From: Oscillatoriales cyanobacterium Centralia_MAG_596
Lineage (GTDB): Bacteria > Cyanobacteriota > Cyanobacteriia > Leptolyngbyales > Leptolyngbyaceae
DNA length: 64,000 nucleotides
Direction of reading: 5' to 3'
Assembly: GCA_021323955.1 (NCBI GenBank)
Contig: JAJPKC010000561.1
Span: 8,234 to 72,233 of the forward strand
Shown here: piece after piece, positions 1 through 64,000 of the stretch
How the letters are laid out: each line of letters opens with the position of its first letter
How positions within the stretch are numbered: the stretch's first letter is position 1
Notes under the pieces: generated by a model
What the model saw: the letters and a program-made list of their open reading frames with translations, nothing else
Database searches by the model: none
Told to the model about the DNA's origin: nothing
Translations under genes and position numbers: made by a program

Positions 1-317
1 TGTAGAGAGTTTAAATGGCTGTCACCTCGCGCTTTGAGTGGAGCCGTCTTCCGGCTGGTGTTGTTCACTGTGCTGCTTTTAGTGGCAGGTAACAACTTCC
101 TGCTCTGGTACTTATGCCCCTTGAGAATCTTGTTTGGCATTGCCCAGTTCATCTTCACTTGGATGCTGCATCACAGGCACGACAAACGCACGATCGACCT
201 CCACCTATCTCCCTGCTTCATGCCCATCATCGGCACGGTTGGCCTGAAAGAGCTTCGTGCCCATGCCGCACACCACAGAGTTTGCCACTAATCCATTGAT
301 TAACGTAGGAGTTAAGT

Positions 318-629
318 ATGCAATGCCAGTTTATCAAGGTTGGTCGTTTCATCATCAACCTCAGCCACATTACGCATCTTGCAGAAATCGCACCAGAGTC
401 TCACTCAACAATCGAAGCTGGGAGGCTCAAGCACAACGGACGACTCAGGATTTTCCTAGATTCCGTCACCAGTTTAGGTGATGGGGTAGAAGCTAGAACC
501 ATTTCATTTCCCTCTGAATCACCAGAAGCAATCGCGGTGCGATCCTTCTTCAACAATCGGGCACAAGACCTGACTCCGATGGATGAAGGAACGATCGAGA
601 ATGCCATTGCCGATTTAAGACCGTACTGA
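318..629 (+). CDS. hypothetical protein
   Basis: ORF with GGAG upstream; same strand as following phage genes. Confidence 0.55.
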   Translation: MQCQFIKVGRFIINLSHITHLAEIAPESHSTIEAGRLKHNGRLRIFLDSVTSLGDGVEARTISFPSESPEAIAVRSFFNNRAQDLTPMDEGTIENAIADLRPY

Positions 630-702
630 CCAAACGCATCACGATCGCCCCTCTGCTTAGCACGGGCGACCTAAATTTCACCCCTCATCTTCATCCCTCA
701 CC

Positions 703-1179
703 ATGCCAGAACCTATCACCTTTGAAGAAGAACGCTTGGAGCTTGAGCGAGAGCGTAATGCTTTGCTCCAGCAGCAGAATGATCTACTCAAGCAGCAAAA
801 CTCCCTCTTTTCGCGGATCGGGGCCACGCTTGGGAAAATGAACACGATCGCCGAGTTTTTAAGCCTGGCAATCATCAATAAAACCGTGTGCCGGTTCGTT
901 TATCCGTTGGACGCTTACTCAACCTTTAACTGGGACGAATTTGGTGCCACGATCCACAAAGCCGATCGCTCTGGCCCAGCAGTTGTGATTTGGCGTGGCG
1001 AAACCTACCTGCGCCGAAACTTTGAAAAGAACGGGAAAGACATTTGGTATAGCCGTTTGATCGGCACGACGGAAGGGGGCAAGCACATTTATGATGTGTT
1101 GGTAAAATTCTCCGAGAGCTATGGCAAAGTCCGCTCTCTGCCTGACGAAGTCAAAGAGGCAGCAGGCATCACAGCGTAA
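703..1179 (+). CDS. hypothetical protein with N-terminal coiled coil; possible ssDNA-binding family
   Basis: YPLDAYSTFNWDEFGA...IWYSR pattern recalls small cyanobacterial/Deinococcus proteins annotated as ssDNA-binding; function unverified. Confidence 0.5.
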   Translation: MPEPITFEEERLELERERNALLQQQNDLLKQQNSLFSRIGATLGKMNTIAEFLSLAIINKTVCRFVYPLDAYSTFNWDEFGATIHKADRSGPAVVIWRGETYLRRNFEKNGKDIWYSRLIGTTEGGKHIYDVLVKFSESYGKVRSLPDEVKEAAGITA

Positions 1180-1191
1180 TTTGCCGGTTTT

Positions 1192-1233
1192 CCAAAATGC
1201 GACACACTCAATTCTGGGGGTGTCGCATTTTGG
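1192..1233. repeat. perfect 14-bp inverted repeat with 14-nt spacer
   Basis: CCAAAATGCGACAC-N14-GTGTCGCATTTTGG, intergenic. Confidence 0.85.
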
Positions 1234-1273
1234 CATTTCTCGCCATAATCGGCATAAATCATGTGTACTAGCC

Positions 1274-1549
1274 ATGTCTCACCCTACAGACACAACCTGG
1301 AAAGCGATCGCGCCCATCGCTTACAACGCCTATGGATCAGTCGTTGGCTTCAAAAATTATCAGGGGCATCCCATGCCATCCTTTGACCAACTGCCAGAAA
1401 CCATCAAGCAGGCGTGGGAAGTGGCTGCCCGAACGGTAGCTGAAGCACTCCAGCATCCAGAGCTAATCACTTCAGCCGACAAACCACAGACAGGACAGCA
1501 AATTGTCGATGATGCCTTACGGAAAATTGAGGAAGGCGATTGCCCATGA
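1274..1549 (+). CDS. hypothetical protein
   Basis: ATG 1274 in ORF 1121-1549; ATGA overlap with next gene. Confidence 0.6.
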   Translation: MSHPTDTTWKAIAPIAYNAYGSVVGFKNYQGHPMPSFDQLPETIKQAWEVAARTVAEALQHPELITSADKPQTGQQIVDDALRKIEEGDCP

Positions 1550-1878
1550 CTGAGAGAGCTACCCCTCAGATTCCTCTGCCCACATTTGACAATTGGGCGA
1601 GTTTCTCTGTTGGGCAACTTGAGGCGATGCTGATTGCCTGGGAGTGGATTCGCGATCAGCCCGAATGGGCTATGTGGCACGAAGGCGCAAAAGGTTTCCT
1701 CAGAGAAATAGAGGCAGAACTTGATCGACGAGCACAAGAGCGATCACGCATTGCCCTCCGTCGTGCTATTGCGGATTGGAGCATGGCGCGCAATCGATTG
1801 TGGACACCAGTCGATGCACATCGCGTAACTGAAGCCGTCGAGAAACTTTTATCTGAATGGGGAGACTACCGCCCATGA
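1546..1878 (+). CDS. hypothetical protein
   Basis: Translationally coupled by ATGA overlaps at both ends. Confidence 0.65.
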   Translation: MTERATPQIPLPTFDNWASFSVGQLEAMLIAWEWIRDQPEWAMWHEGAKGFLREIEAELDRRAQERSRIALRRAIADWSMARNRLWTPVDAHRVTEAVEKLLSEWGDYRP

Positions 1879-2399
1879 GCCTGTCAGAATCACCATCACC
1901 ACCGCAGCATCAATGGACTGAAGAGGCGTGGGGAGAACAGCGCTACTACTGGGAGAATGGCTTTTTCTGCCTCAGTCAACGTCCGCCCTACTGCGATCGC
2001 GGTCGTTGGCAAGTGTTTTTAGAAGCCCAAGCCGTAGACGATCGGGGCTGGTCGCGCTACTTTTTCAGTAAAGACAATGCCAAAGAAGAGGTTGCGTCGT
2101 GGTTGGCAAATTGGCAGCAGTTGAAGACAGTTGGTTATACCTGCCCTTACCCTCATTTAAATCTGGCGTGCGATCCTTGCTGGAAAATGGACGGAACGCA
2201 CTGTACGGTTTCTCTGACAGCCCTCACAAACGATGCTGCAGTTGGCAGATTTGTGGGCATTGTGCAGGTTCATTCAGGTAGTGAGGCAGAATTCACTGTG
2301 GACTATCATGACTTATTCCCTCGCTTCTACTTCAGCCAGGAGATTGCGATCGGTGAGTTAACTGCCTGGATGGCCTGCCGCAAACAGGTTGCCCAATGA
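1875..2399 (+). CDS. hypothetical protein with internal duplication (WqvFleA...FPRfyFs-like halves)
   Basis: Coupled ORF; the two halves end RYFFSKDNAKEEVASWL and RFYFSQEIAIGELTAWM. Confidence 0.65.
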   Translation: MSLSESPSPPQHQWTEEAWGEQRYYWENGFFCLSQRPPYCDRGRWQVFLEAQAVDDRGWSRYFFSKDNAKEEVASWLANWQQLKTVGYTCPYPHLNLACDPCWKMDGTHCTVSLTALTNDAAVGRFVGIVQVHSGSEAEFTVDYHDLFPRFYFSQEIAIGELTAWMACRKQVAQ

Positions 2400-2758
2400 A
2401 CACAAAACGCTGGCGATGGCTGAAAATGATGTCCTATGTCATCGCCGCGTTCGGCTCAGGAATGTTTTGGGTATGGGGGATGTTAGGCCTCGACCCTGGG
2501 CAGTGGGTAGCTGAAGGCGATGCCTTGATCGTTCTGATTGCGATTTTAACGGCGCAAACAGCCGATGTACTTGGCGATCATTCCCGGCATCGTGAACGGG
2601 CTGAGGAAATTCAGCGTCATCCCAATACCATCGGCGATGCGTCCTGTCAGTTTAATGCGCGATCGCCCATCATTCGCTGTGCGGTTAATTCGGATGGCCC
2701 GTGCGATGGGTGCCCACACTATCAGATCAAAAAGACTGAGCCTACTTCTAGAGTGTAG
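2396..2758 (+). CDS. DUF6464-like membrane protein
   Basis: Two TM segments then IGDASCQFNARSPIIRCAVNSDGPCDGCPHY. Confidence 0.65.
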   Translation: MNTKRWRWLKMMSYVIAAFGSGMFWVWGMLGLDPGQWVAEGDALIVLIAILTAQTADVLGDHSRHRERAEEIQRHPNTIGDASCQFNARSPIIRCAVNSDGPCDGCPHYQIKKTEPTSRV

Positions 2759-2813
2759 AAAGAGCCATTATCACTTGCTAGAAGCGACAATAGCTCTTTC
2801 CTAAACCCCCAGA

Positions 2814-3008
2814 TTAGTTAGCTTCAGGCAACTTCCGTTGACTATTGGAGTTCCGACCATCGATAAAAACATGTCCGCTCGTTGGGCCAGCCTGAAAGCT
2901 CATCCCAATAACTCCGGGGTAACGAGTGACAATGGCGACTGCCAGCAAACTGGACAGTGACAGGGCAAGCGCTAAAGTGATAATAGTCAGAAAGTTTGGG
3001 TTTTTCAT
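2814..3008 (-). CDS. small single-pass membrane protein
   Basis: Hydrophobic N-terminus LTIITLALALSLSSLLAVAIV. Confidence 0.45.
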   Translation of the reverse strand: MKNPNFLTIITLALALSLSSLLAVAIVTRYPGVIGMSFQAGPTSGHVFIDGRNSNSQRKLPEAN

Positions 3009-3314
3009 AAAACCTCAGTAATGTTGACTTTGACGGAGCTAGGGTTTGGATCACCCTGGCTCTTTCTGTTGTCTGGTTTCGAGAAGCACGCCTCACATAG
3101 CTAACGTGTTCGGTAGCTATAGAGGCATTTGTTTATCCCAGATACAGGCATCAAACCAAACTGGTGATGGTAAAAAGTGGGCAGTCTTTGCTGGCACACA
3201 AGATGCACGGCAACTGATGTATATAGGATTGCTTACCTGCTATGCCGTAGACTGAGCAAGTGATACAGCTTGAGGTCATAGACCGGATTTTGTATCAAGT
3301 TCATCCTTTGGAAA

Positions 3315-3325
3315 GGAGGAATGCT
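3315..3325 (+). promoter_or_regulatory. J-box-like motif upstream of recombinase
   Basis: GGAGGAATGCT about 25 nt upstream of GTG 3350. Confidence 0.35.
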
Positions 3326-3349
3326 AAAGAGTCGCATTGCCTAACCTGC

Positions 3350-4312
3350 GTGAGCACTCTAGCCCAAACCAACGCTTCACCCTTTCTGTTCCACGTCACC
3401 GATCGCGATATTCTCGCCGAGCACCTGGCGGACAAGCGGAGCGAGAACACGCGACGGGCATACGCCAGAGACGTGAAAGACTTTTTCGTGACCGTTGCCA
3501 ACCAGGAACCAACACCAACGCTGATTGGGCAGTTTTTGAGCCTGGAACGCGCGGCGGCCATCTCTCTGGTACTGAAGTACAAAGCGATCCTAATTGAGCG
3601 CAATCTGAGCGAGGCCACGGTCAATCGGCGGTTGTCTGCCCTCAAGTCCCTCGTGGCGTTTGCCCAAAAGGTCGATCGCTGCCAGTGGAGCCTGGAGCAA
3701 GTAGAGAGCGAGAAAGTGCAGAGCTACCGGGATACCAGCGGGATTAGTTTAGAGGCCTATCGCAAGCTGCTATCTGTGCCCAACCGAAATACGCTAGCAG
3801 GCAGACGCAATTACGCTATATTGCGGTTGCTCTGGGAAAATGCCCTGCGCCGCAATGAAATCAGCCAGACCAATGTGGGAGACCTGGATATCGAGGCTCG
3901 CACGCTGCAAATTTTTGGGAAGGGGAAGGGCACGCAGGCCGAATCCATCAGCCTCAGCACAGCAACAACAGAAGCGATCGTTGATTGGGTGCTTGCCAGA
4001 GATCCCGTTCCAGCGCCAAACGCCCCATTGTTCGTGGCGCTCGATCGCGCGCATTATGGCCACCGGCTATCGGGGAACGCCATTTACAATTTGGTAGTGG
4101 AGACGGCAACCAGCGCTGGTATTACCAAGCATCTCTCTCCACACCGGTGCCGCCACAGCGCCATCACGGCTGCACTAAATGCTACCAATGGTAATGTGCG
4201 GGAAGTTCAAAAACTGAGTCGCCATGCGCGGCTAGAAACTCTAATGATTTACGACGACAATAGAGCCAACGCCCAGGGCAAAGTCACCAACCTCTTAGCT
4301 GATCTGCTTTAA
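3350..4312 (+). CDS. tyrosine recombinase / integrase (XerC/D-like)
   Basis: SAM-like N-terminus (SENTRRAY, TVNRRLSALKS) and catalytic R (ALRRNEI), K (GKG), HxxR (HRCRH), H (RHA), Y (MIYD); start set at GTG 3350. Confidence 0.92.
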   Translation: MSTLAQTNASPFLFHVTDRDILAEHLADKRSENTRRAYARDVKDFFVTVANQEPTPTLIGQFLSLERAAAISLVLKYKAILIERNLSEATVNRRLSALKSLVAFAQKVDRCQWSLEQVESEKVQSYRDTSGISLEAYRKLLSVPNRNTLAGRRNYAILRLLWENALRRNEISQTNVGDLDIEARTLQIFGKGKGTQAESISLSTATTEAIVDWVLARDPVPAPNAPLFVALDRAHYGHRLSGNAIYNLVVETATSAGITKHLSPHRCRHSAITAALNATNGNVREVQKLSRHARLETLMIYDDNRANAQGKVTNLLADLL

Positions 4313-4365
4313 ACGTCGAACCCCCAGCATTGCTGCCAGGGGTTGGAACCAGATTTGGATCCGAC

Positions 4366-4686
4366 TTAGGCGGACGGGGCCGCCGCTGTTGCCGGAGGCT
4401 CAGAAGCAGGAGCAGGGGCAGCGACAGGAGCAGGAGCAGAAGCAGCGGCAGGAGGATTAAATTCTCCTTCCACTGCCTGTAGACCAGCCTCAATCACAGA
4501 TACCCGATCAACAAGCCCTGCAAGGGTTGACTTCAAAGTTTCCACGTCTGATTGCACTGCTTCAACGACCTGCTTTACAGCAGGGATTTCGGCAATTTGC
4601 TCTACCAGGGATTCAACCTTACCTTCAACATCATGCAGCTCTTCTGCCGCGCGTTCAAGAACATCTTTGAGCATGTGAGATACCAA
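4366..4686 (-). CDS. coiled-coil protein with Pro/Ala-rich tail
   Basis: Heptad pattern then PAAASAPAP; divergent from 4758. Confidence 0.6.
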   Translation of the reverse strand: MVSHMLKDVLERAAEELHDVEGKVESLVEQIAEIPAVKQVVEAVQSDVETLKSTLAGLVDRVSVIEAGLQAVEGEFNPPAAASAPAPVAAPAPASEPPATAAAPSA

Positions 4687-4718
4687 ATCACTGCTGTAGC
4701 TTTCCCGCAGTAAGAGCA

Positions 4719-4729
4719 GTAGGAACCCT
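4719..4729 (+). promoter_or_regulatory. J-box-like motif; a divergent partner lies at 4698-4708 on the minus strand
   Basis: GTAGGAACCCT (+) and GCGGGAAAGCT (-) between divergent genes. Confidence 0.4.
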
Positions 4730-4757
4730 AGAGCGTTCTGCCGGAATTGCCCCTATT

Positions 4758-5801
4758 ATGGCATCTGACCTTACGCCTGAATTAACCAAAACTGACTGGG
4801 AAACGCTCAGTGATTTTCGACTGCTGCGGCTGCAGTCGATGTTTGCGGATTTACAACTTTGCCATTTACAGATCTCCTGCCTGACCAACGATCTGCTGTT
4901 AATCTGCGATCGCGCCGCCTGGGATAAGATTCAACCGATTTTGGTTGATCTACGCATGGCGAGCTGGGCCGTTGCAGCCGCTGATAACTTGTCCATTTTT
5001 GTGGATGGACACTTGACTTATTGCGCCATGACGCAATTGCCCCAAACAGTTGAAGTTGTAACACGTACACTGGATACAATCGATTTAAGGATTGATCCTA
5101 TGGTTACTGCAACCCCAACCAGACCTCGCTCCATAAAGCCAGCAGAAAAACAGTTAACAGCCACTCCCGCAGCATCAAATGACCTGCCGGATTTTATTGA
5201 CCTGATGCCATTGGCTCAAAAATCAGGCATTCCGATTGAACACATCGCCGCTGAAATCAAGCAGCTGGGTGGTGTGGCTGGACGTGATCGCACGGGCACT
5301 TACATCACTACCGAGGACGCCCAACGCACCTGGGTTACCAATTACCTGAAGCGACTAGAGGCAGACTTCCTCTTGCCACCACAGGCGGAATCGGTACCAA
5401 GCGTCGAACCAACCGCAAAAGCCGCAAAACCGAGACGTGCTCGCACCGCAGCACAAGACAACGGCAAGGTTATGCCGAAAGAGCGGCGGTTGAAAGACTT
5501 TAGCAAAGCGCAGAGCTACTCAGTCACCATTGGTCGATTCCTGGATGCTCAAGGCTGGGATGGAAGCAACCCTCTGAGAGCACAGGTGTTCGAGGGCATT
5601 GCAGCGCTACCAGACAACTTTATGCCAAAAGCAAAGGGTAGCAGCCTTGCTGAGCGATCGCTCTACAAAATCTTGTCCAAGTATCCAGCTTCCAGTCGAG
5701 CCGCTGCTTGTAAAGGGTTGATCAAAACTGCCCGTGAGACGATTGGTCAGCAGCCCTCTGAGCAACCAGCAAGCCGGCCAGATACAGCCACGGTTGAATA
5801 A
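4758..5801 (+). CDS. hypothetical protein
   Basis: 347-aa ORF followed by a terminator. Confidence 0.7.
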   Translation: MASDLTPELTKTDWETLSDFRLLRLQSMFADLQLCHLQISCLTNDLLLICDRAAWDKIQPILVDLRMASWAVAAADNLSIFVDGHLTYCAMTQLPQTVEVVTRTLDTIDLRIDPMVTATPTRPRSIKPAEKQLTATPAASNDLPDFIDLMPLAQKSGIPIEHIAAEIKQLGGVAGRDRTGTYITTEDAQRTWVTNYLKRLEADFLLPPQAESVPSVEPTAKAAKPRRARTAAQDNGKVMPKERRLKDFSKAQSYSVTIGRFLDAQGWDGSNPLRAQVFEGIAALPDNFMPKAKGSSLAERSLYKILSKYPASSRAAACKGLIKTARETIGQQPSEQPASRPDTATVE

Positions 5802-5836
5802 GGAACACTAAGCTAGATTGAGTAAGATGCACTCTG

Positions 5837-5861
5837 GACCCTGTATGTGGCAGGGTCTTTT
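5837..5861 (+). terminator. intrinsic terminator
   Basis: GACCCTG-N7-CAGGGTC-TTTT. Confidence 0.75.
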
Positions 5862-5865
5862 CTAT

Positions 5866-5887
5866 TTTTGCGTACTCAAAAACTCAC
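5866..5887. repeat. 22-bp direct repeat, copy 1 (operator-like)
   Basis: TTTTGCGTACTCAAAAACTCAC, identical to 6199-6220, near-palindromic core. Confidence 0.85.
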
Positions 5888-5963
5888 AAGTTTGGATCAG
5901 CACTACATGTAAACCTTTAAAACCCTGAAACCCTAGAAGGCTGAAACCTTTTTAGGGAAAGCA

Positions 5964-6182
5964 ATGTCAGACGGCAAACCAGGTAGACCAAAAGGCAAGC
6001 GGTCTAACCCGAACTTTATTCAAATCACCTCGTACATCTCCAAGAAGACCTACCGAGCAGTCAAAATACGCTGTGCAGAGTTGGATATGAACCGCTCGGA
6101 TTTGATTGAGGAGTTACTTGAGGAATGGTTAGAACGCACAAAGCCCAAACGAAATAAGCGCATCCGTGGAGACAATGCTTGA
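5964..6182 (+). CDS. ribbon-helix-helix (CopG/ParG-like) DNA-binding protein
   Basis: FIQITSYISKKTYRAVKIRCAELDMNRSDLIEELLEEWL fits beta-alpha-alpha. Confidence 0.8.
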   Translation: MSDGKPGRPKGKRSNPNFIQITSYISKKTYRAVKIRCAELDMNRSDLIEELLEEWLERTKPKRNKRIRGDNA

Positions 6183-6198
6183 TAATGGCTTGATAATG

Positions 6199-6220
6199 TT
6201 TTGCGTACTCAAAAACTCAC
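6199..6220. repeat. 22-bp direct repeat, copy 2
   Basis: Identical to 5866-5887. Confidence 0.85.
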
Positions 6221-6432
6221 GCCATATTTTTTGGATGTCATCAGCCGGAATTTGTGTCACAACAGGAATTAGATCTCAGGCTTAGTTTTAGTTTCAGGCT
6301 CTGCTTCTCACCCATACCGCAAGGCAAGTAGTACAACACGGCTCATCACAAGGGGTGGTGTAGCTAGGCACGGCTTCCAAATTGGCAAGCACACTAACGA
6401 CCTTAGCGAGTTCCCCTAACGGTCTTTCTCTG

Positions 6433-7092
6433 ATGGATAGTTTCACGCCACTATCAACGAACGATATCGCCCTTTTAAACTGGCTCAACTCCATTCCAAT
6501 CGATCCAAGTCAAGTAGACGTCAAAATTGAAGGTCTCCATGTCAAAATTAATTGCCGGAATGATTTTCTTGGGTTGAAACTATGGAGCCATCGCCAGGCG
6601 GTGCAGTCTATTGGTTTCTCGCTGGAAGTTAGTTCTAATGGCGAGTTGATCGATTCCACCAGACGCATGAAAAAAAACGCTAGCAGATGGGCTGCTCGCT
6701 ATCCTTTGCACTTGATCGACTTGAGTAACCTTTGCTCAGTGAGCATCCACAGTGAAGGTGAAGGTTATCCCTTTCTGGCCGTACAACCGTACCTCGGTAA
6801 TGAAGCTGCTCTCAATAAGCCTGTTGACGAGTTGTTAGGACAACCTCTCGTGACGGTTGCCAGCGAAATTGCTGAAGCAAAAGAGCACTGCATTAGACGA
6901 GCGATCGCCAATGGCGATATCGCCCATGAAAGCTATGAGATGTACTGGCAGGGCAATCTCTGGAAAAAACAGATTACCGCCATTTATCTACCAGGGTCAG
7001 GTGAAGTGATGACCAAAACCTCTCATGCCAAAGGAGAAGAATGGCAGATCGGCTATTGGCGCAATCACTTTAAGACCCTAAACCAGGAGTAG
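6433..7092 (+). CDS. hypothetical protein, C-terminal half PAS-like
   Basis: GNEAALNKPVDELLGQPL...RRAIANG...ESYE resembles a PAS core; start uncertain. Confidence 0.5.
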   Translation: MDSFTPLSTNDIALLNWLNSIPIDPSQVDVKIEGLHVKINCRNDFLGLKLWSHRQAVQSIGFSLEVSSNGELIDSTRRMKKNASRWAARYPLHLIDLSNLCSVSIHSEGEGYPFLAVQPYLGNEAALNKPVDELLGQPLVTVASEIAEAKEHCIRRAIANGDIAHESYEMYWQGNLWKKQITAIYLPGSGEVMTKTSHAKGEEWQIGYWRNHFKTLNQE

Positions 7093-7909
7093 AATGTGTG
7101 TGCCCATTGGTCGTTCCGTTGGGGGTGTTAAGGTTGGCCAAAACCTCAACGGTATACCGTTTATTGCCCGTAAACATTCGCAGCGCCTTGGCGACATAGC
7201 CAATAATGCGGTCATCCACAAAGGCAATTTGACCTTGCACAACATCTCGCAACTCTGCCACATCGGCCTCGTCATTCGCGGGGAAGTGACTCAAAAACTC
7301 GCGAAAACCTTCTTCTGTGGTTGGATCGAGGTTGCGTTCACTCATCTCTGCACGAATTAGCCTACCGACTGCACCGCTCCCTCTACCAATCGCATCCAGA
7401 TCCATTGCTTGCTCCCATCCAGGTGTCTGATTGTGGTATCTGCTGGGGGGCATTTGCGTCCGCAAAGTAGCGGATTTCTCGAAGTCGGCAGTGCCAATGC
7501 GGGCAAATTCGCGCCAGTCGTCTTCGTAAGTGTGGTCCAGGTCGAGCTGGATGTCGTCTCCGTTGATCGCTATCACTCTGAACACAAAAGGGGCAATCGC
7601 TTTAAGCGCCTCAGCTTTCGGTTGCTTAATTGTTGGCGGCGACCCTGCATAACGATTCAACGTACTGCCTGACAAGTGCAGCTCTGGTTGTCCTAGATCT
7701 TTCGCACGTTGCTGAATTTCTAGCCTCAATTTCCGCTCGGTCCATTCGCGCACCTTGATCGATGCACGAATAGCTTTCGCCATCCGCTCTATACCTTCCC
7801 GTGTATAACCTGTCGGTTCTGCGCCGATGTTAACTGAGACTACATTCATAGTTTGCATACGGTCTTTCTTAAGAATACCCTTCTTTTTCATTGTTGTCTC
7901 AAACAACAT
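7070..7909 (-). CDS. putative phage repressor (HTH-like)
   Basis: LSGSTLNRY...PKAEALKAIA resembles an XRE-type helix-turn-helix; divergent from the early operon; true start may be further downstream. Confidence 0.5.
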   Translation of the reverse strand: MLFETTMKKKGILKKDRMQTMNVVSVNIGAEPTGYTREGIERMAKAIRASIKVREWTERKLRLEIQQRAKDLGQPELHLSGSTLNRYAGSPPTIKQPKAEALKAIAPFVFRVIAINGDDIQLDLDHTYEDDWREFARIGTADFEKSATLRTQMPPSRYHNQTPGWEQAMDLDAIGRGSGAVGRLIRAEMSERNLDPTTEEGFREFLSHFPANDEADVAELRDVVQGQIAFVDDRIIGYVAKALRMFTGNKRYTVEVLANLNTPNGTTNGHTHSTPGLGS

Positions 7910-7943
7910 TTTTTAGGGTATGATGTCTCGAACACCTCGAACA
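7891..7943. promoter_or_regulatory. putative operator repeats in the divergent switch region
   Basis: TGTCTCAAACA, TGTCTCGAACA and CCTCGAACA in close succession. Confidence 0.45.
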
Positions 7944-7965
7944 CACAAATCACCTTACATGTCTT

Positions 7966-8343
7966 ATGCCTTCTCAGACATCAGAGCCAACACGCCGCCC
8001 ATCAAACCTTAGTCGAAAGGCGCTTGACGTTGCTAAAAGGCAGGCCAAGCTAAGCAGGAAGACGATGGCCGTTTGGGTTGGCCTCGCGATTCTTGAAAAG
8101 GCGGACAGAGAGGAGAAAGACCCCTCTGCCGTCAGCAAAACCTCACTTACTGAGGAGATGCTTCAACCATTGGGCCGTCCACCAAACCTGGCTAACGACG
8201 TGCTCCAGATTGCCAAAATCCGCTCGGCGATCGCTGGCAAGACGATGGCCGTTTGGTTGAGCGAAGCCATGTTTGAGAAGGCAGCACGGGACACACAAGG
8301 GGAGGGGAGTAAAACAGTCTCAAAAAAACTCGTTCACGCCTGA
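7966..8343 (+). CDS. regulator with two tandem RHH-like repeats (Cro-position gene)
   Basis: RRPSNLSRKALDVAK..KTMAVWVGLAILEKA and GRPPNLANDVLQIAK..KTMAVWLSEAMFEKA. Confidence 0.65.
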   Translation: MPSQTSEPTRRPSNLSRKALDVAKRQAKLSRKTMAVWVGLAILEKADREEKDPSAVSKTSLTEEMLQPLGRPPNLANDVLQIAKIRSAIAGKTMAVWLSEAMFEKAARDTQGEGSKTVSKKLVHA

Positions 8344-8523
8344 ACGTCAAGGGCGATCGCGGCTTGCACCACGATCGCCCTTCATTTTCTTTGCGCGTCC
8401 CGACTCCCAATCGTTGGCACTCAGAATTCACACGTTCACAGACAGAGGAATACGTATGAATGCACTACTTATAGCATCTCGCCCCCCAATCTTTACGCCT
8501 CACCACCTCAACCCGCGGAGGCA

Positions 8524-9615
8524 ATGGTGATGCCCAATAAAAAGCACATTCGCCCGCACATGCGGAAACAGGCTTTGCTAGAGCGCATCCGTCAAACGCC
8601 TGGCCTCGCTGTCGCGCAGATGCAATCGCATTGCCCAGGCGGAAACTTTGAGCAAATTTATCAACCGCTGTTAGAGGAATTGGTGGCAGAGGGCTTGGTG
8701 TTCTCCCACAAGTTTCCCTGGAGCGAGACAGTCTTCTGGTACGAAGCAGGCTACGACGTAGGCAAACTGTTCCGCCCTGCCACTGTCAAATTTGGCGAAG
8801 TCAGGAGCTACATCGACCCCACCTACAAAAGCGCGTGGTCGTCAGACGCTCCACCCGTGCGTCAAAGCATCGCTGATATCCCCACAGAGAGTCCCTGGAA
8901 GCCCATCATGCCCGACATAGAACCATTTGAAGGATATAGACAACAAATGACGCAGACCGACTCCCTACAACACGAAATTTGCCACCATCAGCAAAAAGAC
9001 GAGAAAACATCTGGTGATCGCCGGAACAACCCAAACCTCGACCGTCTGCTTGTTGGAATTGAATCAGCAGTCGAGCAAGCGATTACCGATGGCACTTACA
9101 GATTGCCCAGCCGTAATGAATTGTCACTGCGGTTGGAGCTTCGTAACTACTTCTACACATCCACACCGGCGGGTGAAGCGGCACGAAAGGCGTATGAAGA
9201 CGCGCAAGAGCGATTGGACGATTTGAAAAAGGCGCGTCAACGACGTGCCGAGGCAGTCACGGTTATTGACACCTCTATCCCGGTGGATACAGCACAGATA
9301 GACGTCGCGGCTCAACTCGAACAAGCGCGGCAGAAAGCGATCGAACTGGAGAAGCGTAATCGAGAGTTGCGCCAGCAGCTTGCAGTATTGCAGGAAACGC
9401 AACCGCAACGATCATCGTTGGTCGAGGTTGCGATACCCAGCAACTATTTTGAGCAACAGGCGCAACTATGGCAGAAAACAATCGATGAATTAGAGGCAGA
9501 CCTGGCATCCGCCCGCGCTAATCATGCCGCTTACCAACGGCTGATGTTAATTCACGAACCCGTCATCAACGTTGCGCTCAACGGCGATCGCAGCAGTACC
9601 CTTCAACCCGCTTAG
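8524..9615 (+). CDS. hypothetical protein (wHTH-like N-terminus, C-terminal coiled coil)
   Basis: 363-aa ORF directly upstream of the replicase. Confidence 0.7.
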   Translation: MVMPNKKHIRPHMRKQALLERIRQTPGLAVAQMQSHCPGGNFEQIYQPLLEELVAEGLVFSHKFPWSETVFWYEAGYDVGKLFRPATVKFGEVRSYIDPTYKSAWSSDAPPVRQSIADIPTESPWKPIMPDIEPFEGYRQQMTQTDSLQHEICHHQQKDEKTSGDRRNNPNLDRLLVGIESAVEQAITDGTYRLPSRNELSLRLELRNYFYTSTPAGEAARKAYEDAQERLDDLKKARQRRAEAVTVIDTSIPVDTAQIDVAAQLEQARQKAIELEKRNRELRQQLAVLQETQPQRSSLVEVAIPSNYFEQQAQLWQKTIDELEADLASARANHAAYQRLMLIHEPVINVALNGDRSSTLQPA

Positions 9616-9671
9616 AAAAATGTCCCGGCTCTGTCACAGGGCTGGGACATGCCTTATTTACTACCTCCATC

Positions 9672-12671
9672 ATGACAGCAACCCCTCAGAAGATCAGTCC
9701 CACAGCCCAAATTGACGCTCCAGGCACTATTGCGCTGGAACACTGGCAAGAGTGGCAGGCATCCGGCGTCAGTGGCGAGATCATCGCCGCAAACGTCGAG
9801 ACAATCTACGACATCGAGGTCGATCCTCATTCGCGGGAGCCACGCTACCCGATTCATGAGTTTTTGAACTGGACGGTCACGCGGTTTGGGCGACAGGCGC
9901 GAGAGAACCAGAGAGCATGGACGTTTCGGGGGTTAGACCCGCTTAACAACTGGGAGCGAATGGAGTGGGGATGTCTGAAACTCGATCGCGCGCGTAGCAG
10001 TAAGGGCAAAGAACTCAAGTATGAGCAGCCTGTGGGCAAAGGTTCAGCCAGAGCCTTCTTCGCGGCTGTGCCGAGCAATCCCCGGCTGTGGCTCGAAGCG
10101 CTGACCAACCCGGAGATCCCGATCATCATCACCGAGGGCGCGAAGAAGGGCGCTTGCCTTTTGAGCTTTGGTTTTGTGGCGATCGCCCTGGCCGGGGTCA
10201 GCGGAGCCGTCCGCACGAAAGACATTAGAGGAGAGGCGATCGAGCCTCATCTGATTGCTGATATCGCCATGTTTGCCTGCCCTGGCAGGCGGTTTTACAT
10301 CTGCTTTGATCACGACAGAAAGCCCAAGACCGTGGCCAACGTCAATCGGGAAATCAATAAGCTGGGCAAGCTCTTAAACCGTGCCGGATGCGAAGTCTAT
10401 GTCATCGACTTACCGGGTCCCGAAAAGGGTGTTGATGATTTTATCGTGGTACAGGGTGCAGAAGCCTTCCAGCGCTGCTACGACGCTGCCAAACCGCTGT
10501 GGCAGTGGCAGGTGCATCAGTACAGCAAACTGACCTATCCCGCCAGCCAGCGCGTCAGCCAGCGCTATTTGGGCAAGGTATCGCCGCCGGATAAGGCCAA
10601 GCTGGTTTGCCTCAAATCGCCCAAAGGGACGGGCAAGACGGAAAGTTTTATCGACATCGTGGAGCAAGCCACCCGAACAGGACAGCGCGTGTTGCTCATT
10701 GGGCATCGCGTGCAGCTCGTCCAGGCGATCGCGGACAGGGTAGGGTTGCCCTACGTGACGGAGCTACGGACGGCTGAGCAGGGTTCGCTGCTTGGGTACG
10801 GGCTCTGCGTCGATAGCTTGCACGAATCCTCGCAGGCACGGTTTCATGCGGAGAACTGGAACGACGCGATCGTCATTATTGACGAGTGCGAACAGGTGTT
10901 CTGGCATTTGCTGAGTGCTGACACCGAAGTCCGGAACCATCGGATCGAAATTCTCCAGCAGCTAAAAGAACTGCTGATCAACACGCTGACCAGCCAGGCC
11001 GGACGCATTTATCTTTCCGACGCTGACCTGACCAACCTCAGCATTGACTTCATCAAAGACCTCACCGGGTTACCGCTTCAGCCCTGGTTGCTAGTCAACG
11101 ACTGGAAGCCTCAAGACGAGGCCTGGACAATCCATCACTACAACCAGACCAAGCCTCAAGTCTGGTTGGGACAACTTGACGAGCATATTGGTGGTGGTGG
11201 CAGACCGTTTGTCGTCACCCACTCCCAAAAGGCGAAATCGCTCTGGAGTACGCGCACCCTTGAATCACTGTTGACCCAGCGCCATCCCGACAAGCGCATC
11301 CTGCGGATCGACTCAGAAACCATTGCCGATCCCAATCATCCAGCGTATGGCTGCGTGAGCAACCTCAATGAAGTCTTGCCCAATTTTGATGTGGTGATTG
11401 CCAGCCCCAGTATCGAAACTGGCGTCTCCATCGACATTCGCGGGCATTTCACCAGCGTTTGGGGGTGCTTCCAGGGCATCTGTGCGGAGAACTCGTCTCG
11501 TCAGTCACTCGCACGGGTGAGGGAACCCGTCCCGCGCCATATCTGGATCAGCAAGTATGGACTGGGACGAATTGGCAATGGAGCCGTCAGCCACAAGCTG
11601 CTGATCTACTCGCAAAATCAGCTTGCCTGGGCCAACCTGTCACTGACAAACGGGTCATTCACTCAGGCGATCGCCAATTTTGACCTGGATGAAATAAATT
11701 GCAGTGCGGCTGCAATGGAGTCCTGGTCAAAGTTCGCTGCTCGCATCAACGCAGGCATGGCCCACTACCGTGAGGTCATTCTCTACGGGTTGAAGGGTGA
11801 GGGGCACACCCTCATTGAAGCGATGCCAGCAATCGACCCAGCAGAGCTGGCAGTGACGATCTCCAGCCTCAAAAACGCGCGTGATAGGCAGTACCGGGCA
11901 TGGCGGGAAGCGATTGCCGCAGCCGATGACATCACGCCCAATCAGTATGAGCGGCTCAAGCAACAGAAGGCAAAAAGCCCAGAGGACACAGCCAAAGAGC
12001 GGAAGCATGCCCTGTACGATCGCTACCTCCAACCTGTCACAGCAGAAATCGTCGAGAAAGACGACAACGGCTGGTATCCCAAAATCAGGCTCTACTACTT
12101 CCTCACGCTGGGCAGAGAGTTCCTGCAAGAGCGTGATCGACGTGCTCTCGAGGGAGAGCTACACGACAACAAAGCCTGGTTTCCGACACTAAACCGCTCC
12201 CAGGTAGGCGGTGGCATCAAAATTATGGAGGTGTTAGGCATCACTGACCTGCTGCGACCTGATCGCCTGTTCACCCGCTTTAGCACTACCGTTGCCACGA
12301 TCGCTGACAAAGCACTCTACTATAGCCGCAGCATTCGGGATTTGTTGGGTCTAACCATCACGCCCAAAATGAGCCCGATCCAAATTGTGCAGGCGGTGCT
12401 CGGTAAGTTGGGCAAAAAGTTGAGCTATGTCGGGAAATTCACGCCCGACCAACGCGAGGAACGGTTTGATCTGCCAGACAACTTTGAGTGGCCCGAAGAC
12501 ATCCGATCGTATAGCCAGCGCTGCTACAGCTACCTGAATGTTGATGACGGGAGGGCTGCGGTTTACGAGGCGTGGCTCAACCGAGACCTAACTCATAATG
12601 AGTACGGACAGGACACCCCTTCTTTAAAAGATCAAGATCAGCAGGGGTGCCCCGCAGGAGGTGCTGCGTGA
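9672..12671 (+). CDS. CyRepA1-family primase-helicase replication protein (DUF3854)
   Basis: Toprim-like IITEGAKK, CFDHD, KGVDD; Walker A SPKGTGKT; Walker B IIDECEQ; SF2-like C-terminal motifs. Confidence 0.9.
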   Translation: MTATPQKISPTAQIDAPGTIALEHWQEWQASGVSGEIIAANVETIYDIEVDPHSREPRYPIHEFLNWTVTRFGRQARENQRAWTFRGLDPLNNWERMEWGCLKLDRARSSKGKELKYEQPVGKGSARAFFAAVPSNPRLWLEALTNPEIPIIITEGAKKGACLLSFGFVAIALAGVSGAVRTKDIRGEAIEPHLIADIAMFACPGRRFYICFDHDRKPKTVANVNREINKLGKLLNRAGCEVYVIDLPGPEKGVDDFIVVQGAEAFQRCYDAAKPLWQWQVHQYSKLTYPASQRVSQRYLGKVSPPDKAKLVCLKSPKGTGKTESFIDIVEQATRTGQRVLLIGHRVQLVQAIADRVGLPYVTELRTAEQGSLLGYGLCVDSLHESSQARFHAENWNDAIVIIDECEQVFWHLLSADTEVRNHRIEILQQLKELLINTLTSQAGRIYLSDADLTNLSIDFIKDLTGLPLQPWLLVNDWKPQDEAWTIHHYNQTKPQVWLGQLDEHIGGGGRPFVVTHSQKAKSLWSTRTLESLLTQRHPDKRILRIDSETIADPNHPAYGCVSNLNEVLPNFDVVIASPSIETGVSIDIRGHFTSVWGCFQGICAENSSRQSLARVREPVPRHIWISKYGLGRIGNGAVSHKLLIYSQNQLAWANLSLTNGSFTQAIANFDLDEINCSAAAMESWSKFAARINAGMAHYREVILYGLKGEGHTLIEAMPAIDPAELAVTISSLKNARDRQYRAWREAIAAADDITPNQYERLKQQKAKSPEDTAKERKHALYDRYLQPVTAEIVEKDDNGWYPKIRLYYFLTLGREFLQERDRRALEGELHDNKAWFPTLNRSQVGGGIKIMEVLGITDLLRPDRLFTRFSTTVATIADKALYYSRSIRDLLGLTITPKMSPIQIVQAVLGKLGKKLSYVGKFTPDQREERFDLPDNFEWPEDIRSYSQRCYSYLNVDDGRAAVYEAWLNRDLTHNEYGQDTPSLKDQDQQGCPAGGAA

Positions 12672-12955
12672 GCGAAATACGGCACTATTGGCAGACCGTC
12701 TTTCACCTCAATGGCGGTGATCGTCAGACGACCGTAGAGCATTGCAAAACGCTGGGCATTTGCCGTCAAACGGTTGTACAGCGGAAGGGTTATCAAATCC
12801 TTGAGGAGTTTTGCTTCTTTGAAGGCGAGAACAAACCCGATGACCCGGTCTACTCTCTGCACGAAATCTTGCGCGAGGTGCGCTACCGCGAGGCGGTGCG
12901 TTTGGGGGACGAGGGCTTGAAGGACGTTGAAGCGATCTCGCAGGGAGGTGTGTGA
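12668..12955 (+). CDS. hypothetical protein
   Basis: GTGA overlap with replicase stop. Confidence 0.6.
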   Translation: MSEIRHYWQTVFHLNGGDRQTTVEHCKTLGICRQTVVQRKGYQILEEFCFFEGENKPDDPVYSLHEILREVRYREAVRLGDEGLKDVEAISQGGV

Positions 12956-13155
12956 TGAAATTCCTTGACGGTCCGGTAGGTCTCGATATGACTGTGCGTC
13001 AACTGCTTGAAACCCAAACAGAAATGGCGGCAAGAGTCTCCACGCTCAAACTTGGGTCTGAAGATAAGACGTATTTTGCTGTAGTGGTCGTATTGCACAA
13101 GAGCGCTGAGCAAGTGATCGCGGCACTTGAAGCGTTGAGTGAGGAGGTTGAATAA
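12952..13155 (+). CDS. hypothetical protein
   Basis: Coupled ORF with GGAGG upstream. Confidence 0.6.
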   Translation: MMKFLDGPVGLDMTVRQLLETQTEMAARVSTLKLGSEDKTYFAVVVVLHKSAEQVIAALEALSEEVE

Positions 13156-13539
13156 GTGGTTGCCTACAACTTCAAACCACAATTCGCGCCATTGGTAGAA
13201 GCTGGTCTCAAGCTGCAAACCATTCGAGCAGAGCGCCGCACTCGTCACTCAAGGCCAGGCGAAGCGATGCAGCTTTATACGGGGATGCGGACCAAAACCT
13301 GTCGCAAGCTGCTAACGCCAGATCCGATTTGCCAGAGCATTGAGCCAATACTCATTCACTATGAGCTGGGCATCAAGATGGACGATCGCTGGCTGAAAAG
13401 AGAGGAGTGCACTCAGATTGCCATCGCAGACGGCTTTAGCGATTGGGGCGAGTGCTTTCGGTTCTTCAGAGATACGCATGGCCTCCCATTCAAAGGCCGC
13501 CTGATCAAATGGTCATCTGCATCGAGGGTTGTCGTATGA
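13156..13539 (+). CDS. ASCH/PUA-like domain protein
   Basis: YNFKPQFAPLVEAGLKLQTIR...PGEAMQLY...IAIADGF is an ASCH signature. Confidence 0.8.
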   Translation: MVAYNFKPQFAPLVEAGLKLQTIRAERRTRHSRPGEAMQLYTGMRTKTCRKLLTPDPICQSIEPILIHYELGIKMDDRWLKREECTQIAIADGFSDWGECFRFFRDTHGLPFKGRLIKWSSASRVVV

Positions 13540-13766
13540 ACCACGATCCATCCCAGTTTCACTGCACATCTATGCTGGTCTACAACGGCTTCCGCTACTG
13601 GATTGCGGGTTATCCAGAGCAATACCGCTTCACGATTCAGACGATGCAGGGTGGACGGGTATTCACCAGTGATCGCTATCCGACGATCGTCGCGGCTAAC
13701 CAGGAAGCCCGGCACCGCATCGATCTTGTAACGGCTGTATTGGGGGTGAGGCATGAATCAGCTTAG
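13536..13766 (+). CDS. hypothetical protein
   Basis: ATGA-coupled ORF. Confidence 0.55.
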   Translation: MNHDPSQFHCTSMLVYNGFRYWIAGYPEQYRFTIQTMQGGRVFTSDRYPTIVAANQEARHRIDLVTAVLGVRHESA

Positions 13767-14076
13767 TTTGCTCAACTGGCAACCACCACCAGAACTAATG
13801 GTGGTTCCTCAACCCGAAGTGCTCACAATTTGCGAGAAGCCTCAGCCGGTAGCCATCAACCCACACGCGATCGCCTGGTACGAAGGCAACATCGCCTACT
13901 ACCGCAAGCTGATGCTGCGGTTCATGGCGCAAGGACGCATCAATGCTGAGGCGAACACCATCAACCCACAGAAACAGGCAATGCGACGGCACATGATCAG
14001 CCATCTACACGCGCGCTGCCAGGACTGCCTCGCCAAACTTGACCAACTGCGGGGAGGAACAGATGCAAACACCTGA
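13753..14076 (+). CDS. hypothetical protein
   Basis: GAGG upstream; in early operon. Confidence 0.6.
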   Translation: MNQLSLLNWQPPPELMVVPQPEVLTICEKPQPVAINPHAIAWYEGNIAYYRKLMLRFMAQGRINAEANTINPQKQAMRRHMISHLHARCQDCLAKLDQLRGGTDANT

Positions 14077-14407
14077 CTTTAAGACGATCGCAGAAACCTT
14101 CAAAACATCACCTCCCATCACACTTGAGGTCGATCCCATTTACCTCTTTGTTCTGGTGGGCACGGTGCAACTCGCGCTGCGGCATCCCGGCAATCGAGGC
14201 AAGAGCGCAGAACTGGCCCGACAAGCCGCGATCTCTTTTCAGCAGCGACTGGGTGAAATCAACCCAGAGATTGCAGCAGCGCTAGAGCAAGGCTGGCATC
14301 CAGAGTTTGATGTCACGAGTAAAGAGTATGACGCGATCGAGGCTGAAAACGAATGGGATGACACGCTGTATGACTTACCAGGCGACGCGGAGGATTGCCA
14401 TGAGTGA
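14063..14407 (+). CDS. hypothetical phage protein
   Basis: GGAGG upstream; VQLALRHPGN motif. Confidence 0.65.
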   Translation: MQTPDFKTIAETFKTSPPITLEVDPIYLFVLVGTVQLALRHPGNRGKSAELARQAAISFQQRLGEINPEIAAALEQGWHPEFDVTSKEYDAIEAENEWDDTLYDLPGDAEDCHE

Positions 14408-15086
14408 CCGCATAAAAGACCGACAGGAAGCCGCAAAGTGGGCCTACGAACTGATGCAGCGCCAAGACTGGTGCATTCTCGATACCGAAACTACGGGGCT
14501 GAGTCGAGACGCCCAAATCGTTGAGCTTGGGGTATTAGCACCCGACGAAACCGTTTTGCTGGATACGCTCGTTACTCCAACCGTTGAAATTGAGCCAGAG
14601 GCAGTACAGGTGCATGGCATCACTCGCGATCGCCTCGCTACACGCAACGCGCCCGCATTTGAAACTGTGTTCATGCCGCTCCTCAAAGCCGTTGGTAGAG
14701 GGGACGTGGTGATTTATAACGCCGAATTTGATATCAGGCTGATCCGGCAATCGATCAAGCCCTACGGTATTCAGTTGGCGTTTCCCACCAGCGATCACCG
14801 TGGATGCCGCATCTTCCCAAACGGCGGCGGCATTTATTGTGCGATGCATTGGTACTCCCAATGGGTTGGGGAGCTGCGGCACGACGGCGAGTACAAGTGG
14901 CAGCGGTTACCCGGTGGCGACCATAGCGCGATCGGCGATTGCAAAGCCGTGCTGCGCATCATCAGGCAGATGGCGGCTGATTGGGAGCACAGCCTTACCA
15001 AGGCGGCAGAACCAACGAGTGCTGAAGCGGTTGCTGCGGGGGCTGAAACGGCAACCGCGATCGAGTTTGACGATATCCCGTTTTGA
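14400..15086 (+). CDS. 3'-5' exonuclease (DEDDh, DnaQ-like)
   Basis: ExoI ILDTETTGL, ExoII YNAEFD, ExoIII HSAIGDC. Confidence 0.9.
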   Translation: MSDRIKDRQEAAKWAYELMQRQDWCILDTETTGLSRDAQIVELGVLAPDETVLLDTLVTPTVEIEPEAVQVHGITRDRLATRNAPAFETVFMPLLKAVGRGDVVIYNAEFDIRLIRQSIKPYGIQLAFPTSDHRGCRIFPNGGGIYCAMHWYSQWVGELRHDGEYKWQRLPGGDHSAIGDCKAVLRIIRQMAADWEHSLTKAAEPTSAEAVAAGAETATAIEFDDIPF

Positions 15087-15271
15087 TTGAGGCGATCACC
15101 ATGACTGATCCACTAAACACACTGATAGATTTTTCGCCAACGACAACGCTGGGACAGTTACTAGAAGCTGCAAAGCACTATAACGCGGGACAAGTACAGA
15201 TGGTAACAAGACGTGTTGGACGCGATCAGCCAGCTAGAGGAAAACTCAACAGAAGAGGGAGATCGCAATGA
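15083..15271 (+). CDS. hypothetical protein
   Basis: Short coupled ORF. Confidence 0.4.
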   Translation: MIEAITMTDPLNTLIDFSPTTTLGQLLEAAKHYNAGQVQMVTRRVGRDQPARGKLNRRGRSQ

Positions 15272-15573
15272 GTAAGACCTCCAGAACCATCCATACGCCT
15301 GAAAATTCATGCCCCTATTGCAATCACGTCCTTGACGCCTGTAGCCCGCCAGGTGGTCTCGACTCTCCCAGCCCAGGTGATTTGTCTGTTTGCATCAAAT
15401 GTGGTGGTCTGTTGGAGCTAAAAAAAGACCTGACTGTACAAGCGCTAGAAGAAGGCAAGCTACTGCAGTTCCGTTTTGCTGACCCTAAAGGCTTTGCAAC
15501 GCTGATGCAGCTTCGTAATGGCATTTTGAGCCTTCAGAAAAATCGTGTGAAGGGAGGCGATCACAATGACTGA
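15268..15573 (+). CDS. zinc-ribbon protein
   Basis: CPYC...CIKC. Confidence 0.65.
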   Translation: MSKTSRTIHTPENSCPYCNHVLDACSPPGGLDSPSPGDLSVCIKCGGLLELKKDLTVQALEEGKLLQFRFADPKGFATLMQLRNGILSLQKNRVKGGDHND

Positions 15574-15898
15574 TTGGATGAACCGTTTAGCCAAATGGCG
15601 CTCAGTCTTTGCAGGCTGGCAGTTGGGCACCAGGACCGATACCGATTCTGAGTGCCAAGCGGTGCGAGACCACCGTGAGGTGACGATGATTCTGCGAGCC
15701 GAGGTGAACGCTCTGGTGGTGCTGCTGATCCAAAAGGGCGTGTTTACCGAAGCGGAGTATCGCGGGCAAATACAGGAAGAAGCCCGCTATCTATGTGAGG
15801 CCTACGAAAAACGTTTTCCAGGTTTTAAAGCGGCTGATGTGGGCATGAATATCGATCCACAGATTGCCGTCAACACAACGCGCACATGGAAACCCTGA
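15566..15898 (+). CDS. hypothetical phage protein
   Basis: GGAGG upstream; coupled ORF. Confidence 0.65.
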   Translation: MTDWMNRLAKWRSVFAGWQLGTRTDTDSECQAVRDHREVTMILRAEVNALVVLLIQKGVFTEAEYRGQIQEEARYLCEAYEKRFPGFKAADVGMNIDPQIAVNTTRTWKP

Positions 15899-16119
15899 TG
15901 ACTCCACTCAGCACTCTCAGCCTCACAAGAACGGCTCTCAATGCACTGGTCAATCACGGCATTGAAAGTGTCGAAGCCATGGGCAGACTGACGCATACTC
16001 AGATCCATCAATTGATGCCCTATTGCCATGCCCAAGTCGCACTGGCGCAGTTCAGGCAGTGGCATAACCAGCGGTATCCCTCACCAGAAAGGTTGATGAT
16101 TCGCAGGAGGCAACGCTAA
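15886..16119 (+). CDS. small protein resembling an RNAP alpha-CTD-like helical hairpin
   Basis: LSTLSLTRTALNALVNHGIESVEAM resembles LELSVRSYNCLKRAGINTV; weak. Confidence 0.4.
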   Translation: METLMTPLSTLSLTRTALNALVNHGIESVEAMGRLTHTQIHQLMPYCHAQVALAQFRQWHNQRYPSPERLMIRRRQR

Positions 16120-16430
16120 TGCCTGGACAAGGGTTTCAAAAAGTACCTCAACAGCAAAACTCGCTTGGCAAAGCGGCTGAGCTACTCCTTAACGTTGCAC
16201 AGCAAAGCGGTAGAGCTGTGGTATTGCCAATGTTTCCGCCTGGAAATAGCCGCGGGTTAGCACCAGGTGAAATAAAGCCAGGACAATCTGAAATTCCACC
16301 TGATTGTGATGGTCTTGTCATTGCGGTTGCTTGTTCTGCCGATGACGCCCAAGCGTTGATCGATTTGCTTATGAATTGGCAGAGAAAGCGGCTGCTCAGG
16401 CAGGAGGGAGGCGATTGTGCCAATCCTTAA
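16119..16430 (+). CDS. hypothetical protein
   Basis: Coupled ORF. Confidence 0.55.
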   Translation: MPGQGFQKVPQQQNSLGKAAELLLNVAQQSGRAVVLPMFPPGNSRGLAPGEIKPGQSEIPPDCDGLVIAVACSADDAQALIDLLMNWQRKRLLRQEGGDCANP

Positions 16431-16854
16431 CTACACCACCAAGATCGACCCATTCAGGACGATCGCCGAGATCCATGCTTGTCTCGTTAAGTACGGGGCT
16501 AAAAACATCAGTGTGGATTACGAGGGGCAGCTACCGGCAGCGCTGACCTTCCTGGCTGAGATCAACGGTGAATTTGTGAGCTTTCGCTTGCCTAGCAATC
16601 ACATCGGCGTGCTCAGAGCCATGAAAAAGGATCGAGACATCCCGCCGCGCTACAAAACTGAGGATCAAGCGCGCCGGGTAGCCTGGCGCATCACTAAAGA
16701 CTGGGTCGAAGCACAAATGGCGATCGTGCAGGCAGAATTGGCGACACTGCCAGAGGTCTTTTTGCCTTATCTGGTAACGCCGTCTGGACAGACCCTCTTT
16801 AATGCAGTGAATGATCGCGGGTTGAAACTGCTAACAGGAGAGCGATCGCAATGA
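16417..16854 (+). CDS. conserved phage hypothetical protein
   Basis: MPILNYTTKI...QARRVAWRITKDWVEAQMA pattern typical of temperate-phage early regions. Confidence 0.75.
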   Translation: MPILNYTTKIDPFRTIAEIHACLVKYGAKNISVDYEGQLPAALTFLAEINGEFVSFRLPSNHIGVLRAMKKDRDIPPRYKTEDQARRVAWRITKDWVEAQMAIVQAELATLPEVFLPYLVTPSGQTLFNAVNDRGLKLLTGERSQ

Positions 16855-17474
16855 CCATTCCACTGCTGCCGAACGTCGAACCGGATGTCGTCTTCACGAA
16901 TGCCTGGTTTACCGCCGATACCCATCAGCCTGGCGTCTACTGGCAGCTCAACGAAAAGAACGGGGTAATTTCTTTGACAGAGACGAGGGCCAAGGCGCAG
17001 GCGTTATTTCAGGCGGTAGGGTATGCCGAAGGAGAAGCGGCGATCGTGAAGGGTATGATCTACCTGCACAAAGCAGCCGATCGCAAGCAGAAAGGGTTTG
17101 GATCGCCAGCGCAGCTTGCAGAAAAGCAAGCCCTCCTCATAGCGGCTCAGTTGCGCGAGTTCCTCAAAACAGGGCGTTCGCCATTACTGGAAGGCGTTGA
17201 GGTGATTTTTGGACTCAAAACCCGCAAAGCCCTGATCAACATTGCCTGGTACGGCGAGCCGTGCCAGTGGGAAACGGCTCAGGCGCTAGAACACGCAATC
17301 ATCCTGATTGAGACGGCGGAAGCAGCCGAGAGTGATGCTTACTTTCGCTGGTTCTTGATGGAGGGGATTGGGGTTGCAGCAGAGGAAACCTATCCGCTCA
17401 TCGCCGAGTTTCAGACGTTCCGTAATCGACGGCGGTTGGAGGAGTTGTTTCAGGAGGGCGATCGCACCCCATGA
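16851..17474 (+). CDS. hypothetical protein
   Basis: Coupled ORF. Confidence 0.65.
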   Translation: MTIPLLPNVEPDVVFTNAWFTADTHQPGVYWQLNEKNGVISLTETRAKAQALFQAVGYAEGEAAIVKGMIYLHKAADRKQKGFGSPAQLAEKQALLIAAQLREFLKTGRSPLLEGVEVIFGLKTRKALINIAWYGEPCQWETAQALEHAIILIETAEAAESDAYFRWFLMEGIGVAAEETYPLIAEFQTFRNRRRLEELFQEGDRTP

Positions 17475-17842
17475 CGACGCTTCCAACATGGCTCACTCGT
17501 GACACATTCGTCTGCCACCAGCCGACGAAAACGGTGTTTCAACCAACGCGCTGCGGTCGCAAAGATGGCGTCGTGGTGGTGCTTGACCCATGTGGGCAGG
17601 ACTACAAGCTGGAAGAGTGCGATCGCCTCAATGTCGAGCACATCCGATCCGGCGTGGCGCTGTTTATCGTTGATCAGCACCAGGCGCTAACGCTAATCCC
17701 TTGCGAGGACGGGTTTATTGCCACCAGCGGCGATCGCCGCTGCAAGGTCGAAATTCCCGATATGGGTTTAGCAGCCGCCCGATCGCTGGCGGCTGCGTTT
17801 AACGGGGTCATTTATTCGGAGGAAACCCGCAATGGATGTTAA
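17471..17842 (+). CDS. hypothetical protein
   Basis: Coupled ORF. Confidence 0.6.
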   Translation: MTTLPTWLTRDTFVCHQPTKTVFQPTRCGRKDGVVVVLDPCGQDYKLEECDRLNVEHIRSGVALFIVDQHQALTLIPCEDGFIATSGDRRCKVEIPDMGLAAARSLAAAFNGVIYSEETRNGC

Positions 17843-18260
17843 CCGGATTCCAGATGAGCTGAGCCGCGCAGTCTATCAGCGATTGATCAAAAGCCGCGAG
17901 TTCGATACGTTTGTGCTGCAAATGATTTGGCAACGGCTGGCGTTGCAAACAAAAGAGATCCTGGAATGCTCCAAAACCTGGTATTTCGGTGAAATTGGTG
18001 TCGAGCCTGGCTGGTGTGTCCCCGCACTTGTAGTGCTGTTTGAGAATGCAGCACTGCTGGCAAAGGAGCAGTTTGGGGCCAACCTGATTGATCTGGCCGA
18101 GCAGTGCCAGTCCGTTTGCAAATGCGATCGCGTCCACGTCATCGGGTGCGATACTGGGCTGCGACTGTGGTTTGACTATCACACCAGCACATGGGTACGG
18201 GCTTCAATGACGTTGCCCGCAGACTGGCACCGGGAGGGCAGCCGCGATGCCGATGGATAA
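17832..18260 (+). CDS. hypothetical protein
   Basis: Coupled ORF. Confidence 0.6.
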   Translation: MDVNRIPDELSRAVYQRLIKSREFDTFVLQMIWQRLALQTKEILECSKTWYFGEIGVEPGWCVPALVVLFENAALLAKEQFGANLIDLAEQCQSVCKCDRVHVIGCDTGLRLWFDYHTSTWVRASMTLPADWHREGSRDADG

Positions 18261-18693
18261 AACTCGCTACCCGGCTAACTGGACTGAGATCGCGCTAGAA
18301 ATCAAGCAGGCCGCGCAGTGGCGGTGTAAGTCATGCGGCAAAGACTGCTTGCGACCTGACGATAATTTGGGAACGTTTATCGAGCGGATTCGCACGCAAC
18401 GGGTTTCAGAATGCCCCGTTGTTGCCGAATTTTTAGAGCATCCCCGGCGCTGGTTATTGACTGTTGCCCACCTCGATCAAGACCCTGGGAACAACGATCG
18501 CCGCAACCTCAAAGCGCTGTGCAGTGTTTGCCACCTCAACCACGATCGCCCGTTTCAAGCGGCCAACCACATGACGAAGCTGGAGCGAACCATCGGGCAG
18601 CTCAACCTCTTTGACCTCCGACCACCGGAGCCAGCCGGGAAGGGTGAGAGGTCAGATCGCATCCAAATTCCGCTACGTCAGGAGGTTGGCTGA
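18247..18693 (+). CDS. HNH endonuclease-like protein
   Basis: RCKSC...LTVAHLDQDPGNNDRRNLKALCSVCHLNHD. Confidence 0.8.
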   Translation: MPMDKTRYPANWTEIALEIKQAAQWRCKSCGKDCLRPDDNLGTFIERIRTQRVSECPVVAEFLEHPRRWLLTVAHLDQDPGNNDRRNLKALCSVCHLNHDRPFQAANHMTKLERTIGQLNLFDLRPPEPAGKGERSDRIQIPLRQEVG

Positions 18694-20597
18694 TGATTGC
18701 CGCTCTACCCTCAAACCTTAAACAAGCATCCGTGCTGGTGCCGTCGGTGCTGGTCATCGGCGATCGCACTCGCTATTACCACCCAGCTCCAATCGAACGG
18801 CTAACAGTGGCATCCGAAACACCGACGATGCTACGCGTGGCCGGACATAAAAACATCTTTCAGCACAAAGCCTACTGCATCCCCTCTGACACCGAATGGT
18901 TTGAAGGCACGCAACGTCACGACCAGTTCAAGCAAGCGCTAGACGAGCTGGCAAGCTACCTCATGCGACTGGGCAGCTATGCCAAGAATCTGGCCGCTGC
19001 CGGTGGCATCAAGCAAGCGCCTAACCCGCTCACATCCACTGTGATTAGTTGCAAAGACCCAGAAACTGACAACGGTGGATTAACCCTTAATCTCCCCTGG
19101 TACCTCTACACAACCGAAATCCGCTACACACTGGTAACGCACACGCCGAAGATGTTGCGCTACATCTATCCGGGCAGCAGCTATGAATCCATCACCACGC
19201 AGAATGATACCTTTTGCTGTCCCGATGATGCGGCCTGGGAGCAATTTCAAGCGCTGAGACAGGCCGCGATCACGGCATCCAATCACCTTCAGGACTATCT
19301 CAAACAACTCGGCACCTATCAGGAGGCAAAGCAAGATGGACGTTACAACACCAACGGCAGAGCGTATCCAAACCGTGTTGATGAACCTACTCCGGCAGAA
19401 ACCGCGTGCTCTGGAGGAATTGCACCAGCAGATGAACCACTTGCCAGCAGCGCAAGTAACGGAACAACTGGCGCTGCTGGCTCAAAAGAGAGCAGTGAAA
19501 CTGAAAGACAATCTGTATTATCGGTGCAACCCACAGAACTAAGACCGGGCGATCGCGGTTCCATCAGCAGACCAAGACTTGAAGTGGAAAACACAGCAAC
19601 AGTCGCGTCGGAGACAGCGGTGGGGGACTTCGTAGAACTCTACCGCAGCGAAAGCGGCGAGGAACTGCCAGAAACACAGCGCCGACGGGGAAAAGTGGTC
19701 GAGACCTTTGGCCAGAGCTTCCTGCGGGTTCACTATCGAGGGGAGACGTTTGCTGGTGGCAAAGACCAGGCGCAACGGTTTCGTAAGCTGCCCGATCGCG
19801 ACCCGCTGCCTTACCCCACTCAGCCCGTGCGAGCTGCCAGCCGGGGAGAAGAAGTGGTTGTCACAGCGCCAGATAACCCCTGCTATGGCGAAATCTTCAC
19901 CGTTCATGCCGTTTCCATTTTTGGCGTGTTTCGAGCAGATAATGACTTCTTCTACGATGAAGAATTGGGTTACCGGGTTGATGAGGACGATCCATACATT
20001 CAGCCAGTTTCACCTAATCGAGACGAGGCGTTTACGGTCACGCTCGAGCCTGGTGACTTGGTGCAGGTGATGGCTGACGACGATTTGTATGAAGCGATCG
20101 TCACCGTCTATCGCAATCTCCCCACTTTTGAAGTCGAAATTGATTATCAAGGACTGCTCCTCGCCTATCCCCGACATAGCCTCAGACTGTATGAACGAGC
20201 AACGCCAGAGTCACTCGCCTATCTCGCATCGAGGCATTCCATTCTTGCTCCCACAGAACCAACGTTGCAGCAGAGACGGGAAGACCTGTTGGCTCAGATA
20301 GATCGGATCCGTCAATCGGGCCCTGTAGCACCAGCAGGAGCTGAGTGGAAGCGCTACCGCAAAACTAAGACCATTGGGAAAGGCGATCACGCTCAAACCG
20401 TGACATACCCAACGGACGGTGGTTACTACTACACGGTCTGGCACCGTGATGCTATTTTCATGAACCAGGGCAAGCTAGTGAAATCCCTTCAGGTCGGCAC
20501 AAACGGTTCAGATAGCTACAAAGACTGGCAGCAGCGTTTCGAGCGCAGACGGGCGATTAAACAGTTACAGAAGGAGTTAAGCGCGATTAGTCAGTAG
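18693..20597 (+). CDS. large multidomain hypothetical protein
   Basis: 634 aa; duplicated N-terminal module and several KOW/SH3-like GDxV segments. Confidence 0.7.
   Translation: MIAALPSNLKQASVLVPSVLVIGDRTRYYHPAPIERLTVASETPTMLRVAGHKNIFQHKAYCIPSDTEWFEGTQRHDQFKQALDELASYLMRLGSYAKNLAAAGGIKQAPNPLTSTVISCKDPETDNGGLTLNLPWYLYTTEIRYTLVTHTPKMLRYIYPGSSYESITTQNDTFCCPDDAAWEQFQALRQAAITASNHLQDYLKQLGTYQEAKQDGRYNTNGRAYPNRVDEPTPAETACSGGIAPADEPLASSASNGTTGAAGSKESSETERQSVLSVQPTELRPGDRGSISRPRLEVENTATVASETAVGDFVELYRSESGEELPETQRRRGKVVETFGQSFLRVHYRGETFAGGKDQAQRFRKLPDRDPLPYPTQPVRAASRGEEVVVTAPDNPCYGEIFTVHAVSIFGVFRADNDFFYDEELGYRVDEDDPYIQPVSPNRDEAFTVTLEPGDLVQVMADDDLYEAIVTVYRNLPTFEVEIDYQGLLLAYPRHSLRLYERATPESLAYLASRHSILAPTEPTLQQRREDLLAQIDRIRQSGPVAPAGAEWKRYRKTKTIGKGDHAQTVTYPTDGGYYYTVWHRDAIFMNQGKLVKSLQVGTNGSDSYKDWQQRFERRRAIKQLQKELSAISQ
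19336..19542 (+). CDS. nested out-of-frame winged-helix-like protein
   Basis: AGGAGG at 19321-19326, 9 nt before ATG; helix-helix-helix-wing pattern; host frame here is low-complexity linker. Confidence 0.5.
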   Translation: MDVTTPTAERIQTVLMNLLRQKPRALEELHQQMNHLPAAQVTEQLALLAQKRAVKLKDNLYYRCNPQN

Positions 20598-20626
20598 CAC
20601 CAAAGCTTTTATTAATTACTTGGTTG

Positions 20627-20657
20627 ACAGCACTGGCAAGGTCAGTGCTGTTTTTTT
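20627..20657 (+). terminator. intrinsic terminator ending the early operon
   Basis: ACAGCACTG-N7-CAGTGCTGT followed by a T run. Confidence 0.85.
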
Positions 20658-20842
20658 GTTTGCTTAAATAACTAAATTTTTATTTTTTGCAATCCCTGCG
20701 CTGTGCCTACAGCTATAGCTTGCTAAGCATTTCCGATTAAATCAGTTGATCAACTAACTCAATTTAAAGCCAACTCTCCACTTGCATTGAAAGGGCAGTG
20801 GAAGGTATTTAGAAGCAGCTACTCAATAGTAATTAAAAACAA

Positions 20843-21406
20843 CTAATTGCTAAGAGGAAACGAGATTGCCTGGAATCCGTTCCGGTCCAATAGCGAGCGC
20901 ATTGTCGTAATCTGGCTCTGGCTGAAGGTCTGGTTGAAGCCTTGGAGTGCCGCAAACAAATTACTAATACAGCTTTGCAATGCCGGCAGGCTTGGTGAGG
21001 GCGTCGTTAACGCGCTGACAAAATCGCCGTAAGCATTGGCGATCGGCAGGTTCTGATCACTGAGCGAACGCACAAACAGAAACACGCTAAGGCCGTCCGG
21101 TGATAGTAGCTCATTGTAAAGGCCGATATACTGCGGCTGTGGATCTGGTGCAGGGGTGTTAGCGGTTTCAAAGGTGGTTTGATACTGCGCCTTCTTTGCT
21201 AAGTAACCATCCCCTTCGGGCCAGGGCATCGCGTCAGCCCATTGACTGCTGCCATCAAAAAGTATATGCCGGATGTTGGGCACATATTCACGCCCAGTCG
21301 CCCCTTCTGGTAAAACGTAGCCTGGTTCCTGTTGTTGAAAAAACAGTAAGGGGAGGCATAACTCGTTGATGTAAATTAAACCATCGGGATGATGTCTGAA
21401 ACTCAT
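20843..21406 (-). CDS. putative tail fibre-associated / chaperone protein
   Basis: Last gene of the virion module, coupled to the fibre gene. Confidence 0.55.
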   Translation of the reverse strand: MSFRHHPDGLIYINELCLPLLFFQQQEPGYVLPEGATGREYVPNIRHILFDGSSQWADAMPWPEGDGYLAKKAQYQTTFETANTPAPDPQPQYIGLYNELLSPDGLSVFLFVRSLSDQNLPIANAYGDFVSALTTPSPSLPALQSCISNLFAALQGFNQTFSQSQITTMRSLLDRNGFQAISFPLSN

Positions 21407-22155
21407 CGCGCCCCTGCTGAAATAATAAAATGTTCGATTTGAGATGGCTGCATTGTATTGTGCGCCCCGCCCCCACCTGTACTGTTAGAAGTCTGACCGG
21501 TTGTTTGATTGGTGCCAGCTGCTTGGAATGACACAGTACCCCCAGTACCCATTGAGGTCTGTAGGGGAACGGGGTGAAAGTGGGATGGTAGCTCAGCCGT
21601 CGTCAGAGTGTGACTTTCTTCCCCAATCTGCGCGTGTTGTGTTCGGGCGGTCAAGCCGGAACCTGCGCCAGCGCTGATAAACCCTCGCCCCCTGACATCA
21701 GGCAGCGTCAGCCGACGATTGGCTGCATAATCACTGGCAGCGCTTGATCCACGACTGGCTGCGTTACCAGAGGAATCCAAGAGTGGGCATTGCGTGTTTG
21801 AATACTGGTTCCAGATGTGCGTGAACAGGGTCGCCGTCCAGGTAGCGGCGATCGCCGCGCCACTGCTGGCATTCCCGATCGTGCGAATGGTATCGCTGGT
21901 GAGATAGACCCACTTTCCATCGAAGTCGTCAAAGTAGCCCTGTGATAGACCAGTTGTGCCGGTGTAAAAATAGCCAACGCCGACTGTTCGTGTGTAAGTG
22001 CTGACATCCTGTCCAATACACACCACAACCCCACCACTGGTTTTGAGGTAGACTTTGCCGTCAGCCGCGTTAATTGCCAACTCACCGATTGCAAGCTGCG
22101 CCGTGGATGGCACGCTGCCAGCGTTTGTGGATCGTTTGAGCTGAATTGTACCCAT
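21403..22155 (-). CDS. tail fibre / tail-collar domain protein
   Basis: Mtd_N-like IQLKRS..GELAIN N-terminus; collar-like LTLPDVRGR..GEESHTLTTAELPSH..AHNTMQP. Confidence 0.75.
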   Translation of the reverse strand: MGTIQLKRSTNAGSVPSTAQLAIGELAINAADGKVYLKTSGGVVVCIGQDVSTYTRTVGVGYFYTGTTGLSQGYFDDFDGKWVYLTSDTIRTIGNASSGAAIAATWTATLFTHIWNQYSNTQCPLLDSSGNAASRGSSAASDYAANRRLTLPDVRGRGFISAGAGSGLTARTQHAQIGEESHTLTTAELPSHFHPVPLQTSMGTGGTVSFQAAGTNQTTGQTSNSTGGGGAHNTMQPSQIEHFIISAGAR

Positions 22156-23126
22156 TAGAAGGTGCCACCGTCGATCGTCGATGCGGGTGAGAGGTAATCT
22201 GTTCCGGCGACCGCTGCACTATAGGTTGTAGCCCCGTCACCCTTCACTAAGCCATTAATCACTGAACTGAGGCCCAAACCACCATTGGCAAAGCCCAGGA
22301 TGCCTGTCACAGCATTGGTGTTACCCAATGGCAGCGCGCCATAGCCGGCTGATCCAGACCCGTTGCTCAAAATGACCTGATTAGCGGTGGTTGAGCTTTT
22401 GATCGCGAGCTGGTTGGAGCCGTTCGCGTAGATGGTGACGTTATCAAACAGGACGTTCAGCGTGTTGACACTGCGCTGAATCGCCGTTCCAGCCACAATG
22501 CCACCAGCGCCGGGGAACGGGATGAAGTTCAGGCTCGTGGTGCCCAGCGTGATCGGGTCTTGCGTTTGCAGGAACCAGACCGTATCGGCGTTGCTGGTGC
22601 CTTCAGTAACGGTCACGATCATGCCGCTGGTCACATCGGCGGAAATGTTGGCATCGGCGGAGCGGGTGAGTGCTGACGATGCGCCATTCCAGACGTAAAT
22701 CCCATTTTGCGAGCCGGTTGTTTGCCCAAATAGCGCGATGCGATCAACGCCGCTATTGGTCAACGTGACCCCATCAAACGCCGCGCCGGGACTGGCAATA
22801 TTGACGTTGGTAGTGACAGCGACACGCACCGAGTCCTTAATGTCTTTGGCCTGCAGGATCGCCGCGATCGCCGCCTGTACATAGGCAGTGCTGGCAATCT
22901 GCGTGCTGTTGGTGCCCGTGCTTGCTGTGGGGCAGGTCGGTATGCCCGTAAATGCAGGCGAGGCTAGTTTGGCAAACACACCCGCACCACCGATCGCCTC
23001 GACAGTCGTATCTGATCGACCGACAAACAGGGTGTCTGATGCCTGCGAAAACGCCAATTCCCCAAACTGCAAGCCAGTGGGCGTATTGGTCGATTGTGAT
23101 CGCTTGATTTGTACTGTGTTAACCAT
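22155..23126 (-). CDS. tail fibre / receptor-binding protein
   Basis: Mtd_N-like VQIKRS..GELAFS; SVRVA..GQTTGSQNGIYVWNG..LTRSADA module seen in phage fibres. Confidence 0.7.
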   Translation of the reverse strand: MVNTVQIKRSQSTNTPTGLQFGELAFSQASDTLFVGRSDTTVEAIGGAGVFAKLASPAFTGIPTCPTASTGTNSTQIASTAYVQAAIAAILQAKDIKDSVRVAVTTNVNIASPGAAFDGVTLTNSGVDRIALFGQTTGSQNGIYVWNGASSALTRSADANISADVTSGMIVTVTEGTSNADTVWFLQTQDPITLGTTSLNFIPFPGAGGIVAGTAIQRSVNTLNVLFDNVTIYANGSNQLAIKSSTTANQVILSNGSGSAGYGALPLGNTNAVTGILGFANGGLGLSSVINGLVKGDGATTYSAAVAGTDYLSPASTIDGGTF

Positions 23127-23440
23127 CAGAATTCGCCTCCATCAAGGCTCGTGGTTGTGAAATAGCGAATCCCGTTACTGACCAGCAATCCCGCACCAGG
23201 AGCAGCGCTTTCGAGACTGTCTAGCGTGTCTGTGTGAGGCTGCTTTGTGCTGAGTACTGCCTCCAGGTCAGTCTGTTGGCTTAAATCCCCGGTGATGTTC
23301 CCCCAACGAGAATCGGCGTTTTTCCCTGGGACTCCGGCTGTGCTGTGAATTGCCGTTACTTTTGCCACCGGACTGCTGTGAACGATCGCCACCTCCGGTC
23401 GCACAATCACAGTTGTTGTTTGGCGTACAGTTTCGGTCAT
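23126..23440 (-). CDS. virion-associated hypothetical protein
   Basis: WGNITGDLSQQTDL motif common in fibre-associated proteins. Confidence 0.55.
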   Translation of the reverse strand: MTETVRQTTTVIVRPEVAIVHSSPVAKVTAIHSTAGVPGKNADSRWGNITGDLSQQTDLEAVLSTKQPHTDTLDSLESAAPGAGLLVSNGIRYFTTTSLDGGEF

Positions 23441-24054
23441 GGCGTCACAGTCGCGGGGGGCAGAATCTGGGGATAGACTACAATCAGCCCTTTGTAGGGA
23501 CTTTCAACCCGATCATCGGGATAGATAATTTCCATCTCCCAGTCATAATCATTTGACTGCCGTTGCCGGGTTTGTAGAACCTCATCAGTGATGATGGTCC
23601 CAACGGACAAGTTGGCAGGCAATAAGCTGGTCTGGGTGTGGAGCAACATCAGGTCGATCCGCCCACTTAGTGGATCCGTATCGAAGACAGGTGTCAATTG
23701 GCTGGGACTGGTGGAAGTCTGCAATTTGCCCTTAATGGGGGCGCTGGCTGTACAGCCCGTCAGATCCGCACAGATCCAGCCTTTGGTTTTCTTGGCAATG
23801 GGTAGTGGGGTGGGATCAATCGGCAAAGACACCGCACCCACGTCCACCGCTGCACTTACGGTCAGCACCAGGTCATCCCCTAGCAGCAGCTTCCTGCCAC
23901 TGGCGATCGCCTGCCGGATGGGCTCTACCGAAATCGCTACTGCCCCAGCCAATACATCAGTCGTCGTGCGAATCACGTCTCCCTGCAACAGCGTTACAGA
24001 AAGGACGTAACTGGCACCTTGCTTGATGTACAGGTTGAGGTCAGCAGGAATCAC
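23437..24054 (-). CDS. virion-associated protein (BppU-like beta sandwich)
   Basis: LNLYIKQGASY..DLTGCTASAPI..GRIDLML..YDWEMEI pattern. Confidence 0.55.
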   Translation of the reverse strand: MIPADLNLYIKQGASYVLSVTLLQGDVIRTTTDVLAGAVAISVEPIRQAIASGRKLLLGDDLVLTVSAAVDVGAVSLPIDPTPLPIAKKTKGWICADLTGCTASAPIKGKLQTSTSPSQLTPVFDTDPLSGRIDLMLLHTQTSLLPANLSVGTIITDEVLQTRQRQSNDYDWEMEIIYPDDRVESPYKGLIVVYPQILPPATVTP

Positions 24055-24416
24055 GGCGTTAGCCCTTCCTTCTCCAGAATCAGTGGAATGGCATCGGCCC
24101 AGCCGCCTTTCGGCTTCTCAGGCATCTCCAATTCCTTGGCAATCCGCTCGATATTGCGCCAACCCTGGTCTTCCTTCAACAGGGATTCCAGTTGCGCTTT
24201 ACGAGCCTCATACGGCGTTGGTTCTGTGGGTGAGAGGGGAGGCAGATCTGAATCCGGGGCGATCGTCGGTGCAGTGTCCGCTGTTGCAGGTGGCTGGCGT
24301 TCCAACGCCCAACCCTTTGCCGCCCAGGCTGGATAATCCACGCCATGAACGTGCTTGGTCTGACCGTCTTTGTAAATAGGAAACGGATCGATGGGTTGAG
24401 GCATAGGAATTAGCAA
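24051..24416 (-). CDS. hypothetical head-region protein
   Basis: Coupled ORF downstream of capsid genes; Pro-rich linker. Confidence 0.55.
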   Translation of the reverse strand: MLIPMPQPIDPFPIYKDGQTKHVHGVDYPAWAAKGWALERQPPATADTAPTIAPDSDLPPLSPTEPTPYEARKAQLESLLKEDQGWRNIERIAKELEMPEKPKGGWADAIPLILEKEGLTP

Positions 24417-24829
24417 TCAGAATCAGGAGCAAGGAACGCACCATAGGACAGGTCGCCAGGGGTGCCTGTCTTCGTTGCTTTAACGCGAACATACGACGCA
24501 TTTGGAATGACCGCTTCTACTGCACCACCGGACAGCGCAATTTCAAGCTGGCTCAGTACGCCCGTCAGGACGAGCGAGTTCCCAACCTGGTAGAAGGTGA
24601 CGTTATCGGCTGAAAATTCCACATCCACCGCCCATTGCGCCGTAGGAGACACATAGCCTGTGTAGCCAGTAACATTAATGACGGCTTTGAATTCCAGTTG
24701 TTTGTTCGCGGGAAAGGCGATGGCGGTTTCAGCAGTGGTCGCTGAGACGGCGGTTGCCGCCTGGTCGCGCAGTTGCAGGTTGAGGTCAAACTGTGTTGCG
24801 CGACGGTTAGGGAGAGTAGAACGAGGCAT
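24410..24829 (-). CDS. capsid decoration / minor capsid protein
   Basis: Beta-rich 139-aa protein immediately after the capsid gene. Confidence 0.6.
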   Translation of the reverse strand: MPRSTLPNRRATQFDLNLQLRDQAATAVSATTAETAIAFPANKQLEFKAVINVTGYTGYVSPTAQWAVDVEFSADNVTFYQVGNSLVLTGVLSQLEIALSGGAVEAVIPNASYVRVKATKTGTPGDLSYGAFLAPDSDC

Positions 24830-24843
24830 GAGTGTCTCCTGAA

Positions 24844-24885
24844 GGATGAAGGCTAAAGGATGAAGGCTAAAGGCTAAAAGCTAAA
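24844..24885. repeat. heptamer tandem array (GGATGAA/GGCTAAA), STRR-like
   Basis: GGATGAA GGCTAAA GGATGAA GGCTAAA GGCTAAA AGCTAAA. Confidence 0.85.
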
Positions 24886-24888
24886 AAC

Positions 24889-25824
24889 TTACACAATCAC
24901 AGGTGCATTGGTGATGCCGCGTAGACGGGACACCGAACGACCATGCTTGACAGTGATGGCAACATCCCATTCAACGCGCGTGCGGTAGGCAGGCTTGGTT
25001 TCCAGTTCGCCAAGGTCACGAACGCTAATGCCAAAATTGCCTTTGATTTTGCCCTGGATGCCGCTGACCATCTGATCGCCAAAACTGACGACATAGATGG
25101 AGGTGCAAAGGGTGCTGGAGCCGTCGCCGCTGGCTTCAGTGAAGGGCATGATATCTGCGCCGGTGTTGTCGTAATCGGCAATCAGAATGGGTAAGCCCTG
25201 GTAGTACATCACCTTTTGCCCAAACTGATTGAGTTCGTAGTTGATGTGACCAGACACATAGGGGTTCCGCGCTGCGGCTGTGATCAGGCGGCGCATCCCT
25301 TTATTCATGATTAATGCGCTTGGCATATCAACCTGGTCAATGGCCGCATCCAATTGCAGTAAGCTCAAAGGGCCACCAGCCATTGCGTTATCAAGCAATT
25401 GGGTACCACCAACACGCATCTGTAGCCCGTCAAAGGCGCGAGGGTTAGCGCGGCTATCGCCTTTGATAAAGTTGCGCGTCCAGGCCAAGCTCAAGGCCTT
25501 GACCTTCATCAATTCCTGGGAGGAGCGTTCCTGGTCGCCTTTTTGATCCACGATCGCGCGGTCAACGTCCAGGTCGCCACCGGCTGTCTTCAGTGCTTCA
25601 CTTTGAGGGTTGAGAATGCCTGTGCTGGCATCAAAGCCTTCATTGATACCGCGAAAGCCAATCCCAGGAAGTGTATCTTCCCGGTTGTAATGTTCGCCAG
25701 AGCCTTCAATGTTGCGGAACGGAATTGCTTGGAGGATATCGGACGTGGCAGCGTATTCTTCAATAATCGTCGCCGTGCCCATGTCAGGAGCCAGTTTTGC
25801 GGCTTCCAAAAGGGTTAATGACAT
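24889..25824 (-). CDS. major capsid protein (HK97-like fold)
   Basis: MSLTLLEAAKL..SDILQAIPF..YNREDTLPGIGFRGINEG..GGDLDVD..FDGL; follows scaffold. Confidence 0.85.
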   Translation of the reverse strand: MSLTLLEAAKLAPDMGTATIIEEYAATSDILQAIPFRNIEGSGEHYNREDTLPGIGFRGINEGFDASTGILNPQSEALKTAGGDLDVDRAIVDQKGDQERSSQELMKVKALSLAWTRNFIKGDSRANPRAFDGLQMRVGGTQLLDNAMAGGPLSLLQLDAAIDQVDMPSALIMNKGMRRLITAAARNPYVSGHINYELNQFGQKVMYYQGLPILIADYDNTGADIMPFTEASGDGSSTLCTSIYVVSFGDQMVSGIQGKIKGNFGISVRDLGELETKPAYRTRVEWDVAITVKHGRSVSRLRGITNAPVIV

Positions 25825-25950
25825 CGGTGTTCACCTGTAAATTCTGTGGTTGGTTGCGTTCCCGTTGGTGAAGGCATCCCGCCATTGCCAGAGGGGTGTT
25901 TGCCCGATGACATCCCGTCGATCGAGGCGCTTGAACGTGTTATTCCCACG

Positions 25951-26010
25951 GGAGTAGGAGTGAGGGGAGTAGGAGTGAGGGGAGTAAGAGTGAGGGGAGT
26001 AGGGTGTAGG
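25951..26010. repeat. 4 x 15-bp tandem repeat GGAGTAGGAGTGAGG
   Basis: Two exact and two degenerate units upstream of the capsid gene. Confidence 0.85.
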
Positions 26011-26019
26011 GGAAGCTCA

Positions 26020-26047
26020 TTCAGCCTTTAGCCTTCATCCCTCATCC
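26020..26047. repeat. heptamer array, inverted relative to 24844-24885
   Basis: TTCAGCC TTTAGCC TTCATCC CTCATCC. Confidence 0.8.
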
Positions 26048-26267
26048 TTTGCCAGTAGAAGCGTTCAACTCGTCCCTCAAACCACAACAGTTGGTAGTTT
26101 GAGAGATGTTTGTCTTTAGCGGCAAAGTGAAAATGCTTGTCTTTGCTACGCACGTACCAGTAGCAATGGGGAATCTCGGTTTTGACTGTCCAGCGCACTT
26201 TGAATTGCACGTCTGACCAGTGCAAAGCCTTTTGGGTAAGGGCTACGAACAAACAATTGCTTCTCAT
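26028..26267 (-). CDS. small hypothetical protein (SNC...H.YW)
   Basis: 79-aa ORF between scaffold and capsid genes. Confidence 0.55.
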   Translation of the reverse strand: MRSNCLFVALTQKALHWSDVQFKVRWTVKTEIPHCYWYVRSKDKHFHFAAKDKHLSNYQLLWFEGRVERFYWQRMRDEG

Positions 26268-26279
26268 AGCCCTTACGCC

Positions 26280-27116
26280 CTAACCCGCTGCTTGCTGACG
26301 GGCAATAGTCAACCGTTCCGATCGCGGCAATTTGCTCCAGTCTTCGCGGGTATTGCCAAAGCCATTGCCACTACCAGGAGGCATCCCCCCACCTGCGCCG
26401 CGAGCTTGCGGCTCAAAGCAATGCCCTAATACCGGGTCATTTCGCAGACTCTCGAAATATTCTTTGGGAGTCATCGGCTTAGTTGCATCCGTCTTGCTAA
26501 ACAGGCGAGTGCCGTTAGCATCAATCACTTCCACTTGCCCTTTATCGTTGAGCCGCAGGTTCTTGCTAACGACGGACAGCAGGCTATCAAAGAAAGTAAT
26601 GCCTGCATCACCTGCACCGCTGCGTCCCTTTGCTGCCTGGAAAGCTTTCTCGGCTTCGGTGCGCTTCACCAGGTCGAGGTACTTGCCCTCAAACTCTTTT
26701 GTCTTGGTCATTTCAGCTTGAAGCTTGGTAGACCACTCCGTTTCCACTTCGTTACGAATGGTGATCTTCTGCTTATTCCATTCCTCTGCTTGCTGCTGCA
26801 ATTGTTCAAACTGCTTGTATTTCTCCGGATCCATTCCTTTGACGGATTCCTGCAGTTGCTTCAGTAAGCGGTCCGATTCTTTGTTGCGTTTGCGCTCTGC
26901 TTCCAGGGCTGCTTTTAAGCCTGAAACGTCTTCAGGTGGCGTAGAATCGGCTGCCGGTGTTGGTGTGGGAGCAGGGGCAGGGGCTGGATCGCCGCCGCCA
27001 GCGCCAGAACCATCATCGGCATTGAAAAAAATCGATGGACGGAACAAACGTCCAGAGCCTTGAAAGACCTCCGGGAACATCCCGTAACCAGAGGGTTGAT
27101 TGAAGTGATAAGACAT
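26280..27116 (-). CDS. capsid scaffolding protein
   Basis: Gly/Pro N-terminus, EDVSGLKAALEAERK coiled coil, GGMPPG tail; upstream of capsid. Confidence 0.8.
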   Translation of the reverse strand: MSYHFNQPSGYGMFPEVFQGSGRLFRPSIFFNADDGSGAGGGDPAPAPAPTPTPAADSTPPEDVSGLKAALEAERKRNKESDRLLKQLQESVKGMDPEKYKQFEQLQQQAEEWNKQKITIRNEVETEWSTKLQAEMTKTKEFEGKYLDLVKRTEAEKAFQAAKGRSGAGDAGITFFDSLLSVVSKNLRLNDKGQVEVIDANGTRLFSKTDATKPMTPKEYFESLRNDPVLGHCFEPQARGAGGGMPPGSGNGFGNTREDWSKLPRSERLTIARQQAAG

Positions 27117-27138
27117 AGGGCATCCCGCCGCTAGAGTA

Positions 27139-27155
27139 TGCCCTGGAGTTCCCCC
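27139..27155 (-). promoter_or_regulatory. putative late promoter (extended J-box-like)
   Basis: GGGGGAACTCCAGGGCA upstream of scaffold ATG. Confidence 0.7.
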
Positions 27156-27218
27156 ACAGCGATTGGTCGATTGACGCTGTTGCTCGTATCACCAATTTGG
27201 TTTGATGGTTGAGCGTCA

Positions 27219-27494
27219 CTAACTCGCACTAATGCCATCGACCCAACCGCGCAACCCGCCAGAATCGCTGACAACGACGCTATTGGGTAGTTGTCCAGAG
27301 CTGAGCGAGTTGGTCGGCACAGCGTTGCCATCAACGTCAACCATCAACACTCCCTGATCAGCGTTAAACCCCAGCGGTGTGCCTGCACGTTGCTGATTGC
27401 GTGCAGTCTGTACTCGCGCCCTGGCCGCCTGCTGTACTGCAAACTGAGCGCGATTATCCGATCGTTGTTGGGCCAGTAATTCTAAAACGTCCAT
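27219..27494 (-). CDS. small tail-tip protein, paralog of the N-terminus of the upstream gene
   Basis: DVLELLAQQRSDNRAQFA vs DVLQLLANQRSLNRANFA. Confidence 0.6.
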   Translation of the reverse strand: MDVLELLAQQRSDNRAQFAVQQAARARVQTARNQQRAGTPLGFNADQGVLMVDVDGNAVPTNSLSSGQLPNSVVVSDSGGLRGWVDGISAS

Positions 27495-27498
27495 AGCT

Positions 27499-28854
27499 TT
27501 AAGGGTGATAAGAACCGGCGTAGATTATTGGCTGTGCACCATTTGGCAAAGGTAGCGGATAGACCGCAATTTCGAGCTGCTCATACAGTGCAAATAGCGT
27601 GCTGTATGTGTTCAAGTGCAGCGTCGTGTTCTCAGTCCAATAGATCGCAGCGTAGAAGGTGCTGATGTCGCTGGGATCAAGCATTGTGAAGTTGCCATTG
27701 AACACGTCAATCAATGCAGGCACAACGAAGAAATCAGCATCCTCATCAACATTATTTTCATCAGGATCAACCCAGATGTATTGAGTGTTTCCAGGTAATG
27801 GATACAGGGTGTTTTGCCCTACACCCCCAGAACCATCAGCATTGATCCGGAGAATGATCTGATCCTGAATCGTGCCCGACACTGATGGCGTATCTAAGCC
27901 CGCGCCGTCGGATGAAACTATCGCAGTCACGATGTAATCGCCATAGTTTCGCGTCGTTACGGGACTACTAAACTCGCTGTCTCCCGGCAGTAAAAGCTGA
28001 TCGTAGCTATATTGAATTGTTGCGCTGGCGTTATTGTTGCTCGTGCCACCGTAGCCATAATCAACGATGTGGATCGTATTGGTGTAGGTGTAGCCGGGGA
28101 TGTCCATCACCTTCTGCACTTGATTGAACAGATAGAACTGCTGTGAGCTGCCGACTACCGTAGTCTCTGTGATCGTTATGGGCAGCGTCGTACCGCTGCT
28201 CTGTGAATTGGTCGAGCTGGGCTGCTCATTCAACGTTGCAGTGAAAAATCCATAGCCCTTAGAGACGCAAAGCACGGGCGTCTCGTGCTTATAATTGCGG
28301 CTACCGTCGCTCGAAATGACTTCAGCGTAGTAATGCCCCGCGATCGCGTAGCACAGGTCAACTTGCCAATCATCGCCGCCCAGGTTCGCTAAGGTTGCAT
28401 TCAGATCAAAGCCAACCTGATTCGCACTCACACCCGTCAGCGTTGCCACCAGCACTGGATCTGACTGCCACCCACCGACATAAATTTCAATCCCGTTGGC
28501 AGTGATGACACTCGCGAGAATCTTGATATTGGCAGGCGTGCTGCTGGTTGTAGTGGTCTTCGTCTGCACCCGCGCGGCTGGTCGCTGGTCAACCCGCACA
28601 GTACCGCCGGATGCATTGACCCTGACCGGTTGGCCCCGTTTCATCAAACCGCTGGTAGTGCTTACTCCCAGCAGTTGTGCGTCACCCCCTGATGGGGCGA
28701 TCGCCATCGTGCCTGAGTCAGCATCGCGCCCATAGTGCTCCCATTGCCGTGGCCTACTCGCTGCCACTTCCGCATGCGCTGACTGACTATCAGCAAAATT
28801 AGCGCGATTCAGCGATCGCTGATTGGCTAACAGTTGCAGCACGTCATCAATCAT
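27499..28854 (-). CDS. tail tip / spike-like protein
   Basis: Beta-rich, Thr/Ser-rich; ATG 28854 overlaps upstream TGA. Confidence 0.6.
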   Translation of the reverse strand: MIDDVLQLLANQRSLNRANFADSQSAHAEVAASRPRQWEHYGRDADSGTMAIAPSGGDAQLLGVSTTSGLMKRGQPVRVNASGGTVRVDQRPAARVQTKTTTTSSTPANIKILASVITANGIEIYVGGWQSDPVLVATLTGVSANQVGFDLNATLANLGGDDWQVDLCYAIAGHYYAEVISSDGSRNYKHETPVLCVSKGYGFFTATLNEQPSSTNSQSSGTTLPITITETTVVGSSQQFYLFNQVQKVMDIPGYTYTNTIHIVDYGYGGTSNNNASATIQYSYDQLLLPGDSEFSSPVTTRNYGDYIVTAIVSSDGAGLDTPSVSGTIQDQIILRINADGSGGVGQNTLYPLPGNTQYIWVDPDENNVDEDADFFVVPALIDVFNGNFTMLDPSDISTFYAAIYWTENTTLHLNTYSTLFALYEQLEIAVYPLPLPNGAQPIIYAGSYHP

Positions 28855-29267
28855 CAGGAATTCGAGAAGTAATAGATCGACTTCCAATCATTAACCGTCG
28901 AGCCGACCGCTACCCAGACCGTACAGCTCCCGCTCGACGTTCCACCGACAAAAAACTGACCGGCAAAGTCGGGTGCAATATTGTCGGCGATTGGATTTGT
29001 ACTGTCACTCCGATAGATGGGCATTCCCCCACCCCCAGTACTACCCCCACCGCTCGTTGTGGGTGTGCCAAGCGCTAACCATTGCCCATCACCGGTGCTC
29101 GGAGTCACGATTAGATTATCGTCGGGCGTCTGCACTGAGCCGCTGCTGAACTGATACCACGCTTTTTTTTCGAGGACTGCAATGCACATTAAATTGCAGC
29201 GGTCTTCTGGTGGGATCGCCTTTAAATCAGCCAAGTAATTGACTCCATAACCTGCGTAAGTCGTCAT
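28854..29267 (-). CDS. tail-associated hypothetical protein
   Basis: Coupled ORF; Gly-rich linker. Confidence 0.55.
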   Translation of the reverse strand: MTTYAGYGVNYLADLKAIPPEDRCNLMCIAVLEKKAWYQFSSGSVQTPDDNLIVTPSTGDGQWLALGTPTTSGGGSTGGGGMPIYRSDSTNPIADNIAPDFAGQFFVGGTSSGSCTVWVAVGSTVNDWKSIYYFSNS

Positions 29268-29974
29268 ACTCCTGGCCCATACACAGTGTTCATTTCGACC
29301 ACGGCAAGTTCATAGACATTCGGCTTGCTGTCCTGGATGATCACCGGATCAGATTCGATTTGCAGCAGCACAACCGAACCGGTCGCATAGCGCATCCTGA
29401 AGTTACCGCTACCCACATTTGAAATTGTCAGAGGCGTGCCATCGACTGTATTTGTCACCTGAAAAGTACCAGCGACATTGTTGACACTGGCTGCATAGTA
29501 GACCGTTGCAGCCGTTAACCCAGTCGGCAATGTGCTTCCTGGCAATGCTTCAAAAATGATGCTGTCATTTGTGGCGAGCAAATTGCTTGCGATTGTGATG
29601 TGGTTCGCGGCGGGGTCTACGTCTGTGGTGGTGAACGTCTCTTGCGCTTTGGCGTGTGCGTCTGCGAGCAGAAACGCGGTTTGAAATTGAATTGAGCCAC
29701 CAGAAGCCGTCCAAGTTGCCTCGATTAACGGCAACTCATGGCGTAAGTTTGTGTTTGAAAAACTGCCATCCTCTGGCCAGACCAGATTCTTACGCTGATA
29801 GCCGTATTGGGTTATTAGCTCTGCGTTCACAAAATCTGATAGAGGGCTAGAACGGCTTAAGCTCGTAGTGTCCGCAAAGCACAGTTGAAATTTGCCTGCT
29901 TGGGGTGGAGTTGCCCCCCGGTACATGACTTTCGCCTTACGGCTGATCCAATCGTTGTGATAGTAGGCAGACAT
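29264..29974 (-). CDS. tail-associated structural protein
   Basis: YQRKNLVW..FSN..ATWTASGGSIQF plus inserted beta module. Confidence 0.6.
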   Translation of the reverse strand: MSAYYHNDWISRKAKVMYRGATPPQAGKFQLCFADTTSLSRSSPLSDFVNAELITQYGYQRKNLVWPEDGSFSNTNLRHELPLIEATWTASGGSIQFQTAFLLADAHAKAQETFTTTDVDPAANHITIASNLLATNDSIIFEALPGSTLPTGLTAATVYYAASVNNVAGTFQVTNTVDGTPLTISNVGSGNFRMRYATGSVVLLQIESDPVIIQDSKPNVYELAVVEMNTVYGPGV

Positions 29975-29995
29975 GGCAGGCAGCTTTAGAAATAC

Positions 29996-30012
29996 TGCCC
30001 TGTCGTTCCCAC
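29996..30012 (-). promoter_or_regulatory. putative late promoter (extended J-box-like)
   Basis: GTGGGAACGACAGGGCA. Confidence 0.7.
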
Positions 30013-30017
30013 CGTTG

Positions 30018-32426
30018 CTAGTAAGGCGCGATGATCTTGCGATACTGTCGATCGCTCATTTGCTGCCATCTTTCGGGCGTTACCTCCGCCCAGGTCAGAG
30101 ACTTCACCATGTCCACAGCGCTGCCACCCGCTACACGCACTGCATGAGTGCTGTGTTGCCCTCTGGCGGCACCTGCGCCCGCCACGCTGATCCGTCTTGG
30201 CTGATAGTCTTTCAGCCCTGAACCGCTTGCTACCTGGATCGATCGCGTCACTGGTGACAAATCATAGTCGCGTCGTGTCAGGCTGATCGCACTGCCTGAA
30301 GACGCTTGCAACGCTTTCCAGTTGATAAAAGGCGGTGAAATCATGTCTGTCGTTGTCGTGACCGCCGGAGTGATCAACGTCCCATGCTCGTCATAGACCG
30401 CTGGTGTTGTGATCGGCGTCTGCACAATTTGCCCTAGCAGAATGCCATCAAAGCTAACAGCACAGCGCTTGCCTGCGATCGCAATAGAGAATCCATCACC
30501 GAGGTAGGCAAAGCGAGCTTGCGGCTCGTTTACGTCGATTCTGGTCAGTGGTTTGTAGCTCCACCATGAATCGCTTAAATCGGTCGTGTAAGACGAGCTC
30601 TTGTAACGTCCCCACAGCACCGCTCCCCAGACTTTTGCCAGTGCCAAACATTGCGCTTCCGCACTATATTTTGCCGCAAGCCCCACACCTGTTGCGCTGA
30701 TGTACTCAAACGTCAGGTCACGCCGCGATTGCCGGTACGGCGAGGCTGCATTCGTTGGCATCTTAAAGACGATTTGCGCGGTCTTCTCGGTTACCGTATA
30801 CGTTGCACTGTAAGTATCCGGTGCCGGTGGGTTTGCCTGCCCTGAGTTTGAAATCGTCGTCGCATCGTCTACCTCATTGAGTTGAGTAACGAGTAACGCA
30901 ATTTTGTTGCGCGGGATGGCTTTGTTCTGCCGGATCAGTTTGGCTGCCTCCGGATTACTGATGCACATCGATTGGTAAATCTGATGCTCTTTTTTCCATT
31001 CACCCGGAGAAGCCTCGTAGTAGTAGTCCACGGTGTACTCACTCGGCGTCGGCTCTTCCGGTGTCCCCAGGCTGGTCTTTGAGCGATAGAGAAAGTCATC
31101 AGGGTCGATCGCACCGATTGGTTGATATTTGAGGGTCGTGATTTTGGGACCGTAGCCTAAAACTACAGTCCACTGAGCCGCATATCCATCTGAGTAGTCA
31201 TCAACAAAGAGTCCCAGGTTGTAGGTGTACTGGGTCTCGGTCTGCTCTGCCAGAATCAGCCGCGTCTTATCGACTTTCATTGTCTTGGGATAGCTAGCGT
31301 AGACTGTTTTCAGTGCTACACCTGCAGGGCGATAAATCTCGATCGTGTGGCGTTGCAACCTGCCTTGATTGCCCTGCTGGCAAAGACTTGCTGCCGAGTT
31401 ACCAATTATTGGGCTGTATTGCTCGTAGTAGTACGTTTCACGGGTCACCGAGCTGAGGATCAGGTCTGTGACTCCAGCGTATTGTTTATCTCCAGCAAAC
31501 ACAATTCCTGCTGGCTCTCTGATCACCGTCAGAATGACGCGCTGCTTGCCGGAACGCTGAAAGTTGTCATCCACGCTTGTCTCACGAATGATCATCTCAC
31601 CCGCAGGGGACGCCGTTGTACCAGCTTTCAAACCGGCCAAAACCAGGGGGCCAAACTGCTGATCGTCTGAGCTGGTGTGATCGTTCGCAGGTTTGACCAC
31701 GGCTGCTTTGCCTTTAATCACCAGCTCGCATGGCGGCGCTTCGCCTGCAACGCGTTCAGTTTGCACGATGCTGCTGCTGTTGATGGTAAAAGCGGCCGCG
31801 CGGTTGCTGGTATCAAGGGCACTTGCCCGCACATTTCCTGCTGTGTCTACCCACAGAAAATAGCCAGCGCTGGCGGCGATCGCTGAGGCCTGGTCGATAT
31901 AGCTCCCGTCTAACAGCTTTGGCGTCGGGATGCTGAGCAAGCCGGGGACAGCATCACCTGCAAAAAGTTGCGGTGCACCGGCTGCTGCCAGCAGATTGCT
32001 GATCACTTCTGTCTTGGCTGAATTGGTGCCCAGACAAATTTTTGACGCATTCATCAACGGTTCCCGCATTCGCAGCAACTCAAGCACATCAGCGACTTGC
32101 AGCGTCAGCTTGCGGGTTTTGAGGTCATACGCTGCCTCTAGAATGTGCAGCGTTCCGCCTCGGGGGGGCAGTCGCAGGCTGCCTGACGAGTCAGCAAGTT
32201 GAATCGTTAGCGAGTTACCCCGACTCCAGCGATCGTTAACGCGATCGTCCAGGCTCTCAAAGCTACCACCTTCTGGATAGCCCAGCACTAATGTCCCTTT
32301 GAAGGTGACCAATCCAGACGCGTTGTCTAGCTTAGTGTCTGAGCCAGTGAAGCTCACCACGGCGTTGTTGCAGTTCAATCCAGCAATGGTGACGCTGTAA
32401 TGGCGAATGCTGAGATTAATCGTCAT
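30018..32426 (-). CDS. tail hub / baseplate-like protein
   Basis: ~800 aa after Dit-like gene; hub-like LQVADVLELL..AASAGYFLWVDTAGNVR; ATG 32426 overlaps upstream TGA. Confidence 0.65.
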   Translation of the reverse strand: MTINLSIRHYSVTIAGLNCNNAVVSFTGSDTKLDNASGLVTFKGTLVLGYPEGGSFESLDDRVNDRWSRGNSLTIQLADSSGSLRLPPRGGTLHILEAAYDLKTRKLTLQVADVLELLRMREPLMNASKICLGTNSAKTEVISNLLAAAGAPQLFAGDAVPGLLSIPTPKLLDGSYIDQASAIAASAGYFLWVDTAGNVRASALDTSNRAAAFTINSSSIVQTERVAGEAPPCELVIKGKAAVVKPANDHTSSDDQQFGPLVLAGLKAGTTASPAGEMIIRETSVDDNFQRSGKQRVILTVIREPAGIVFAGDKQYAGVTDLILSSVTRETYYYEQYSPIIGNSAASLCQQGNQGRLQRHTIEIYRPAGVALKTVYASYPKTMKVDKTRLILAEQTETQYTYNLGLFVDDYSDGYAAQWTVVLGYGPKITTLKYQPIGAIDPDDFLYRSKTSLGTPEEPTPSEYTVDYYYEASPGEWKKEHQIYQSMCISNPEAAKLIRQNKAIPRNKIALLVTQLNEVDDATTISNSGQANPPAPDTYSATYTVTEKTAQIVFKMPTNAASPYRQSRRDLTFEYISATGVGLAAKYSAEAQCLALAKVWGAVLWGRYKSSSYTTDLSDSWWSYKPLTRIDVNEPQARFAYLGDGFSIAIAGKRCAVSFDGILLGQIVQTPITTPAVYDEHGTLITPAVTTTTDMISPPFINWKALQASSGSAISLTRRDYDLSPVTRSIQVASGSGLKDYQPRRISVAGAGAARGQHSTHAVRVAGGSAVDMVKSLTWAEVTPERWQQMSDRQYRKIIAPY

Positions 32427-32914
32427 GACGCTGGCACCGGGTCTAGCTCGCGCAGCACGCACCGGGCGATGTATGGATAGAGCAGATTATTAGAATGCTC
32501 CCAGCGTGGCTCGTACATCCGAGCGTGGAAGAGGGCTGGATATTCGATGCCACCACCGTCTAACGCAACGACCTCACCATCAGGCGCTAATGCTCTGCTG
32601 CGTCCATCCTGGTCTTCAACGTATGCTTCGACGTAATCCGCGACAGTGATGCTAAATGGTTGATCTTGTGCCCGCTTCCGCTCTGATCGCCGATAGATCA
32701 ACCACAGTTGCCGCCATTCCGCTTCACTGAGAAACGCTGCTAGCGTCCAGACGTACTTCGGCTCATAGAGTTGCCCATCAACAGTTGGAGTGCCATTAAG
32801 CGAATACTCTACTTCACCACCCGGCGCAATCACCGTGCGCTCATAACCGTTGAGCACAAACTCTTGTAGTGAAACAGCGAAAGTGTCGATGGAAAGGGCA
32901 ACGGCATTCGGCAT
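32423..32914 (-). CDS. distal tail (Dit/gpM-like) protein
   Basis: EVEYSLNGTPTVDGQLYEPKYVWTL pattern and position. Confidence 0.55.
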   Translation of the reverse strand: MPNAVALSIDTFAVSLQEFVLNGYERTVIAPGGEVEYSLNGTPTVDGQLYEPKYVWTLAAFLSEAEWRQLWLIYRRSERKRAQDQPFSITVADYVEAYVEDQDGRSRALAPDGEVVALDGGGIEYPALFHARMYEPRWEHSNNLLYPYIARCVLRELDPVPAS

Positions 32915-32932
32915 CGTGGGCAGAGATGAGAC

Positions 32933-32949
32933 TGCCCTGGTGTTCCCGC
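32933..32949 (-). promoter_or_regulatory. putative late promoter (extended J-box-like)
   Basis: GCGGGAACACCAGGGCA, identical to 37239-37255. Confidence 0.7.
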
Positions 32950-32958
32950 AAATCCAAA

Positions 32959-33594
32959 CTACTCTGCGATCTTGAATTCAGCCCCCAACACCCACCGCCG
33001 TTCCCCTGGCGGTAACTGCACACGAAACAAGGTGCCAGAATCCACGTCACGTAGAGAAAGACTGCCCTGGCGCTTCGTGCTAACAAACGCCAGTGGACAG
33101 CGTACGGTATTGCCTTCAATGTGTGGCAAAATCAGCAGCACGCCATCGCCAGACCATGCACGGACGCGACCAGGCAGCCGCTTGCCATTGCCTTTATGAG
33201 CACGCAAAGTATCCATAGGTGCCATGCCCACAACCCATCCCGGCATTTTGTTCTCTTTGGTCAGGGCAAAGAACGTATCGCAGGCTGGGGCCGGAATTTT
33301 GATTTTCTGATCTTTGGGCTGGAAGTAGAAGAAATCTGACGCCTTTGCAGGTTCGCCCTTTTTGGGGTCACGGTTGGCGTTGATAAAGCAGCTCGTTAGC
33401 GTGGCAATGCCCAATTCTTGATGGTGCAACGCTTCCAGCTTCAATTTCGCCCCATGCTCAAGTGCCTGAAGGATCAACCAGGTTGGTTGAAACCCAAAGT
33501 TTTCAGCGTCGAATCGTGTGTCGTGTGGCCAGTAACGCTGAATACGCCAAAAAATCCCTTCCCAGTCTGGATCTTCAGGCGCTTGAGCTAGAAG
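32959..33594 (-). CDS. tail assembly chaperone C-terminal extension (gpT-like, -1 frameshift product)
   Basis: -1 frame open from the slippery site (GKLLAQAPEDPDWEGIFWRIQRYWP..) into ORF 32959-33477. Confidence 0.75.
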   Translation of the reverse strand, partial: LLAQAPEDPDWEGIFWRIQRYWPHDTRFDAENFGFQPTWLILQALEHGAKLKLEALHHQELGIATLTSCFINANRDPKKGEPAKASDFFYFQPKDQKIKIPAPACDTFFALTKENKMPGWVVGMAPMDTLRAHKGNGKRLPGRVRAWSGDGVLLILPHIEGNTVRCPLAFVSTKRQGSLSLRDVDSGTLFRVQLPPGERRWVLGAEFKIAE

Positions 33595-34103
33595 TTTCCC
33601 AATTCTTCGTCGGAGGGGTTTTCTGGTGGTGCCGTTTCTTCAGCCCATCCCGTTTCCTCTCTATGGGCAAAGATGACAATTTCTTTGACCAGCGCTGGCG
33701 GAAGTAAATCGGTGTTTAGCGTGTCTTCGATCGTCCAGTCCTCATCCCGCATCACACGAAACCGCAGAATCGCCGTCGCTAATGCTAATGCCTTCTGGTC
33801 ATTAGCTTCATCAACTAAATCCTGGAAGATAATCAGTTCGCCAAGATAGTCACTCAGAGCCGTCATATCATTTTGGATGAGGGCAGAGTAGATGTCACTG
33901 AGCCGTGCTCCTTCTTTAGTTGCAATTTCGGCTGCCAGCTTTATCCCTTCTCTCCGTATATCGATCAAGTTTTGCTGCTTCAAAAATCGACGTTCTACAG
34001 GCGATAGGTCACCTAGTTTAGGGATATTCAAGATTCCAGTCGCTTCGTTGCCGACAGCAACGGTTTCAACAGCTTTAGGTTCAACAACAAATGGAAGTTT
34101 CAT
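33588..34103 (-). CDS. tail assembly chaperone (gpG-like)
   Basis: Follows tail tube; ends EELGNF*; start ATG 34103 (MKLPFVV). Confidence 0.75.
   Translation of the reverse strand: MKLPFVVEPKAVETVAVGNEATGILNIPKLGDLSPVERRFLKQQNLIDIRREGIKLAAEIATKEGARLSDIYSALIQNDMTALSDYLGELIIFQDLVDEANDQKALALATAILRFRVMRDEDWTIEDTLNTDLLPPALVKEIVIFAHREETGWAEETAPPENPSDEELGNF
33594..33600 (-). other. programmed -1 ribosomal frameshift site G GGA AAC
   Basis: X XXY YYZ heptamer in frame, one codon before TAG. Confidence 0.8.
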
Positions 34104-34125
34104 GGCAGTTTTTTGGCTCAACTGA

Positions 34126-34140
34126 CTGTGGAGTTCCCAC
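34126..34140 (-). promoter_or_regulatory. putative late promoter
   Basis: GTGGGAACTCCACAG upstream of chaperone ATG. Confidence 0.6.
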
Positions 34141-34218
34141 CGCATCTCAAGGTAGGAATGACTAAGAGGTCGGGCAGTCTCGCTCAACTACGACTGCTCG
34201 ACTTCCTTCAGTGATTGG

Positions 34219-35136
34219 TTAGGCGTAGTGCCCAATCGTTGGTGTACCGCGGCCTTTGAACGTGCATTTGCCTGTGATGATATTGTCCGAAGGGTTAGTC
34301 TTCGAAAAATCAGTCACGTCGCAAACGCCTTCAATGCGTTCCCCAACGGTGTAACCATCGGGAGCCGGATCAAGCTTTCTCACCCAGCCGCGCACACCTG
34401 CGATCGCATTCGCTGCGGCATATTTCAAGCTGAAATAGCCAGGGTCGCTGGGCAGCACGTTAAACGAATAGCTGACCTGCCAGCTTGCACCAGTGACTTT
34501 CCCGGTGCTGTAAATCAAGCCCTTGCCGTAAATCTGCGATTCGGTGTCCTTGGACTGGATTTGTTCGTCGGATGTCGTCCCACCTTGCAGTAGTTGCAAC
34601 CCAGAGTGCAGGCACACAGAACCAGTTGCGATCGTTTCTGCCAGTGGTTCAACAAACAAGCTGGTATCGCCTGTCTTGGCATCTTTGGTGGAATACGCGA
34701 GCTTAAATGCCGTGGTGAAGTAGTAACCAACCGCACCGCTCTCTAGGGCCGCAGGCAATGGATCGATCGGTACGGTCGTCGCAGCGTTGGCGGCCTCTGC
34801 CGTAGTGTTGACCTGAAAGCCAGCATTAAAGAAGTAGATCGTGGAGTTGTCAGGAATATCGCCTGACAATGCTGATACAGCCAGGCTGGTTGCATTCTCG
34901 GCGGCATTGGCAGAGAGCGTTACCAGCACGGGCACGGCAAACTTGAGTAAGCTACCAGCCGCAACGGGCTTGGTCAAGGCGGTCAGCGCGATCGTTGCAG
35001 TACCGGCATTTGCGGCAGCGCTGGTGGTCATCACGACATCGGGCGGAGCGGTCGGATTGTCGAGCAAGAGTAGCTCACCCGGCATAATGCCAAACAGAAT
35101 TTCGGTTTGTACACCGATGACAAAATTTTGAGACAT
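34219..35136 (-). CDS. major tail tube protein with inserted beta domain
   Basis: C-terminal VTDFSKTNPSDNIITGKCTFKGRGTP; position before chaperone; ATG 35136. Confidence 0.75.
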   Translation of the reverse strand: MSQNFVIGVQTEILFGIMPGELLLLDNPTAPPDVVMTTSAAANAGTATIALTALTKPVAAGSLLKFAVPVLVTLSANAAENATSLAVSALSGDIPDNSTIYFFNAGFQVNTTAEAANAATTVPIDPLPAALESGAVGYYFTTAFKLAYSTKDAKTGDTSLFVEPLAETIATGSVCLHSGLQLLQGGTTSDEQIQSKDTESQIYGKGLIYSTGKVTGASWQVSYSFNVLPSDPGYFSLKYAAANAIAGVRGWVRKLDPAPDGYTVGERIEGVCDVTDFSKTNPSDNIITGKCTFKGRGTPTIGHYA

Positions 35137-35168
35137 GGAAGCGGAATCCCTCGCGAGGGTGGTCGCTT

Positions 35169-35181
35169 GTGGTATTCCCTC
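35169..35181 (-). promoter_or_regulatory. putative late promoter, closest J-box match
   Basis: GAGGGAATACCAC (core GGGAATAC). Confidence 0.6.
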
Positions 35182-35200
35182 GCTCTGCTCTTCCAGGCCT

Positions 35201-35608
35201 TTATTGTTTGGCAAACTCCGTCATGTCAGGAATCTTGACGCTAACCTGTTCGCGGATGTTCTTCTGTTGGTTTGCACCAATGACAATCGATTTTGTATTG
35301 GGGAAGGACAACTCTAACTTGTCGATCGCGGTCTGTAGAGTGTGGCAGCCCTGGTGCTGCACCAGAAAAAGTTGCCATACTCTCTGGCGATGAACACCGC
35401 CATAAACGGCTGGAGAGTTTCGTTCAGGACTACGACGAATAATGATCTCTAGCCCAGTGATGGCGCGATCATTAGGCCGTGTCTCACCCGAATCCTGGAT
35501 GCAGATCGCAGGCGAATCATTGGTCAGCGGGGGCTTCCCAATGGTGTAGGTGCCTAACTCCTCCGCTAAGAGGAGAAGGATGCGATCGCGCAAATCTTCA
35601 GCTTTCAT
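35201..35608 (-). CDS. tail terminator / completion protein
   Basis: Size and position directly upstream of tail tube. Confidence 0.55.
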   Translation of the reverse strand: MKAEDLRDRILLLLAEELGTYTIGKPPLTNDSPAICIQDSGETRPNDRAITGLEIIIRRSPERNSPAVYGGVHRQRVWQLFLVQHQGCHTLQTAIDKLELSFPNTKSIVIGANQQKNIREQVSVKIPDMTEFAKQ

Positions 35609-35877
35609 GGCCCTCTCCTAAGGGTTGGGTCTGATTGATAGGTTTGATAGGTCGCCGCTGGTTTTGGCTTTACGTCTTCCCAGGTATCCAAAAGTAGCTT
35701 CCAGGTTTGTGTGGCTACCAGCATTGCCTGAGCAAACTGGTTAGAGTCTTCGGCATTGTTCCTGATACAGGCTTCTCTAAGTCGTTTTTGAAGGTCGACA
35801 ATGAGCGCTGCTTGCTTGTCGATCGTGCCTTTAATACAGGGTGCTTTATCTTCAATCACAGGTTTATCTTCGGTCAT
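35605..35877 (-). CDS. hypothetical protein
   Basis: Coupled ORF. Confidence 0.5.
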   Translation of the reverse strand: MTEDKPVIEDKAPCIKGTIDKQAALIVDLQKRLREACIRNNAEDSNQFAQAMLVATQTWKLLLDTWEDVKPKPAATYQTYQSDPTLRRGP

Positions 35878-36281
35878 AGTCCTAGCTCCTTCTTCAAGTG
35901 TTCGGCAAAATGCTGAGTCACATTCATGTGCTCCTGAGCCGCTTTATCCCACTGACGACCAGGATAAACCGTCTGATCATCCGTCCAGCCTGTGTAGACT
36001 ACTGCTGCATGGTCACAGTCATATTCGATTGTGGCAACCGTCACGTCACCCTTTTCTTCAATCACCACCGGCTGCTGCGAATCTAATAGTTCTGCCGTGT
36101 CGTTGATGTCCCGTGGGGAATCGACGACTTCCCCGTTACGCCGTTTGGTTTCCTTTCCTGTCCACTGCCACTCAGGGGTGTCCAGTTCTACCTGCAACTG
36201 AGCCGCATACACCTCAGCGGTTTTCGTGAATGCTTTGGTGATGCCAGCGTTGAGCTTGGCACGATCGAAATTAATCCCCAT
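35874..36281 (-). CDS. HK97 gp10-like neck/tail completion protein
   Basis: DSPRDINDTAELLDS..YDCDHAAVVYTG..YPGRQW resembles VDTG.L.S..Y..YA..V..G..PGRP. Confidence 0.65.
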   Translation of the reverse strand: MGINFDRAKLNAGITKAFTKTAEVYAAQLQVELDTPEWQWTGKETKRRNGEVVDSPRDINDTAELLDSQQPVVIEEKGDVTVATIEYDCDHAAVVYTGWTDDQTVYPGRQWDKAAQEHMNVTQHFAEHLKKELGL

Positions 36282-36582
36282 CGACTGGTTCCAGAAGTTG
36301 TTTCACATCGCCAGAGATGGTGAATGAGCCAGTGTAAGAGACGGTTTTAGTCAGCAGGTGCCGATTTTCGCCTTCACCCCCCAGCCGCAGGTTGCCATTC
36401 GCGTCGGTTTCATGGAAATGAATTTTGAGTATCGCCAGTCCATTAGCTGGAATGGCAAGCTCAAGCTCAATGTTGAACGCACGATCGCCAATATCTTGCC
36501 CATCCAGCGTCACGGTGGTACTGCGTGGAGTAGCATTGCCCGTTGTTTTGAGTTCAAAATTCATCGTTGTCTTCTGCCTCAA
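36271..36582 (-). CDS. hypothetical protein
   Basis: Coupled ORF, beta-rich. Confidence 0.55.
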   Translation of the reverse strand: MRQKTTMNFELKTTGNATPRSTTVTLDGQDIGDRAFNIELELAIPANGLAILKIHFHETDANGNLRLGGEGENRHLLTKTVSYTGSFTISGDVKQLLEPVDGD

Positions 36583-36769
36583 TGCCTTTAATTTTGCCCA
36601 ACCGCACCAAACCTATAAAAAGCAAAACCGCCGCACAGGAGAGATTAATGATCGCGTAGGGATTGAGCGGGTCGTGTGCTTTCAGCACATTGGCAATCCA
36701 GCCGCTAAAACTACTGCCAGCCATGACGAAATCTAAGATGGCGATTCGCTGATTTGACCAGTTAAACAT
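36554..36769 (-). CDS. small two-TM membrane protein (holin candidate)
   Basis: Two hydrophobic segments and a charged C-terminus. Confidence 0.45.
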   Translation of the reverse strand: MFNWSNQRIAILDFVMAGSSFSGWIANVLKAHDPLNPYAIINLSCAAVLLFIGLVRLGKIKGIEAEDNDEF

Positions 36770-37220
36770 TTGCCGACTCCTGTGAGTTTGCTAGTTTGAG
36801 CAAGGCACCCGCGATCGCGTTAATCGTCCACTCCATTGCCATACACTCAGTCTGTTCACTTGAGTCTGGTTCAAACGGTGCCATGTGCAGATGCAGCAAC
36901 TCATGGATCAGCGTCTCTTCAAGGTTGTAGGGTCGCATTGGGTTCTGCTTAACAGCATCTTCCGGTGTAACCAGCTTAATGTCTGCCGTTTTCTCGGTTA
37001 TGCGCCAGTGAATACAGCCCTGCGCTTGCGTACTGCTCATATCCATGGCAGGCACAACTTTTACAGTTACATCCCAATCAGCCAGCCTCAGCCGTTGCTG
37101 CCATTCTCGGCATTTCTGCTGCATCTGCTGTTCGAGCGTGAGTTCTGGTGGTGAGCACTTCTGCTGTGTCTGCTGTTCAAGTGCGATGTCCTGGTGGTGC
37201 AATTGTTTGGGTTCAGTCAT
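36762..37220 (-). CDS. zincin-like metallopeptidase
   Basis: EETLIHELLHLH (HExxH) with downstream E. Confidence 0.7.
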   Translation of the reverse strand: MTEPKQLHHQDIALEQQTQQKCSPPELTLEQQMQQKCREWQQRLRLADWDVTVKVVPAMDMSSTQAQGCIHWRITEKTADIKLVTPEDAVKQNPMRPYNLEETLIHELLHLHMAPFEPDSSEQTECMAMEWTINAIAGALLKLANSQESANV

Positions 37221-37238
37221 CGTCTCAGAGCATAATAG

Positions 37239-37255
37239 TGCCCTGGTGTTCCCGC
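37239..37255 (-). promoter_or_regulatory. putative late promoter (extended J-box-like)
   Basis: GCGGGAACACCAGGGCA. Confidence 0.7.
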
Positions 37256-37260
37256 AGCGG

Positions 37261-37884
37261 TTAGTTCAGAGTACGCTTGCTCGACTGTGCCGCACGTTTG
37301 GCAAAGCCCTTAAACTGCTCCACTACTTCCTCTGCCTGTTGATTTGCCTCTGCACATTCCTGCATGATTTGCCGAGCGACTTGCCGTAGGCGATCGATGA
37401 CTTCCTGACGATCAGACAGATGTTCCCGGTTGTACTGCCACCAACGGCGATCGGTCTCCACCAGAAAATCGATCGTGCCTGTTGAGACCAGCAAATCATT
37501 GACCCCTTTGTGAGTCGATGCGGGAAAGGTTTGGAGTAATTCTTCCCGGTACGCCTGGGCGCGATCGTGTGCTTCTTGGGGCGCAATCATCCCTGAAAGG
37601 CAATCAAACGCTTTCTGCATCACTGGGTCTACCCAGGTCAGCAGTACACCGCAAAATTTGTCGATTTCATCGTCTGGTGATGCCTCTACCCATTCCTGTG
37701 GTGGGCGATCACGAATGGCATCCAACACACTCTCATGGGAGTAGCGCACCAGCGCTGTCGTCACCAGCACCATGATGTTTTCGGGCACTTTGGGATATCG
37801 TCGCTTCAGCCCCTCGCAGTAAGTCTCTCCACTCTTGACCGAGTGCAGCCAGATCTGGTGCTGAACGTTAAACGGAATGCTCAT
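37261..37884 (-). CDS. hypothetical protein
   Basis: 207-aa helical ORF. Confidence 0.65.
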   Translation of the reverse strand: MSIPFNVQHQIWLHSVKSGETYCEGLKRRYPKVPENIMVLVTTALVRYSHESVLDAIRDRPPQEWVEASPDDEIDKFCGVLLTWVDPVMQKAFDCLSGMIAPQEAHDRAQAYREELLQTFPASTHKGVNDLLVSTGTIDFLVETDRRWWQYNREHLSDRQEVIDRLRQVARQIMQECAEANQQAEEVVEQFKGFAKRAAQSSKRTLN

Positions 37885-38012
37885 GGCACGTCTTTCTTAA
37901 AGCCCTTCAATGATGGCAGTTTTCGCTTGGGCTGACCCAGCTTCAATTTCTCCAGCCGTCGTGCTTCCTTGCTCCGCCGCGCCGATCGATTCCAGTCCCA
38001 GTTGCCAGACAT

Positions 38013-38858
38013 CTACGTTTTTGCCTTAAAGTCACTGCAGTTTTCCCCATTGCCGTAAGGATGCATACCACAAACCAGCTTGGTGCCGCGGTAGGTATGG
38101 CCGTGCAAGTATTGACATCCATTACAGAGTGCAGGCTGTTTGATAAGTGAGTGAGATTGCGCCTGATTGAATGCATTAAGCACGGCTCGCCCTTGACTGA
38201 ATTCTTCTAGCGCTTCAGCGCGATCGGGTAGCAGCCCAGCACGATCTAACCGTCGATAGTAGGAGTCAGGAGCTTCATGGTTGTACCGGAATGTAGAGAG
38301 CGATTGCCCCCCCTCAATCAGCAGTTCTTCGCGTGTCGCATTGCGCAGATATTGGGCAGTGGATACTGTGCACCTATACCTGACGGCTTCGCCTCGTTGA
38401 GCACTCATTTCAAATGATTCTGGCCGTAGCCGTAGGATCACGTTGAGCGCTAAGTCACCAGCATCTCTGTGATAGCGCCATTCCAAGATGTCGCCAAAAA
38501 TATCTCCTTCCTGGAGCCGTAAAAAAGTCCGGATGGGTGCTCGAAACTCAGCAGCCAAAACAGTGAATCGAATGATGATTGCGTCGTTGTTGAGTGTGAA
38601 ATCTAACAGTGGGAAGGCCAGCCAGTGGGGGCCAAGACGGACTTGGCATAGACCCGGATCGCCCAGGCAGAGTTCCCAGTGTTGTAAATGCAGGAATCTT
38701 GGTGCGGGGATGGATCTGCTTTGTATCGAAGGCTGAGTCCGATCAAAATCAGCCCCCATCCGCGGCTGTATCCTGTTCAGAATCATGCTCTCATAATCGT
38801 GTATGAGCTCTGACTGCCGGCGCAATTCCTCGCCCGATGGCTCTTGAAAATCAGGCAT
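38013..38858 (-). CDS. hypothetical protein with C-terminal Cys/His cluster
   Basis: CNGCQYLHG..VCGMHPYG..CSDF. Confidence 0.6.
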   Translation of the reverse strand: MPDFQEPSGEELRRQSELIHDYESMILNRIQPRMGADFDRTQPSIQSRSIPAPRFLHLQHWELCLGDPGLCQVRLGPHWLAFPLLDFTLNNDAIIIRFTVLAAEFRAPIRTFLRLQEGDIFGDILEWRYHRDAGDLALNVILRLRPESFEMSAQRGEAVRYRCTVSTAQYLRNATREELLIEGGQSLSTFRYNHEAPDSYYRRLDRAGLLPDRAEALEEFSQGRAVLNAFNQAQSHSLIKQPALCNGCQYLHGHTYRGTKLVCGMHPYGNGENCSDFKAKT

Positions 38859-39267
38859 ACTCCGCCCTCGATGTTTGAAACCATCCTACGATTTTAGTCC
38901 CAGCGCTCTCCTCCATCACTGCCCCAATTCCCTCCCTGCCGTAAGGTGGGTTAATCGGAACATTGAGGTAAAAGAAGCCTGGAGTGCCGCTCCAAGTGGC
39001 TACTGCCCAATTTTTGGGCAGAATGCTGAGTGGCAATTTCATCGGCTCCAGACAATAGCCTTCTAGATACAGTGCCGTCTCGTCAATTTCTGGAGCGCGC
39101 TGAATGGTATTGCCATAAGCGGGTACCTTGGCCTCAAGCATGGCGGTGACTCTGATGCTAGTAGTCTCCGCGATCGCATTGCCCACCTCATCAAAAGTAA
39201 TGTCGCCCGTCGGCACCTCAAAAGTGAGTGTGGTGTTGCGAACAAAATCAGGGAATGGGGTTGCCAT
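38851..39267 (-). CDS. head closure / stopper-like protein
   Basis: Size, beta-rich pattern and position. Confidence 0.55.
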   Translation of the reverse strand: MATPFPDFVRNTTLTFEVPTGDITFDEVGNAIAETTSIRVTAMLEAKVPAYGNTIQRAPEIDETALYLEGYCLEPMKLPLSILPKNWAVATWSGTPGFFYLNVPINPPYGREGIGAVMEESAGTKIVGWFQTSRAEYA

Positions 39268-39334
39268 ACAGAAAAGCCCTCTACTCAGAGGGCAGAATAT
39301 CGTTTGAATTTATTGCTCTAGCGTTCCCCGTTCC

Positions 39335-39610
39335 CTACTCAGGGTTGCGGATTTGTGCGATCGCCGCTTCAAACCATTGCAATTGCTCTGGCGATAGGTC
39401 TCGTTGCACAGTGCGGAATGCCCAACGGGCATCCAGGTCAGGGCTAGTAACAGCGATCTGGCGCAAGACCTGGCGCAACAGATCTACGTCTTGCTGGCGA
39501 ATGGCATTGCCCATCAGCAGTGCCAGTTCGCCCAATATTTGGTTAGCTTCGTCCGAGGGTACCATTGCCATAGGTTGAGGGAACTGGGAGTTCCAGATAA
39601 AGTGCTGCAC
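39335..39610 (-). CDS. hypothetical protein
   Basis: Short helical ORF; overlaps upstream gene, start uncertain. Confidence 0.45.
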   Translation of the reverse strand: MQHFIWNSQFPQPMAMVPSDEANQILGELALLMGNAIRQQDVDLLRQVLRQIAVTSPDLDARWAFRTVQRDLSPEQLQWFEAAIAQIRNPE

Positions 39611-39956
39611 AAAGTTCCTGCACCCAAAGCGCTTCGAGCTGGTCCATGCCGTCTGACTTGGCTCCTGGTTGCCACTCTAGTACATCTGCTTTAATCAGTG
39701 CACTACTGGCATCACCCAAGGTGGCCATCCGTTTCGCCCGGTTGTTGTCCAGGTTGTCCAGGATTTCCTGTACCGTAGCGATCGCGTCAGGGGCTTGCAG
39801 CTCCAGACGGCTCATTGATAAGCGGATGATATCCAGATAGGTCTTCTCCGCAGGCACTTTCAGTGCCCGACGAATGCGCTCCAGGTCGGTGGGGATAGAG
39901 GTGGTGTTCCAGGGCATGGATAAGGGTGGGGAGTGGGGAGTGGGGGAACAGTTCAA
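39543..39956 (-). CDS. head-tail adaptor protein
   Basis: LIKADVLEW motif; likely start ATG 39917 (MPWN). Confidence 0.65.
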   Translation of the reverse strand: MNCSPTPHSPPLSMPWNTTSIPTDLERIRRALKVPAEKTYLDIIRLSMSRLELQAPDAIATVQEILDNLDNNRAKRMATLGDASSALIKADVLEWQPGAKSDGMDQLEALWVQELCAALYLELPVPSTYGNGTLGRS

Positions 39957-39971
39957 AACTTAGAACATTTC

Positions 39972-40637
39972 TCACGCGGCTAGAGTTCCCCGGTTGAGGA
40001 TGGTTGGGTTGGGTCGGTTGCTGCGTCGGTAATAGATCTGACATTTGCAGTGCTGCCCACACGCGCAGTTAGTGCCTGGAGGGACAACCTGGCTCGTCGG
40101 TCGCCATTCGCCATTGGTGCTGTGCTCAACACACGATCCGCAATGCCGTGCCTGTGGATCGAGCGATCGCAGCGCTTCATCAAACCCTTCATCCTCCCGG
40201 CTGATTTGCTCTGCCCGGTGAAAGGTAGTGTTAATCGAATCGGCGTAGCTGCCCGCACGTCTTAATGCCTGCTCTCGGGTTAACTTACCTTCGTACAGCG
40301 CCCGTGCAAAGCCGTCCACGTATTGATATTGGCGTCGTAGTTGATATCCGATTGCACCGAAATGCTGTGATTGAGCACGAGCCTGACCACCCGCGCCCAA
40401 AATGCCTATTCGCAAATGGCTATCCCGTAGGCTTTCGCTCATCCGTAGCTGCCATTCTGTCAGCGTGATCTGCTGGTTTGTCATCAAACGAGTATGAGCT
40501 TGCAAACGTACCTTGAGCTGCTGTTGTTCTTGATCTACCAGGTTGCGGATCACTTCTTTGCCCACGAATTTGCCATCGCTGCGGACATACCGACCAGCAC
40601 GGGGATTGTAAGAAATTTCTTCGGTGCTAAACGGCAT
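39972..40637 (-). CDS. minor head morphogenesis protein (MuF / SPP1 gp7-like)
   Basis: RHCGSC..VPPGTNCACGQHCKCQIYY terminal Cys cluster; near portal. Confidence 0.7.
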   Translation of the reverse strand: MPFSTEEISYNPRAGRYVRSDGKFVGKEVIRNLVDQEQQQLKVRLQAHTRLMTNQQITLTEWQLRMSESLRDSHLRIGILGAGGQARAQSQHFGAIGYQLRRQYQYVDGFARALYEGKLTREQALRRAGSYADSINTTFHRAEQISREDEGFDEALRSLDPQARHCGSCVEHSTNGEWRPTSQVVPPGTNCACGQHCKCQIYYRRSNRPNPTILNRGTLAA

Positions 40638-40640
40638 GGT

Positions 40641-41033
40641 TCACTCGCATGGGGGTGGACTTTGGCCTAAACCGCCAGCCTCAATCGCCGGTTTATCGGT
40701 TGGCTGTGCGAAGACGCAACCTCGGAACCCTGGCACCAGCCAGCCTTTGGGATGCGCCTCCGTATCACCAGCGGTTACGCTGCCCGTGACCGCATAAACA
40801 TAATTGGGGCTTTCTAGCGCAATGCCTGCTTGTAGATCGTTAGCATTCGTGGCAAAGGCGTTGTGCTGCAAAAAGTAAAGTAGCTGGGCCTGGTTTGCTG
40901 CTCTGAGAGTGGTATATGCCTCAGCAGTTTTAGCTTTGTTTGCCTGAGTGAGCCACAGTGGGAGCGCGATCGCCGACAGCAACCCAATGATGATGACAAC
41001 GACAAGCAATTCAATCAGCGAAAAGCCTTTCAT
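40641..41033 (-). CDS. type IV pilin (Pilin_GH-like) with prepilin peptidase site
   Basis: MKG|FSLIELLVVVIIIGLLSAIALP..QANKAK..EA..NQAQ..YF..F..SPNYVY matches cyanobacterial PilA-like pilins. Confidence 0.9.
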   Translation of the reverse strand: MKGFSLIELLVVVIIIGLLSAIALPLWLTQANKAKTAEAYTTLRAANQAQLLYFLQHNAFATNANDLQAGIALESPNYVYAVTGSVTAGDTEAHPKGWLVPGFRGCVFAQPTDKPAIEAGGLGQSPPPCE

Positions 41034-41056
41034 GGAGCAGTAGTAGCAACTGCCTC

Positions 41057-41067
41057 AGCATTCCTAC
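41057..41067 (-). promoter_or_regulatory. J-box-like promoter of the pilin gene
   Basis: GTAGGAATGCT right after a terminator, 23 nt upstream of ATG. Confidence 0.55.
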
Positions 41068-41095
41068 AAAAAACCCACCGGGCTGCGCGGTGGGT
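41068..41095 (-). terminator. intrinsic terminator upstream of the pilin gene
   Basis: ACCCACCG-N7-CGGTGGGT then TTTTT on the minus strand. Confidence 0.8.
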
Positions 41096-41138
41096 AAGGT
41101 AAACCCATACAGGAGGCAATATGCTGATTGCAGCCGAC

Positions 41139-41312
41139 CTAGCGTTCCCTCACCTTTGCCTTGAGATAACGGCGTAAGCGTGGGTTCGCGGTGGTGATTG
41201 CCCGGTCCAGATCAGCCTGAGTGAAGTTAGAGAGCTTCATCAACGTTTCAAGCGCGATTGGCTGTCCTAATGGTTTGACTATTTGCTGACCCGGTTCTGT
41301 GGGTGCGCTCAT
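41139..41312 (-). CDS. 57-aa hypothetical protein (below the ORF-track cutoff)
   Basis: MSAPTEPGQQ..RRYLKAKVRER*; ATGA-coupled to 41309-41488. Confidence 0.5.
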   Translation of the reverse strand: MSAPTEPGQQIVKPLGQPIALETLMKLSNFTQADLDRAITTANPRLRRYLKAKVRER

Positions 41313-41488
41313 TTCTTACCGAAAATTGTTTTGAAGGCAGAGAGGATGGTAGAGAGCAGCGAAAATCCAGCCGCTACTTTGCTGGTTGTAGCAGCAGCTT
41401 TAGCGCCGACTACACCGCTTTCCGCCACTCCTTCCGTCGCTTGTGAGGCCAGTTCAGCAGCGCTTGCTGCTTTGTCTAAGTTGTCCAT
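41309..41488 (-). CDS. 59-aa Ala-rich peptide with amphipathic C-terminal helix
   Basis: MDNLDKAASAAELASQ..GFSLLSTILSAFKTIFGKK*. Confidence 0.55.
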   Translation of the reverse strand: MDNLDKAASAAELASQATEGVAESGVVGAKAAATTSKVAAGFSLLSTILSAFKTIFGKK

Positions 41489-41535
41489 CGATTTTAGTTC
41501 CTAACGAATTGGCTGTACAGTCCGCTGTGGTATTC

Positions 41536-43038
41536 CTACGCGGCAACGGGCAACGTTTGAACGGCATGTCGTGCTGCTTCGGCTGCGATCGCGTCGGGTG
41601 TAGGCAACACGGTCTGGTTCTGGGCCTCAAGATCACCAATTTGCCGTAACTCTTCCTTGATATCCGTGTCTGGTGGCAGCCATTTCCGCTCTTGCAGCAT
41701 TTGTAACCCGAGCTGGTTGCTAATCTTGACCCCCATCGCATCCAAAATGGTCTGTACTTCCTGGGGACTCGCAGGCGTTTGCAGAATAGACTCGTTGACA
41801 GTGATCGTGCCGCCCTGGTCTTCTCCGGTGTACTGCACCCAGAGCGCAAAAAGTCGCTGCACAGTGGATTCCTTCCGACGTGCCATGTTTTTCAGGCTGC
41901 ACTGGGTTTGGGCAGTGTCCATCACCACTTCCGTTGCCGTTTTTGCCGCTTCCCCGCCAGTCAAGAAGGCTAGGGACATCCGATCCATGGAGCGTTCCAG
42001 CTTTTCAATATCGGTTTGGGTGGCATTAATGGCATTGCCCGTTGGCTCCGCAAAGAAAAAGTCCCCGTCTGCGGGGATGTCTACAACAGAGTTGGGACCG
42101 ATGATCAGCTTGACCACGCCTTTCAGCAGATCAGCGAGGTTTTTGATCAATCCTTTACGCACGGGCACAGGTAGATTGCATTTATGAATCACCTCATTGA
42201 GGCTCGATCGTTTCTGATAATGCTCAATATTCAACTGAGCCAGATTGAGAAACGGAGGCTGACTTTCAAACCATTTGCTATCGCTAACCGAGTACCAGAC
42301 AAACGGCACAACTTCTAAACCTGTTGCGCCGGATAGCTCCGGTACTAAAACCTTCTGATATTTGCCGCCCTGGATCTGTACCAGTTCATAAACATCAAAT
42401 CTGCCAGGGGTTAGCACCCGATAGTAAGTTTTGGTTTCGACGCCATAATCATCTACTGCTACCAGGCGGCTTTCCTGAATTGTTAAGCGTTGAATGATCG
42501 GCTTACCTTGCTCATAGATAATGCTCCAGTTAAGGATGTTGCGTCGATCGACGGCAACGAGGTACGGTCGTAGCGCATAGTTTTGCTCGTCAGCCGCACT
42601 TTGGATCAGTGGGTTGCCATTTTCATCGGTGGGTTGTGGCGGATGCTCCACCAGAATGCCCATCCCGCCGTCCCGCAGTACTGTCTCATCCTGGTCTGTC
42701 AGAAATGATTCAATGCTGCTGCCTTGCAGGTCGATGTCGTCGCGTGCAGCGGCGATCGACGGTGCCACATCGTCAGATAGAACAAACTCAGATAACAGTC
42801 CGGCGTGACCCTTCAGCGCTGGCTTAAAGCGCGAGTCGAACTGTGTCCGGGCAAGACGGTTTTTGTACGCAAGCGGTGGTTCTTCCTCTTCTTTAGAGAG
42901 GTAATCGCCTTTGCAGCCCTTTAGCTCCTGCCACACATCCCAAACGATTTGCAGTTCGTTTGCCGCGTCGAGATACGTGGGGTGCAGGAAAGAAGGCAGC
43001 GATGGATCTTTGGTGAGTGCGGGGGAAGAGGGATTCAT
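41536..43038 (-). CDS. portal protein (DUF4055-type)
   Basis: YLSKEEEEPPLAYKNRLART..RRNILNW..PPFLNLAQLNIEHYQKRS..AKTATE. Confidence 0.9.
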   Translation of the reverse strand: MNPSSPALTKDPSLPSFLHPTYLDAANELQIVWDVWQELKGCKGDYLSKEEEEPPLAYKNRLARTQFDSRFKPALKGHAGLLSEFVLSDDVAPSIAAARDDIDLQGSSIESFLTDQDETVLRDGGMGILVEHPPQPTDENGNPLIQSAADEQNYALRPYLVAVDRRNILNWSIIYEQGKPIIQRLTIQESRLVAVDDYGVETKTYYRVLTPGRFDVYELVQIQGGKYQKVLVPELSGATGLEVVPFVWYSVSDSKWFESQPPFLNLAQLNIEHYQKRSSLNEVIHKCNLPVPVRKGLIKNLADLLKGVVKLIIGPNSVVDIPADGDFFFAEPTGNAINATQTDIEKLERSMDRMSLAFLTGGEAAKTATEVVMDTAQTQCSLKNMARRKESTVQRLFALWVQYTGEDQGGTITVNESILQTPASPQEVQTILDAMGVKISNQLGLQMLQERKWLPPDTDIKEELRQIGDLEAQNQTVLPTPDAIAAEAARHAVQTLPVAA

Positions 43039-43054
43039 GCCCTGGGGTTCCCAC
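43038..43054 (-). promoter_or_regulatory. putative late promoter abutting the portal ATG
   Basis: GTGGGAACCCCAGGGC-ATG. Confidence 0.7.
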
Positions 43055-43115
43055 TGGAAGCGATCGCTGAAAGCAGCTAAACTTAATCTAATTTCGTGGT
43101 TACTACTTACTAGGC

Positions 43116-43427
43116 TTGTCCATGAATCAGCCTGAGAATCAGCCTGACCTAAAGCGAATAGCTTGCAATTATGCGATCGCTACAAGTGCCTCTGCTAAAG
43201 GTAGTTTGGCGTATGTATTAAACCCAAACGCAGGAAACGGCTTTGAGCGCATGAAATTGTTGAGCCGATCGCGTGGTCATCGGTGGATTGAAATATGGGA
43301 GCCACTTGCCAGGCTAGAAAACTTTAGAGCAAAGACCATCTCGCCTGAAGATTCGCTTTATGTCAAATTGCTGCTGGCTTTTGATGATAGGCACTTAGAA
43401 GCGATTCAAGAAGTTGTTTGCAAGTGA
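43116..43427 (+). CDS. hypothetical protein
   Basis: 103-aa ORF. Confidence 0.55.
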   Translation: MSMNQPENQPDLKRIACNYAIATSASAKGSLAYVLNPNAGNGFERMKLLSRSRGHRWIEIWEPLARLENFRAKTISPEDSLYVKLLLAFDDRHLEAIQEVVCK

Positions 43428-43465
43428 TCCGCCACCTGCGCCGTGATCGCGGTTATTTGCGATCG

Positions 43466-43753
43466 CTACTCTAGTTCTGGAGTGCTGTCGTCGTCTTCTT
43501 CACCGTCAATGGGGTTCTCTTTCAACCATTTCGGATTCCGTATTAGTAGATCAAACAGTTCGTCAGGTTCCATGCCGCGTCGCTTGGCTGAATGTTCGAG
43601 TAACTCCTGAATGGATTGTTTGCGATCGCGAATTCTAAAGGCCAGAACCATAGTGGCTTGATCGCTTTTGGATCTGCCCGTAAGTGCTGCCCAAGCCGTT
43701 AGCCACTCGTCATCGTGTTCGCCTAGTGGACCGACTTGAAAACGTTTGGGCAT
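43466..43753 (-). CDS. RHH/CopG-like regulator
   Basis: RFQVGPL..DEWLTAWAALTGRSKSDQATMVL. Confidence 0.55.
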   Translation of the reverse strand: MPKRFQVGPLGEHDDEWLTAWAALTGRSKSDQATMVLAFRIRDRKQSIQELLEHSAKRRGMEPDELFDLLIRNPKWLKENPIDGEEDDDSTPELE

Positions 43754-43931
43754 AACTTTAACTATAAAGATATTGCATTATTGTACCGAACTTGTACCAG
43801 ATCGTTCGCTTTTACGAACAAGAGATTGTACTATGGCAATGTGCATCATGCGCGCAAGTTTGGGATAGCAGAGAGGATAGTTTGGTCGCTCCCTCCCTGC
43901 CAGTGCCCAGACTCCAGAGCAGTTAACCCTA

Positions 43932-44246
43932 GTGGAGTCCAAAACAATGTTATTACGCTTTTTCTCCTCCGTTCTGGGGGTGGCAGGCGCGATCGCTGTT
44001 TGTGCGATCGCGATTGCACCCATTGAAACTGTCGCCGCGCCAGCTTCAAGACCAGCTTCAAGATCGGCAAAGGTTTACAGTGCTGATATTGGCTGGAGTA
44101 AAGAGGTTGTAAAAAAGACGAACGGCGACCCTGATCGCAAGTCGAAAGACGGGCGAACCTGGTACTACGGAACAGGAAACAGGGTGTTCGTAGTTCATTT
44201 CAACGCTCAATGGAAGGTCGATCAGTTTCCGGGGGCGAAGGGATGA
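43932..44246 (+). CDS. secreted small protein
   Basis: N-terminal signal-peptide-like segment. Confidence 0.55.
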   Translation: MESKTMLLRFFSSVLGVAGAIAVCAIAIAPIETVAAPASRPASRSAKVYSADIGWSKEVVKKTNGDPDRKSKDGRTWYYGTGNRVFVVHFNAQWKVDQFPGAKG

Positions 44247-44542
44247 AATTTCTTCGCTTTCACTTGCTGCTTCTTTGTTCGATTGGATCAATTGCTGGCA
44301 TACAAATTGCCAGCGTTTTACTGGTTCAGCAAACCGCTTACGGCTACACATACCACTGGGGCGACTTGAACCGTGGGGCCGATTGGCTGGGGCAGCGAAT
44401 CAAGCGCTATCGCCCAGGCGATCTCAACTCATGGGCCGACACAATCGGCTTAAAGTTGCATAGTCGCTATTTGAATCGACATCGCCGTCCTGCCGTTTCA
44501 GTGCGATACCCAGACGCTTATAGGGACTGGGGTTCAAACTGA
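44243..44542 (+). CDS. secreted small protein
   Basis: MKFLRFHLLLLCSIG..AYG signal-like; ATGA-coupled. Confidence 0.55.
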   Translation: MKFLRFHLLLLCSIGSIAGIQIASVLLVQQTAYGYTYHWGDLNRGADWLGQRIKRYRPGDLNSWADTIGLKLHSRYLNRHRRPAVSVRYPDAYRDWGSN

Positions 44543-44614
44543 TCATTGTTGCAGGTCAGGGTGCTACTCTGGCCTGCATTCAGAATGCATTGAAATTAAA
44601 ACGGAGAAACCAAG

Positions 44615-45343
44615 ATGCGAACTACCCAAGCTTTAGCCGTTGCAATCGTATTGATGTCTCTACCAGGCTGTATGAGATCGGGTGAATTTGCGGTGCCTGC
44701 TCCTGCTGTTGGTGATATTGCCGAAGGGATTAGCAAGGCTTGGCAAGGGCAGGATCAAGCGCCTGCCACTGTTCCAGCTCAACCAGCACCGGCACCAGCT
44801 CAGCCGAATGTCCCCGCAACCGGGACAGCGATCGCGCTGTCTGAGATGCAAGCAAAACGGCACTCCAGAGCCAGCGCCGAGGATTTTCAAGAAATCGACG
44901 GGGTGAAAGAGGCTCACCCTGCTCGAAATGCGGGGGAGTGCGAAAGGCTAAGACTCTGGTTTTTTCAGCACAATCTTCGGTTGACACTGCGGATCAAGTC
45001 CAATCCAATGCCGGGAAACCGGCGACAAGTGCTCTGTGTCTTTCTTGGCAAAGACGCAAGGGCGAACCGCTTTGCCTACAACGATATGTATCGTGAAATT
45101 GGGATTCCGTACCCGGAGAGTGCCGCTGAGTACCCTGAAAATCCTTATGTTGATCGAACACACCCGTTTGAAAATCCCCCCAATGGGATTCCCAAATACA
45201 TTGAAGATCCGAATTGGCATGATACGCAGCGACTCCAGCCACAGCCCCCGCCGATTCCCGACGATACCGCTCCATTTACCGATGAAGATGCTGCGCGGTT
45301 GAGGGATCTTGACGAATACAATCGCAGACATCCAAAGCAGTAG
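44615..45343 (+). CDS. lipoprotein
   Basis: Signal peptide with lipobox LPGC; Pro-rich linker. Confidence 0.75.
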   Translation: MRTTQALAVAIVLMSLPGCMRSGEFAVPAPAVGDIAEGISKAWQGQDQAPATVPAQPAPAPAQPNVPATGTAIALSEMQAKRHSRASAEDFQEIDGVKEAHPARNAGECERLRLWFFQHNLRLTLRIKSNPMPGNRRQVLCVFLGKDARANRFAYNDMYREIGIPYPESAAEYPENPYVDRTHPFENPPNGIPKYIEDPNWHDTQRLQPQPPPIPDDTAPFTDEDAARLRDLDEYNRRHPKQ

Positions 45344-45375
45344 CTTATACTTTAGGGATACTTGAGAATCCAGCC

Positions 45376-45873
45376 ATGCAGCAACATTTGACGTTATTTG
45401 AACTTGCTGATCCCAACGCGGATAACGTAGACGCAATCATGAATGATGCCTGGTTCGTGGCGTCTCCACCTCAGATTGGTCAGATCGTTGAGTATGATGG
45501 CATCAAATGTAAGGTGCTGCAAACTTATAGCTATAAGGCTGCATCGTCTGAATTCAGTCTCACGCTTGCGATCATTCACCCCCCAGAACTAGAAGCGCCT
45601 GAGAAGCAGGATTGGTGGTGTAATTCGAGCGCTCGCGTTCAAGCGGAAGTAGGAGCAATGTCCTACGAGACGCGGCATATTTTCGTCAGCGAGAAAACAC
45701 AGACAATTTTTGACCTTGCCAGTGTCTACAGTTGGGATGATGACCTGGAGCCAACTGAGGCGAGTAGCGGATGGCAGATTAAGCAGTGCTACAAATTTGA
45801 GTGCGAAGACAGCCCGATAGCAGTGCTGTACGTAGCACACTGCATTAAGCAACGCGTGTTAGTCGCGGCTTGA
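45376..45873 (+). CDS. hypothetical protein
   Basis: 165-aa ORF preceded by AGGGATACT. Confidence 0.6.
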   Translation: MQQHLTLFELADPNADNVDAIMNDAWFVASPPQIGQIVEYDGIKCKVLQTYSYKAASSEFSLTLAIIHPPELEAPEKQDWWCNSSARVQAEVGAMSYETRHIFVSEKTQTIFDLASVYSWDDDLEPTEASSGWQIKQCYKFECEDSPIAVLYVAHCIKQRVLVAA

Positions 45874-45903
45874 GCCTCGACATTCGGCATTATTCACAAA
45901 ACA

Positions 45904-45931
45904 AAAGCCCCCGAATCACTCAGGGGGCTTT
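45904..45931. terminator. bidirectional terminator between convergent genes
   Basis: AAAGCCCCC-N10-GGGGGCTTT. Confidence 0.8.
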
Positions 45932-45976
45932 GTTTTAGACTTTTGGCTTTTGGCATCTATACACCGCGATCGCCTT

Positions 45977-48900
45977 CTAATAACTGGGCTGTGACCGTAA
46001 TGCATTGCCTGTTTGCCGATTCTGGTAGTCGGCATAGCTTTCAACCGGATCCGTCGCGTGGAAGGTCAGCGATTTGGGGTTGCCCATGTCCTGCCGCATT
46101 AGTTCAATCACCATGTCTAGGCGTTGAGTTACCGCCGAGGTCAGGCTATCAAAGAAAGAACCCAGTCGATCGCCCGTCGAACCTGATGCTTCGACCACAC
46201 CGCTGCTGCGATCAGGAGCGGGCGTACTGGGTTGTGGTGAGAACGACGATCGGGTATCGCGTAACCCCCGATCGTCGTTGTAGTATCCTCCACGACGAGC
46301 ATAGTTGCCCGACTGCACACCATAGTTAGTCTGCACGCCACCACCGTTCAGCACCTTGTCTGGGTCTAACCCTGCTTCAACTCGTTCAGTAGCTTGACTG
46401 ACGGTGAGGTTTTGTTGCTCCTGGGCAGTTTGAGCAAAGGCTGTGTCACGCTCGACGTCGAATTTAGCTCTGGCATTCGCCTCCAGCTCACCGATTGCAG
46501 CGACCCCTTCCTGCGCTCCAGCAGTGTTTTGCTTGGCTAAGTCATAAGCTTGAAGAGAAGAATCCAGGTTGTCTTTCGCTTCAGCAATTTTTTCAGGATC
46601 GCCATTCTGAATGGCTTTCTTGAGTTCTCCTGTGCTCTTGGTGAAATCCTTTTTCGCGTTCAACTCCGCAATTTGAGCCTCTCGATATGCCTGCTCTGCC
46701 TGCAAGCGATCGCGCTTGAGATCCAATTCTAGAAGCTGTTGTTTGATGGCATATTCGGTTTGCAGCGCTCTTTCTTTAATGGCGGCAAGGTTCTTTTCAG
46801 CCGCCTCCTTTTGGTCAAGTAACCGTTCCCGATCGGTATCATCGTCGCCAGAAGGTTGAAAGCCCTGGGCACGTAAAATCTTTCGATAACCTTCCTGTTT
46901 ATTTGGGTCCTGTTCCTGGGTCGATTTGTTGAAGAGATCCAGGATTTTCGATGCACTGTCCGCCGCACCTTGCGCGATTGTCTGGTTGTAAGCAGCGACC
47001 GCCTGCTGCAAATCACCCCGGCTCTGCGTTAATTTGCGAGTGATTTCAAGTGATTGGTTAATACGGTCGATCGCTGCCTTCTGGCGCTCGTAGCCACGAA
47101 TGGCCACATTGTCAGCGCGATTTTGGGCATTGACTTGCTTATCAATTTCGCGGTTGTAAATGTCCTGAAGCTGTTTCTGGCGCTGGATTTGGAGATCTAC
47201 AAGTTTGCCATTGCTCTCTGCTAACTGCTGGTTAAACTCCAGCAATTTTTGCGTTAGCTCTTTACCAGAAATTCGTTTTTCAGCGGCGGCTCGCTTATAG
47301 TCAACAATCTCCTTTTGCAATAGCTGAGAACGCTGCTGGGTGGCTCTTTCATCTACTCCGGTTTGTTCCAGATCAGCTTGCTTTTGGGCATCGTCGGTTA
47401 GCCCTGCTGCCAGGAATTTTCGCTTAACCGCAGTCGATTGGTTAGTTTCTGATAGTTGAATAGCGGCGGCGGCTTTTGCATTGGCTAACTCCAACCCTTC
47501 AATGATTCTACGGTTGGTCGCTTCCACCTTCTTTGCCAGTGCCTCCTCCACCGTCGCCGCCGCGTTAGCTTTTTCAACGCGCAGGTCTGCCAACTGTGTC
47601 GTCAACTCACGTTGGCGCTTGTTAAACTCTTCAGCGCTGAGCTGGTCTTTCTTGGCATTTAACTCCTCCAAGGACTGCTGCGTGTTGTCGGTCTTCTGAT
47701 CGATTGAAGTAGCTTGATTTTGAGCAGTCTTAATGCCAATGTCCGCTTCTGCTACTGCGGCATCTGACTCGCTGAAAAATTTGTTATTGGCCTTGTCTCG
47801 TGCCAGGTCAGCGCTGGCCTGACGCACTGGAACAGCACGGGCATCGTCATCCTGCTTGAGCTTCTGGTCGCGCTTCGTTGCATCGCGATCGAGCACAGCC
47901 AGTGTATTTGTTTGAACCTGATCCTGCACCTTCAAATCAGCTTCGTCCAAATTGACCTGCAAATCACCGCGCTTCTGTTGCAACTCCTTGAAGTTCAACA
48001 ATTGCTGGAGCAAGGTGCGTTTGGCCTTTCCAGAATCGTCTTGGGGTGTGGCTTCTAGCTCTTTTTTAATATCTTCAATCGAATTATCTTTACTGACGCC
48101 AAACCCCCTCAACGCGGCTTCGTTTTCAGGTCGATCAAGCAATGTCCCGCCATCTTTCAATGCCTTATCAGTACTGTCCAAATTTTGTTGGATACCCTGA
48201 CGGTCGGAAATTGCATTGCTGAGTGCGGCGCTGCGGGCCGCGTCCTCATCGGTACCAAACGTTTTGAGTTGACCCTTGAGAATGAAATCTTTCTGTTGAC
48301 TGACGAAAAGTTTCGTTGCACGTTCGGCACTCTCGATCGCTGCTGCCAAATTTCTGAAGCCGTCGGTCATACCCAAAATGGGATCGACCTTCAGTGACCC
48401 CAATTTTTCCTCAGCCTGATTCTTAAAGTCGGTGACGTCTTTGAGCGATTGCTGGAGCTGCTTACGCCGTTCCTCCGTTTGAGCTTTATTGCCAAAATGC
48501 CCTTCATTTTTGGGGTCATCCAGCTCTTTCAACTTTGACTTGTAAGCGTCGATCAGTTTATTAGCTGAGTTCAGGTCGTCAGTAAATGGCTTCGCTGCGT
48601 CACCGCGCTTGTCCACAAGGCTCTGAATGTTAGTGTTGGCATCCTGAAGCTGTTGTTGAAGCGCCGCCGGAATGGTCTTTCCTTTGCGGGTATAGTCTTG
48701 CTCCGCTTGGGCTTGCAGACTCTTACGCTGCTGTTCAGCATTCTGAAGCTGTTGATCAATCGCCTGTAAATCAGCCCCTTCTCCGGTTTTAGTGTCCAGG
48801 GTTGTGAGACGAGCACGACCTTTAGATAGGAGTTGACCTGTTTCACTGACTGATTTATCGATGTCACCACCGACGCGATCACGCTCCACATCGCCAAAGT

Positions 48901-51900
48901 TGCGGAAGGTCGTTTTACTGCCAACAAGCTTGGGATGATTTGGATCGCTGAAATCAATATTGCCGCGGGTCAAAACGTCTAATGGTCCTGCTAACGGCGC
49001 GGGCTTTTCGGCATCTTCTTTTGCCTCCTGCTTCGAGTTGTCCGGTTTTTCTGGTTGTCCGGGAAGTTTCACCTCTTTTGAGTTGTCAGCCGCCCGTTTG
49101 GCAGAATCGGCTAAGTCATCAAACGACTTCACCAACTCGGTGTTAATGGTTTCGGACAATAATCTGAAATATTCAATCAGCGCAAAAATGCCCACAGCAC
49201 CAATGACGGCTTTCGAGGTGTTGAGCGTTTGAAAGAACGATTGCAATCCTCCAATCGCAGTGCCAGTAGCTGCTTTGGTGAGAATTAAATCACCAATCAA
49301 TTTAAATAGTGCGGGTGCCGTTTGGACACCAATGGTGAGGGCGATCGCCGTTAGCCCTGCAATGATCTCAGGCGCGATCGCTGTCACTCCTTGCAGCACC
49401 GATGTGAGGATTTTGAATCCAACCACTGACCCTGGCTGCAACTCCTTACCAACAGTTTGCTGGAGGGTTAGGTAAGCGTTTTGAAATCTGAAAATCGCGC
49501 TCTGTGCATTGTCGCCAGCCGTTTTGGCTGCGTCACCAAATTCGGCTTGTAGCTGCTTTCCGAATCGGGGTAGAAAATCATCTGCCAGCAAAGAGCCCGT
49601 TTCGAGCATCTTGTTCAACTGGGCCTCGGTGACCCCCATTGCTCGTGCTGCAATGCCTAATGCTCCGGGAATGCGTTCACCTAATTGCCCCCGTAGCTCC
49701 TCAGCCTGGACGGAGCCTTTGGACGCAATTTGGGTCAGCGCTGACAAGGAACCACCTGTCTGTTCAGCGGATAGCCCCAACACAGTGGAAGCTTGCTCAA
49801 TCCCTAAAAAGACATCTTTGGTCGTTTTGCCCGCTGCGGCTGTGCCCCGTGTTGCCGCCGAGAGTTGGCTAAAACCTTCAATAGATGATTCTAATGGCGT
49901 CCCCAAGTCCGCCACTGTCTTGCGAACAAACTCCAGACTCTGAGTGCCCTGGCTAGCACCCCCCACAGAAAAATCGAGCGCTGTTTTGAGGTTGTCCAAC
50001 TTGATGGATGCGTTGATTGCATCGGCGGATAGCCCCTGGAAAAGCTGCTGGATTGAACCAATAACCTGGAAGCCGATCGACTGCACTAATTGCAGCCCCA
50101 CAAATCCAGCCAAAAATCCAGCGGTAGCCCCTTTTGCTTTCTCTAAAAGGTTAGATAGGGTTGCTAAACCACCGGGATTAGTAGGTGCCGGACGATCGAG
50201 CAGTGCATAGACACTCCGCAACTCCTTGCTGAACCCTTGCAGTGCCGAAATATCTTTGCTGGTCACTTGTGCAGCAGGTTTTGCCAGAATGGCTTCCGAA
50301 CCAGCAATGGCTCGTTCAGTGCGATCGCCTGCTTTTCGTAGCCGCGTTTCCTGGGTTCTGTCGCCCGATCCTTTTGCAACCGCCTGGCCGGTACGGATAT
50401 CGTTCAACAGGCTCTTGCTTTCAACAGCCAGCGCTTCAGCATCCTTTGCAACAGCGGCGCGAATATCAGCCTGAACACCTTTCAAGACATTTCGTAAGGT
50501 GCTAAACACACCCTTGAAGTCATCACCGGCGATCGGGTCTTCAATGCGTGTTAAGCCTGGATCAGCCGCTTCCCCGGTTTGGCGCTCTAACTCAAAGGCG
50601 CGACGTTTGTTTGCTCGCAGATCTTGCTGGTTTTCGCCAATGACTTGCTGCGACTTTGCCTGGGTGCCGTCATTAATCGCCCGGTCTGCCAGTAGCCCAA
50701 AGTCAGGTCGAGCAGCGGTCTTAGCGGCAATACGTTGCCCGATCTCCAGCAGCTCCTGATTGGCGCGAGTCATCTCCGCATCAAACGTTTCGTTGATGAT
50801 CTCCCCACGTTCTTCTAGCAGTCGTTCAACGGTTTGGTTGAGCTGATTGAGTGCCCGAATCTCCTGTTTGCCTGCATGTCCGGCGTAGTCTTTATCGCTG
50901 GAGAGCGCCAGGGCTAGATTGTCAATCGTGTCTCCAAGTTGCTTCTCCAACTGCGAAAGCAACTGTCGAGATTTGCTGGTAAGAGTGCGTTTTAGCCCAG
51001 TTGCACCGCCAACCAGATTGGCCGACTCTAAATCTTCGCCGCTTGCCTTCGCTTCATCGTCCTCTCCCAACCGGCCCTGGATGCGTTGCCGCAATTTGCT
51101 CAATTGAGGAACGGCTGCCAGTGCAACTGCTGCTCCTTTGAGCGGCACCCCGCCCAACCCTGGAATAGCACCCAATGCTGCGGCTGAAGCGTTCCCGATC
51201 GCAAATCCAGCCAGGTCGCCGAACAACTCATCCCCCTGCCCGTGCTGTCCTCCTGAAAGGACATGCCGTGCCGTGATCGCCCCAATCAAATCGCCTGCGG
51301 CTCCACCAACTGCCCCACCAAAGTGGTTGCCTGCTACCGATGCCGCAAAGCCTGCCGTATTGACCAGCAAATCTCGCCCTTTGGGAGTGTTCGCGGCTTT
51401 TTGCAGTGTGGCCGGCAACGTTGCCTCTGGTTCAATTTCAGCAAAGCGAGCAACCTCGCGTCCGATAGTTTCGGCGAGGCTGTGTTGTGCCTGATTAAAT
51501 CGCTCGATCGCAGCACTCAGTTCGCGGTTGACCGCTTGCCCACCTTCACGCAGCGATGCCAGCAAGTTGGCTGCATTCAGGTCATCGCCTGCGGAAACAT
51601 CGACGACTGTAGCGTTAACGGTTTGAAAGTTTCGTGAAGTGCTGCCCTGACGTTGGGTCTGCTGAATTTGTTGGCGTGCCACGTCACGTGCTTCTGCCCT
51701 GGGTGCTTCCGACTTTTGAATCGCCTGTGTCCGAAAACCTGAGAGCTGTTGGGCAGTCCTGCCTTCAATCTGGTATTGCTTGAATGCGTCTTCAATTGCG
51801 GCAACCTGTTGATCCGAAGCCGTTGCTAGTGCTTGAGCGATCGCAACGCGTTCCTGTCCCTGCGCCGCCTGGAACTGTTTGTAAAGCTGCTTGATCTTGT

Positions 51901-54900
51901 CATTCGACTTTTGAATCGCCGTGAGCGCTGAGGCTGGCAATGTTGGCACAGCCGCGCTTTTAGCCCCATCTTGAAACGCTTTGAGTTTCGCACTGTCACC
52001 AACTTCAGCTAATACCTTGTCGATCGACACGCCAAAGTCAGTAAACGCTAACTCGCGCGCCAGGTCTTCTTTCTTCAGGCTCCTCGCCCGTGAACTGGTA
52101 ATACCAACGCGCTTGGCAATCTCGCGCAAACCAGCGGCGGAATACTGGCTATTGAGTTCTTCAAACCGCTGTTCTTTGCCGCTGGGACTCGATACGACTT
52201 CAACTTGAGGGCTTTGAGCTGATGCAGGCGACGGCGGCAACGCGGTAATGGCGCTCTCAGGTGTGTTAGCCGGTGCTGGAGGAAGTGCTTTTGCCTGGGT
52301 TGGAGGAAGTGCTGCTAAATTGTTAACCGCTTGCGCTGCGCCACCCAATGTGCGACCCGCAGCCGTTTGAATGACTTTGCCACCCAGCAGGGCCGCACCA
52401 GCCTGAGCCACTCCGGCTGAGGCCGCGTTAACGGCACTATCAATCGCCCCTGTCAGCGCTGTGGTAATGCCGTTCGCCAATCCAAACGCATTAGGCACAT
52501 GACCTGCGATCGCTGACGTTGCTGCGTCGGTTGCCCCTGCACCGGCTGCATGGAGTAACGGCGATGCCACTCCGCCAACGACATGACTCAGCCCTGCTGC
52601 GACACTCGCACCACCGGGAAGTAATGCCGTTGCGCCCGCAAACAAGGCGGCAGGCACAACCGTTTGTTGGGCGATCGCTTTGATTGCTCGTCCGGCTGGA
52701 ACAAGATCCAGCGCCAGGGCTTCCATGCCGGACGCAACGGTATAACCCACCTTCCCAACAGCCAATAGCGCCTTGCCTGCGGTTCCTGCTGCCTGTACTG
52801 CATTTTGCACAGGTGCAGAGGTTGCTATGTCCTGGACTTTGCTGGCTGTCGCGCCTGCCAGTTCAACGGCTCCTCTGGCAACGCCCCCGGCTGTTTGAGC
52901 CAGTGCCGCACGTTGTTCCTGCCGCTCTAATTGCTGCTGTGCTTTGGTTCTAGTCAGTTCAAAAACTTTTGGCTCTAACTGCCTGGGGTCAGCGGTTGTC
53001 GTTAGCTGCTGAATTAGCTCCTTTTTCTTAAGAGAGCCAGCATCTTGGACGCCAAATTGCTCCGCCAGTGGCGTTAGCTCTTTCTTACTAAATTGCTTGA
53101 GCAGTCCAGCAAGTTCCTGCTGCCGCTCTTGGAGTGCGTCTTCAGGAGCGATCGCCTGCACGCGTTGAATCTCGCTTCGCACCTGGTCGAAGATGTGGCT
53201 GAGGGAACCGATCGCCTGGTTCATTTCTTCCTGCAATGCAGCAACTTCTTCGCGAGTTGCCGTGCCTGCCGATTGGGCCGCTCTTTGAGAAATTGATTCG
53301 ATCTCGGTGAGCGACTCTTTGTAGCTGTCGATGAACTGGCCGATTGCCTCATCCGATTCCACAAATCGCTTTGAGGCTTCTTGTTTAAGGGTGATCAGTG
53401 CGTCTTTGAAAACCGCCTTGCGTGCAGGAGCCGTAAACTTCTCACCCTGAACTGCCACATCGCTGGCATCGCTGATTGCTTGCAGCCGATCCTGCCGTTG
53501 CAGGTAATCTTCGGCCCCCCTTGCGCCCTTGACTTTGGCGTTTAGCTCTGCCTCTCGTTTTTCGGGTGCATACCGCCCTAGCTCTGGTGCAAACCTGGTT
53601 GCTTCTTCGGCTGTAGGAGTAACTTTGCGCCCGATCGGACGGCTATCTTTCGCTGCCTGGATGCCCTTGAAAGACCCAAAATCGAAGTCTTCAGCGTGGG
53701 CAATCTCTTCCCCTAATACCTCTGCCTGTTGCTGCGTTAGGGATGCGCTTTTGACCGCCTCATAAATTTTGTTGGTCGTGATGATGGCATTTTCAGCCGG
53801 GACGTAAAGTGACCCTGCGCCAACGGCTTTAAGCCGCGCTTCGTCAACAACTAATTTGGGCAGTTTGTCAGCATCAAAGGCTTCACCAAGCGTGCTTTGA
53901 GCCAGTTCGGCGTAAGCCCTGGACTGTTGCTGCGGGCTAACCTGATCGAGTTGTTGTCGTGCGGCAAGGCGTTTCTGCTTTGCCTCTTGCACGGCATTGG
54001 TGGCAATATCCCGTGCCTGTACCAGTGCAGTGAGGGACTGCGATAGCTGCTGAAAGTCCTGTGCTGTGGCATTAAGTTGAGCGGCTAATGGTTCAATGTC
54101 TGCAACCTTAGCCCCGCCTGCCTCCGCTTTCTGAATGGCGATCGCGAGCTGCTCGTATTGTTGCCCTACTTCTGCAACCTCTCGCTGTCTGACGGCAATC
54201 TGCTGTTCTAATGTGGCTTTGCTCTGTGTAGCGCGAGCTTCGACACTTTTGCTGGTGGCGATCGATTCACGAAATTCGGTAACTGCTTCCTCTCTCAAGA
54301 CAGGAGTTTTGGCTTGCTCCGTCTGCCTACGCTGCCCCCGCTGGAATAATCCTTCCCGATTGATATTGTCTTGACCGATCGTCCCTTGAACGGCTTGCCC
54401 AACTTGCCCAGGCAGCTCAACCACTGACTGAAGCTGTTCTCGCAGTTTGGTTCGTAGTTTGCCGTCCTGAATTTTGTCGATCTGCTGTTCCAGTACCTGA
54501 GCCAGGTTCTGAGTTTGAGTTTGAAACTCCTGCACTACGGCAGAACCGATTGCACCCCCAACCTTCTCCCCCAACAGTTCGGAACTGCCAACGCTCTTAG
54601 ACAGTGCTCCTTCCAGTGCGGTAGACAGTCCCTTACCCAAATTCCGCGAGACTTCCTGGGTGGCTCCTAGCGTTAGACCACTCAAGGTAGTGCTCAAAGC
54701 GCCGCCTGCCAGCTTGAGCGGAGCCGTCAGCACACTGCCTAATCCACTGAGTAATCCTCCACCCTTAACCCGCTGAAATGCTCGTTCAACGCTGTTACCC
54801 AGCGAGTCTTCAATGCCCTTCGTGTCAATCTCAACCTTTTGGGTCAGAGCTGCTAAGGGTTGGGCATTGGCGTAGCGGAGAACCACTGGCACATCTAAGG

Positions 54901-55447
54901 TGCCGATCTGCGATCGCAGATCGGCGACATTGACCTGTGCGTCAATGGTGACTTTATAGCTACTGGTCTGGAACGATTGCAGCCGTCGCTCCAGGGCGTC
55001 TAGTTGCTGAAAATCAACTCGCGGTGTTAGCGGGGAGCTTTTGAAATAGGCATTGACTTGAGCAAAGTGCCTTTGCTTGAGGTCTAAATGTTTGTTGAGG
55101 GCCGTGAGCTGGCTATCATCAACCAGCGCCGACAGCTTTAGAGTCCGTTCCCCTGCAAAGCGTTTGAGTTGCTGTTCCGCTGCGGCCGTATCCAGTCTGG
55201 CGGTGACAACAACTGTGGCACTGAATGCCTGCAACTGTTTCTCTAGGGCGCTAGTATCGGCACGTAGCCCTACAGTGAGTGGATTAAGAGCGATTCCCTT
55301 AAGCTGGCGTTCAAGTTGCTGAAGGTTGAGATTCACCCCCAACGCGATCGGCTTCAGCGCTAGCGTCTCTAGATCGCGCAGATCACGATTGAATCGACTC
55401 CGATCTAACTGCAACTCAATCGCAGCACTGCCAACGACTTCACTCAT
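45977..55447 (-). CDS. tape measure protein, multidomain (3156 aa)
   Basis: Tape-measure domain IKLDNLKTAL..GSVQAEELRGQLGERIPGALGIAARAMGVTEAQLNKMLETG; N-terminal VGSAAIELQLDRSRF; long coiled coils. Confidence 0.92.
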   Translation of the reverse strand: MSEVVGSAAIELQLDRSRFNRDLRDLETLALKPIALGVNLNLQQLERQLKGIALNPLTVGLRADTSALEKQLQAFSATVVVTARLDTAAAEQQLKRFAGERTLKLSALVDDSQLTALNKHLDLKQRHFAQVNAYFKSSPLTPRVDFQQLDALERRLQSFQTSSYKVTIDAQVNVADLRSQIGTLDVPVVLRYANAQPLAALTQKVEIDTKGIEDSLGNSVERAFQRVKGGGLLSGLGSVLTAPLKLAGGALSTTLSGLTLGATQEVSRNLGKGLSTALEGALSKSVGSSELLGEKVGGAIGSAVVQEFQTQTQNLAQVLEQQIDKIQDGKLRTKLREQLQSVVELPGQVGQAVQGTIGQDNINREGLFQRGQRRQTEQAKTPVLREEAVTEFRESIATSKSVEARATQSKATLEQQIAVRQREVAEVGQQYEQLAIAIQKAEAGGAKVADIEPLAAQLNATAQDFQQLSQSLTALVQARDIATNAVQEAKQKRLAARQQLDQVSPQQQSRAYAELAQSTLGEAFDADKLPKLVVDEARLKAVGAGSLYVPAENAIITTNKIYEAVKSASLTQQQAEVLGEEIAHAEDFDFGSFKGIQAAKDSRPIGRKVTPTAEEATRFAPELGRYAPEKREAELNAKVKGARGAEDYLQRQDRLQAISDASDVAVQGEKFTAPARKAVFKDALITLKQEASKRFVESDEAIGQFIDSYKESLTEIESISQRAAQSAGTATREEVAALQEEMNQAIGSLSHIFDQVRSEIQRVQAIAPEDALQERQQELAGLLKQFSKKELTPLAEQFGVQDAGSLKKKELIQQLTTTADPRQLEPKVFELTRTKAQQQLERQEQRAALAQTAGGVARGAVELAGATASKVQDIATSAPVQNAVQAAGTAGKALLAVGKVGYTVASGMEALALDLVPAGRAIKAIAQQTVVPAALFAGATALLPGGASVAAGLSHVVGGVASPLLHAAGAGATDAATSAIAGHVPNAFGLANGITTALTGAIDSAVNAASAGVAQAGAALLGGKVIQTAAGRTLGGAAQAVNNLAALPPTQAKALPPAPANTPESAITALPPSPASAQSPQVEVVSSPSGKEQRFEELNSQYSAAGLREIAKRVGITSSRARSLKKEDLARELAFTDFGVSIDKVLAEVGDSAKLKAFQDGAKSAAVPTLPASALTAIQKSNDKIKQLYKQFQAAQGQERVAIAQALATASDQQVAAIEDAFKQYQIEGRTAQQLSGFRTQAIQKSEAPRAEARDVARQQIQQTQRQGSTSRNFQTVNATVVDVSAGDDLNAANLLASLREGGQAVNRELSAAIERFNQAQHSLAETIGREVARFAEIEPEATLPATLQKAANTPKGRDLLVNTAGFAASVAGNHFGGAVGGAAGDLIGAITARHVLSGGQHGQGDELFGDLAGFAIGNASAAALGAIPGLGGVPLKGAAVALAAVPQLSKLRQRIQGRLGEDDEAKASGEDLESANLVGGATGLKRTLTSKSRQLLSQLEKQLGDTIDNLALALSSDKDYAGHAGKQEIRALNQLNQTVERLLEERGEIINETFDAEMTRANQELLEIGQRIAAKTAARPDFGLLADRAINDGTQAKSQQVIGENQQDLRANKRRAFELERQTGEAADPGLTRIEDPIAGDDFKGVFSTLRNVLKGVQADIRAAVAKDAEALAVESKSLLNDIRTGQAVAKGSGDRTQETRLRKAGDRTERAIAGSEAILAKPAAQVTSKDISALQGFSKELRSVYALLDRPAPTNPGGLATLSNLLEKAKGATAGFLAGFVGLQLVQSIGFQVIGSIQQLFQGLSADAINASIKLDNLKTALDFSVGGASQGTQSLEFVRKTVADLGTPLESSIEGFSQLSAATRGTAAAGKTTKDVFLGIEQASTVLGLSAEQTGGSLSALTQIASKGSVQAEELRGQLGERIPGALGIAARAMGVTEAQLNKMLETGSLLADDFLPRFGKQLQAEFGDAAKTAGDNAQSAIFRFQNAYLTLQQTVGKELQPGSVVGFKILTSVLQGVTAIAPEIIAGLTAIALTIGVQTAPALFKLIGDLILTKAATGTAIGGLQSFFQTLNTSKAVIGAVGIFALIEYFRLLSETINTELVKSFDDLADSAKRAADNSKEVKLPGQPEKPDNSKQEAKEDAEKPAPLAGPLDVLTRGNIDFSDPNHPKLVGSKTTFRNFGDVERDRVGGDIDKSVSETGQLLSKGRARLTTLDTKTGEGADLQAIDQQLQNAEQQRKSLQAQAEQDYTRKGKTIPAALQQQLQDANTNIQSLVDKRGDAAKPFTDDLNSANKLIDAYKSKLKELDDPKNEGHFGNKAQTEERRKQLQQSLKDVTDFKNQAEEKLGSLKVDPILGMTDGFRNLAAAIESAERATKLFVSQQKDFILKGQLKTFGTDEDAARSAALSNAISDRQGIQQNLDSTDKALKDGGTLLDRPENEAALRGFGVSKDNSIEDIKKELEATPQDDSGKAKRTLLQQLLNFKELQQKRGDLQVNLDEADLKVQDQVQTNTLAVLDRDATKRDQKLKQDDDARAVPVRQASADLARDKANNKFFSESDAAVAEADIGIKTAQNQATSIDQKTDNTQQSLEELNAKKDQLSAEEFNKRQRELTTQLADLRVEKANAAATVEEALAKKVEATNRRIIEGLELANAKAAAAIQLSETNQSTAVKRKFLAAGLTDDAQKQADLEQTGVDERATQQRSQLLQKEIVDYKRAAAEKRISGKELTQKLLEFNQQLAESNGKLVDLQIQRQKQLQDIYNREIDKQVNAQNRADNVAIRGYERQKAAIDRINQSLEITRKLTQSRGDLQQAVAAYNQTIAQGAADSASKILDLFNKSTQEQDPNKQEGYRKILRAQGFQPSGDDDTDRERLLDQKEAAEKNLAAIKERALQTEYAIKQQLLELDLKRDRLQAEQAYREAQIAELNAKKDFTKSTGELKKAIQNGDPEKIAEAKDNLDSSLQAYDLAKQNTAGAQEGVAAIGELEANARAKFDVERDTAFAQTAQEQQNLTVSQATERVEAGLDPDKVLNGGGVQTNYGVQSGNYARRGGYYNDDRGLRDTRSSFSPQPSTPAPDRSSGVVEASGSTGDRLGSFFDSLTSAVTQRLDMVIELMRQDMGNPKSLTFHATDPVESYADYQNRQTGNALRSQPSY

Positions 55448-55473
55448 CCCGAACGCCCAAAACCGTGCAGAGT

Positions 55474-55484
55474 AGAGTTCCTAC
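55474..55484 (-). promoter_or_regulatory. putative late promoter of the tape measure gene
   Basis: TTTGTAGGAACTCT; shares TTTGTAGGAA with the pilin promoter. Confidence 0.55.
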
Positions 55485-55534
55485 AAAGAGGCAACTGGGC
55501 AAATTAAGTAGGAACGCAAGGAGGGCAAATTGTA

Positions 55535-55798
55535 GTGAACGGATCTTCTGTACCCAAGTCGATTCAGCGTCTTCGAATTGGGCTAATTATTGGCTTTGTG
55601 CTGCTGACGTTTAGCAGTTGTGGTTATTGGGTCGGTCGTCCCTGGACGTGCGGGCAAGCAAAAGACATGCTGAAAGCAGAAGAAGCAGATACGCCTCGAT
55701 TTGACAGCTCCGACGTAGCCGCAACCGTCACCAAAACACAATCCCACGTTTATGCGCTCCAGGACGCGCACGCAAATGTTGAACGACTGTGTTATTGA
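55535..55798 (+). CDS. small membrane protein
   Basis: One TM helix; GTAGGAACGC upstream. Confidence 0.55.
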   Translation: MNGSSVPKSIQRLRIGLIIGFVLLTFSSCGYWVGRPWTCGQAKDMLKAEEADTPRFDSSDVAATVTKTQSHVYALQDAHANVERLCY

Positions 55799-55875
55799 TC
55801 TGACTTCACCGTAAGCAATCGTTTCAAAGTGCCACGTACTGCCTAAAATCAAGGCTGTAGCGTTCTAGAGTTGAT

Positions 55876-56166
55876 ATGAACAAAGCTGAATTAGTTGATG
55901 CGATCGTGGCAAAGGCTTCGGTTACCAAAAAGCAAGCAGACGAAATTCTCAGCGCAGCCGTCGATGCCATCATCGAAACGGTGTCAACTGGGGACAAAGT
56001 GACCTTGGTGGGTTTCGGTACGTTTGAATCTAGAGAGCGGCAGGCACGGGAGGGACGTAATCCCTCTACCGGGAAACCGATTCAAATCCCAGCAACCAAG
56101 GTGCCAGCTTTTTCTGCTGGCAAGCTGTTTAAAGAGAAAGTCGCACCAACCAAAGCATCAGTTTAA
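55876..56166 (+). CDS. hup: histone-like DNA-binding protein HU
   Basis: MNKAELVDAI..VTLVGFGTFE..REGRNPSTG..IPA.KVPAFSAGKLFKEKV. Confidence 0.95.
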   Translation: MNKAELVDAIVAKASVTKKQADEILSAAVDAIIETVSTGDKVTLVGFGTFESRERQAREGRNPSTGKPIQIPATKVPAFSAGKLFKEKVAPTKASV

Positions 56167-56170
56167 ACCG

Positions 56171-56222
56171 CAAGCATTCAAGTATTCAGACAGTCTTGAA
56201 TGCTTGAATGCTTGAATGCAAG
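56171..56222. repeat. ATTCAAGC octamer array downstream of the par operon (centromere-like)
   Basis: caagc ATTCAAGT attcaga facing TCTTGAAT GCTTGAAT GCTTGAAT. Confidence 0.85.
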
Positions 56223-56242
56223 GTTGCTTATATGCTTGGATA

Positions 56243-56719
56243 CTACAAACCAAGCTTTTCAGCCGTGCGCTTAGCCCGGGTGATTGCAGGTTTCAATTCT
56301 TGTGCTCGTGCGCGTCGGGCATGGTGGATTCTCGCTTCAGCGATCGCGTCTTCCAGCAACCCTGGTCTATCTTGCGCCACGGCCCACAATCCTTGCAGAA
56401 GTGTTTCTGGTGTAACGCCTGCCTGGTCAGCCGCCTGCTGGATTTGGCGTTTATACCCCTCTTCAACGCGCAACTGAAAGTTAACGACCTTTGGCAAGGC
56501 TGCCAGTTCTCGCTCCAGTGCCGAGATGCCAAAGTCTACAGGTGCGGCAGTTAAGTTGTTTGACCGTTCTTTGACAGGCATTGATTTAGCAGGTGTTGAA
56601 TCAGCTTCTGTGGCTGGACTACCTGTATTTGATTGTAGCGAGGCGGACACCTCGTCAACTCGTTTTTCTACAGTTGGCCGAGTGCGGTTCATGAAGCGAT
56701 CGGCTGCGGTCGGTTTCAT
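56243..56719 (-). CDS. putative centromere-binding adaptor (ParG/ParB type Ib-like, RHH)
   Basis: Coupled to parA; VNFQLRVEEGYKRQIQQAADQAGVTPETLLQ fits RHH. Confidence 0.65.
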   Translation of the reverse strand: MKPTAADRFMNRTRPTVEKRVDEVSASLQSNTGSPATEADSTPAKSMPVKERSNNLTAAPVDFGISALERELAALPKVVNFQLRVEEGYKRQIQQAADQAGVTPETLLQGLWAVAQDRPGLLEDAIAEARIHHARRARAQELKPAITRAKRTAEKLGL

Positions 56720-57531
56720 ACAGGGACTACCTCACTATGAATGGCTGGTACGTACTTGCTCAGACGCTCTAACAGCACGTCGAAAGGCGCTTCCAGCTCC
56801 GCTTTATCGGCATCAAGCTCAGAAGGCAATTGTCCATAATTGAGAGCCTTTTGATAGATAACGGACTCAACTACTGAGGGCAGTATCGTTGCGCCAATGA
56901 AGCTCTCCATCTTGGCAAGCGTGCTCGAGGCCTCACCTGTAAGATGCAATCCAACCACTCGTGCCCGGAAAGGCAGAACGCCAATCAGTTCACCGTCAAA
57001 CGCGTCTCCGTCACGACATTCTTCCAGCAGCGCCCAGGTCTCGGTTAATGACCCCAGCCCTTTCGCAACGGCCTCGGCTGGAATGACGACCACATCTGCC
57101 GCACCGATCGCAGTCAGATTGATGTGATTCTTCTGCGGTGGCGAGTCAATCATAATCAGCCCAAAATCCTGCATGACAGGCTCCAGGCGTTTTTTCAATA
57201 CACGTGAGCAATTCGCTGACGAAGCCAGGTAATGCTGAGCATTGACCAAGGCTCGATCCGAAGGGACGAGAAAGAGATTTTCGCGATCGGGAACAGGGTA
57301 AATCGCGTCCTCAATCGAGCATTTGTTTGTGATGACTTCTAGCAGTGTGGGCTGATTTTCCACTTCAACGCCCAGAAGGTCGGTCAAATTCCGTTGAGGA
57401 TCGCCGTCGATTAGTAGGGTTGGTATACCGAGCTTAGACACTTTCAATCCAATCATATAGGCGGTCAGAGTCTTGCCCTGTCCTCCGCTCAACGACAGCG
57501 ACAGCGCGATCGTTGCTTGGTTGTTTGGCAT
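56716..57531 (-). CDS. parA: ParA/Soj partition ATPase
   Basis: Deviant Walker A SLSGGQGKT, LIDGDPQRNLT, IMIDSPP; start ATG 57531. Confidence 0.92.
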   Translation of the reverse strand: MPNNQATIALSLSLSGGQGKTLTAYMIGLKVSKLGIPTLLIDGDPQRNLTDLLGVEVENQPTLLEVITNKCSIEDAIYPVPDRENLFLVPSDRALVNAQHYLASSANCSRVLKKRLEPVMQDFGLIMIDSPPQKNHINLTAIGAADVVVIPAEAVAKGLGSLTETWALLEECRDGDAFDGELIGVLPFRARVVGLHLTGEASSTLAKMESFIGATILPSVVESVIYQKALNYGQLPSELDADKAELEAPFDVLLERLSKYVPAIHSEVVPV

Positions 57532-57592
57532 ATTGCATCCTTGCACTGATGAATGCATGTAAGTTTGCAGTGTTGTGATCTTATATTCAAAG

Positions 57593-57625
57593 TTGCTTGA
57601 ATGCAAGCATTCAAGCATTCAAGCA
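57593..57625. repeat. ATTCAAGC array upstream of parA
   Basis: GCTTGAAT gcaagc ATTCAAGC ATTCAAGC. Confidence 0.85.
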
Positions 57626-57662
57626 GCTAGGACTAGAAGTCGCCATGAATGAGGATAACAAG

Positions 57663-57693
57663 CCCAACTGGGGACAATTTGTCCCCAGTTGGG
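57663..57693. repeat. 31-bp palindrome (15-bp perfect arms, 1-nt centre)
   Basis: CCCAACTGGGGACAA-T-TTGTCCCCAGTTGGG. Confidence 0.9.
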
Positions 57694-57720
57694 AACGTCC
57701 ACTGTTAGAACTTTTGACGC

Positions 57721-57760
57721 ATTCAAGCATTCAAGCATTCAAGCATTCAAGTATTCAAGC
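57721..57760. repeat. 5 x ATTCAAG(C/T) tandem array
   Basis: ATTCAAGC x3, ATTCAAGT, ATTCAAGC. Confidence 0.9.
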
Positions 57761-58085
57761 ATTTTTGAAGAATGGGGTTATGTTGTGGATATGGCTGAGG
57801 GAATACCAGAGCAGCGTTACCCAACCTGCCATGCAAACCTTTGCGCTTTGTACAGCCGTTTTCACCTCCGAACCATTCCAGAAGTTACCTGATCGCAAGG
57901 TTGCTGATGTTGTTGAAGAAGATAGTGGTCTCGTGCGATTAACCTATCTACACCCTGCAATCAAAAGTCCACAAATTTATCAGTCGATGGACGAGTTGAA
58001 ACAGATTTACTGTGGTGACGGTAGTAAATTCAGATTGGTTTTTCAATCATAGTGGTCATACTTGACACTCATTGATCTCGCCCTC

Positions 58086-58403
58086 TCAAAGGGCGATTTT
58101 TGTAATGCACTGACGGCTCAGTTGATCAAGGTCAAGGTAGCCGTCCGTAATCAGGCCAGACTCTAGCAAGCAAAGGTAGAGGGCCAAAGCGACATCCGCT
58201 TCTAGCTTGGCAGCAAGCCGCTGAAAGTAGTCCGTCTCCTGAGGCGTCAAATCTGTCATGCTGCTATCGCGAAAGTGATGAATTTGTTGCAGGAGTCGAA
58301 TCAGCTTCGTAGCGGCATCTCTGCAATGCATGGTGGATTGGGCGATCGCTTGCAAATCAGAGTTACTGAAAACAAAGGGCTGTAGCTTGAGCTTGAGTCT
58401 CAT
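58086..58403 (-). CDS. hypothetical protein
   Basis: Coupled to upstream ORF. Confidence 0.55.
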   Translation of the reverse strand: MRLKLKLQPFVFSNSDLQAIAQSTMHCRDAATKLIRLLQQIHHFRDSSMTDLTPQETDYFQRLAAKLEADVALALYLCLLESGLITDGYLDLDQLSRQCITKIAL

Positions 58404-59140
58404 CAGAACCTTCTAGGGCGTTTAGGTTGCAAGACATGGGATGGTCCCAACGCCTGCTTTGTATAAAAATCCAGCCACTTCAACCAGTCAATTTTGTTGA
58501 TGAATTCAGTGACGTTACTGTGCTTGCCTGGAGACATCCTTCCTAAACGAGCCACAATCACCCGCGTAATTTTTCGTGCGGCGTGGTGGCGTGCATTCCA
58601 GTAACGGGAGTTCCCTTCCAAATCACAGATGATGGCACAACGACATTCAGTGCGGCGAACCATGCGATCGCGACCTGTCTGATCCGTCTGTTTGAACCGT
58701 CGTCGGCTAATCCACGTGACCATAAATATGTGTTCACCGGCAGCCATCTCATCTCCCATTGAACTCGCAGTCGGAGTTGCGTCCACCGACTCAACGGACA
58801 GGCTGTTTTGCCAATCAGTATAGGTAGGAGCGCTTGGATCTGTGGATCGATAACGTCCGAGGTCTTCGCGCAGCCAGGGGACGTAGATGAGGGTAACGAG
58901 CAAGTCTCGCCAGCAGTAACGGTGGATGATGCGCCAGCTTTCAACAACCCCGGGCGCGTCTGATTCCAGCCTAAGAATAGTCGCGTAGTCGGTAAATAGC
59001 TCCTCAAGGATTTTCGGTTCTGGCTCAGCACCGAGCCGTTCTCGAAACCAGTTGAGCAAGCGTTGGATGAATCGCTGAAAAGTGTTTCCGTTTCCATTAG
59101 AGGCTGTCACAGGAGTAAATTCGATAGGGTTGTTGGTCAA
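58403..59140 (-). CDS. hypothetical protein
   Basis: 245-aa ORF. Confidence 0.65.
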   Translation of the reverse strand: MTNNPIEFTPVTASNGNGNTFQRFIQRLLNWFRERLGAEPEPKILEELFTDYATILRLESDAPGVVESWRIIHRYCWRDLLVTLIYVPWLREDLGRYRSTDPSAPTYTDWQNSLSVESVDATPTASSMGDEMAAGEHIFMVTWISRRRFKQTDQTGRDRMVRRTECRCAIICDLEGNSRYWNARHHAARKITRVIVARLGRMSPGKHSNVTEFINKIDWLKWLDFYTKQALGPSHVLQPKRPRRF

Positions 59141-59149
59141 GACCCTCAG

Positions 59150-59494
59150 CTATTTCGGAAATAGCTGTTTATAGGCATTGATGCGATCTGTTGGAGCGAG
59201 CCGTACAACTGCAGCCGCCAGGGCAATGACGCCAAACCAGCCAGCTCCTTCCTGCCAGGTAAAATTCTCGCTGTTGGCCCGACGAGAAGCTGGCACCAAC
59301 AAAACCGTCAAAACAGCAAAATGGACCAGGATCTCAACCGGATCAATGGGTTGTCCAAAAATACGGATGCGATTTGCCTTTGCACGATTGGGGCAATCGA
59401 TTGGACAGTGTGGAGGGGAATCTTGTGGACTAGAGCCTGGTTCAGACATGGTGATTCCTATTGATAACTCTCCAGGATTCCCGCACGCAGGCAC
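59150..59494 (-). CDS. two-TM membrane protein (holin candidate)
   Basis: Two hydrophobic helices; true start probably MSEPG. Confidence 0.5.
   Translation of the reverse strand: MPACGNPGELSIGITMSEPGSSPQDSPPHCPIDCPNRAKANRIRIFGQPIDPVEILVHFAVLTVLLVPASRRANSENFTWQEGAGWFGVIALAAAVVRLAPTDRINAYKQLFPK
59472..59484 (-). promoter_or_regulatory. J-box-like promoter after the sigma terminator
   Basis: GCGGGAATCCTGG. Confidence 0.5.
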
Positions 59495-59496
59495 GC

Positions 59497-59520
59497 AAAA
59501 AAGCCCCTAATGAGGGGCTT
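59497..59520 (-). terminator. terminator of the sigma factor gene
   Basis: AAGCCCCT-N4-AGGGGCTT plus U run on the minus strand. Confidence 0.8.
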
Positions 59521-59557
59521 GAAAAGGGAGTAATGATAGCCTTACTAGACCTTAAAA

Positions 59558-60304
59558 CTAACTGATTAATGCGACCAGCGCCTTCTGCAAGGTCTGTTTT
59601 ACAGCCCCAGGCTCGATCTGCAACTGGAGAGCAATGGCCTTGCGGCTTTGCCGCTGGAAGTAGATGCCCTGAATCAGTGATCGCTCAACCGGAGATAACC
59701 GATCCACTCGTTGCCGCAATTGGCTCCATGCTGAATCTAAGCGTGCACTTGATTCTTGCTGGTCTGCATAAGTTGAAGGGTCTGCAATTTCTAACGGTTT
59801 GTGGTCTAACGAAATAGCCTGCTGGTTGCCGATCGCCTCACGCACCACGCGCAATTTCTTGACCTCGACTCCCATCAAATCGGCAACCATCTGATCGTCA
59901 GGGATACGGCCATGATGGCGCTCGGCCCAGGCCCGTTCGACTACGTTTGCATTGGCATGCAGTTCACGCCAGCGCCGGGGGATTTTAATGCCTGTCCCGT
60001 GGTCCCGTAGAAAATGAAGGATTTCGCCGCGAATGTAGGGGACGGCAAAGGAGCTAAAGGCCACGCCTTTGGTGGGGTCAAATCGCTCGATTGCTCGGAG
60101 CGCCCCACAAAAGCCAATCTGCTCTAAATCTTCGTAGCTCTCAGTACAGCGGTTCTTCATTCGATGCGCAATTTCCCGCACCAGATTCATGTGGTCAAGC
60201 GCCACCTCGTTCCGCAACTGCGCATCCTGCTGCTGGGAGACCGTTCTTTGTTTGTAGTATCTCCAGAGCTTCTCTGAAGGGTTACGGGTTGGCGCGGCTA
60301 TCAT
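59558..60304 (-). CDS. group 3 sigma factor, SigF/SigJ (SigB/F/G-like)
   Basis: Region 2 LVREIAHR..YEDLEQIG..RAIERFDPTKGVAFSSFAVPYIRGEILHFLRD; region 3 VKIPR; region 4 LSPVERSLIQGIYFQRQSRKAIA. Confidence 0.9.
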   Translation of the reverse strand: MIAAPTRNPSEKLWRYYKQRTVSQQQDAQLRNEVALDHMNLVREIAHRMKNRCTESYEDLEQIGFCGALRAIERFDPTKGVAFSSFAVPYIRGEILHFLRDHGTGIKIPRRWRELHANANVVERAWAERHHGRIPDDQMVADLMGVEVKKLRVVREAIGNQQAISLDHKPLEIADPSTYADQQESSARLDSAWSQLRQRVDRLSPVERSLIQGIYFQRQSRKAIALQLQIEPGAVKQTLQKALVALIS

Positions 60305-60900
60305 GGGTATGGAGAAACTCGATAAGCCTATTCAGCCAGATGTCAGGGTTTTTTAAGATTCGTATCTCTACGGATTTTTGAGATACTGGCTTAAAAGTTT
60401 ACAAAAAAGTTCGGTTTGACTACTGAAAGCCGTACGCCCTTCCTGAGGCTCATTCTTCCCGTGAGACAAGTCTGTCTCGTTTGAGGCACGTTTTTCCAAC
60501 TAATCAGTCTTTTTGATGCCCGTTTGAGGCCGTACTACAGCCCTGGCCTACTTTTGGACTTTTTGGCGGTGTAGTATCCGTAATCCAGGCAGTTTTTGAC
60601 CCAATTTAGCGGCTGAAACGCCCATTCTGTCGTTGCACTTCTGCTGCACAAGCAGGTAGCCAGTCCAAACCCGAATATCAGCAGAATTTATTGATTGAAA
60701 CGAGATTTTTGCACGTCAAATTGCGGAAACGCCCTGCTGTGAAGTGTTAGGCAGATTTCAGCAAGAGTCTAGCAAAAATCTAGCAAAGTAAGCGTACAAT
60801 CGCACTATTCTTTAGCGATTGACGTTATGGGCATTTACAGAACCAAACGACGGAATCAACCATTTGACTGCTTTAACTTCTGAGATTGGAGCGAGTTGTC

Positions 60901-61377
60901 ATGCCCAGGGGAATTGTCCAGAAGTGCCGATCATGCGCCAAGCTCTCTGCTGAAGACGCGATCGCCCTCCACGGCAGTGGGGGCACTGGCTGCTGGGTGC
61001 AATCTGTTTGCCCCAAGCGTCGTTACTACTACCGCAACCGTGACCTGCTCAATAAAAAGCGTCGTAAGGGAGCTGAAAAGGAACCAATTGAACTCTTGCC
61101 ACCCACAGCACCGGCTGCCATCCTTCACCTCTATCGAGAACGGGTTGACGCACCACTGCACGCTGTTGGAGCCGAACTCTGGATTGGGCAGAAACGCCAG
61201 CAGGAAATCGCCGCCATGCATTGCTTGGGTCTCACGACTGGGCAGATTGCTACTCACTTACAAGCAGTGTTGCAGCGATTGAGTGTGGAGTGCGATCGCC
61301 CGTTGGATAAGTTCGCTGCCCAAGTAGAGCTAGACCCTGGGCAATGCCCGATCGAACCGTGCCCTTGCACACGTTGA
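60901..61377 (+). CDS. Cys-rich hypothetical protein
   Basis: CRSC..C..SVC..RRYYY and terminal CPIEPCPC. Confidence 0.65.
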   Translation: MPRGIVQKCRSCAKLSAEDAIALHGSGGTGCWVQSVCPKRRYYYRNRDLLNKKRRKGAEKEPIELLPPTAPAAILHLYRERVDAPLHAVGAELWIGQKRQQEIAAMHCLGLTTGQIATHLQAVLQRLSVECDRPLDKFAAQVELDPGQCPIEPCPCTR

Positions 61378-61408
61378 AGAATGGTGTCTGATTCCTGCTA
61401 GTGAATCT

Positions 61409-61669
61409 CTAGCTTTGTGCGTCCTCGTTTTGAATAATCGTCTTGGCGCGTTGTGCCAGTGAAGCACATGAAAAACCGGAGCGTTTAAAGTATTGAAGCC
61501 CCCGCAGCTCTAAAACAGGCGTACGGCAATTTGGACAATGAAGATTGTCGTTGTCAATCATGTCATCAATCAACCACCAGTCATAACACCGAGGGCAATG
61601 ATAGTGAAATAGAATTTCAAGTATTTTTCTGTCAATCATTTTGAAATTGCTGTTTGGCAGCAGCAACAA
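61409..61669 (-). CDS. zinc-ribbon protein
   Basis: CPRC..CPNC. Confidence 0.5.
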   Translation of the reverse strand: MLLLPNSNFKMIDRKILEILFHYHCPRCYDWWLIDDMIDNDNLHCPNCRTPVLELRGLQYFKRSGFSCASLAQRAKTIIQNEDAQS

Positions 61670-61829
61670 TCACCTCGCGCAACCAAGCTGACGGGTTGGG
61701 CAACGCTCTCACCCAATCGTCAACGTCTTGCGGCACCTTGGTACACAACGGCTTCCTTGCCAACGCTGTATCGCCTAGCGGCTTAAACGGAGCCTTCTTC
61801 AAATTCTGTAAACTGCGATCGCTTGGCAT
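61632..61829 (-). CDS. small RHH-like regulator
   Basis: KPLCTKVPQDVDDWVRALPNPSAWLREVI. Confidence 0.6.
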   Translation of the reverse strand: MPSDRSLQNLKKAPFKPLGDTALARKPLCTKVPQDVDDWVRALPNPSAWLREVIVAAAKQQFQND

Positions 61830-62000
61830 CTCTTTATATGAACTCTATTCCTAGAATAGATTCTCACCGGTATACCAGGCATTAGCTTTACAGAAGCTCC
61901 ATAAATAAATAATCAGATTTTACATTAATTTCACCTATTATCACTGGTATACCAGCGATAATAGGCATATGAGGGAAACGAATTCACCCCTCATCAGGAG

Positions 62001-62216
62001 GTGAGACACATAACAGACACGGATAATCCAAACGGCAACGGACAGGGCAACGGTAAAGGTGAAGAGCCAACTGAGCCAACCACAACCTACGAACACCTCC
62101 ATGACCGAACATGGGCAAAAGTGGACGAAGAAACTGGGGAAGCTGAGATCTCTTACGAAATCCAAAAGGATGAAGACCTTAACCTTCCACCCGATACCGA
62201 AGCCGACGAGAACTAG
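62001..62216 (+). CDS. acidic hypothetical protein
   Basis: AGGAGG upstream; terminator hairpin at 62232-62258. Confidence 0.6.
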   Translation: MRHITDTDNPNGNGQGNGKGEEPTEPTTTYEHLHDRTWAKVDEETGEAEISYEIQKDEDLNLPPDTEADEN

Positions 62217-62284
62217 CCTCTAGCTAGTATCAGCCCCCATCTGACACATGGGGGCTTTCATCCTAAGCATATCAAGGTTTTCTG

Positions 62285-62602
62285 ATGGCTAAAACAACAA
62301 TTTTGCATCCGCTCTATTTTCGTGTGATCAGACGTGAAGGGGTTCAATGGTTCGTCAAAGGGTCACCGCTTGAGCGTACGGATAATGCTCCTGTGGGGCT
62401 TGACGATGTAGAAAGCTACGGTATTACTGCAACGCAACTGGTAACAGCTCTGTTTAGAATCAATGGGGGCAAGCCTGGCTACTACTTAGCCAACCTCAAA
62501 ACCAAGCAATACTATTACTGTGGCGATTCCTTGGAGGGTGTTCGCACACAGCTTTTAAGCTTGGGTATTGGTCGCTCTGACCCGATGGAGGGCAAATGTT
62601 AG
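62285..62602 (+). CDS. cyanobacterial plasmid-type hypothetical protein
   Basis: LFRINGGKPGYYLANLKTKQYYYCG..LGIGR. Confidence 0.65.
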   Translation: MAKTTILHPLYFRVIRREGVQWFVKGSPLERTDNAPVGLDDVESYGITATQLVTALFRINGGKPGYYLANLKTKQYYYCGDSLEGVRTQLLSLGIGRSDPMEGKC

Positions 62603-63222
62603 ACGAACTCTGGCGATCGCTCCGTACCGCCACAGCCAAACCCGAAGCTGCCGAATTGGCTTCCCTTTGGCAAGCGCTAGAGTCTGCCCTAGCACCGTTA
62701 TCGAAAGAGGCTCAACTGCGAGTTGCCGCCGAAGCGATCGCGCAGATTGCCGAGGTGTATACCGCGCGTGCTGATGCCATCCTTAAAACGTTGGATGGAG
62801 AACCCGCACCCACAGAACCGATTTTAGGTGCTGACTTTCTGGCTGGACTGGTCAAGCAAAGCACAGCATTAAACCTTGATGCTCTGGTCGAAGCGGCACC
62901 AGCAGAGCGGCGATCGCGGGTGAGTAATCCAATCGATTCTGTCGCCGGAGTAATAGACAAACAAAGATTACTGGATGCACTGGATGCTATGCAGCCGTTA
63001 TCTGTGGCTCATACCGAGAATGTGGGTGATTGGTCGAGGGCGATCGCCACTTATCTGCAACAGCACCCGTCTGTTTCGCTGGTCGAAGCGCAGCACAACC
63101 TCAAAATGCCGTTAGTCGAACTCTGGATTGGTGCATTGCTCTCTGGTCAGGTCAAACTAGAGCAGCGTGGCAACTTTTATCAGGCTGATAGTATTTGGTT
63201 GGTGAATCGATGCCAGATCTAA
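62596..63222 (+). CDS. hypothetical protein
   Basis: Coupled ORF; C-terminal wHTH-like segment. Confidence 0.65.
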   Translation: MLDELWRSLRTATAKPEAAELASLWQALESALAPLSKEAQLRVAAEAIAQIAEVYTARADAILKTLDGEPAPTEPILGADFLAGLVKQSTALNLDALVEAAPAERRSRVSNPIDSVAGVIDKQRLLDALDAMQPLSVAHTENVGDWSRAIATYLQQHPSVSLVEAQHNLKMPLVELWIGALLSGQVKLEQRGNFYQADSIWLVNRCQI

Positions 63223-63254
63223 GCACGTATACCGGCATCGATGCACAATCAGAA

Positions 63255-63572
63255 TCAGGAGGAATGATCATTCTCTGCCGTCACTTGCTCGGCTTCAGAG
63301 ATCGCCTCTGCTAATGCCTCTGGTCCATCAAAAGCTTCTGCTAACTCTTCAACCGTACACTGATAAAGACGAGTCAGTTTAACGACTCTAGAGAAGGTTA
63401 GAGAGGGGTATTTCTCCAGCCGCTCCCAGTCTGAAACTGTGGCACGGCGGACATTGAAGATTGATGCTACACGTGATTGAGTGAGGCGCTTGCCATTAGA
63501 CAAACGACGGCGCGAACGAAGCTTAGCAGGTGTAATCTGCTCAGAAGCTTTCATGGGACTAAAATCGTTCAT
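63255..63572 (-). CDS. XRE-family helix-turn-helix regulator
   Basis: LTQSRVASIFNVRRATVSDWE..LTRLYQCTVEEL. Confidence 0.85.
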   Translation of the reverse strand: MNDFSPMKASEQITPAKLRSRRRLSNGKRLTQSRVASIFNVRRATVSDWERLEKYPSLTFSRVVKLTRLYQCTVEELAEAFDGPEALAEAISEAEQVTAENDHSS

Positions 63573-63573
63573 G

Positions 63574-63978
63574 CTAATTTCGTCGATGCGGTTGCCAGCC
63601 TTCTCTCAAGGCTTTGGTGAGACAGTTTGTTGCATGATACTGGTCTTTGAGTGCCTGGTCTTTTTCTCGCAAACGATCGGCATATTCCAGTACGGCTTCA
63701 ATCGCGGCTTCAATGTTCTGAGGATAGCCATTCAGCGTATCTTGCAGCGCTTCACTTTCCAGCAGTACGCCGATCGATTGCAACTCCTCTACATATTTAG
63801 CAAATACTTCAAAGGTTTCTTCATCCAGGTCTACAGCAGGCATCAATTCTAAGCGCAATCGCTCTGCCTCACTCTGTGGTTGAGGACGAGAGAGCTTTCG
63901 AGCTGTACGACTAATCTCTGCAATGCTCCATCTCATGGCCAGATTGCATTTAGCACTTCTTTGAGTATGCCAATTCAT
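63574..63978 (-). CDS. hypothetical helical protein
   Basis: C-terminal TNCLTKALREGW resembles replication-protein tails; likely start ATG 63843. Confidence 0.5.
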   Translation of the reverse strand: MNWHTQRSAKCNLAMRWSIAEISRTARKLSRPQPQSEAERLRLELMPAVDLDEETFEVFAKYVEELQSIGVLLESEALQDTLNGYPQNIEAAIEAVLEYADRLREKDQALKDQYHATNCLTKALREGWQPHRRN

Positions 63979-64000
63979 AAGGCAACTGTGAAGGCTACAG

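Follow-up and report, generated by a model that had tools for sequence, protein, structure and literature searches.

The stretch of DNA analysed here (the window; 64,000 nucleotides from Oscillatoriales cyanobacterium Centralia_MAG_596, GCA_021323955.1 JAJPKC010000561.1:8234-72233) belongs to an element that unites, on a single molecule assembled free of host DNA, the genes of a virion, a LexA-type repressor and maintenance genes of the kind carried by cyanobacterial plasmids. The reading we favour, as probable rather than settled, is that of a temperate siphovirus phage-plasmid of a Leptolyngbyaceae cyanobacterium, which persists as a low-copy plasmid and is not integrated, although its maintenance, its copy number and the production of virions have not been shown. 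The initial annotation had described a virion-encoding element endowed with a plasmid replicase, a partition system, HU and a recombinase, and all these main features were recovered at or near the places where it had put them. The three backbone functions (CyRepA1, the McdA-like/McdB pair and the recombinase) are all of cyanobacterial plasmid type, and the relatives retain the same design.

The contig from which the window derives (C32) is the longest of a fragmented metagenome bin of 704 contigs. Phage genes run to both of its ends, and the element reaches on either side past the span (3350-57760) to which it had earlier been assigned. In the ENA assembly, C32 and a further contig of the bin (C531) form a single contig of 81,309 bp, identical to C32 where the two were compared, on which no host genes were found. 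The ends of this contig map to positions 72011 and 70687 of a sister genome from IMG/VR (REL), inside terL and terS and approximately 1.3 kb apart; the ring is left unclosed in the present sample, the missing 1.3 kb or so lying within terS-terL. REL is 89.5 kb long (87% identity in CyRepA1 and 91% in the capsid protein), is 100% complete according to CheckV, and assembles as a circle owing to an exact 127-bp overlap of its ends inside the portal gene. The genome of the element is estimated at about 83 kb with a circular map, of which the window would represent the greater part. An earlier question, whether the contig is circular or flanked by host genes and att repeats, is answered in favour of the former by these 81.3 kb without host DNA, whose ends face each other, and by the closure of the sister genome. 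At the level of assembly only, the element is extrachromosomal and non-integrated, as is expected of a phage-plasmid in the operational sense of PMC7969092. A ring-like assembly, however, is also produced by replicating lytic DNA or by circularly permuted virion DNA. The proposal of an episomal prophage gains support from the free, ring-type assembly and the lack of a host junction; that the free form is a stably inherited plasmid, and not phage DNA in replication or in particles, remains unproven. No origin, recombinase target site or lysis genes were identified in the element.

Replication would rely on a primase-helicase of the CyRepA1 family, a family of plasmid replication initiators, encoded at 9672..12671 on the plus strand. 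This protein exceeds the curated cutoff of NCBIfam NF042913 (446.2 bits vs 200) and carries the N-terminal DUF3854 domain (PF12965; 142.9 bits vs a cutoff of 23, 6.6e-42). Both marks of the family being present, its earlier designation as a CyRepA1-type enzyme is upheld, although autonomous replication has not been shown for the protein of the element. Its helicase part matches phrog_4913 ('replication', 1.4e-31), and together with its eight nearest homologues it forms one clade (support 100), which branches among proteins named from Leptolyngbya, Oculatella, Trichocoleus, Stenomitos and Pseudanabaena. The arrangement of an N-terminal DUF3854 followed by a helicase is shared with the replicases of CyRepA1 plasmids (pSYSA Slr7037, pAQ1; PMC10079941, PMC9978351), and autonomous replication has been demonstrated for Slr7037 and CyRepA2 (PMC10079941). 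Unlike in those plasmids, the gene of the element lies in a phage early region, in the company of an exonuclease, a DdrB-like protein and virion genes, and identity to the annotated plasmid proteins is only 44% (over 98% of the length). The DdrB-like single-strand DNA-binding protein of this early/replication region is encoded at 703..1179 (plus strand; Pfam DdrB 6.3e-10; 89% identical in REL), and the RNase T/DnaQ-like exonuclease of the replication module at 14307..15086 (plus strand; Pfam RNase_T 1.5e-10; 86% in the relative L144). Upstream of the replicase, the region 5866..6220 (plus strand) contains a small RHH-like gene (5964-6182; RHH_1 18.7 bits, under the Pfam cutoff of 20.5) with two exact 22-bp direct repeats (5866-5887 and 6199-6220). 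We consider it a candidate control region; a similar motif flanks the RHH gene of another relative (L132).

The partition locus adjoins a gene for an HU-type DNA-bending protein at 55876..56166 (plus strand; Bac_DNA_binding 3.6e-31), which had been correctly recognised before. This gene has 77% nucleotide identity to a host HU gene on contig C499 and stays next to the par cassette both in REL and in a fourth member of the group, L161 (a Logan contig of another run). A putative McdA-like (type 1) ParA partition ATPase is encoded on the minus strand at 56716..57531 (AAA_31 2.8e-28); the open reading frame was called at 56716-57618, and 57531 is its probable true start. The Walker A motif SGGQGKT is devoid of the signature lysine and, in the match to PDB 6NOO (E 1.4e-53), SGGQGKT is aligned, AVAKG aligns with ASTKG and the lysine equivalent to K151 is conserved. 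The best matches in the plasmid database (45-48%) are all cyanobacterial. The partner of the ATPase, an adaptor of 158 aa (56243..56719, minus strand), is placed in the McdB family by a precomputed Pfam assignment (PF26392). The first 4 bases of its gene are also the last 4 of the ATPase gene; the protein is 76% identical in L161 and gives a full-length but weak match to PDB 6NOY (E 0.022). With both the Walker A/K151 signature and an adjacent downstream McdB-family gene in place, the pair is predicted to be a type 1 McdA-like ParA with its McdB partner. The initial annotation of a ParA with an RHH adaptor and repeat arrays thus needs amendment in one respect: ATPase, adaptor and arrays are there, but the adaptor falls in the McdB family, no RHH family match was obtained for it in the Pfam scan, and an RHH fold has not been demonstrated. 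Its AF2 model is helical (pLDDT 69) and without a PDB fold match; the topology of the homologous crystal structure is strand-helix-helix-coiled coil (PMC6582323).

Nine of the ten exact copies of the 8-bp ATTCAAGC in the 64-kb window fall within 56.2-57.76 kb. Downstream of the par operon, an array of inverted GCATTCAA / CTTGAATG units occupies 56171..56222, and L161 has its counterpart in the same position. Two more, likewise conserved in L161, are located upstream of parA (57593..57760), namely one with inverted units at 57593-57625 and one of five tandem units at 57721-57760. These upstream arrays are a candidate centromere/operator. The closest parallel is the McdA/McdB-like pair of a Cyanothece PCC 7424 plasmid (6NOO, 6NOY; PMC6582323, PMC7182216), which has the same SGGQGKT motif without signature lysine, the K151-equivalent lysine and a neighbouring McdB-family gene of ~158 aa. 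For such pairs on plasmids, MacCready et al. suggested a role in partitioning plasmids rather than carboxysomes (PMC6582323, PMC7182216), and the crystallised McdB-like protein reportedly does not bind DNA (PMC6582323). The pair of the element differs from that of Cyanothece in being phage-borne and in having conserved 8-bp arrays on either side, an arrangement suggestive of a cargo site on DNA. A carboxysome-positioning McdAB was considered and rejected: there is no carboxysome family among the Pfam matches of the contig, and the neighbours are HU and phage genes. Partition functions are maintained across the relatives. REL has ParA and ParB beside HU, where the element has McdAB; a third relative has ParA-ParB adjoining DdrB; and L161 has McdAB with the same 8-mer arrays. 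As far as can be judged from sequence, plasmid replication and partition genes share one replicon, as a phage-plasmid requires in the operational sense of PMC7969092.

The virion module extends over 20843..43038 on the minus strand, as judged from PHROG and Pfam matches. It comprises genes for a fibre-like protein (22155-23126), the major capsid protein (24889-25824; phrog_212 1.5e-81; 91% in REL), the scaffold (26280-27116; phrog_206), an 814-aa tail protein (30018-32462), a pilin-like protein (40641-41033) and the portal (41536-43038; phrog_145 2e-86), all on the minus strand; the fibre-like, tail and pilin-like assignments rest on the same kinds of match. A tape measure protein of 3156 aa is encoded at 45977..55447 (minus strand; TMP_3 7e-26 at residues 1810-1997). 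Its gene stands apart from the tail genes, an order that recurs in the ENA assembly, and is 72% identical to that of REL, where it is placed between the homologues of g68 and g67. The large terminase lies just outside the window and is cut by the contig end. The near-complete siphophage module inferred previously (portal, scaffold, capsid, tape measure and fibres) is borne out. With the completeness of the terminase taken from the sister genome, the set of virion and packaging genes is predicted to be complete, particle production not having been shown. A full homologue of LexA (168.7 bits vs a cutoff of 111) that retains the Ala-Gly, Ser and Lys motifs provides a putative hallmark of a temperate phage. 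Finally, a group 3 (SigF-like) sigma factor is found at 59558..60304 on the minus strand (Sigma70_r2/r4; best NCBIfam match the SigF subfamily, under its cutoff; 72% in REL and L161).

The recombinase is of the tyrosine type (3260..4312, plus strand), with a Phage_integrase domain (1.2e-19) and an N-terminal SAM-like domain (Phage_int_SAM_1). Its description as Xer-like holds for this architecture but not for membership, given that it stays below the XerC and XerD equivalog cutoffs (113.5 vs 335 and 97.2 vs 330, respectively). The gene is interior, among conserved phage genes and away from any host junction, with homologues in REL (79%), G062 (58%) and L145 (54%). Its best matches in the plasmid collection (52-59%) reside on many cyanobacterial plasmids, which fits multimer resolution, in keeping with the idea that it may resolve dimers and not integrate. 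We regard as rather unlikely the alternative of an integrating temperate phage, in which this protein would be the integrase, the assemblies would show only the excised or replicating form, and rep and par would function in lytic replication or in a short-lived carrier state. The integrase catalytic domain is compatible with it, integrases occur on some known phage-plasmids too (PMC4490671), and integration exists in the wider group, since G063 is classed as a provirus and L147, a CyRepA1 relative at 54%, adjoins an XisA-like recombinase and host genes; more distant structural relatives, of which G062 is one, lack CyRepA1 and ParA. Yet no host junction is met across 81.3 kb, no sequence of at least 16 nt near the recombinase was found in common with other contigs of the bin, and the integrated relatives do not possess the recombinase of the element.

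A virulent or chronic phage with captured plasmid genes, using CyRepA1 as its replicative primase-helicase and binned with the host only through its abundance in infected cells, is also unlikely. In its favour, phages use primase-helicases of CyRepA1 architecture (phrog_4913), ParA/ParB-like genes are found in phages without a proven plasmid state, and lytic phages typically assemble into contigs with a circular map. Such a phage would hardly be expected to encode a LexA-type self-cleaving repressor, to share centromere-like repeats with L161, or to belong to a group in which one partition type is swapped for another at the same locus. Its composition would also have to be explained. The density of HIP1 is 1.06/kb in the element vs 1.09/kb in the host, or 59 times expectation, and a tetranucleotide correlation of 0.956 places the element midway within the range of the host; the observed/expected HIP1 ratios of two isolated cyanophages are 0 and 4.4, and that of an L. 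boryana plasmid is 50. This comparison includes only the two isolated cyanophages, one of which, Lbo402-yong5, has an annotated integrase and may itself be temperate. The displaced tape measure gene, the terminase left incomplete in the assembly and the lack of evidence for virion production could instead indicate a plasmid with a defective or domesticated prophage, or with a set of gene-transfer-agent-like particle genes, yielding no infectious virions now. We hold this to be improbable, because the structural genes are all open and 65-91% conserved in the sister genome, itself complete and with its 534-aa terminase intact, and because the terminase of the element is cut by the contig end and not by mutation. 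A chimeric assembly of plasmid and phage, conceivable in so fragmented a metagenomic bin, is scarcely credible: the same linkage recurs in independent records, i.e., REL in IMG/VR, the ENA contig and the Logan contig of another run.

If the element is indeed a phage-plasmid, its cycle could be as follows. Injected DNA would circularise with the help of the plasmid-type tyrosine recombinase, which would later resolve multimers. Replication would be started by the CyRepA1 primase-helicase, controlled by the small RHH-like gene together with the 22-bp repeats on its two sides. With the McdA-like ATPase bound to the nucleoid, the McdB-family adaptor would occupy the 8-bp GCATTCAA arrays, where the neighbouring HU may bend the DNA, and would follow the gradient of the ATPase, thereby spacing the copies and securing their inheritance. 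The phage LexA homologue would repress the lytic genes until DNA damage triggers its self-cleavage; the phage sigma factor would then drive late genes, and the terminase would package from concatemers.

Enterobacteria, vibrios and Firmicutes are among the hosts in which phage-plasmids are well documented. Like P1, N15 and SSU5 (PMC7969092), the element combines on one replicon a virion set, an initiator, a ParA partition system with a repeat centromere and a site-specific recombinase. The likeness to P1 and N15 is functional, the sole sequence link being that the replicase, in its helicase part, remotely resembles RepA of the N15 family (phiHAP-1, VP882). The element differs from P1, N15 and SSU5 in having no close sequence kinship with them, in its cyanobacterial host and maintenance genes (CyRepA1, McdAB-like), and in that its plasmid state has not been demonstrated. 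A linear, N15-like form was rejected: no protelomerase appeared in Pfam scans of the called ORFs, and the sister genome is circular. The capsid belongs to a broad family also present on many enterobacterial and Acinetobacter plasmid records (~31%), and neither capsid nor portal found a match above ~39% in PLSDB plasmid records. The nearest isolated phages by portal (34-37%) are the cyanosiphoviruses S-CBS2, S-CRES1-3 and PSS2; with Microcystis phage Mwe-JY26 included, the nearest isolates reach 53% in the capsid and have a similar genome size (71-107 kb). None of them yielded a CyRepA1 match; searched with the full-length CyRepA1 protein, the phage collection gave nothing beyond partial alignments, confined to the helicase part and covering 31-49% of the query at 20-26% identity. 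On small plasmids such as the 29-kb one of Tolypothrix PCC 7601, CyRepA1 is found together with this type of ParA.

It is an evenly balanced question whether these genomes constitute a cyanobacterial phage-plasmid lineage, with at least four public members, in which temperate tailed phages live as low-copy plasmids by means of a CyRepA1 replicon and interchangeable partition cassettes. We found no published report of a plasmid-prophage lifestyle with a full virion module in cyanobacteria; the nearest described case is a Microcystis 'phage-like' plasmid with a few phage genes (PMC12510456), and the main text of the phage-plasmid census does not mention cyanobacteria (PMC7969092). As a phage with the standard backbone of cyanobacterial plasmids, the element would be a tangible case in which to look for lysogeny without integration in cyanobacteria, and would show how plasmid replicons and partition cassettes pass from plasmids to phages and back in this phylum. 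If the lineage is real, episomal lysogeny could partly explain the rarity of intact integrated prophages in cyanobacterial genomes, the conserved GCATTCAA arrays would serve plasmid-type McdB proteins as their cognate centromere, and the McdAB system that positions carboxysomes would be linked in its origin to a DNA partition system. In the arrays there is also a DNA site at which McdB-like proteins, of unknown cargo on plasmids, can be tested, and the rep, par and packaging parts could go into vectors or transducing particles for filamentous cyanobacteria.

The small genes at 61-63 kb, earlier called plasmid-type, have no Pfam or PHROG match; that label is backed solely by two of them, whose homologues adjoin a parB fragment on the host contig C502. 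A heptamer tandem repeat of host type (AAGGCTA/TGAAGGA), common to more than 20 other contigs of the bin, occupies 24839..24887, in the interval that separates the capsid gene from its neighbour.

ORFs were called across the entire contig C32 (JAJPKC010000561.1) and searched against Pfam, PHROGs and NCBIfam. C32 (73,426 bp, of which the window takes up bases 8234-72233) is the longest contig in the Centralia_MAG_596 bin (704 contigs, 6.96 Mb, 92% complete); one genome from its family is Leptolyngbya sp. FACHB-36, so the host is a Leptolyngbyaceae cyanobacterium. The scans bear out the initial annotation, which placed a siphophage module together with a plasmid-type replicase, HU, a recombinase and ParA on one element. 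Most of the early genes have no match in PHROGs or Pfam. The virion region, on the minus strand, encodes a fibre-like protein, the major head protein (phrog_212, 1.5e-81), a scaffold, an 814-aa tail protein and the portal (phrog_145, 2e-86; DUF4055); a 3156-aa protein with a TMP_3 domain lies at 45977-55447, and the large terminase gene, outside the window, is cut by the right end of C32. The nearest isolated phages are the cyanosiphoviruses S-CBS2, S-CRES1-3 and PSS2 by portal (34-37%) and Microcystis phage Mwe-JY26 by capsid (53%). Capsid and portal searches of PLSDB found no cyanobacterial plasmid carrying this phage.

The early/replication region contains, all on the plus strand, genes for a DdrB-like protein (703-1179), a small RHH-like protein (5964-6182), a 999-aa DUF3854-plus-helicase protein (9672-12671) and an RNase T-like exonuclease (14307-15086). 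On the NCBIfam model NF042913 "CyRepA1" (cutoff 200) the 999-aa product reaches 446 bits, which confirms the CyRepA1-type primase-helicase proposed earlier. Alignment with annotated CyRepA1 proteins encoded by Tolypothrix, Nostoc and Gloeocapsopsis plasmids shows 44% identity across 98% of the protein. When 61 homologues were placed in a tree, the protein and its eight nearest relatives formed one clade (support 100; phage context verified for some members only), branching among CyRepA1 named from Leptolyngbya, Oculatella, Trichocoleus, Stenomitos and Pseudanabaena. This position would fit a capture from plasmids of related hosts. The helicase half (residues about 310-780) also has a match in PHROG 4913 "replication" (1.4e-31) and a remote resemblance to RepA of phiHAP-1, VP882 and VP585, which are N15-like phage-plasmids, suggesting a shared ancestry of cyanobacterial plasmid Rep proteins and phage-plasmid RepA. 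A search for an origin found a 22-bp repeat pair flanking the RHH-like gene and otherwise just ordinary short repeats.

The tyrosine recombinase (3260-4312, plus strand) carries an integrase catalytic domain and an N-terminal SAM-like domain, and is bordered on both sides by conserved phage genes. In the plasmid collection it best matches (52-59%, coverage about 90%) genes that occur singly on many cyanobacterial plasmids, 33-290 kb in size. Synteny of the module formed by the recombinase, g26, the RHH-like gene, g28, g29 (the g-numbers being unnamed ORFs) and CyRepA1 extends to more distant relatives (CyRepA1 57%) and to a fragment from a metagenome (84%). The surroundings of the recombinase gene share no stretch of at least 16 nt, as might mark an attB, with the bin's other contigs, and palindrome and alignment scans upstream of the gene gave no convincing dif/lox-like site.

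HU was located at 55876-56166, in accordance with the earlier assignment, followed by a 158-aa adaptor (56243-56719), a ParA-type ATPase (56716-57618) and a SigF-like sigma factor (59558-60304). The ATPase aligns with the McdA-like protein encoded on a plasmid of Cyanothece PCC 7424 (PDB 6NOO; E 1.4e-53); like 6NOO it has the Walker A motif SGGQGKT, without the signature lysine, and it retains the compensating K151 lysine (PMC6582323, PMC7182216). Its 158-aa partner carries the Pfam domain McdB (PF26392) and aligns over its full length, though weakly, to PDB 6NOY. Of the reading "ParA plus RHH adaptor with repeat arrays", ParA and the arrays stand, with the qualification that ParA is McdA-like and not generic, whereas the RHH fold could not be shown and the adaptor belongs to the McdB family. 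An AF2 model of the adaptor (9 sequences) is helical, with moderate confidence, and a Foldseek comparison of it with the PDB returned no fold match; in the crystallised McdB-like homologue (PDB 6NOY) a coiled coil comes after a strand-helix-helix part, and this protein reportedly does not bind DNA. In the plasmid collection the best ATPase matches (45-48%) are all on cyanobacterial plasmids, and a 29-kb Tolypothrix PCC 7601 plasmid has the ATPase match and CyRepA1 together. Judged by sequence, the replicase, the partition system and the recombinase all belong to types that cyanobacterial plasmids use. For the small genes at 61-63 kb, previously also called plasmid-type, no Pfam or PHROG family could be assigned; two of them have homologues adjoining a parB fragment on host contig C502.

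Nine of the window's ten exact copies of the octamer ATTCAAGC fall in three arrays around the ParA operon (56.2-57.76 kb). A relative from Logan SRR33230366 (68.8 kb), with terL, sigma, McdA (80%), McdB (76%), HU and portal (80%), has mcdAB flanked both upstream and downstream by the same GCATTCAA/CTTGAATG arrays. That the repeats persist in both places although the proteins have diverged by 20-24% indicates a DNA site with a function. The conserved 8-mer arrays are a candidate specific site for the McdB-like protein, one that has to our knowledge never been put to the test. In the sister phage genome REL (IMGVR_UViG_3300034134_000022), a 206-aa ParA and a ParB (ParB_N, HTH_ParB) lie beside HU at the exact site of the window's McdAB, and in a further relative (79% CyRepA1; GCA_037025045.1, 70.5-kb contig) ParA-ParB adjoins the DdrB-like gene. 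A putative partition system is thus retained across relatives while its type changes. The 44-kb L. boryana plasmid pLBY (NZ_AP014641.1, L159), whose record is given as linear, encodes at 773-2581 and 14836-16010 a protelomerase-family gene, an McdA-like ATPase and the McdB-like protein that the McdB structure paper cites, and is possibly an N15-style linear replicon using the same partition type.

Whether the element is integrated or free was addressed with related assemblies. REL (89,480 bp; CyRepA1 87% and capsid 91% identical) was found by an IMG/VR scan and is 100% complete according to CheckV. Its portal gene is split across both contig ends with an exact 127-bp overlap, indicating that the REL assembly is a circle. 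The ends of C32 itself neither overlap each other nor recur on other contigs. C32 is syntenic with REL all round, ending at about 64.1 and 72.0 kb of REL, and bin contig C531 (6.3 kb) carries genes filling most of this gap on the REL map. The window's exact McdB protein also occurs on an 81,309-bp contig of a second assembly, from ENA (ERZ27279670 k141_274870), in which C32 corresponds to 2-73427 (identical in 18,951 bp compared base by base, plus an exact 200-base match at the far end of C32) and C531 to 73432-79710. The ends of this contig fall at REL 72011 (within terL) and 70687 (within a terS-like gene). Given these ends and the placement of C531, the ring is assembled save about 1.3 kb, the sole open junction being within packaging genes, which rules it out as an attachment site. 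The 81,309-bp contig bears no host gene. Two assemblies break alike, inside terS-terL (ends of k141_274870; starts of loci L154 and L157) and 67 bp upstream of LexA, and a Logan contig of SRR5579883 starts exactly at C32 base 1; population variants, or a step in depth related to packaging, may lie behind these coinciding breaks.

The initial annotation proposed an episomal prophage, refutable by chromosomal integration with attL/attR and no free form. Such a result was sought and not found; the opposite was observed, a ring-like assembly without host genes. Integration does occur in the wider group: two structural relatives, G062 and G063, have neither CyRepA1 nor ParA, G063 being classified as a provirus, and L147 (16251-22970 of a 149.6-kb contig, Logan SRR17591874) has a 54% CyRepA1 relative with an XisA-like recombinase alongside and then ordinary host genes, which gives it the look of an integrated element whose replication module is related. 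A ring-like assembly would equally be expected of phage DNA that is replicating or circularly permuted. An assembly chimera of plasmid and phage is rejected, since independent assemblies concur, as is an N15-like linear plasmid, the Pfam scans of the called ORFs having given no protelomerase hit and the sister REL being circular.

Composition was compared with that of the host. GC content is 52.2% in the element vs. 52.8% in the bin, and the tetranucleotide correlation between them (0.956) is mid-range among host contigs. C32 contains 78 copies of the cyanobacterial palindrome HIP1 (GCGATCGC), or 1.06/kb vs. 1.09/kb elsewhere in the bin; this is 59 times as many as composition would predict. 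Observed/expected ratios are 35-104 in the element's relatives, 50 in pLBY and 4.4 in Mwe-JY26, and the isolated Leptolyngbya phage Lbo402-yong5 has no site in 49 kb; this control set is small, and Lbo402-yong5 carries an annotated integrase. Directly behind the capsid gene, at 24839-24887, lies a tandem repeat of heptamers (AAGGCTA/TGAAGGA) that more than 20 other contigs of the host bin also carry, a host-style short tandem repeat within a phage genome. The phage HU gene shares 77% nucleotide identity with a host HU gene. These host-like signs would fit, without proving it, a replicon long resident in this host lineage.

Left of the window, C32 encodes a full LexA homologue (68-670; locus L155, 1133-1735) scoring 168.7 bits against an equivalog cutoff of 111, in which the Ala-Gly cleavage site and the Ser and Lys motifs are kept (by inspection). 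It is the sole full-length LexA in the 92%-complete bin; LexA is missing from REL and present in two copies in G062. The same flank carries a radical-SAM QueE-like gene, within a cluster (C32 about 2200-5300; L155 3278-6300) that also has a 152-aa gene, a ParB_N-like 293-aa gene and a 319-aa gene, all 80-91% in REL. This cluster may be a 7-deazaguanine-type DNA base-modification module; only the radical-SAM match is firm.

The linkage of the parts, the free ring-like assembly, the family memberships, and the conservation and exchange of the partition cassette are observations. On balance we favour the reading that the element is a phage-plasmid, with some reserve; ring closure, depth ratio and the absence of chimeric reads have not been tested. 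In such a phage-plasmid, CyRepA1 would drive replication under the control of the RHH-like gene and its 22-bp flanking repeats. Partition may proceed by a diffusion ratchet of the McdA-like ATPase and the McdB-family adaptor on the 8-mer arrays, with HU perhaps assisting. The recombinase could resolve multimers, or cyclise the DNA after injection, and the phage LexA is inferred to act as an SOS-type switch. Functionally, the element would count among the phage-plasmids in their operational sense (PMC7969092), an article whose main text does not mention cyanobacteria. For comparison, the searchable literature offers no more than a "phage-like" Microcystis plasmid with a few phage genes (PMC12510456) and uncultured glacial phage scaffolds with ParAB (PMC4490671). 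The element has no sequence kinship with P1, N15 or SSU5, apart from a helicase remotely similar to N15-type RepA and membership of the same broad capsid family.

Gene order also differs among the relatives. In REL the tape measure gene (13645-23754; L005/L006) lies between chaperone-like genes and distal tail genes, whereas in the window (45977-55447) it is found 12 kb off, with the portal-side genes on one side and HU on the other; in the relative from SRR33230366 the portal side directly follows HU, with no tape measure gene between. As the second assembly has the window's order, the displacement is probably a real rearrangement, although no read check was made. Before its tape measure gene REL has an inserted 988-aa protein (9973-12939; L005) with Laminin_G_3, OAA-family lectin (Pfam SBD), ricin-type lectin and PLAT domains, which the window genome lacks. 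Conversely, a type IV pilin-like gene (40641-41033; N_methyl motif, Pilin_GH) lies among the head-proximal genes of the window and is absent from REL.

Follow-up and report, generated by a model that had tools for sequence, protein, structure and literature searches.

In a cyanobacterial prophage, a 68-codon gene for a winged-helix-like protein lies wholly inside a 634-codon early gene and is read in its +1 frame. We consider it probable that two proteins are made from this same DNA on the early-operon mRNA, and that the overlap arose by the engulfment of a winged-helix (wHTH) gene. A sister wHTH family, found both stand-alone and nested in other cyanobacterial prophages, points to how this may have come about.

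The 64,000-nucleotide stretch that was analysed, hereafter the window, belongs to a temperate phage in a 6.96-Mb genome that shares its family with Leptolyngbya sp. AN10. On the minus strand are the major head and portal genes, together with a 3,156-codon ORF at 45977-55447 which is probably a tail or tape-measure-type gene. The ORF at 18693-20597, here called the host gene, is the last gene of a rightward early operon, where it follows an HNH gene, whose stop its start overlaps, and precedes a terminator-like hairpin. The features referred to below are:

3260-4312, integrase gene
9672-12671, DUF3854 primase-helicase gene
18247-18693, plus strand, HNH endonuclease gene upstream of the host gene (phrog_1571, E 2e-22)
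18693-20597, plus strand, host gene for a 634-aa modular prophage early protein (full-length homologues; flank dN/dS 0.07-0.21)
18693-19349, plus strand, host N-terminal domain with two internal repeats and a DGRY motif at its end (alignment A7)
19321-19326, plus strand, Shine-Dalgarno (SD) site AGGAGG of the nested gene, the same bases forming host Q-E-A codons
19335-19541, plus strand, host linker (aa 215-283), the putative overprinted frame (dN/dS, stop avoidance, composition)
19336-19542, plus strand, nested gene for a 68-aa winged-helix-like protein, +1 frame to the host (conserved frame, dN/dS, HxlR profile match)
19524-20207, plus strand, host SH3/KOW-like repeats with EL[KR]xGDR-type starts (fold inferred from the motif)
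20250-20594, plus strand, host C-terminal domain
20626-20652, plus strand, terminator-like hairpin at the operon end (consensus match only)

The host protein is assembled from modules that are also found in other combinations. Its N-domain consists of two ~100-aa repeats, is common to cyanobacterial and high-GC phages, and exists as a stand-alone 235-aa form in Leptolyngbya sp. AN10. The number of SH3/KOW-like repeats differs among relatives, and the Pfam SH3 matches obtained in homologues were only weak. The C-terminal domain of ~115 aa has no Pfam match. Its profile matches the hosts of other nested wHTH genes, at whose ends it is found (E 1e-14 for L111 and 1e-9 for L114), and several genomes of the family encode the domain on its own, as a small separate gene (L003-L008, L033-L040). 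Neither terminal domain had an informative match in Pfam, PHROGs, PDB or the ESM Atlas, and tblastn with the host against the GenBank phage and plasmid collections gave zero matches. Because host-type modules recur in early phage proteins beside DUF3102-like parts or parts that we take to be ParB-like, our best guess is that the host protein has an accessory role in phage DNA metabolism.

About 150 bp after the host stop, between convergent operons, lies a palindrome of ~20 bp (20740-20759) with an invariant TTGATCAA core. It is found in all four close phages, described below (the window's own; L013 ~7485-7505; L019 ~5160-5180; L017/L020, at 4503-4522 in L017 and 2344-2363 in L020), where its arms vary yet remain palindromic and are perfect in L017 and L020, and it was not seen in L015 or L021, which carry another type of wHTH. 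We regard the palindrome as a candidate site for a dimeric DNA-binding protein or recombinase.

The initial annotation had pointed to an AGGAGG 9 nt before the ATG at 19336, to the peptide read in this alternative frame and to the nesting of the small ORF in the 634-aa ORF, all of which are correct as read from the sequence, the +1-frame ORF ending in TAA (19540-19542) well before the host stop. Across the whole genome an upstream AGGAGG was found for only 3 of 2,439 out-of-frame ATG ORFs of at least 60 aa inside long ORFs, which is more than chance expectation for the nested ORF, the sole AGGAGG-led ORF of that class within the window. With an anti-SD sequence that we assume from general knowledge, the pairing energy of the nested SD is -10.3 kcal/mol. 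None of the host gene's 15 other +1 ATGs has as strong a pairing, and the value lies among those of ordinary genes in the operon (-8.9 to -14); the host gene has its own SD (-11.5). The GAG-GC of the nested SD is also found in a stand-alone N-domain gene without a nested ORF, and no sigma-70-like promoter was found near the nested start. The nested ATG is built from the GAT-GG of the host DGRY motif, and the nested stop from the first EL[KR]-type host motif. Synonymous changes are scarcer in the ~22 host codons that lead up to the nested ATG (19274-19335): 9 of the 19 residues that are invariant there vary synonymously, compared with 71 of 97 across the N-domain. No conserved RNA structure was found in this stretch. 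Assembly error was ruled out, as identical DNA is present in two other assemblies and the same layout in diverged phages. The window's own genome yielded no paralogue of the 68-aa peptide.

Protein searches with the peptide itself found no relatives, its two matches being unrelated repeat proteins, and relatives of the nested gene were reached solely via host-gene searches. These led to the close phages L013 (778-aa host), L017/L020 (624 aa) and L019 (669 aa), with ~75% nucleotide identity where this was measured. In each of them the nested ATG, stop and frame are all kept, the ATG inside host D-G codons and the stop in the motif opening the next host module, and the open +1 frame of 62-67 codons, at 51-60% identity, has an SD 9 nt upstream. 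The SD reads AGGAGG in the window, L017/L020 and L019, AAGAGG in L013, and GTGAGG in the more distant L021. Indels among the four close phages come in threes.

Frame-specific dN/dS had been suggested in the initial annotation as a check, and conservation of only the long frame among homologues, together with the lack of a wHTH match, as grounds for giving up its claim. Within the overlap dN/dS was 0.21-0.45 for the small frame and 1.06-1.86 for the host frame, such that purifying selection acts on the small frame and it is this frame, not the long one, that is constrained. On either side of the overlap the host frame is itself under strong constraint (dN/dS 0.07-0.21), with third codon positions the most variable. 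Variable columns fall at host codon positions 1/2/3 in the ratio 43/32/21 (of 61) in the overlap, compared with 199/145/414 (of 533) in the flanks (chi-square p 1e-8). The frame-specific dN/dS values, together with this one-base shift of variable positions, lead us to conclude from sequence comparison that the small ORF is a selected protein-coding gene.

Searching Pfam with the peptide gave HTH_9/HTH_20-type matches, all below cut-off, and its neighbours in the ESM Atlas were small proteins of 61-67 aa (0.93-0.95) and a DUF2582 wHTH cluster (0.92). A profile of the four close peptides matched the HxlR profile over 44 columns (78%) with a score of 30, compared with a maximum of 19.5 in 200 shuffles, and the window peptide beat 500 of 500 shuffles in the same comparison, which was picked after a weak match had been seen. 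As in the HxlR/ArsR/MarR regulators, helix 1, a P-x-x-x-EL turn, the recognition-helix leucines and a terminal Tyr can be aligned with HxlR; unlike them, the nested protein has only 68 aa, lacks the HxlR C-terminal part, falls below all Pfam cut-offs and is encoded by a gene inside a gene. HxlR (PF01638) was absent from Pfam hits to E 1 and the peptide scored 15 bits on a local HxlR profile, by which measures the small protein is not an HxlR family member. The initial annotation had described three helices plus a wing. AlphaFold2, given one or two sequences as input, returned the three helices (8-21, 23-33 and 38-64; pLDDT 81), but helix 3 was extended and the beta wing absent, and fold searches of these models with Foldseek and VIA-align gave no clear match. 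A winged-helix fold is likely, an assignment which for the exact peptide draws on sub-threshold Pfam matches and the profile match rather than on a match to a solved structure, and the most probable role of the nested product is that of a small phage regulator that binds DNA.

More distant hosts harbour another type of wHTH at the same kind of site. Those of L021 and L015, the latter a prophage of Leptolyngbya FACHB-541, share their N- and C-domains with the window's host (about 37-44% identity), and each nests a +1 ORF, which in L021 starts in the same host D-G codons and in L015 follows an inserted SH3-like module. The L015 nested protein exceeds the HTH_24 cut-off (E 5e-7) and has been deposited as a wHTH protein (MBD1995168.1), its host frame as WP_242042077.1; judged by sequence, the nested products of both loci are clear wHTH proteins. 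A search of 300 cyanobacterial genomes with these two proteins, which was blind to the host frame, found four nested copies, each read +1 to a long ORF of 302-988 codons whose chance of being open is 0.03-0.11, and five stand-alone copies, with stops in that frame or without a covering ORF. The four nested hosts lack the N-domain and have SH3-like, C-terminal or DUF3102-type modules in common with the window's host family. They start 4-28 nt before the nested start, three with SDs of -9 to -14 and one with the two starts in ATGCATG behind a single SD. Nested wHTH genes of six distant cyanobacterial prophages occupy the same kind of site, directly before SH3-like repeats, and stand-alone wHTH genes in L072 and L076 are preceded by an HNH gene, as is the window's host.

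One of these loci carries both forms side by side. At L114:3456-3926 (G645) two tandem wHTH paralogues follow an HNH gene, the first stand-alone and the second nested; the host and nested ATGs are 4 nt apart with one SD, and the host ATG overlaps the stop of the first paralogue. The sister family (alignment A10) matches HTH_24, MarR, ArsR, FaeA and Z-alpha structures. Comparison of the window-type peptide with A10, using shallow profiles, gave shuffle-level scores, and because the two are unlinked by profile the slot may hold either one fast-diverging gene or two captures. Protein searches found no stand-alone relative of the window-type peptide, and it is on the strength of the sister family that a stand-alone ancestry is proposed for it. 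A collection of 15 billion proteins contains neither the window peptide nor four of the five nested counterparts that were looked up. A nested wHTH is absent from the high-GC N-domain homologues (L023-L026), and at L023:1609-3735 and L026:3385-5445 the N-domain is fused in frame to other modules; the L023 junction, AAGGAGGA-spacer-ATG (K-E-E-P-M), in which AAGGAGGA is an apparent SD, looks like a read-through scar.

The small frame could also be reached from the N-domain, by a programmed +1 frameshift near its end that would produce an N-domain-wHTH fusion instead of a free 68-aa protein. This would fit the length of open +1 frame that precedes the ATG in the close loci (26-85 codons), the reduced synonymous variation in the last 22 host codons before it, and the in-frame fusions of the same N-domain to other modules in high-GC relatives. 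However, the ATG is present in all six N-domain loci and the SD in five, the frame is open for just eight codons upstream in L015, neither a conserved slippery run (by eye) nor a conserved RNA structure was seen, and in the four other hosts, which also nest a wHTH, there is no N-domain from which ribosomes could shift. We consider frameshifting unlikely, and internal initiation at the nested ATG the better account of how the small frame would be read.

The composition of the host frame over the overlap (57% S/G/A/T/E and 14% hydrophobic, compared with 33-35% and 31-33%, respectively, in the flanking domains) bears out its initial description as an S/G/A/T/E linker. Across six loci, a T that would be synonymous in the small gene and create a stop in the host frame occurs at 0 of 52 positions, while other T-capable positions have it at 47 of 233, and the third frame of the overlap contains 3-8 stops. 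Under synonymous recoding, the host frame stays open in 5-16% of cases per locus. The joint chance of an open host frame is 6e-4 for the three loci that came from DNA scans without a length filter, a joint probability that overstates the case because kin are not independent, although synonymous sites are already about half diverged. L019 and L021 came from a length-filtered search, which favours open host frames. In all, the host frame is open across the overlap in ten distinct loci (six N-domain loci and four other hosts). A comparison with split versions had also been proposed, and no close split forms were found among shorter proteins. On this evidence the host linker is kept open yet is without amino-acid constraint.

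An accidental join would also leave the linker unconstrained: only the small gene would then be real in the overlap, and the 634-codon ORF would merely connect an N-domain gene with a gene for the SH3 and C-terminal domains. A host-frame dN/dS of at least 1, the existence of both terminal domains as stand-alone genes elsewhere and the 5-16% chance that a single locus is open are all compatible with it. It is at odds with the absence of stops in six N-domain loci and four other hosts while the third frame has 3-8, with large insertions after the overlap that remain in frame, and with the failure to find a conserved SD-led start for the downstream part or close split forms among shorter proteins. 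We give this explanation slightly less credence than frameshifting, and prefer to regard both frames as translated.

According to the reading we favour, ribosomes starting at 18693 would produce the 634-aa protein and read 19335-19541 as an unconstrained, hydrophilic stretch that separates the SH3-like repeats from the N-domain, whereas others would load at the internal SD at 19321 and make the free 68-aa winged-helix protein, which would bind DNA and probably regulate phage transcription. As for its origin, a stand-alone wHTH gene may once have stood in front of an SH3-repeat gene, which then extended 5' through the other frame of the wHTH gene; in the window's lineage an N-domain gene would subsequently have been fused in front. 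The order of events, the translation of both frames and the DNA binding are all inferred. Three states are extant, i.e., stand-alone, covered by a 5' extension, and covered with the N-domain added, which suggests engulfment as the most likely origin of the overlap, and long phase-1 overlaps are known to arise by 5' extension of the downstream gene (PMC2542354). Since these states coexist and the N-domain is found stand-alone and fused in frame elsewhere, the greater age most likely belongs to the winged-helix gene, and the overprinted frame would be the linker. The initial annotation spoke of an overprinted winged-helix gene; overprinting appears to have taken place, but of the host linker, as the wHTH frame is the constrained and probably the older one. 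The annotation had also offered true dual coding and an ancestral stand-alone wHTH gene bridged by read-through as alternatives, and the evidence points to the two together, given purifying selection on the small frame, a long frame that is kept open, and a sister wHTH family that occurs both stand-alone and nested.

Overprinting usually proceeds in the opposite direction, and the linker might have come first, with the winged helix arising de novo from its +1 frame. In favour of this, stand-alone relatives of the window-type peptide went undetected, the peptide was found only in this host, and the host DG and EL[KR] motifs provide its ATG and TAA for free. The peptide nevertheless follows an ancient fold pattern, the linker is without amino-acid constraint, and in other phages the same slot is taken by a bona fide wHTH family, some of whose members stand alone; furthermore, a de novo overprinted frame is expected to be the less constrained and more disordered one, which describes the host linker and not the wHTH. 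We find this direction more doubtful again than an accidental join. That the small ORF is a chance by-product of host codons can be dismissed as very improbable, for although the +1 frame would be open by chance with a probability of 0.08-0.68 given the linker peptide, substitutions concentrate at small-frame third positions and such an SD is rare (3/2,439).

Beyond engulfment at a single locus, a tentative possibility, to which we give somewhat less than an even chance, is that the arrangement is a mobile two-frame module that has been shuffled among early proteins and captured at least twice from different wHTH subfamilies. Such a module would consist of the winged helix in the +1 frame and the spacer in frame 0, directly before an SH3-like repeat, and in its simplest form would have one ribosome-binding region and starts 4 nt apart. 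If true, it would represent an extant stepwise series from a stand-alone gene to a fully nested gene.

Nested out-of-frame genes are already known, e.g., Rz1, comS and the HBV spacer. In lambda, Rz1 is embedded in the +1 frame of Rz, and spanin genes can have embedded, overlapped or separated architectures (PMC6139136). As in the window, the embedded spanin gene is a same-strand, +1, wholly enclosed phage gene with its own start, separated versions exist, and annotation often misses one of the frames. In contrast to the window, where the host frame appears to be a bare spacer and the small product is a predicted soluble wHTH protein, both spanin frames are functional in the shared DNA and their products form a complex. 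The spanin survey found no family with both embedded and separated members (PMC6139136), whereas one wHTH family here has both stand-alone and nested members. The spacer of the HBV polymerase over gene S has been described as a de novo linker frame over an older gene (PMC8227390). It resembles the window in its proposed origin, as a linker frame that joins two flanking domains into one protein, but that proposal came from codon usage, and the virus is a eukaryotic one under size constraint; in the present case the setting is a large dsDNA prophage and candidate intermediates are extant. Out-of-frame internal initiation has also been described for comS in srfAB of Bacillus and rpmH in rnpA of Thermus (bioRxiv 10.1101/520783). 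These too are small proteins begun at an internal out-of-frame site of a longer gene, but they are chromosomal and experimentally shown, while the window's case is predicted from sequence and recurs in varied host architectures. Our literature search for this arrangement in cyanobacterial prophages found neither the module nor the stand-alone-to-nested series.

There are few worked examples of conserved, fully nested same-strand genes in bacteria or large phages, and gene callers discard such genes. As stand-alone, 5'-engulfed and N-domain-fused states coexist, both the origin of a nested gene and the question of which frame is older become testable. For this group of cyanobacterial prophages, the nested gene would add a probable, as yet unannotated regulator.

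Follow-up and report, generated by a model that had tools for sequence, protein, structure and literature searches.

The contig analysed here is the genome of a cyanophage (~73 of ~89 kb), a virus of a HIP1-rich filamentous cyanobacterium, and in a window of 64,000 nucleotides, the whole stretch of DNA that was analysed, it encodes a sigma factor of its own together with a short sequence box that stands before about 17 genes, most of them virion genes. We propose, with a probability of roughly 0.6, that the boxes are extended -10, -35-independent promoters of the J-Box type, which are read by the phage sigma factor and drive a distributed middle/late programme. The viral sigma factor would thereby get a concrete, testable job.

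The group-3 sigma gene that had been recognised in a sequence-only reading of this DNA was borne out by Pfam (Sigma70_r2, E=1.8e-17; r4_2, E=1.1e-6; r3 weak) and by PHROG (phrog_351, 3.7e-40). The best NCBIfam model of the protein is NF005644 with 194 bits, which is below the curated cutoff of 261, and the protein fits best into the SigF subfamily of cyanobacteria. The protein shares 38% identity with the SigF orthologue of the host and 35% with the second group-3 paralogue of the host. Regions 2.1-2.4 and the KIPRRW segment hardly differ from those of the two host group-3 sigma factors; in the recognition helix of region 4.2, the phage clade no longer has the basic residues of the host type, or else region 4 is cut short. 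These comparisons support the view that the phage sigma factor belongs to the cyanobacterial SigF/SigJ subfamily but has diverged, with the region predicted to read the -10 element kept almost unchanged and the helix predicted to read the -35 element degenerate. Across the phage family, the gene is conserved at 35-72% identity. No box was found when the sequence directly upstream of the sigma gene was read.

The strongest form of the box is the 15-mer GGGAACNNCAGGGCA, of which the window contains five exact copies, all on the minus strand and 14-37 nt ahead of gene starts (Table 1). These are the five extended copies that the sequence-only reading had listed. No further exact copy exists in the whole assembly of 6.96 Mb, and the reversed control also gave 0. 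When up to two mismatches were allowed, 8 matches were found against 1.97 expected, a number reached in 0 of 100 shuffles. The looser box, (GT)RGGAAYnCYAG, precedes the other genes, and the eight shorter copies noticed earlier were all found in place and share the consensus RGGAAYnCY. This core occurs 21 times on the minus strand vs 5 times on the plus strand of the window. Moreover, enrichment upstream of genes over background, the check that the same reading had proposed, was found: 8 of the 21 minus-strand sites lie 29-46 nt before the ATG of an ORF of at least 90 aa (expected 0.78; P=5e-7), whereas reversed-motif controls at this distance from long ATG-ORFs gave 0. The distance between box and ATG peaks at 33-37 nt. 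A -35 element was not detected, as there is no information upstream of box position -2.

Table 1 Sigma factor gene and boxes in the window (relative, G001; asterisk-free remark "exact" denotes the exact extended copies)
Position	Strand	Box	Context	Evidence or place in relative
59558..60304	-		phage sigma factor gene, 248 aa, group-3 SigF/SigJ-like type	Pfam + phrog_351
4721..4735	+	AGGAACCCTAGAGCG	37 nt before ATG 4758 (347-aa gene, integrase/replication arm)	G001 position 50828
25849..25863	-	GGGAACGCAACCAAC	39 nt before major head protein ATG 25824	
27139..27153	-	GGGAACTCCAGGGCA	37 nt before scaffold gene ATG 27116; exact	
29996..30010	-	GGGAACGACAGGGCA	36 nt before ATG 29974 (236-aa gene); exact	
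32933..32947	-	GGGAACACCAGGGCA	33 nt before ATG 32914 (163-aa gene), then hairpin GGGCAG/CTGCCC; exact	
34124..34138	-	GGGAACTCCACAGTC	35 nt before ATG 34103 (171-aa gene)	G001 position 7619
35165..35179	-	GGGAATACCACAAGC	43 nt before ATG 35136 (305 aa, weak major tail protein match)	G001 position 4861
37239..37253	-	GGGAACACCAGGGCA	33 nt before ATG 37220 (152-aa gene); exact	G001 orthologues 2701 and 3431
39314..39328	-	GGGAACGCTAGAGCA	61 nt before ATG 39267; leader with terminator-like hairpin and U-run, 39293-39276	kept in G001 at 2211
39976..39990	-	GGGAACTCTAGCCGC	34 nt before TTG 39956 (137-aa gene)	
41051..41065	-	AGGAATGCTGAGGCA	immediately past terminator, 32 nt before pilin ATG 41033	
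41135..41149	-	GGGAACGCTAGGTCG	terminator 41095-41073 about 40-70 nt later	kept in G001 at 823
41523..41537	-	AGGAATACCACAGCG	portal gene end, 49 nt before 59-aa ORF (ATG 41488)	kept in G001 at 467
43038..43052	-	GGGAACCCCAGGGCA	final A serves as first base of the portal ATG; exact	
55468..55482	-	AGGAACTCTACTCTG	35 nt before ATG 55447 of 3156-aa giant protein	
57799..57813	+	GGGAATACCAGAGCA	32 nt before ATG 57831 (73-aa ORF beside parA)	G001 position 79201
59468..59482	-	GGGAATCCTGGAGAG	just past sigma gene terminator, 33 nt before ATG 59449 (99-aa gene)	GGGAAGGCTAGAG at equivalent place in G001

Four copies, at 41523, 41135, 4721 and 57799, had escaped the earlier list, and because of them the range of the box extends beyond virion genes. 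The claim that it precedes virion sub-modules holds for most copies; it also stands before the 347-aa gene, the gene just downstream of the sigma gene, a small plus-strand gene and the pilin gene, which is absent from the closest relative. The box at 41135 and the terminator behind it are a candidate for a short transcript or a micro-ORF. As regards the gene names given before, Pfam and PHROG agree with portal, scaffold, major head protein and pilin, and weakly with the major tail protein. Five further names found no such backing: the genes labelled 'peptidase', 'Dit-like' and 'chaperone' have no Pfam or PHROG match, and the sole matches of 'adaptor' and 'closure' are PHROG families of unknown function. 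The true starts behind the 'chaperone' and 'tail tube' copies are the ATGs 34103 and 35136.

The box and homologous sigma genes co-occur in more than ten related phages. Ten related records of cyanophages or prophages, each with a homologous sigma gene, show enrichment of the box at a set spacing from the ATG, in most cases 33-37 nt, and in seven genomes GGGAAC ranks 1-10 among the 4096 hexamers in 50-nt upstream windows. Over 16 sigma-encoding records, 69 box matches were obtained vs ~11 expected (reversed-motif controls, 5/155). Every reasonably complete relative that was fetched encodes a sigma factor, so there is no sigma-less control among them. The relative G001 (89.5 kb, ~75% nucleotide identity, sigma factor 72% identical) has kept nearly every box at the orthologous place, and the alignment collapses immediately upstream of the box; for instance, the scaffold box and its leader are conserved, in contrast to the sequence before them. 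G015 and G016, the most distant of the relatives, lack the box although they encode a divergent sigma factor; at their portal gene stands TATAAT-N4-ATG.

The resemblance of the box to the J-Box, which had also been noticed before, amounts to 7-8 of 9 positions. This likeness is at the same time the basis of a different explanation, according to which the boxes are J-Box promoters read by SigJ and/or SigF of the host, while the phage sigma factor serves another task, such as the expression of host genes or of promoters of another class. In that case, late expression would be coupled to the motility or stress programme of the host. The metagenome-assembled genome of the host indeed encodes two group-3 sigma factors and has J-Box-like sites (GGGAAYnCT) enriched upstream of genes, and the host factors could read the copies with T at position 9 without any phage factor. 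Their -10-reading regions are nearly identical to that of the phage protein, and the occurrence of a sigma gene without the box in G015 and G016 fits this explanation as well. However, C in place of T at position 9 sets many phage copies, the strongest among them, apart from the J-Boxes of the host, and no enrichment of GGGAAYnCC was seen upstream of host genes (5% upstream vs 16% for GGGAAYnCT). Furthermore, the phage sigma gene co-occurs in every genome with box enrichment, reliance on a conditionally active host sigma factor for all virion genes would be fragile, and an own copy explains why the gene is conserved across the family. We consider it unlikely that the host factors suffice, and the phage sigma factor, rather than or besides SigJ/SigF of the host, would read the box.

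The earlier suggestion that the extension of the strongest copies confers phage specificity is only one reading among others, because the extension (CAGGGCA) is shared by relatives and coincides with the predicted discriminator, the start site and the 5' arm of a hairpin. Since G001, G003 and G010 have it, it is not peculiar to this phage.

The surroundings of the boxes support a promoter-like anatomy. Besides the missing -35 element, a T-run, mostly part of a clear terminator, ends at most 35 nt upstream in 11 of 61 boxes (background 4%), and in G004 and G008 the whole gap at the portal gene is taken up by terminator, box and portal ATG. Seven phages have the box 8-9 nt from the portal ATG, which in most loci checked is the sole start codon of the open frame; this spacing therefore implies a leaderless portal mRNA. 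Alternatively, the box might be bound by a DNA-binding activator or repressor of the phage that is not related to the sigma factor, the real promoters lying elsewhere. Late activators such as those of the RinA and Mor/C families (on RinA: PMC3152322) also typically have short, conserved sites upstream of late genes, and most genes of this phage are without Pfam/PHROG annotation. Nevertheless, the box is asymmetric, strictly gene-oriented and only ~11-15 bp long, and at 14-40 nt from the ATG it leaves no room for another promoter, especially in the gap between terminator and portal ATG. Sigma-70-like promoters are, if anything, under-represented in the module (8 in 24-44 kb vs 13.6 expected). 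We regard this explanation as very improbable.

Most boxes overlap an inverted repeat. Its 5' arm falls within box positions 7-14, with the hairpin starting at 7-13 in most copies, and its 3' arm stops 1-8 nt short of the ATG. The segment between position 7 and the ATG has a folding energy of -6.8 kcal/mol, whereas shuffles reach -4.4 and other upstream regions -3.4 (P=7e-9); RNA from position 15 on is unstructured. The hairpin sequences themselves are not conserved, but one compensatory change among orthologues was found (GGCAG/CTGCC vs CAGCAG/CTGCTG), and the box at 29996 has orthologous boxes with a covarying hairpin in G001, G003 and G002. Together with the narrow distance between box and ATG, these features could also be accounted for by an RNA element, in which RGGAAY and the hairpin form a processing site, a stabiliser of the 5' end left by cleavage, or an operator that an RNA-binding protein recognises within long polycistronic transcripts, rather than a start site. 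Yet for a 5'-terminal stabiliser the start site would have to lie nearer to the box than J-Box geometry predicts, terminator-box-gene junctions leave little read-through RNA for processing, and the portal box abuts the ATG without any hairpin in seven phages. A specific binding protein is unlikely because the hairpin sequences are not conserved, and no Rfam family matched the window. Moreover, the likeness to a DNA promoter and the agreement of the missing -35 element with the degenerate region 4 would both become coincidences. An RNA element thus seems very improbable. In the preferred interpretation, the hairpin would fold only in read-through RNA and mask the start region there, as in gene e of phage T4, whereas RNA started at the box would be without the 5' arm.

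If the published J-Box is taken as a guide, positions 1-3 of the full phage box, (GT)RGGAAYnCYAG(nGCR), would be the extension and positions 4-9 the -10 hexamer. The published geometry would put the start 9-10 nt past GGGAAC, so that transcription may begin at position 15 or 16. About 17 transcription units would arise from the boxes, most with unstructured leaders of ~18-25 nt, usually without a Shine-Dalgarno sequence, and the portal mRNA would be leaderless. As its gene has no box, the sigma factor would be made first, presumably from a host-type promoter, and would then steer the host core RNA polymerase to the boxes of virion genes and a few others.

The closest known counterpart is the J-Box, GGGaAtacT, an extended -10 promoter that depends on SigJ in Nostoc punctiforme (Gonzalez et al. 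2019, PMC6495340), whose start site is 10 bp from the centre of the hexamer and whose -35 element is weak (PMC6495340). Both boxes share the core GGG(A/a)A(T/C)nC(T/C), a strict orientation, a weak or absent -35 element and a purine ~10 bp from the hexamer centre: host sites have A at position 16 (24 of 45), and the phage portal ATG lies at 15/16. The J-Box is read by a sigma factor of the group-3 SigF/SigJ subfamily, and the same would hold for the phage box. In contrast to the J-Box, the phage box is phage-borne, may have A at position 1 (TAGGAAY dominates in G010), has mostly C at position 6 and, in the strongest copies, C at position 9, where T is near-invariant in the J-Box. It also has additional conserved bases, a G two bases and a T one base upstream, AG at 10-11 and GC(A/G) at 13-15, and it has a fixed short distance to the ATG and a hairpin over the predicted start site.

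[quoted passage not shown] 2009, PMC2784084). Its authors proposed that the sigma factor recognises a specific regulon, and the cognate promoter was not identified in that study (PMC2784084), whereas here the box is proposed to be the cognate promoter. Both are cyanobacterial siphovirus-type phages with a host-diverged group-3 sigma factor. P-SS2 is not a close relative, as no near matches to the present genome exist among 50,697 phage records.

In the T4 genes e, soc and I-TevI, a late promoter reportedly lies within a hairpin, and this hairpin hides the ribosome-binding site of the early read-through RNA (McPheeters et al. 1986). As in gene e, the 5' arm of the inverted repeat is upstream of or at the predicted start, and the 3' arm lies close to the ATG. 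Unlike in gene e, the arrangement would be regulon-wide instead of being limited to a few genes, the read-through RNA and the translation block are putative, and gating seems unneeded at those copies that lie behind a terminator.

Phage sigma factors with cognate middle or late promoters include gp28 and gp33/34 of SPO1, gp55 of T4 and gp36 of phiEco32. Like these proteins, the sigma factor described here is predicted to redirect the host core polymerase to a repeated late-gene promoter, and its own gene lacks that promoter. Unlike them, it is a SigF-like group-3 factor close to that of the host, and its proposed promoter is not an unrelated sequence but a modified form of a promoter class of the host. 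Therefore, cross-talk with the SigF/SigJ regulons of the host is possible in both directions.

The 15-mer GGGAACNNCAGGGCA occurs five times in the window, always on the minus strand and exactly where the sequence-only reading had placed its extended promoter-like copies, and no further exact copy exists across the whole assembly. When up to two mismatches are allowed, eight matches are found against 1.97 expected, a number that none of 100 shuffles reaches. Read on the coding strand, every copy of the 15-mer follows a stop codon and precedes the next ATG by 14-37 nt. The eight shorter copies proposed earlier are likewise all real, and together with the long ones they fit the pattern RGGAAYnCY, which has 21 matches on the minus strand and five on the plus strand of the window. 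Eight of the 21 minus-strand matches are located 29-46 nt before the ATG of an ORF of at least 90 aa, where 0.78 would be expected (P=5e-7), and the reversed motif gives no site at this distance; the proposed enrichment upstream of genes over background is thus borne out. Altogether, 17 copies precede genes, one of these standing instead before a short terminated unit. In the 17 sites that a scan of contig C32 yielded, position 1 of the box, which is the R of RGGAAY, is G in 13 and A in four, and position 9 is C in nine and T in six. Position 8 is C in most copies. The GGAA at positions 2-5 was imposed by the search pattern and its invariance therefore carries no weight.

As proposed, boxes precede virion genes. 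The putative regulon is wider in scope, the genes behind the boxes not being exclusively virion genes. Several of the assigned virion gene names found no support: three of these genes lack any Pfam or PHROG match, those called adaptor and closure only match PHROG families of unknown function, and Pfam and PHROGs returned nothing for most of the box-preceded genes. The earlier interpretation is largely right, with three points to be corrected: how far the regulon extends, what the 3' extension of the box means, and the assignment of the boxes to the phage sigma in preference to the host sigmas, which is a putative one. The coordinates of the features, including four box copies that had not been listed before, are compiled in the table.

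Features of the phage contig discussed in the text (window coordinates)
Feature	Position	Strand	Content or remark
Plus-strand arm	1-20.6 kb	+	tyrosine recombinase, DUF3854 helicase-like protein, exonuclease
Tyrosine recombinase gene	3260-4312	+	
Additional box	4721-35	+	
Minus-strand arm	20.8-60.3 kb	-	major head protein, scaffold, portal, type IV pilin, ParA, sigma; also a weak major-tail match and a 3156-aa giant protein
Gap between scaffold and major head genes	25825-26279		455 nt
Gene with compensatory change in its leader	29264-29974		
Gene duplicated in tandem in G001	36762-37220		G001 2689-3520, boxes at 2701 and 3431
61-nt leader	39267-39328	-	kept in G001, 2211-2270
Terminator-like hairpin and U-run in this leader	39293-39276		
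Type IV pilin gene with its box and terminator	40641-41095	-	Pilin_GH, N_methyl
Short terminated unit	41066-41149	-	
Strong terminator of this unit	41095-41073		
Additional box, short terminated unit	41135-49	-	kept in G001, position 823
Additional box	41523-37		
ParA-type ATPase gene	56243-57618	-	
Additional box	57799-813	+	
Phage sigma gene	59558-60304	-	248 aa

The window comprises bases 8234-72233 of C32, which is the longest contig (73.4 kb) in a 704-contig cyanobacterial MAG of 6.96 Mb. The density of the HIP1 octamer is 1.06 per kb in C32 and 1.08 per kb in the host. Since the contig aligns at about 75% identity over nearly its full length with G001, a complete IMG/VR virus of 89.5 kb with a 127-bp terminal repeat, it is read as phage DNA without host flanks. 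As to lifestyle, an integrated or a plasmid-like prophage comes into consideration, a recombinase and ParA being present and host flanks absent, and several relatives are labelled provirus by IMG/VR. When 20 kb were compared by megablast with 50,697 phage records, no close cultured relative was detected; tblastn matches of the phage sigma in phage records were all below 35% identity (from Bacillus, Microcystis and other phages), and no Rfam family reached the gathering score anywhere in the window. The gap between the scaffold and the major head genes is kept in G001; its sole ORF has 79 aa, and the word GGCGGGATGCC is present in it and again in the scaffold leader.

Relatives were collected from IMG/VR with a profile of the sigma clade and, in addition, with a portal profile, and fifteen records were fetched in full. 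Members of this phage family are also present among contigs of Leptolyngbya sp. FACHB-36, Nostoc sp. FACHB-110, Nostoc sp. CHAB 5844 and Pelatocladus. Locus L161 of the cultured strain FACHB-36 is identical to the DNA of G005, and locus L164 of the cultured strain FACHB-110 to that of G014. Nearly every box is kept at the orthologous position in G001, with one to three changes in its 3' part, and in pairwise alignments of C32 and G001 the similarity begins abruptly 2-3 bases upstream of the box and runs through the leader into the gene. Across 16 genomes, RGGAAYnCY lies 29-46 nt before long ATG-ORFs in 69 cases as compared with about 11 expected (reversed motif, 5/155), and the spacing between the first box base and the ATG has a sharp maximum at 33-37 nt. 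In 50-nt upstream windows, GGGAAC takes ranks between 1 and 10 among the 4096 hexamers in seven genomes, and GTAGGA or TAGGAA is the top hexamer in C32 and four other genomes. The consensus of the aligned sites reads G and T at positions -2 and -1, followed by RGGAAY, t, C, Y, A, G, n, G and C, and in 165 aligned sites the information content of every column between -40 and -3 stays at or below 0.05 bits. In G001, the orthologue of one box-preceded gene is duplicated in tandem, and a box is associated with each copy. In the distant relative G015 (loci L146-L150), which has no GGGAAC box, AGTAGCCTATAGTGATAACAGATAGAAAAAACCACT instead recurs upstream of several genes (for instance at 45024-45059, 54058-54093 and 73046-73081), and ACCACT occurs 11 times in its upstream windows against 1.25 expected. 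At the portal of G015 and of G016, likewise a distant relative, the place of the box reads TATAAT-N4-ATG, with a canonical -10 element in nearly the same register. G015 thus looks like a case of a different promoter system within the same phage lineage.

We consider the box to be a promoter of the group-3 type, with a probability of about 85%. In Nostoc punctiforme, SigJ-dependent promoters carry the J-Box GGGaAtacT, in which GGG forms the extended -10 element and aAtacT the -10 hexamer, while the -35 region is weak (PMC6495340). The A at position 5 and the T at position 9 are nearly invariant, the start site was mapped 10 bp away from the hexamer's centre, and transcription relies on SigJ, or on SigF in strains that lack SigJ (PMC6495340). 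As the sequence-only reading had noticed, the phage box resembles this element, agreeing with it at seven to eight of nine positions. The phage box has no -35 element, and an extended -10 is enough for this promoter class. Unlike the host J-Boxes, many phage copies have a C at position 9, the scaffold box among them; the pilin and giant-protein boxes have a T there. In a survey of all MAG contigs except C32, GGGAAYnCT was enriched upstream of host genes (16% vs 5-9% for controls), 41% of the GGGAATACT matches were non-coding against a baseline of 16%, and A occupied position 16, the start according to J-Box geometry, in 24 of 45 non-coding GGGAAYnCT sites; no enrichment upstream of host genes was seen for GGGAAYnCC. 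The N-termini of the two pilin homologues of the host MAG could not be placed, which leaves their upstream sequences uninformative for a promoter comparison.

The surroundings of the phage boxes also fit a promoter. A T-run is present within 35 nt upstream of the box at 11 of 61 sites (background 4%), and boxes often directly follow an intrinsic terminator, as is the case for the portal box of G004 and G008. In seven phages (C32, G001, G003, G004, G005, G008 and L131), eight or nine bases separate the portal box from the ATG, which is thereby placed at box position 15 or 16 and which is the sole start codon of the open frame in most loci checked. A transcription start at position 15 or 16 would therefore yield a leaderless portal mRNA beginning with AUG. 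The portal gene of Nostoc sp. FACHB-110 has a leader and starts with TTG. Matches to sigma-70-type promoters show no enrichment within the 24-44 kb module, with eight found as compared with 13.6 in shuffles. The promoter reading is thus based on the likeness to the J-Box, the host sites, the terminators, the portal spacing and the lack of enrichment of sigma-70-type matches. A register in which GGGAAC itself serves as the -10 hexamer and a hairpin stands at the 5' end of the RNA was ranked lower because of the portal spacing and the enrichment of A at host position 16. The extension CAGGGCA, which the sequence-only reading had linked to phage specificity, is common to G001, G003 and G010 and hence not peculiar to the C32 phage; it coincides with the predicted discriminator, the predicted start site and the 5' arm of the hairpin.

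An inverted repeat follows most boxes, with arms that vary between genes. Between position 7 and the ATG, the boxed regions have a mean folding energy of -6.8 kcal/mol, as compared with -4.4 for shuffles and with -3.4 kcal/mol for box-less upstream regions (P=7e-9). From position 15 to the ATG, the mean is -1.5 against -1.9 for shuffles, so that this part is no more structured than shuffled sequence. One compensatory change was noticed among the orthologues of the gene at 29264-29974, with GGCAG/CTGCC in C32 and CAGCAG/CTGCTG in G001, G002 and G003. With a transcription start at position 15-16, only RNA arriving from upstream would be able to form the hairpin. In such RNA the hairpin would occlude the stretch immediately ahead of the ATG, and an internal start at the box would remove its 5' arm. 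Gene e of phage T4 has such a promoter-in-hairpin arrangement, in which the start region is masked in upstream-initiated RNA; the likeness is that the predicted hairpin would be foldable in read-through RNA alone. A start closer to the box would instead make the hairpin a 5'-terminal stabiliser. Given the portal spacing and the signal at host position 16, we prefer the reading that the hairpin may fold in upstream-arriving RNA, by analogy with gene e.

The identification of a group-3 SigF/SigJ-like sigma gene in the phage was confirmed. The protein matches the Pfam models of sigma-70 region 2 (E=1.8e-17), region 4_2 (E=1.1e-6) and region 3 (E=8e-4); it has neither region 1.1 nor the long N-terminus. 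Among NCBIfam models it scores best with NF005644, the cyanobacterial SigF subfamily, at 194.3 bits. This is below the curated cutoff of 261 bits, which both host paralogues clearly exceed (400 and 417 bits). The phage sigma is therefore a divergent relative rather than an orthologue. About twenty metagenomic proteins form a clade with it (40-75% identity, 72% for the sigma of G001), and cellular SigF proteins come next at 39-43%. All members of this clade give better scores with the host SigF orthologue on contig C542 than with the paralogue on C438, which may be SigJ. All relatives from the portal search that are more than half complete encode a sigma; none of the reasonably complete ones lacks it, and the sigma-less records are fragments of 9-41% completeness. 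In G004, G007 and G011, region 4 is short or missing (the open frame of G011 has 171 aa), which could be a genuine truncation or could stem from errors in the assembly or the reading frame.

The alignment revealed that regions 2.1-2.4 and the KIPRRW motif are almost identical in the phage and host proteins, and the segment for -10 recognition (2.3-2.4 plus KIPRRW) reads AFSSFAVPYIRGEILHFLRDH..IKIPRRW in the phage and AFSSFAVPYIRGEMLHFLRDR..VKIPRRW and AFSSFAIPYIRGEIQHYLRDK..VRIPRRW in the host. The recognition helix of region 4.2 is SPMTVTRRIHRG in the host and EPGAVKQTLQKA in the phage, where the basic residues of the host are gone. A host-like -10 reader combined with a degenerate -35 reader matches a box with a strong extended -10 and no -35. 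This match and the co-occurrence of sigma and box are the main basis for linking the two, and from these sequence features we lean towards the phage sigma as the main reader of the box. The pattern known from phage-sigma late transcription is present as well, with an encoded sigma, a repeated box before late genes and a sigma gene that has no box directly before it. Within about 600 nt upstream of the sigma gene, no convincing sigma-70-type site was found as its promoter. A comparison by eye of sigma residues with the box variants GGGAAC and TAGGAAY supported no claim of covariation, the genomes being too few and the motif usage mixed.

Some box-associated units deserve separate mention. The box at 41135-49 is followed about 40-70 nt on by a strong terminator with a 14-codon ORF in between, and the unit could give rise to a small RNA or a micro-peptide. 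A terminator and a box of its own bracket the neighbouring type IV pilin gene. The blastn alignment with G001 passes over this gene, which therefore lacks a counterpart there and looks like a self-contained accessory gene ("moron") with a J-Box-like promoter. The hairpin and U-run in the 61-nt leader could act as an attenuator. By reading, Shine-Dalgarno sequences are mostly absent from genes directly behind a box (leaders at 37220, 32914, 29974, 27116 and 55447); AGGAG-like words occur before 35608 and 35877, which are internal genes of the same operons, several of which have Shine-Dalgarno sequences.

A more far-reaching model, in which every box is under two-layer control by two position-9 promoter classes and a start-spanning inverted repeat, appears unlikely. 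According to this model, the main difference between the classes would be the predicted -7 base (position 9); host SigJ/SigF could read the T class as well, and only the phage sigma the C class followed by AGGGC. Part of the phage programme, for instance the pilin and giant protein genes, would then be wired into the motility and hormogonium circuit of the host. Translation of the first cistron could depend on the start point of the RNA, so that the principle of T4 gene e would extend to the whole regulon. Host J-Box genes, such as those for type IV pili, might for their part be activated by the phage sigma.

The locus and more than ten related phages or prophages of Leptolyngbya, Nostoc and Pelatocladus provide an explicit promoter model, which also yields about 17 transcription units and a predicted leaderless portal mRNA. 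If validated, the short promoter (about 15 bp, no -35) and the small sigma could be used together in filamentous cyanobacteria as an orthogonal switch of gene expression. Given the likeness of the box to the host J-Box, a further question is whether phage development and the pilus and motility regulon of the host are linked by cross-talk. Group-3 sigma genes have been reported from cyanophages since at least 2009, for instance from P-SS2, where the regulon was left open (PMC2784084). A full-text literature search found no description of promoters of cyanophage group-3 sigmas or of a J-Box-type promoter set in a phage. Phage sigma factors with cognate promoters are of a known kind; here, the promoter is a variant of a host class.
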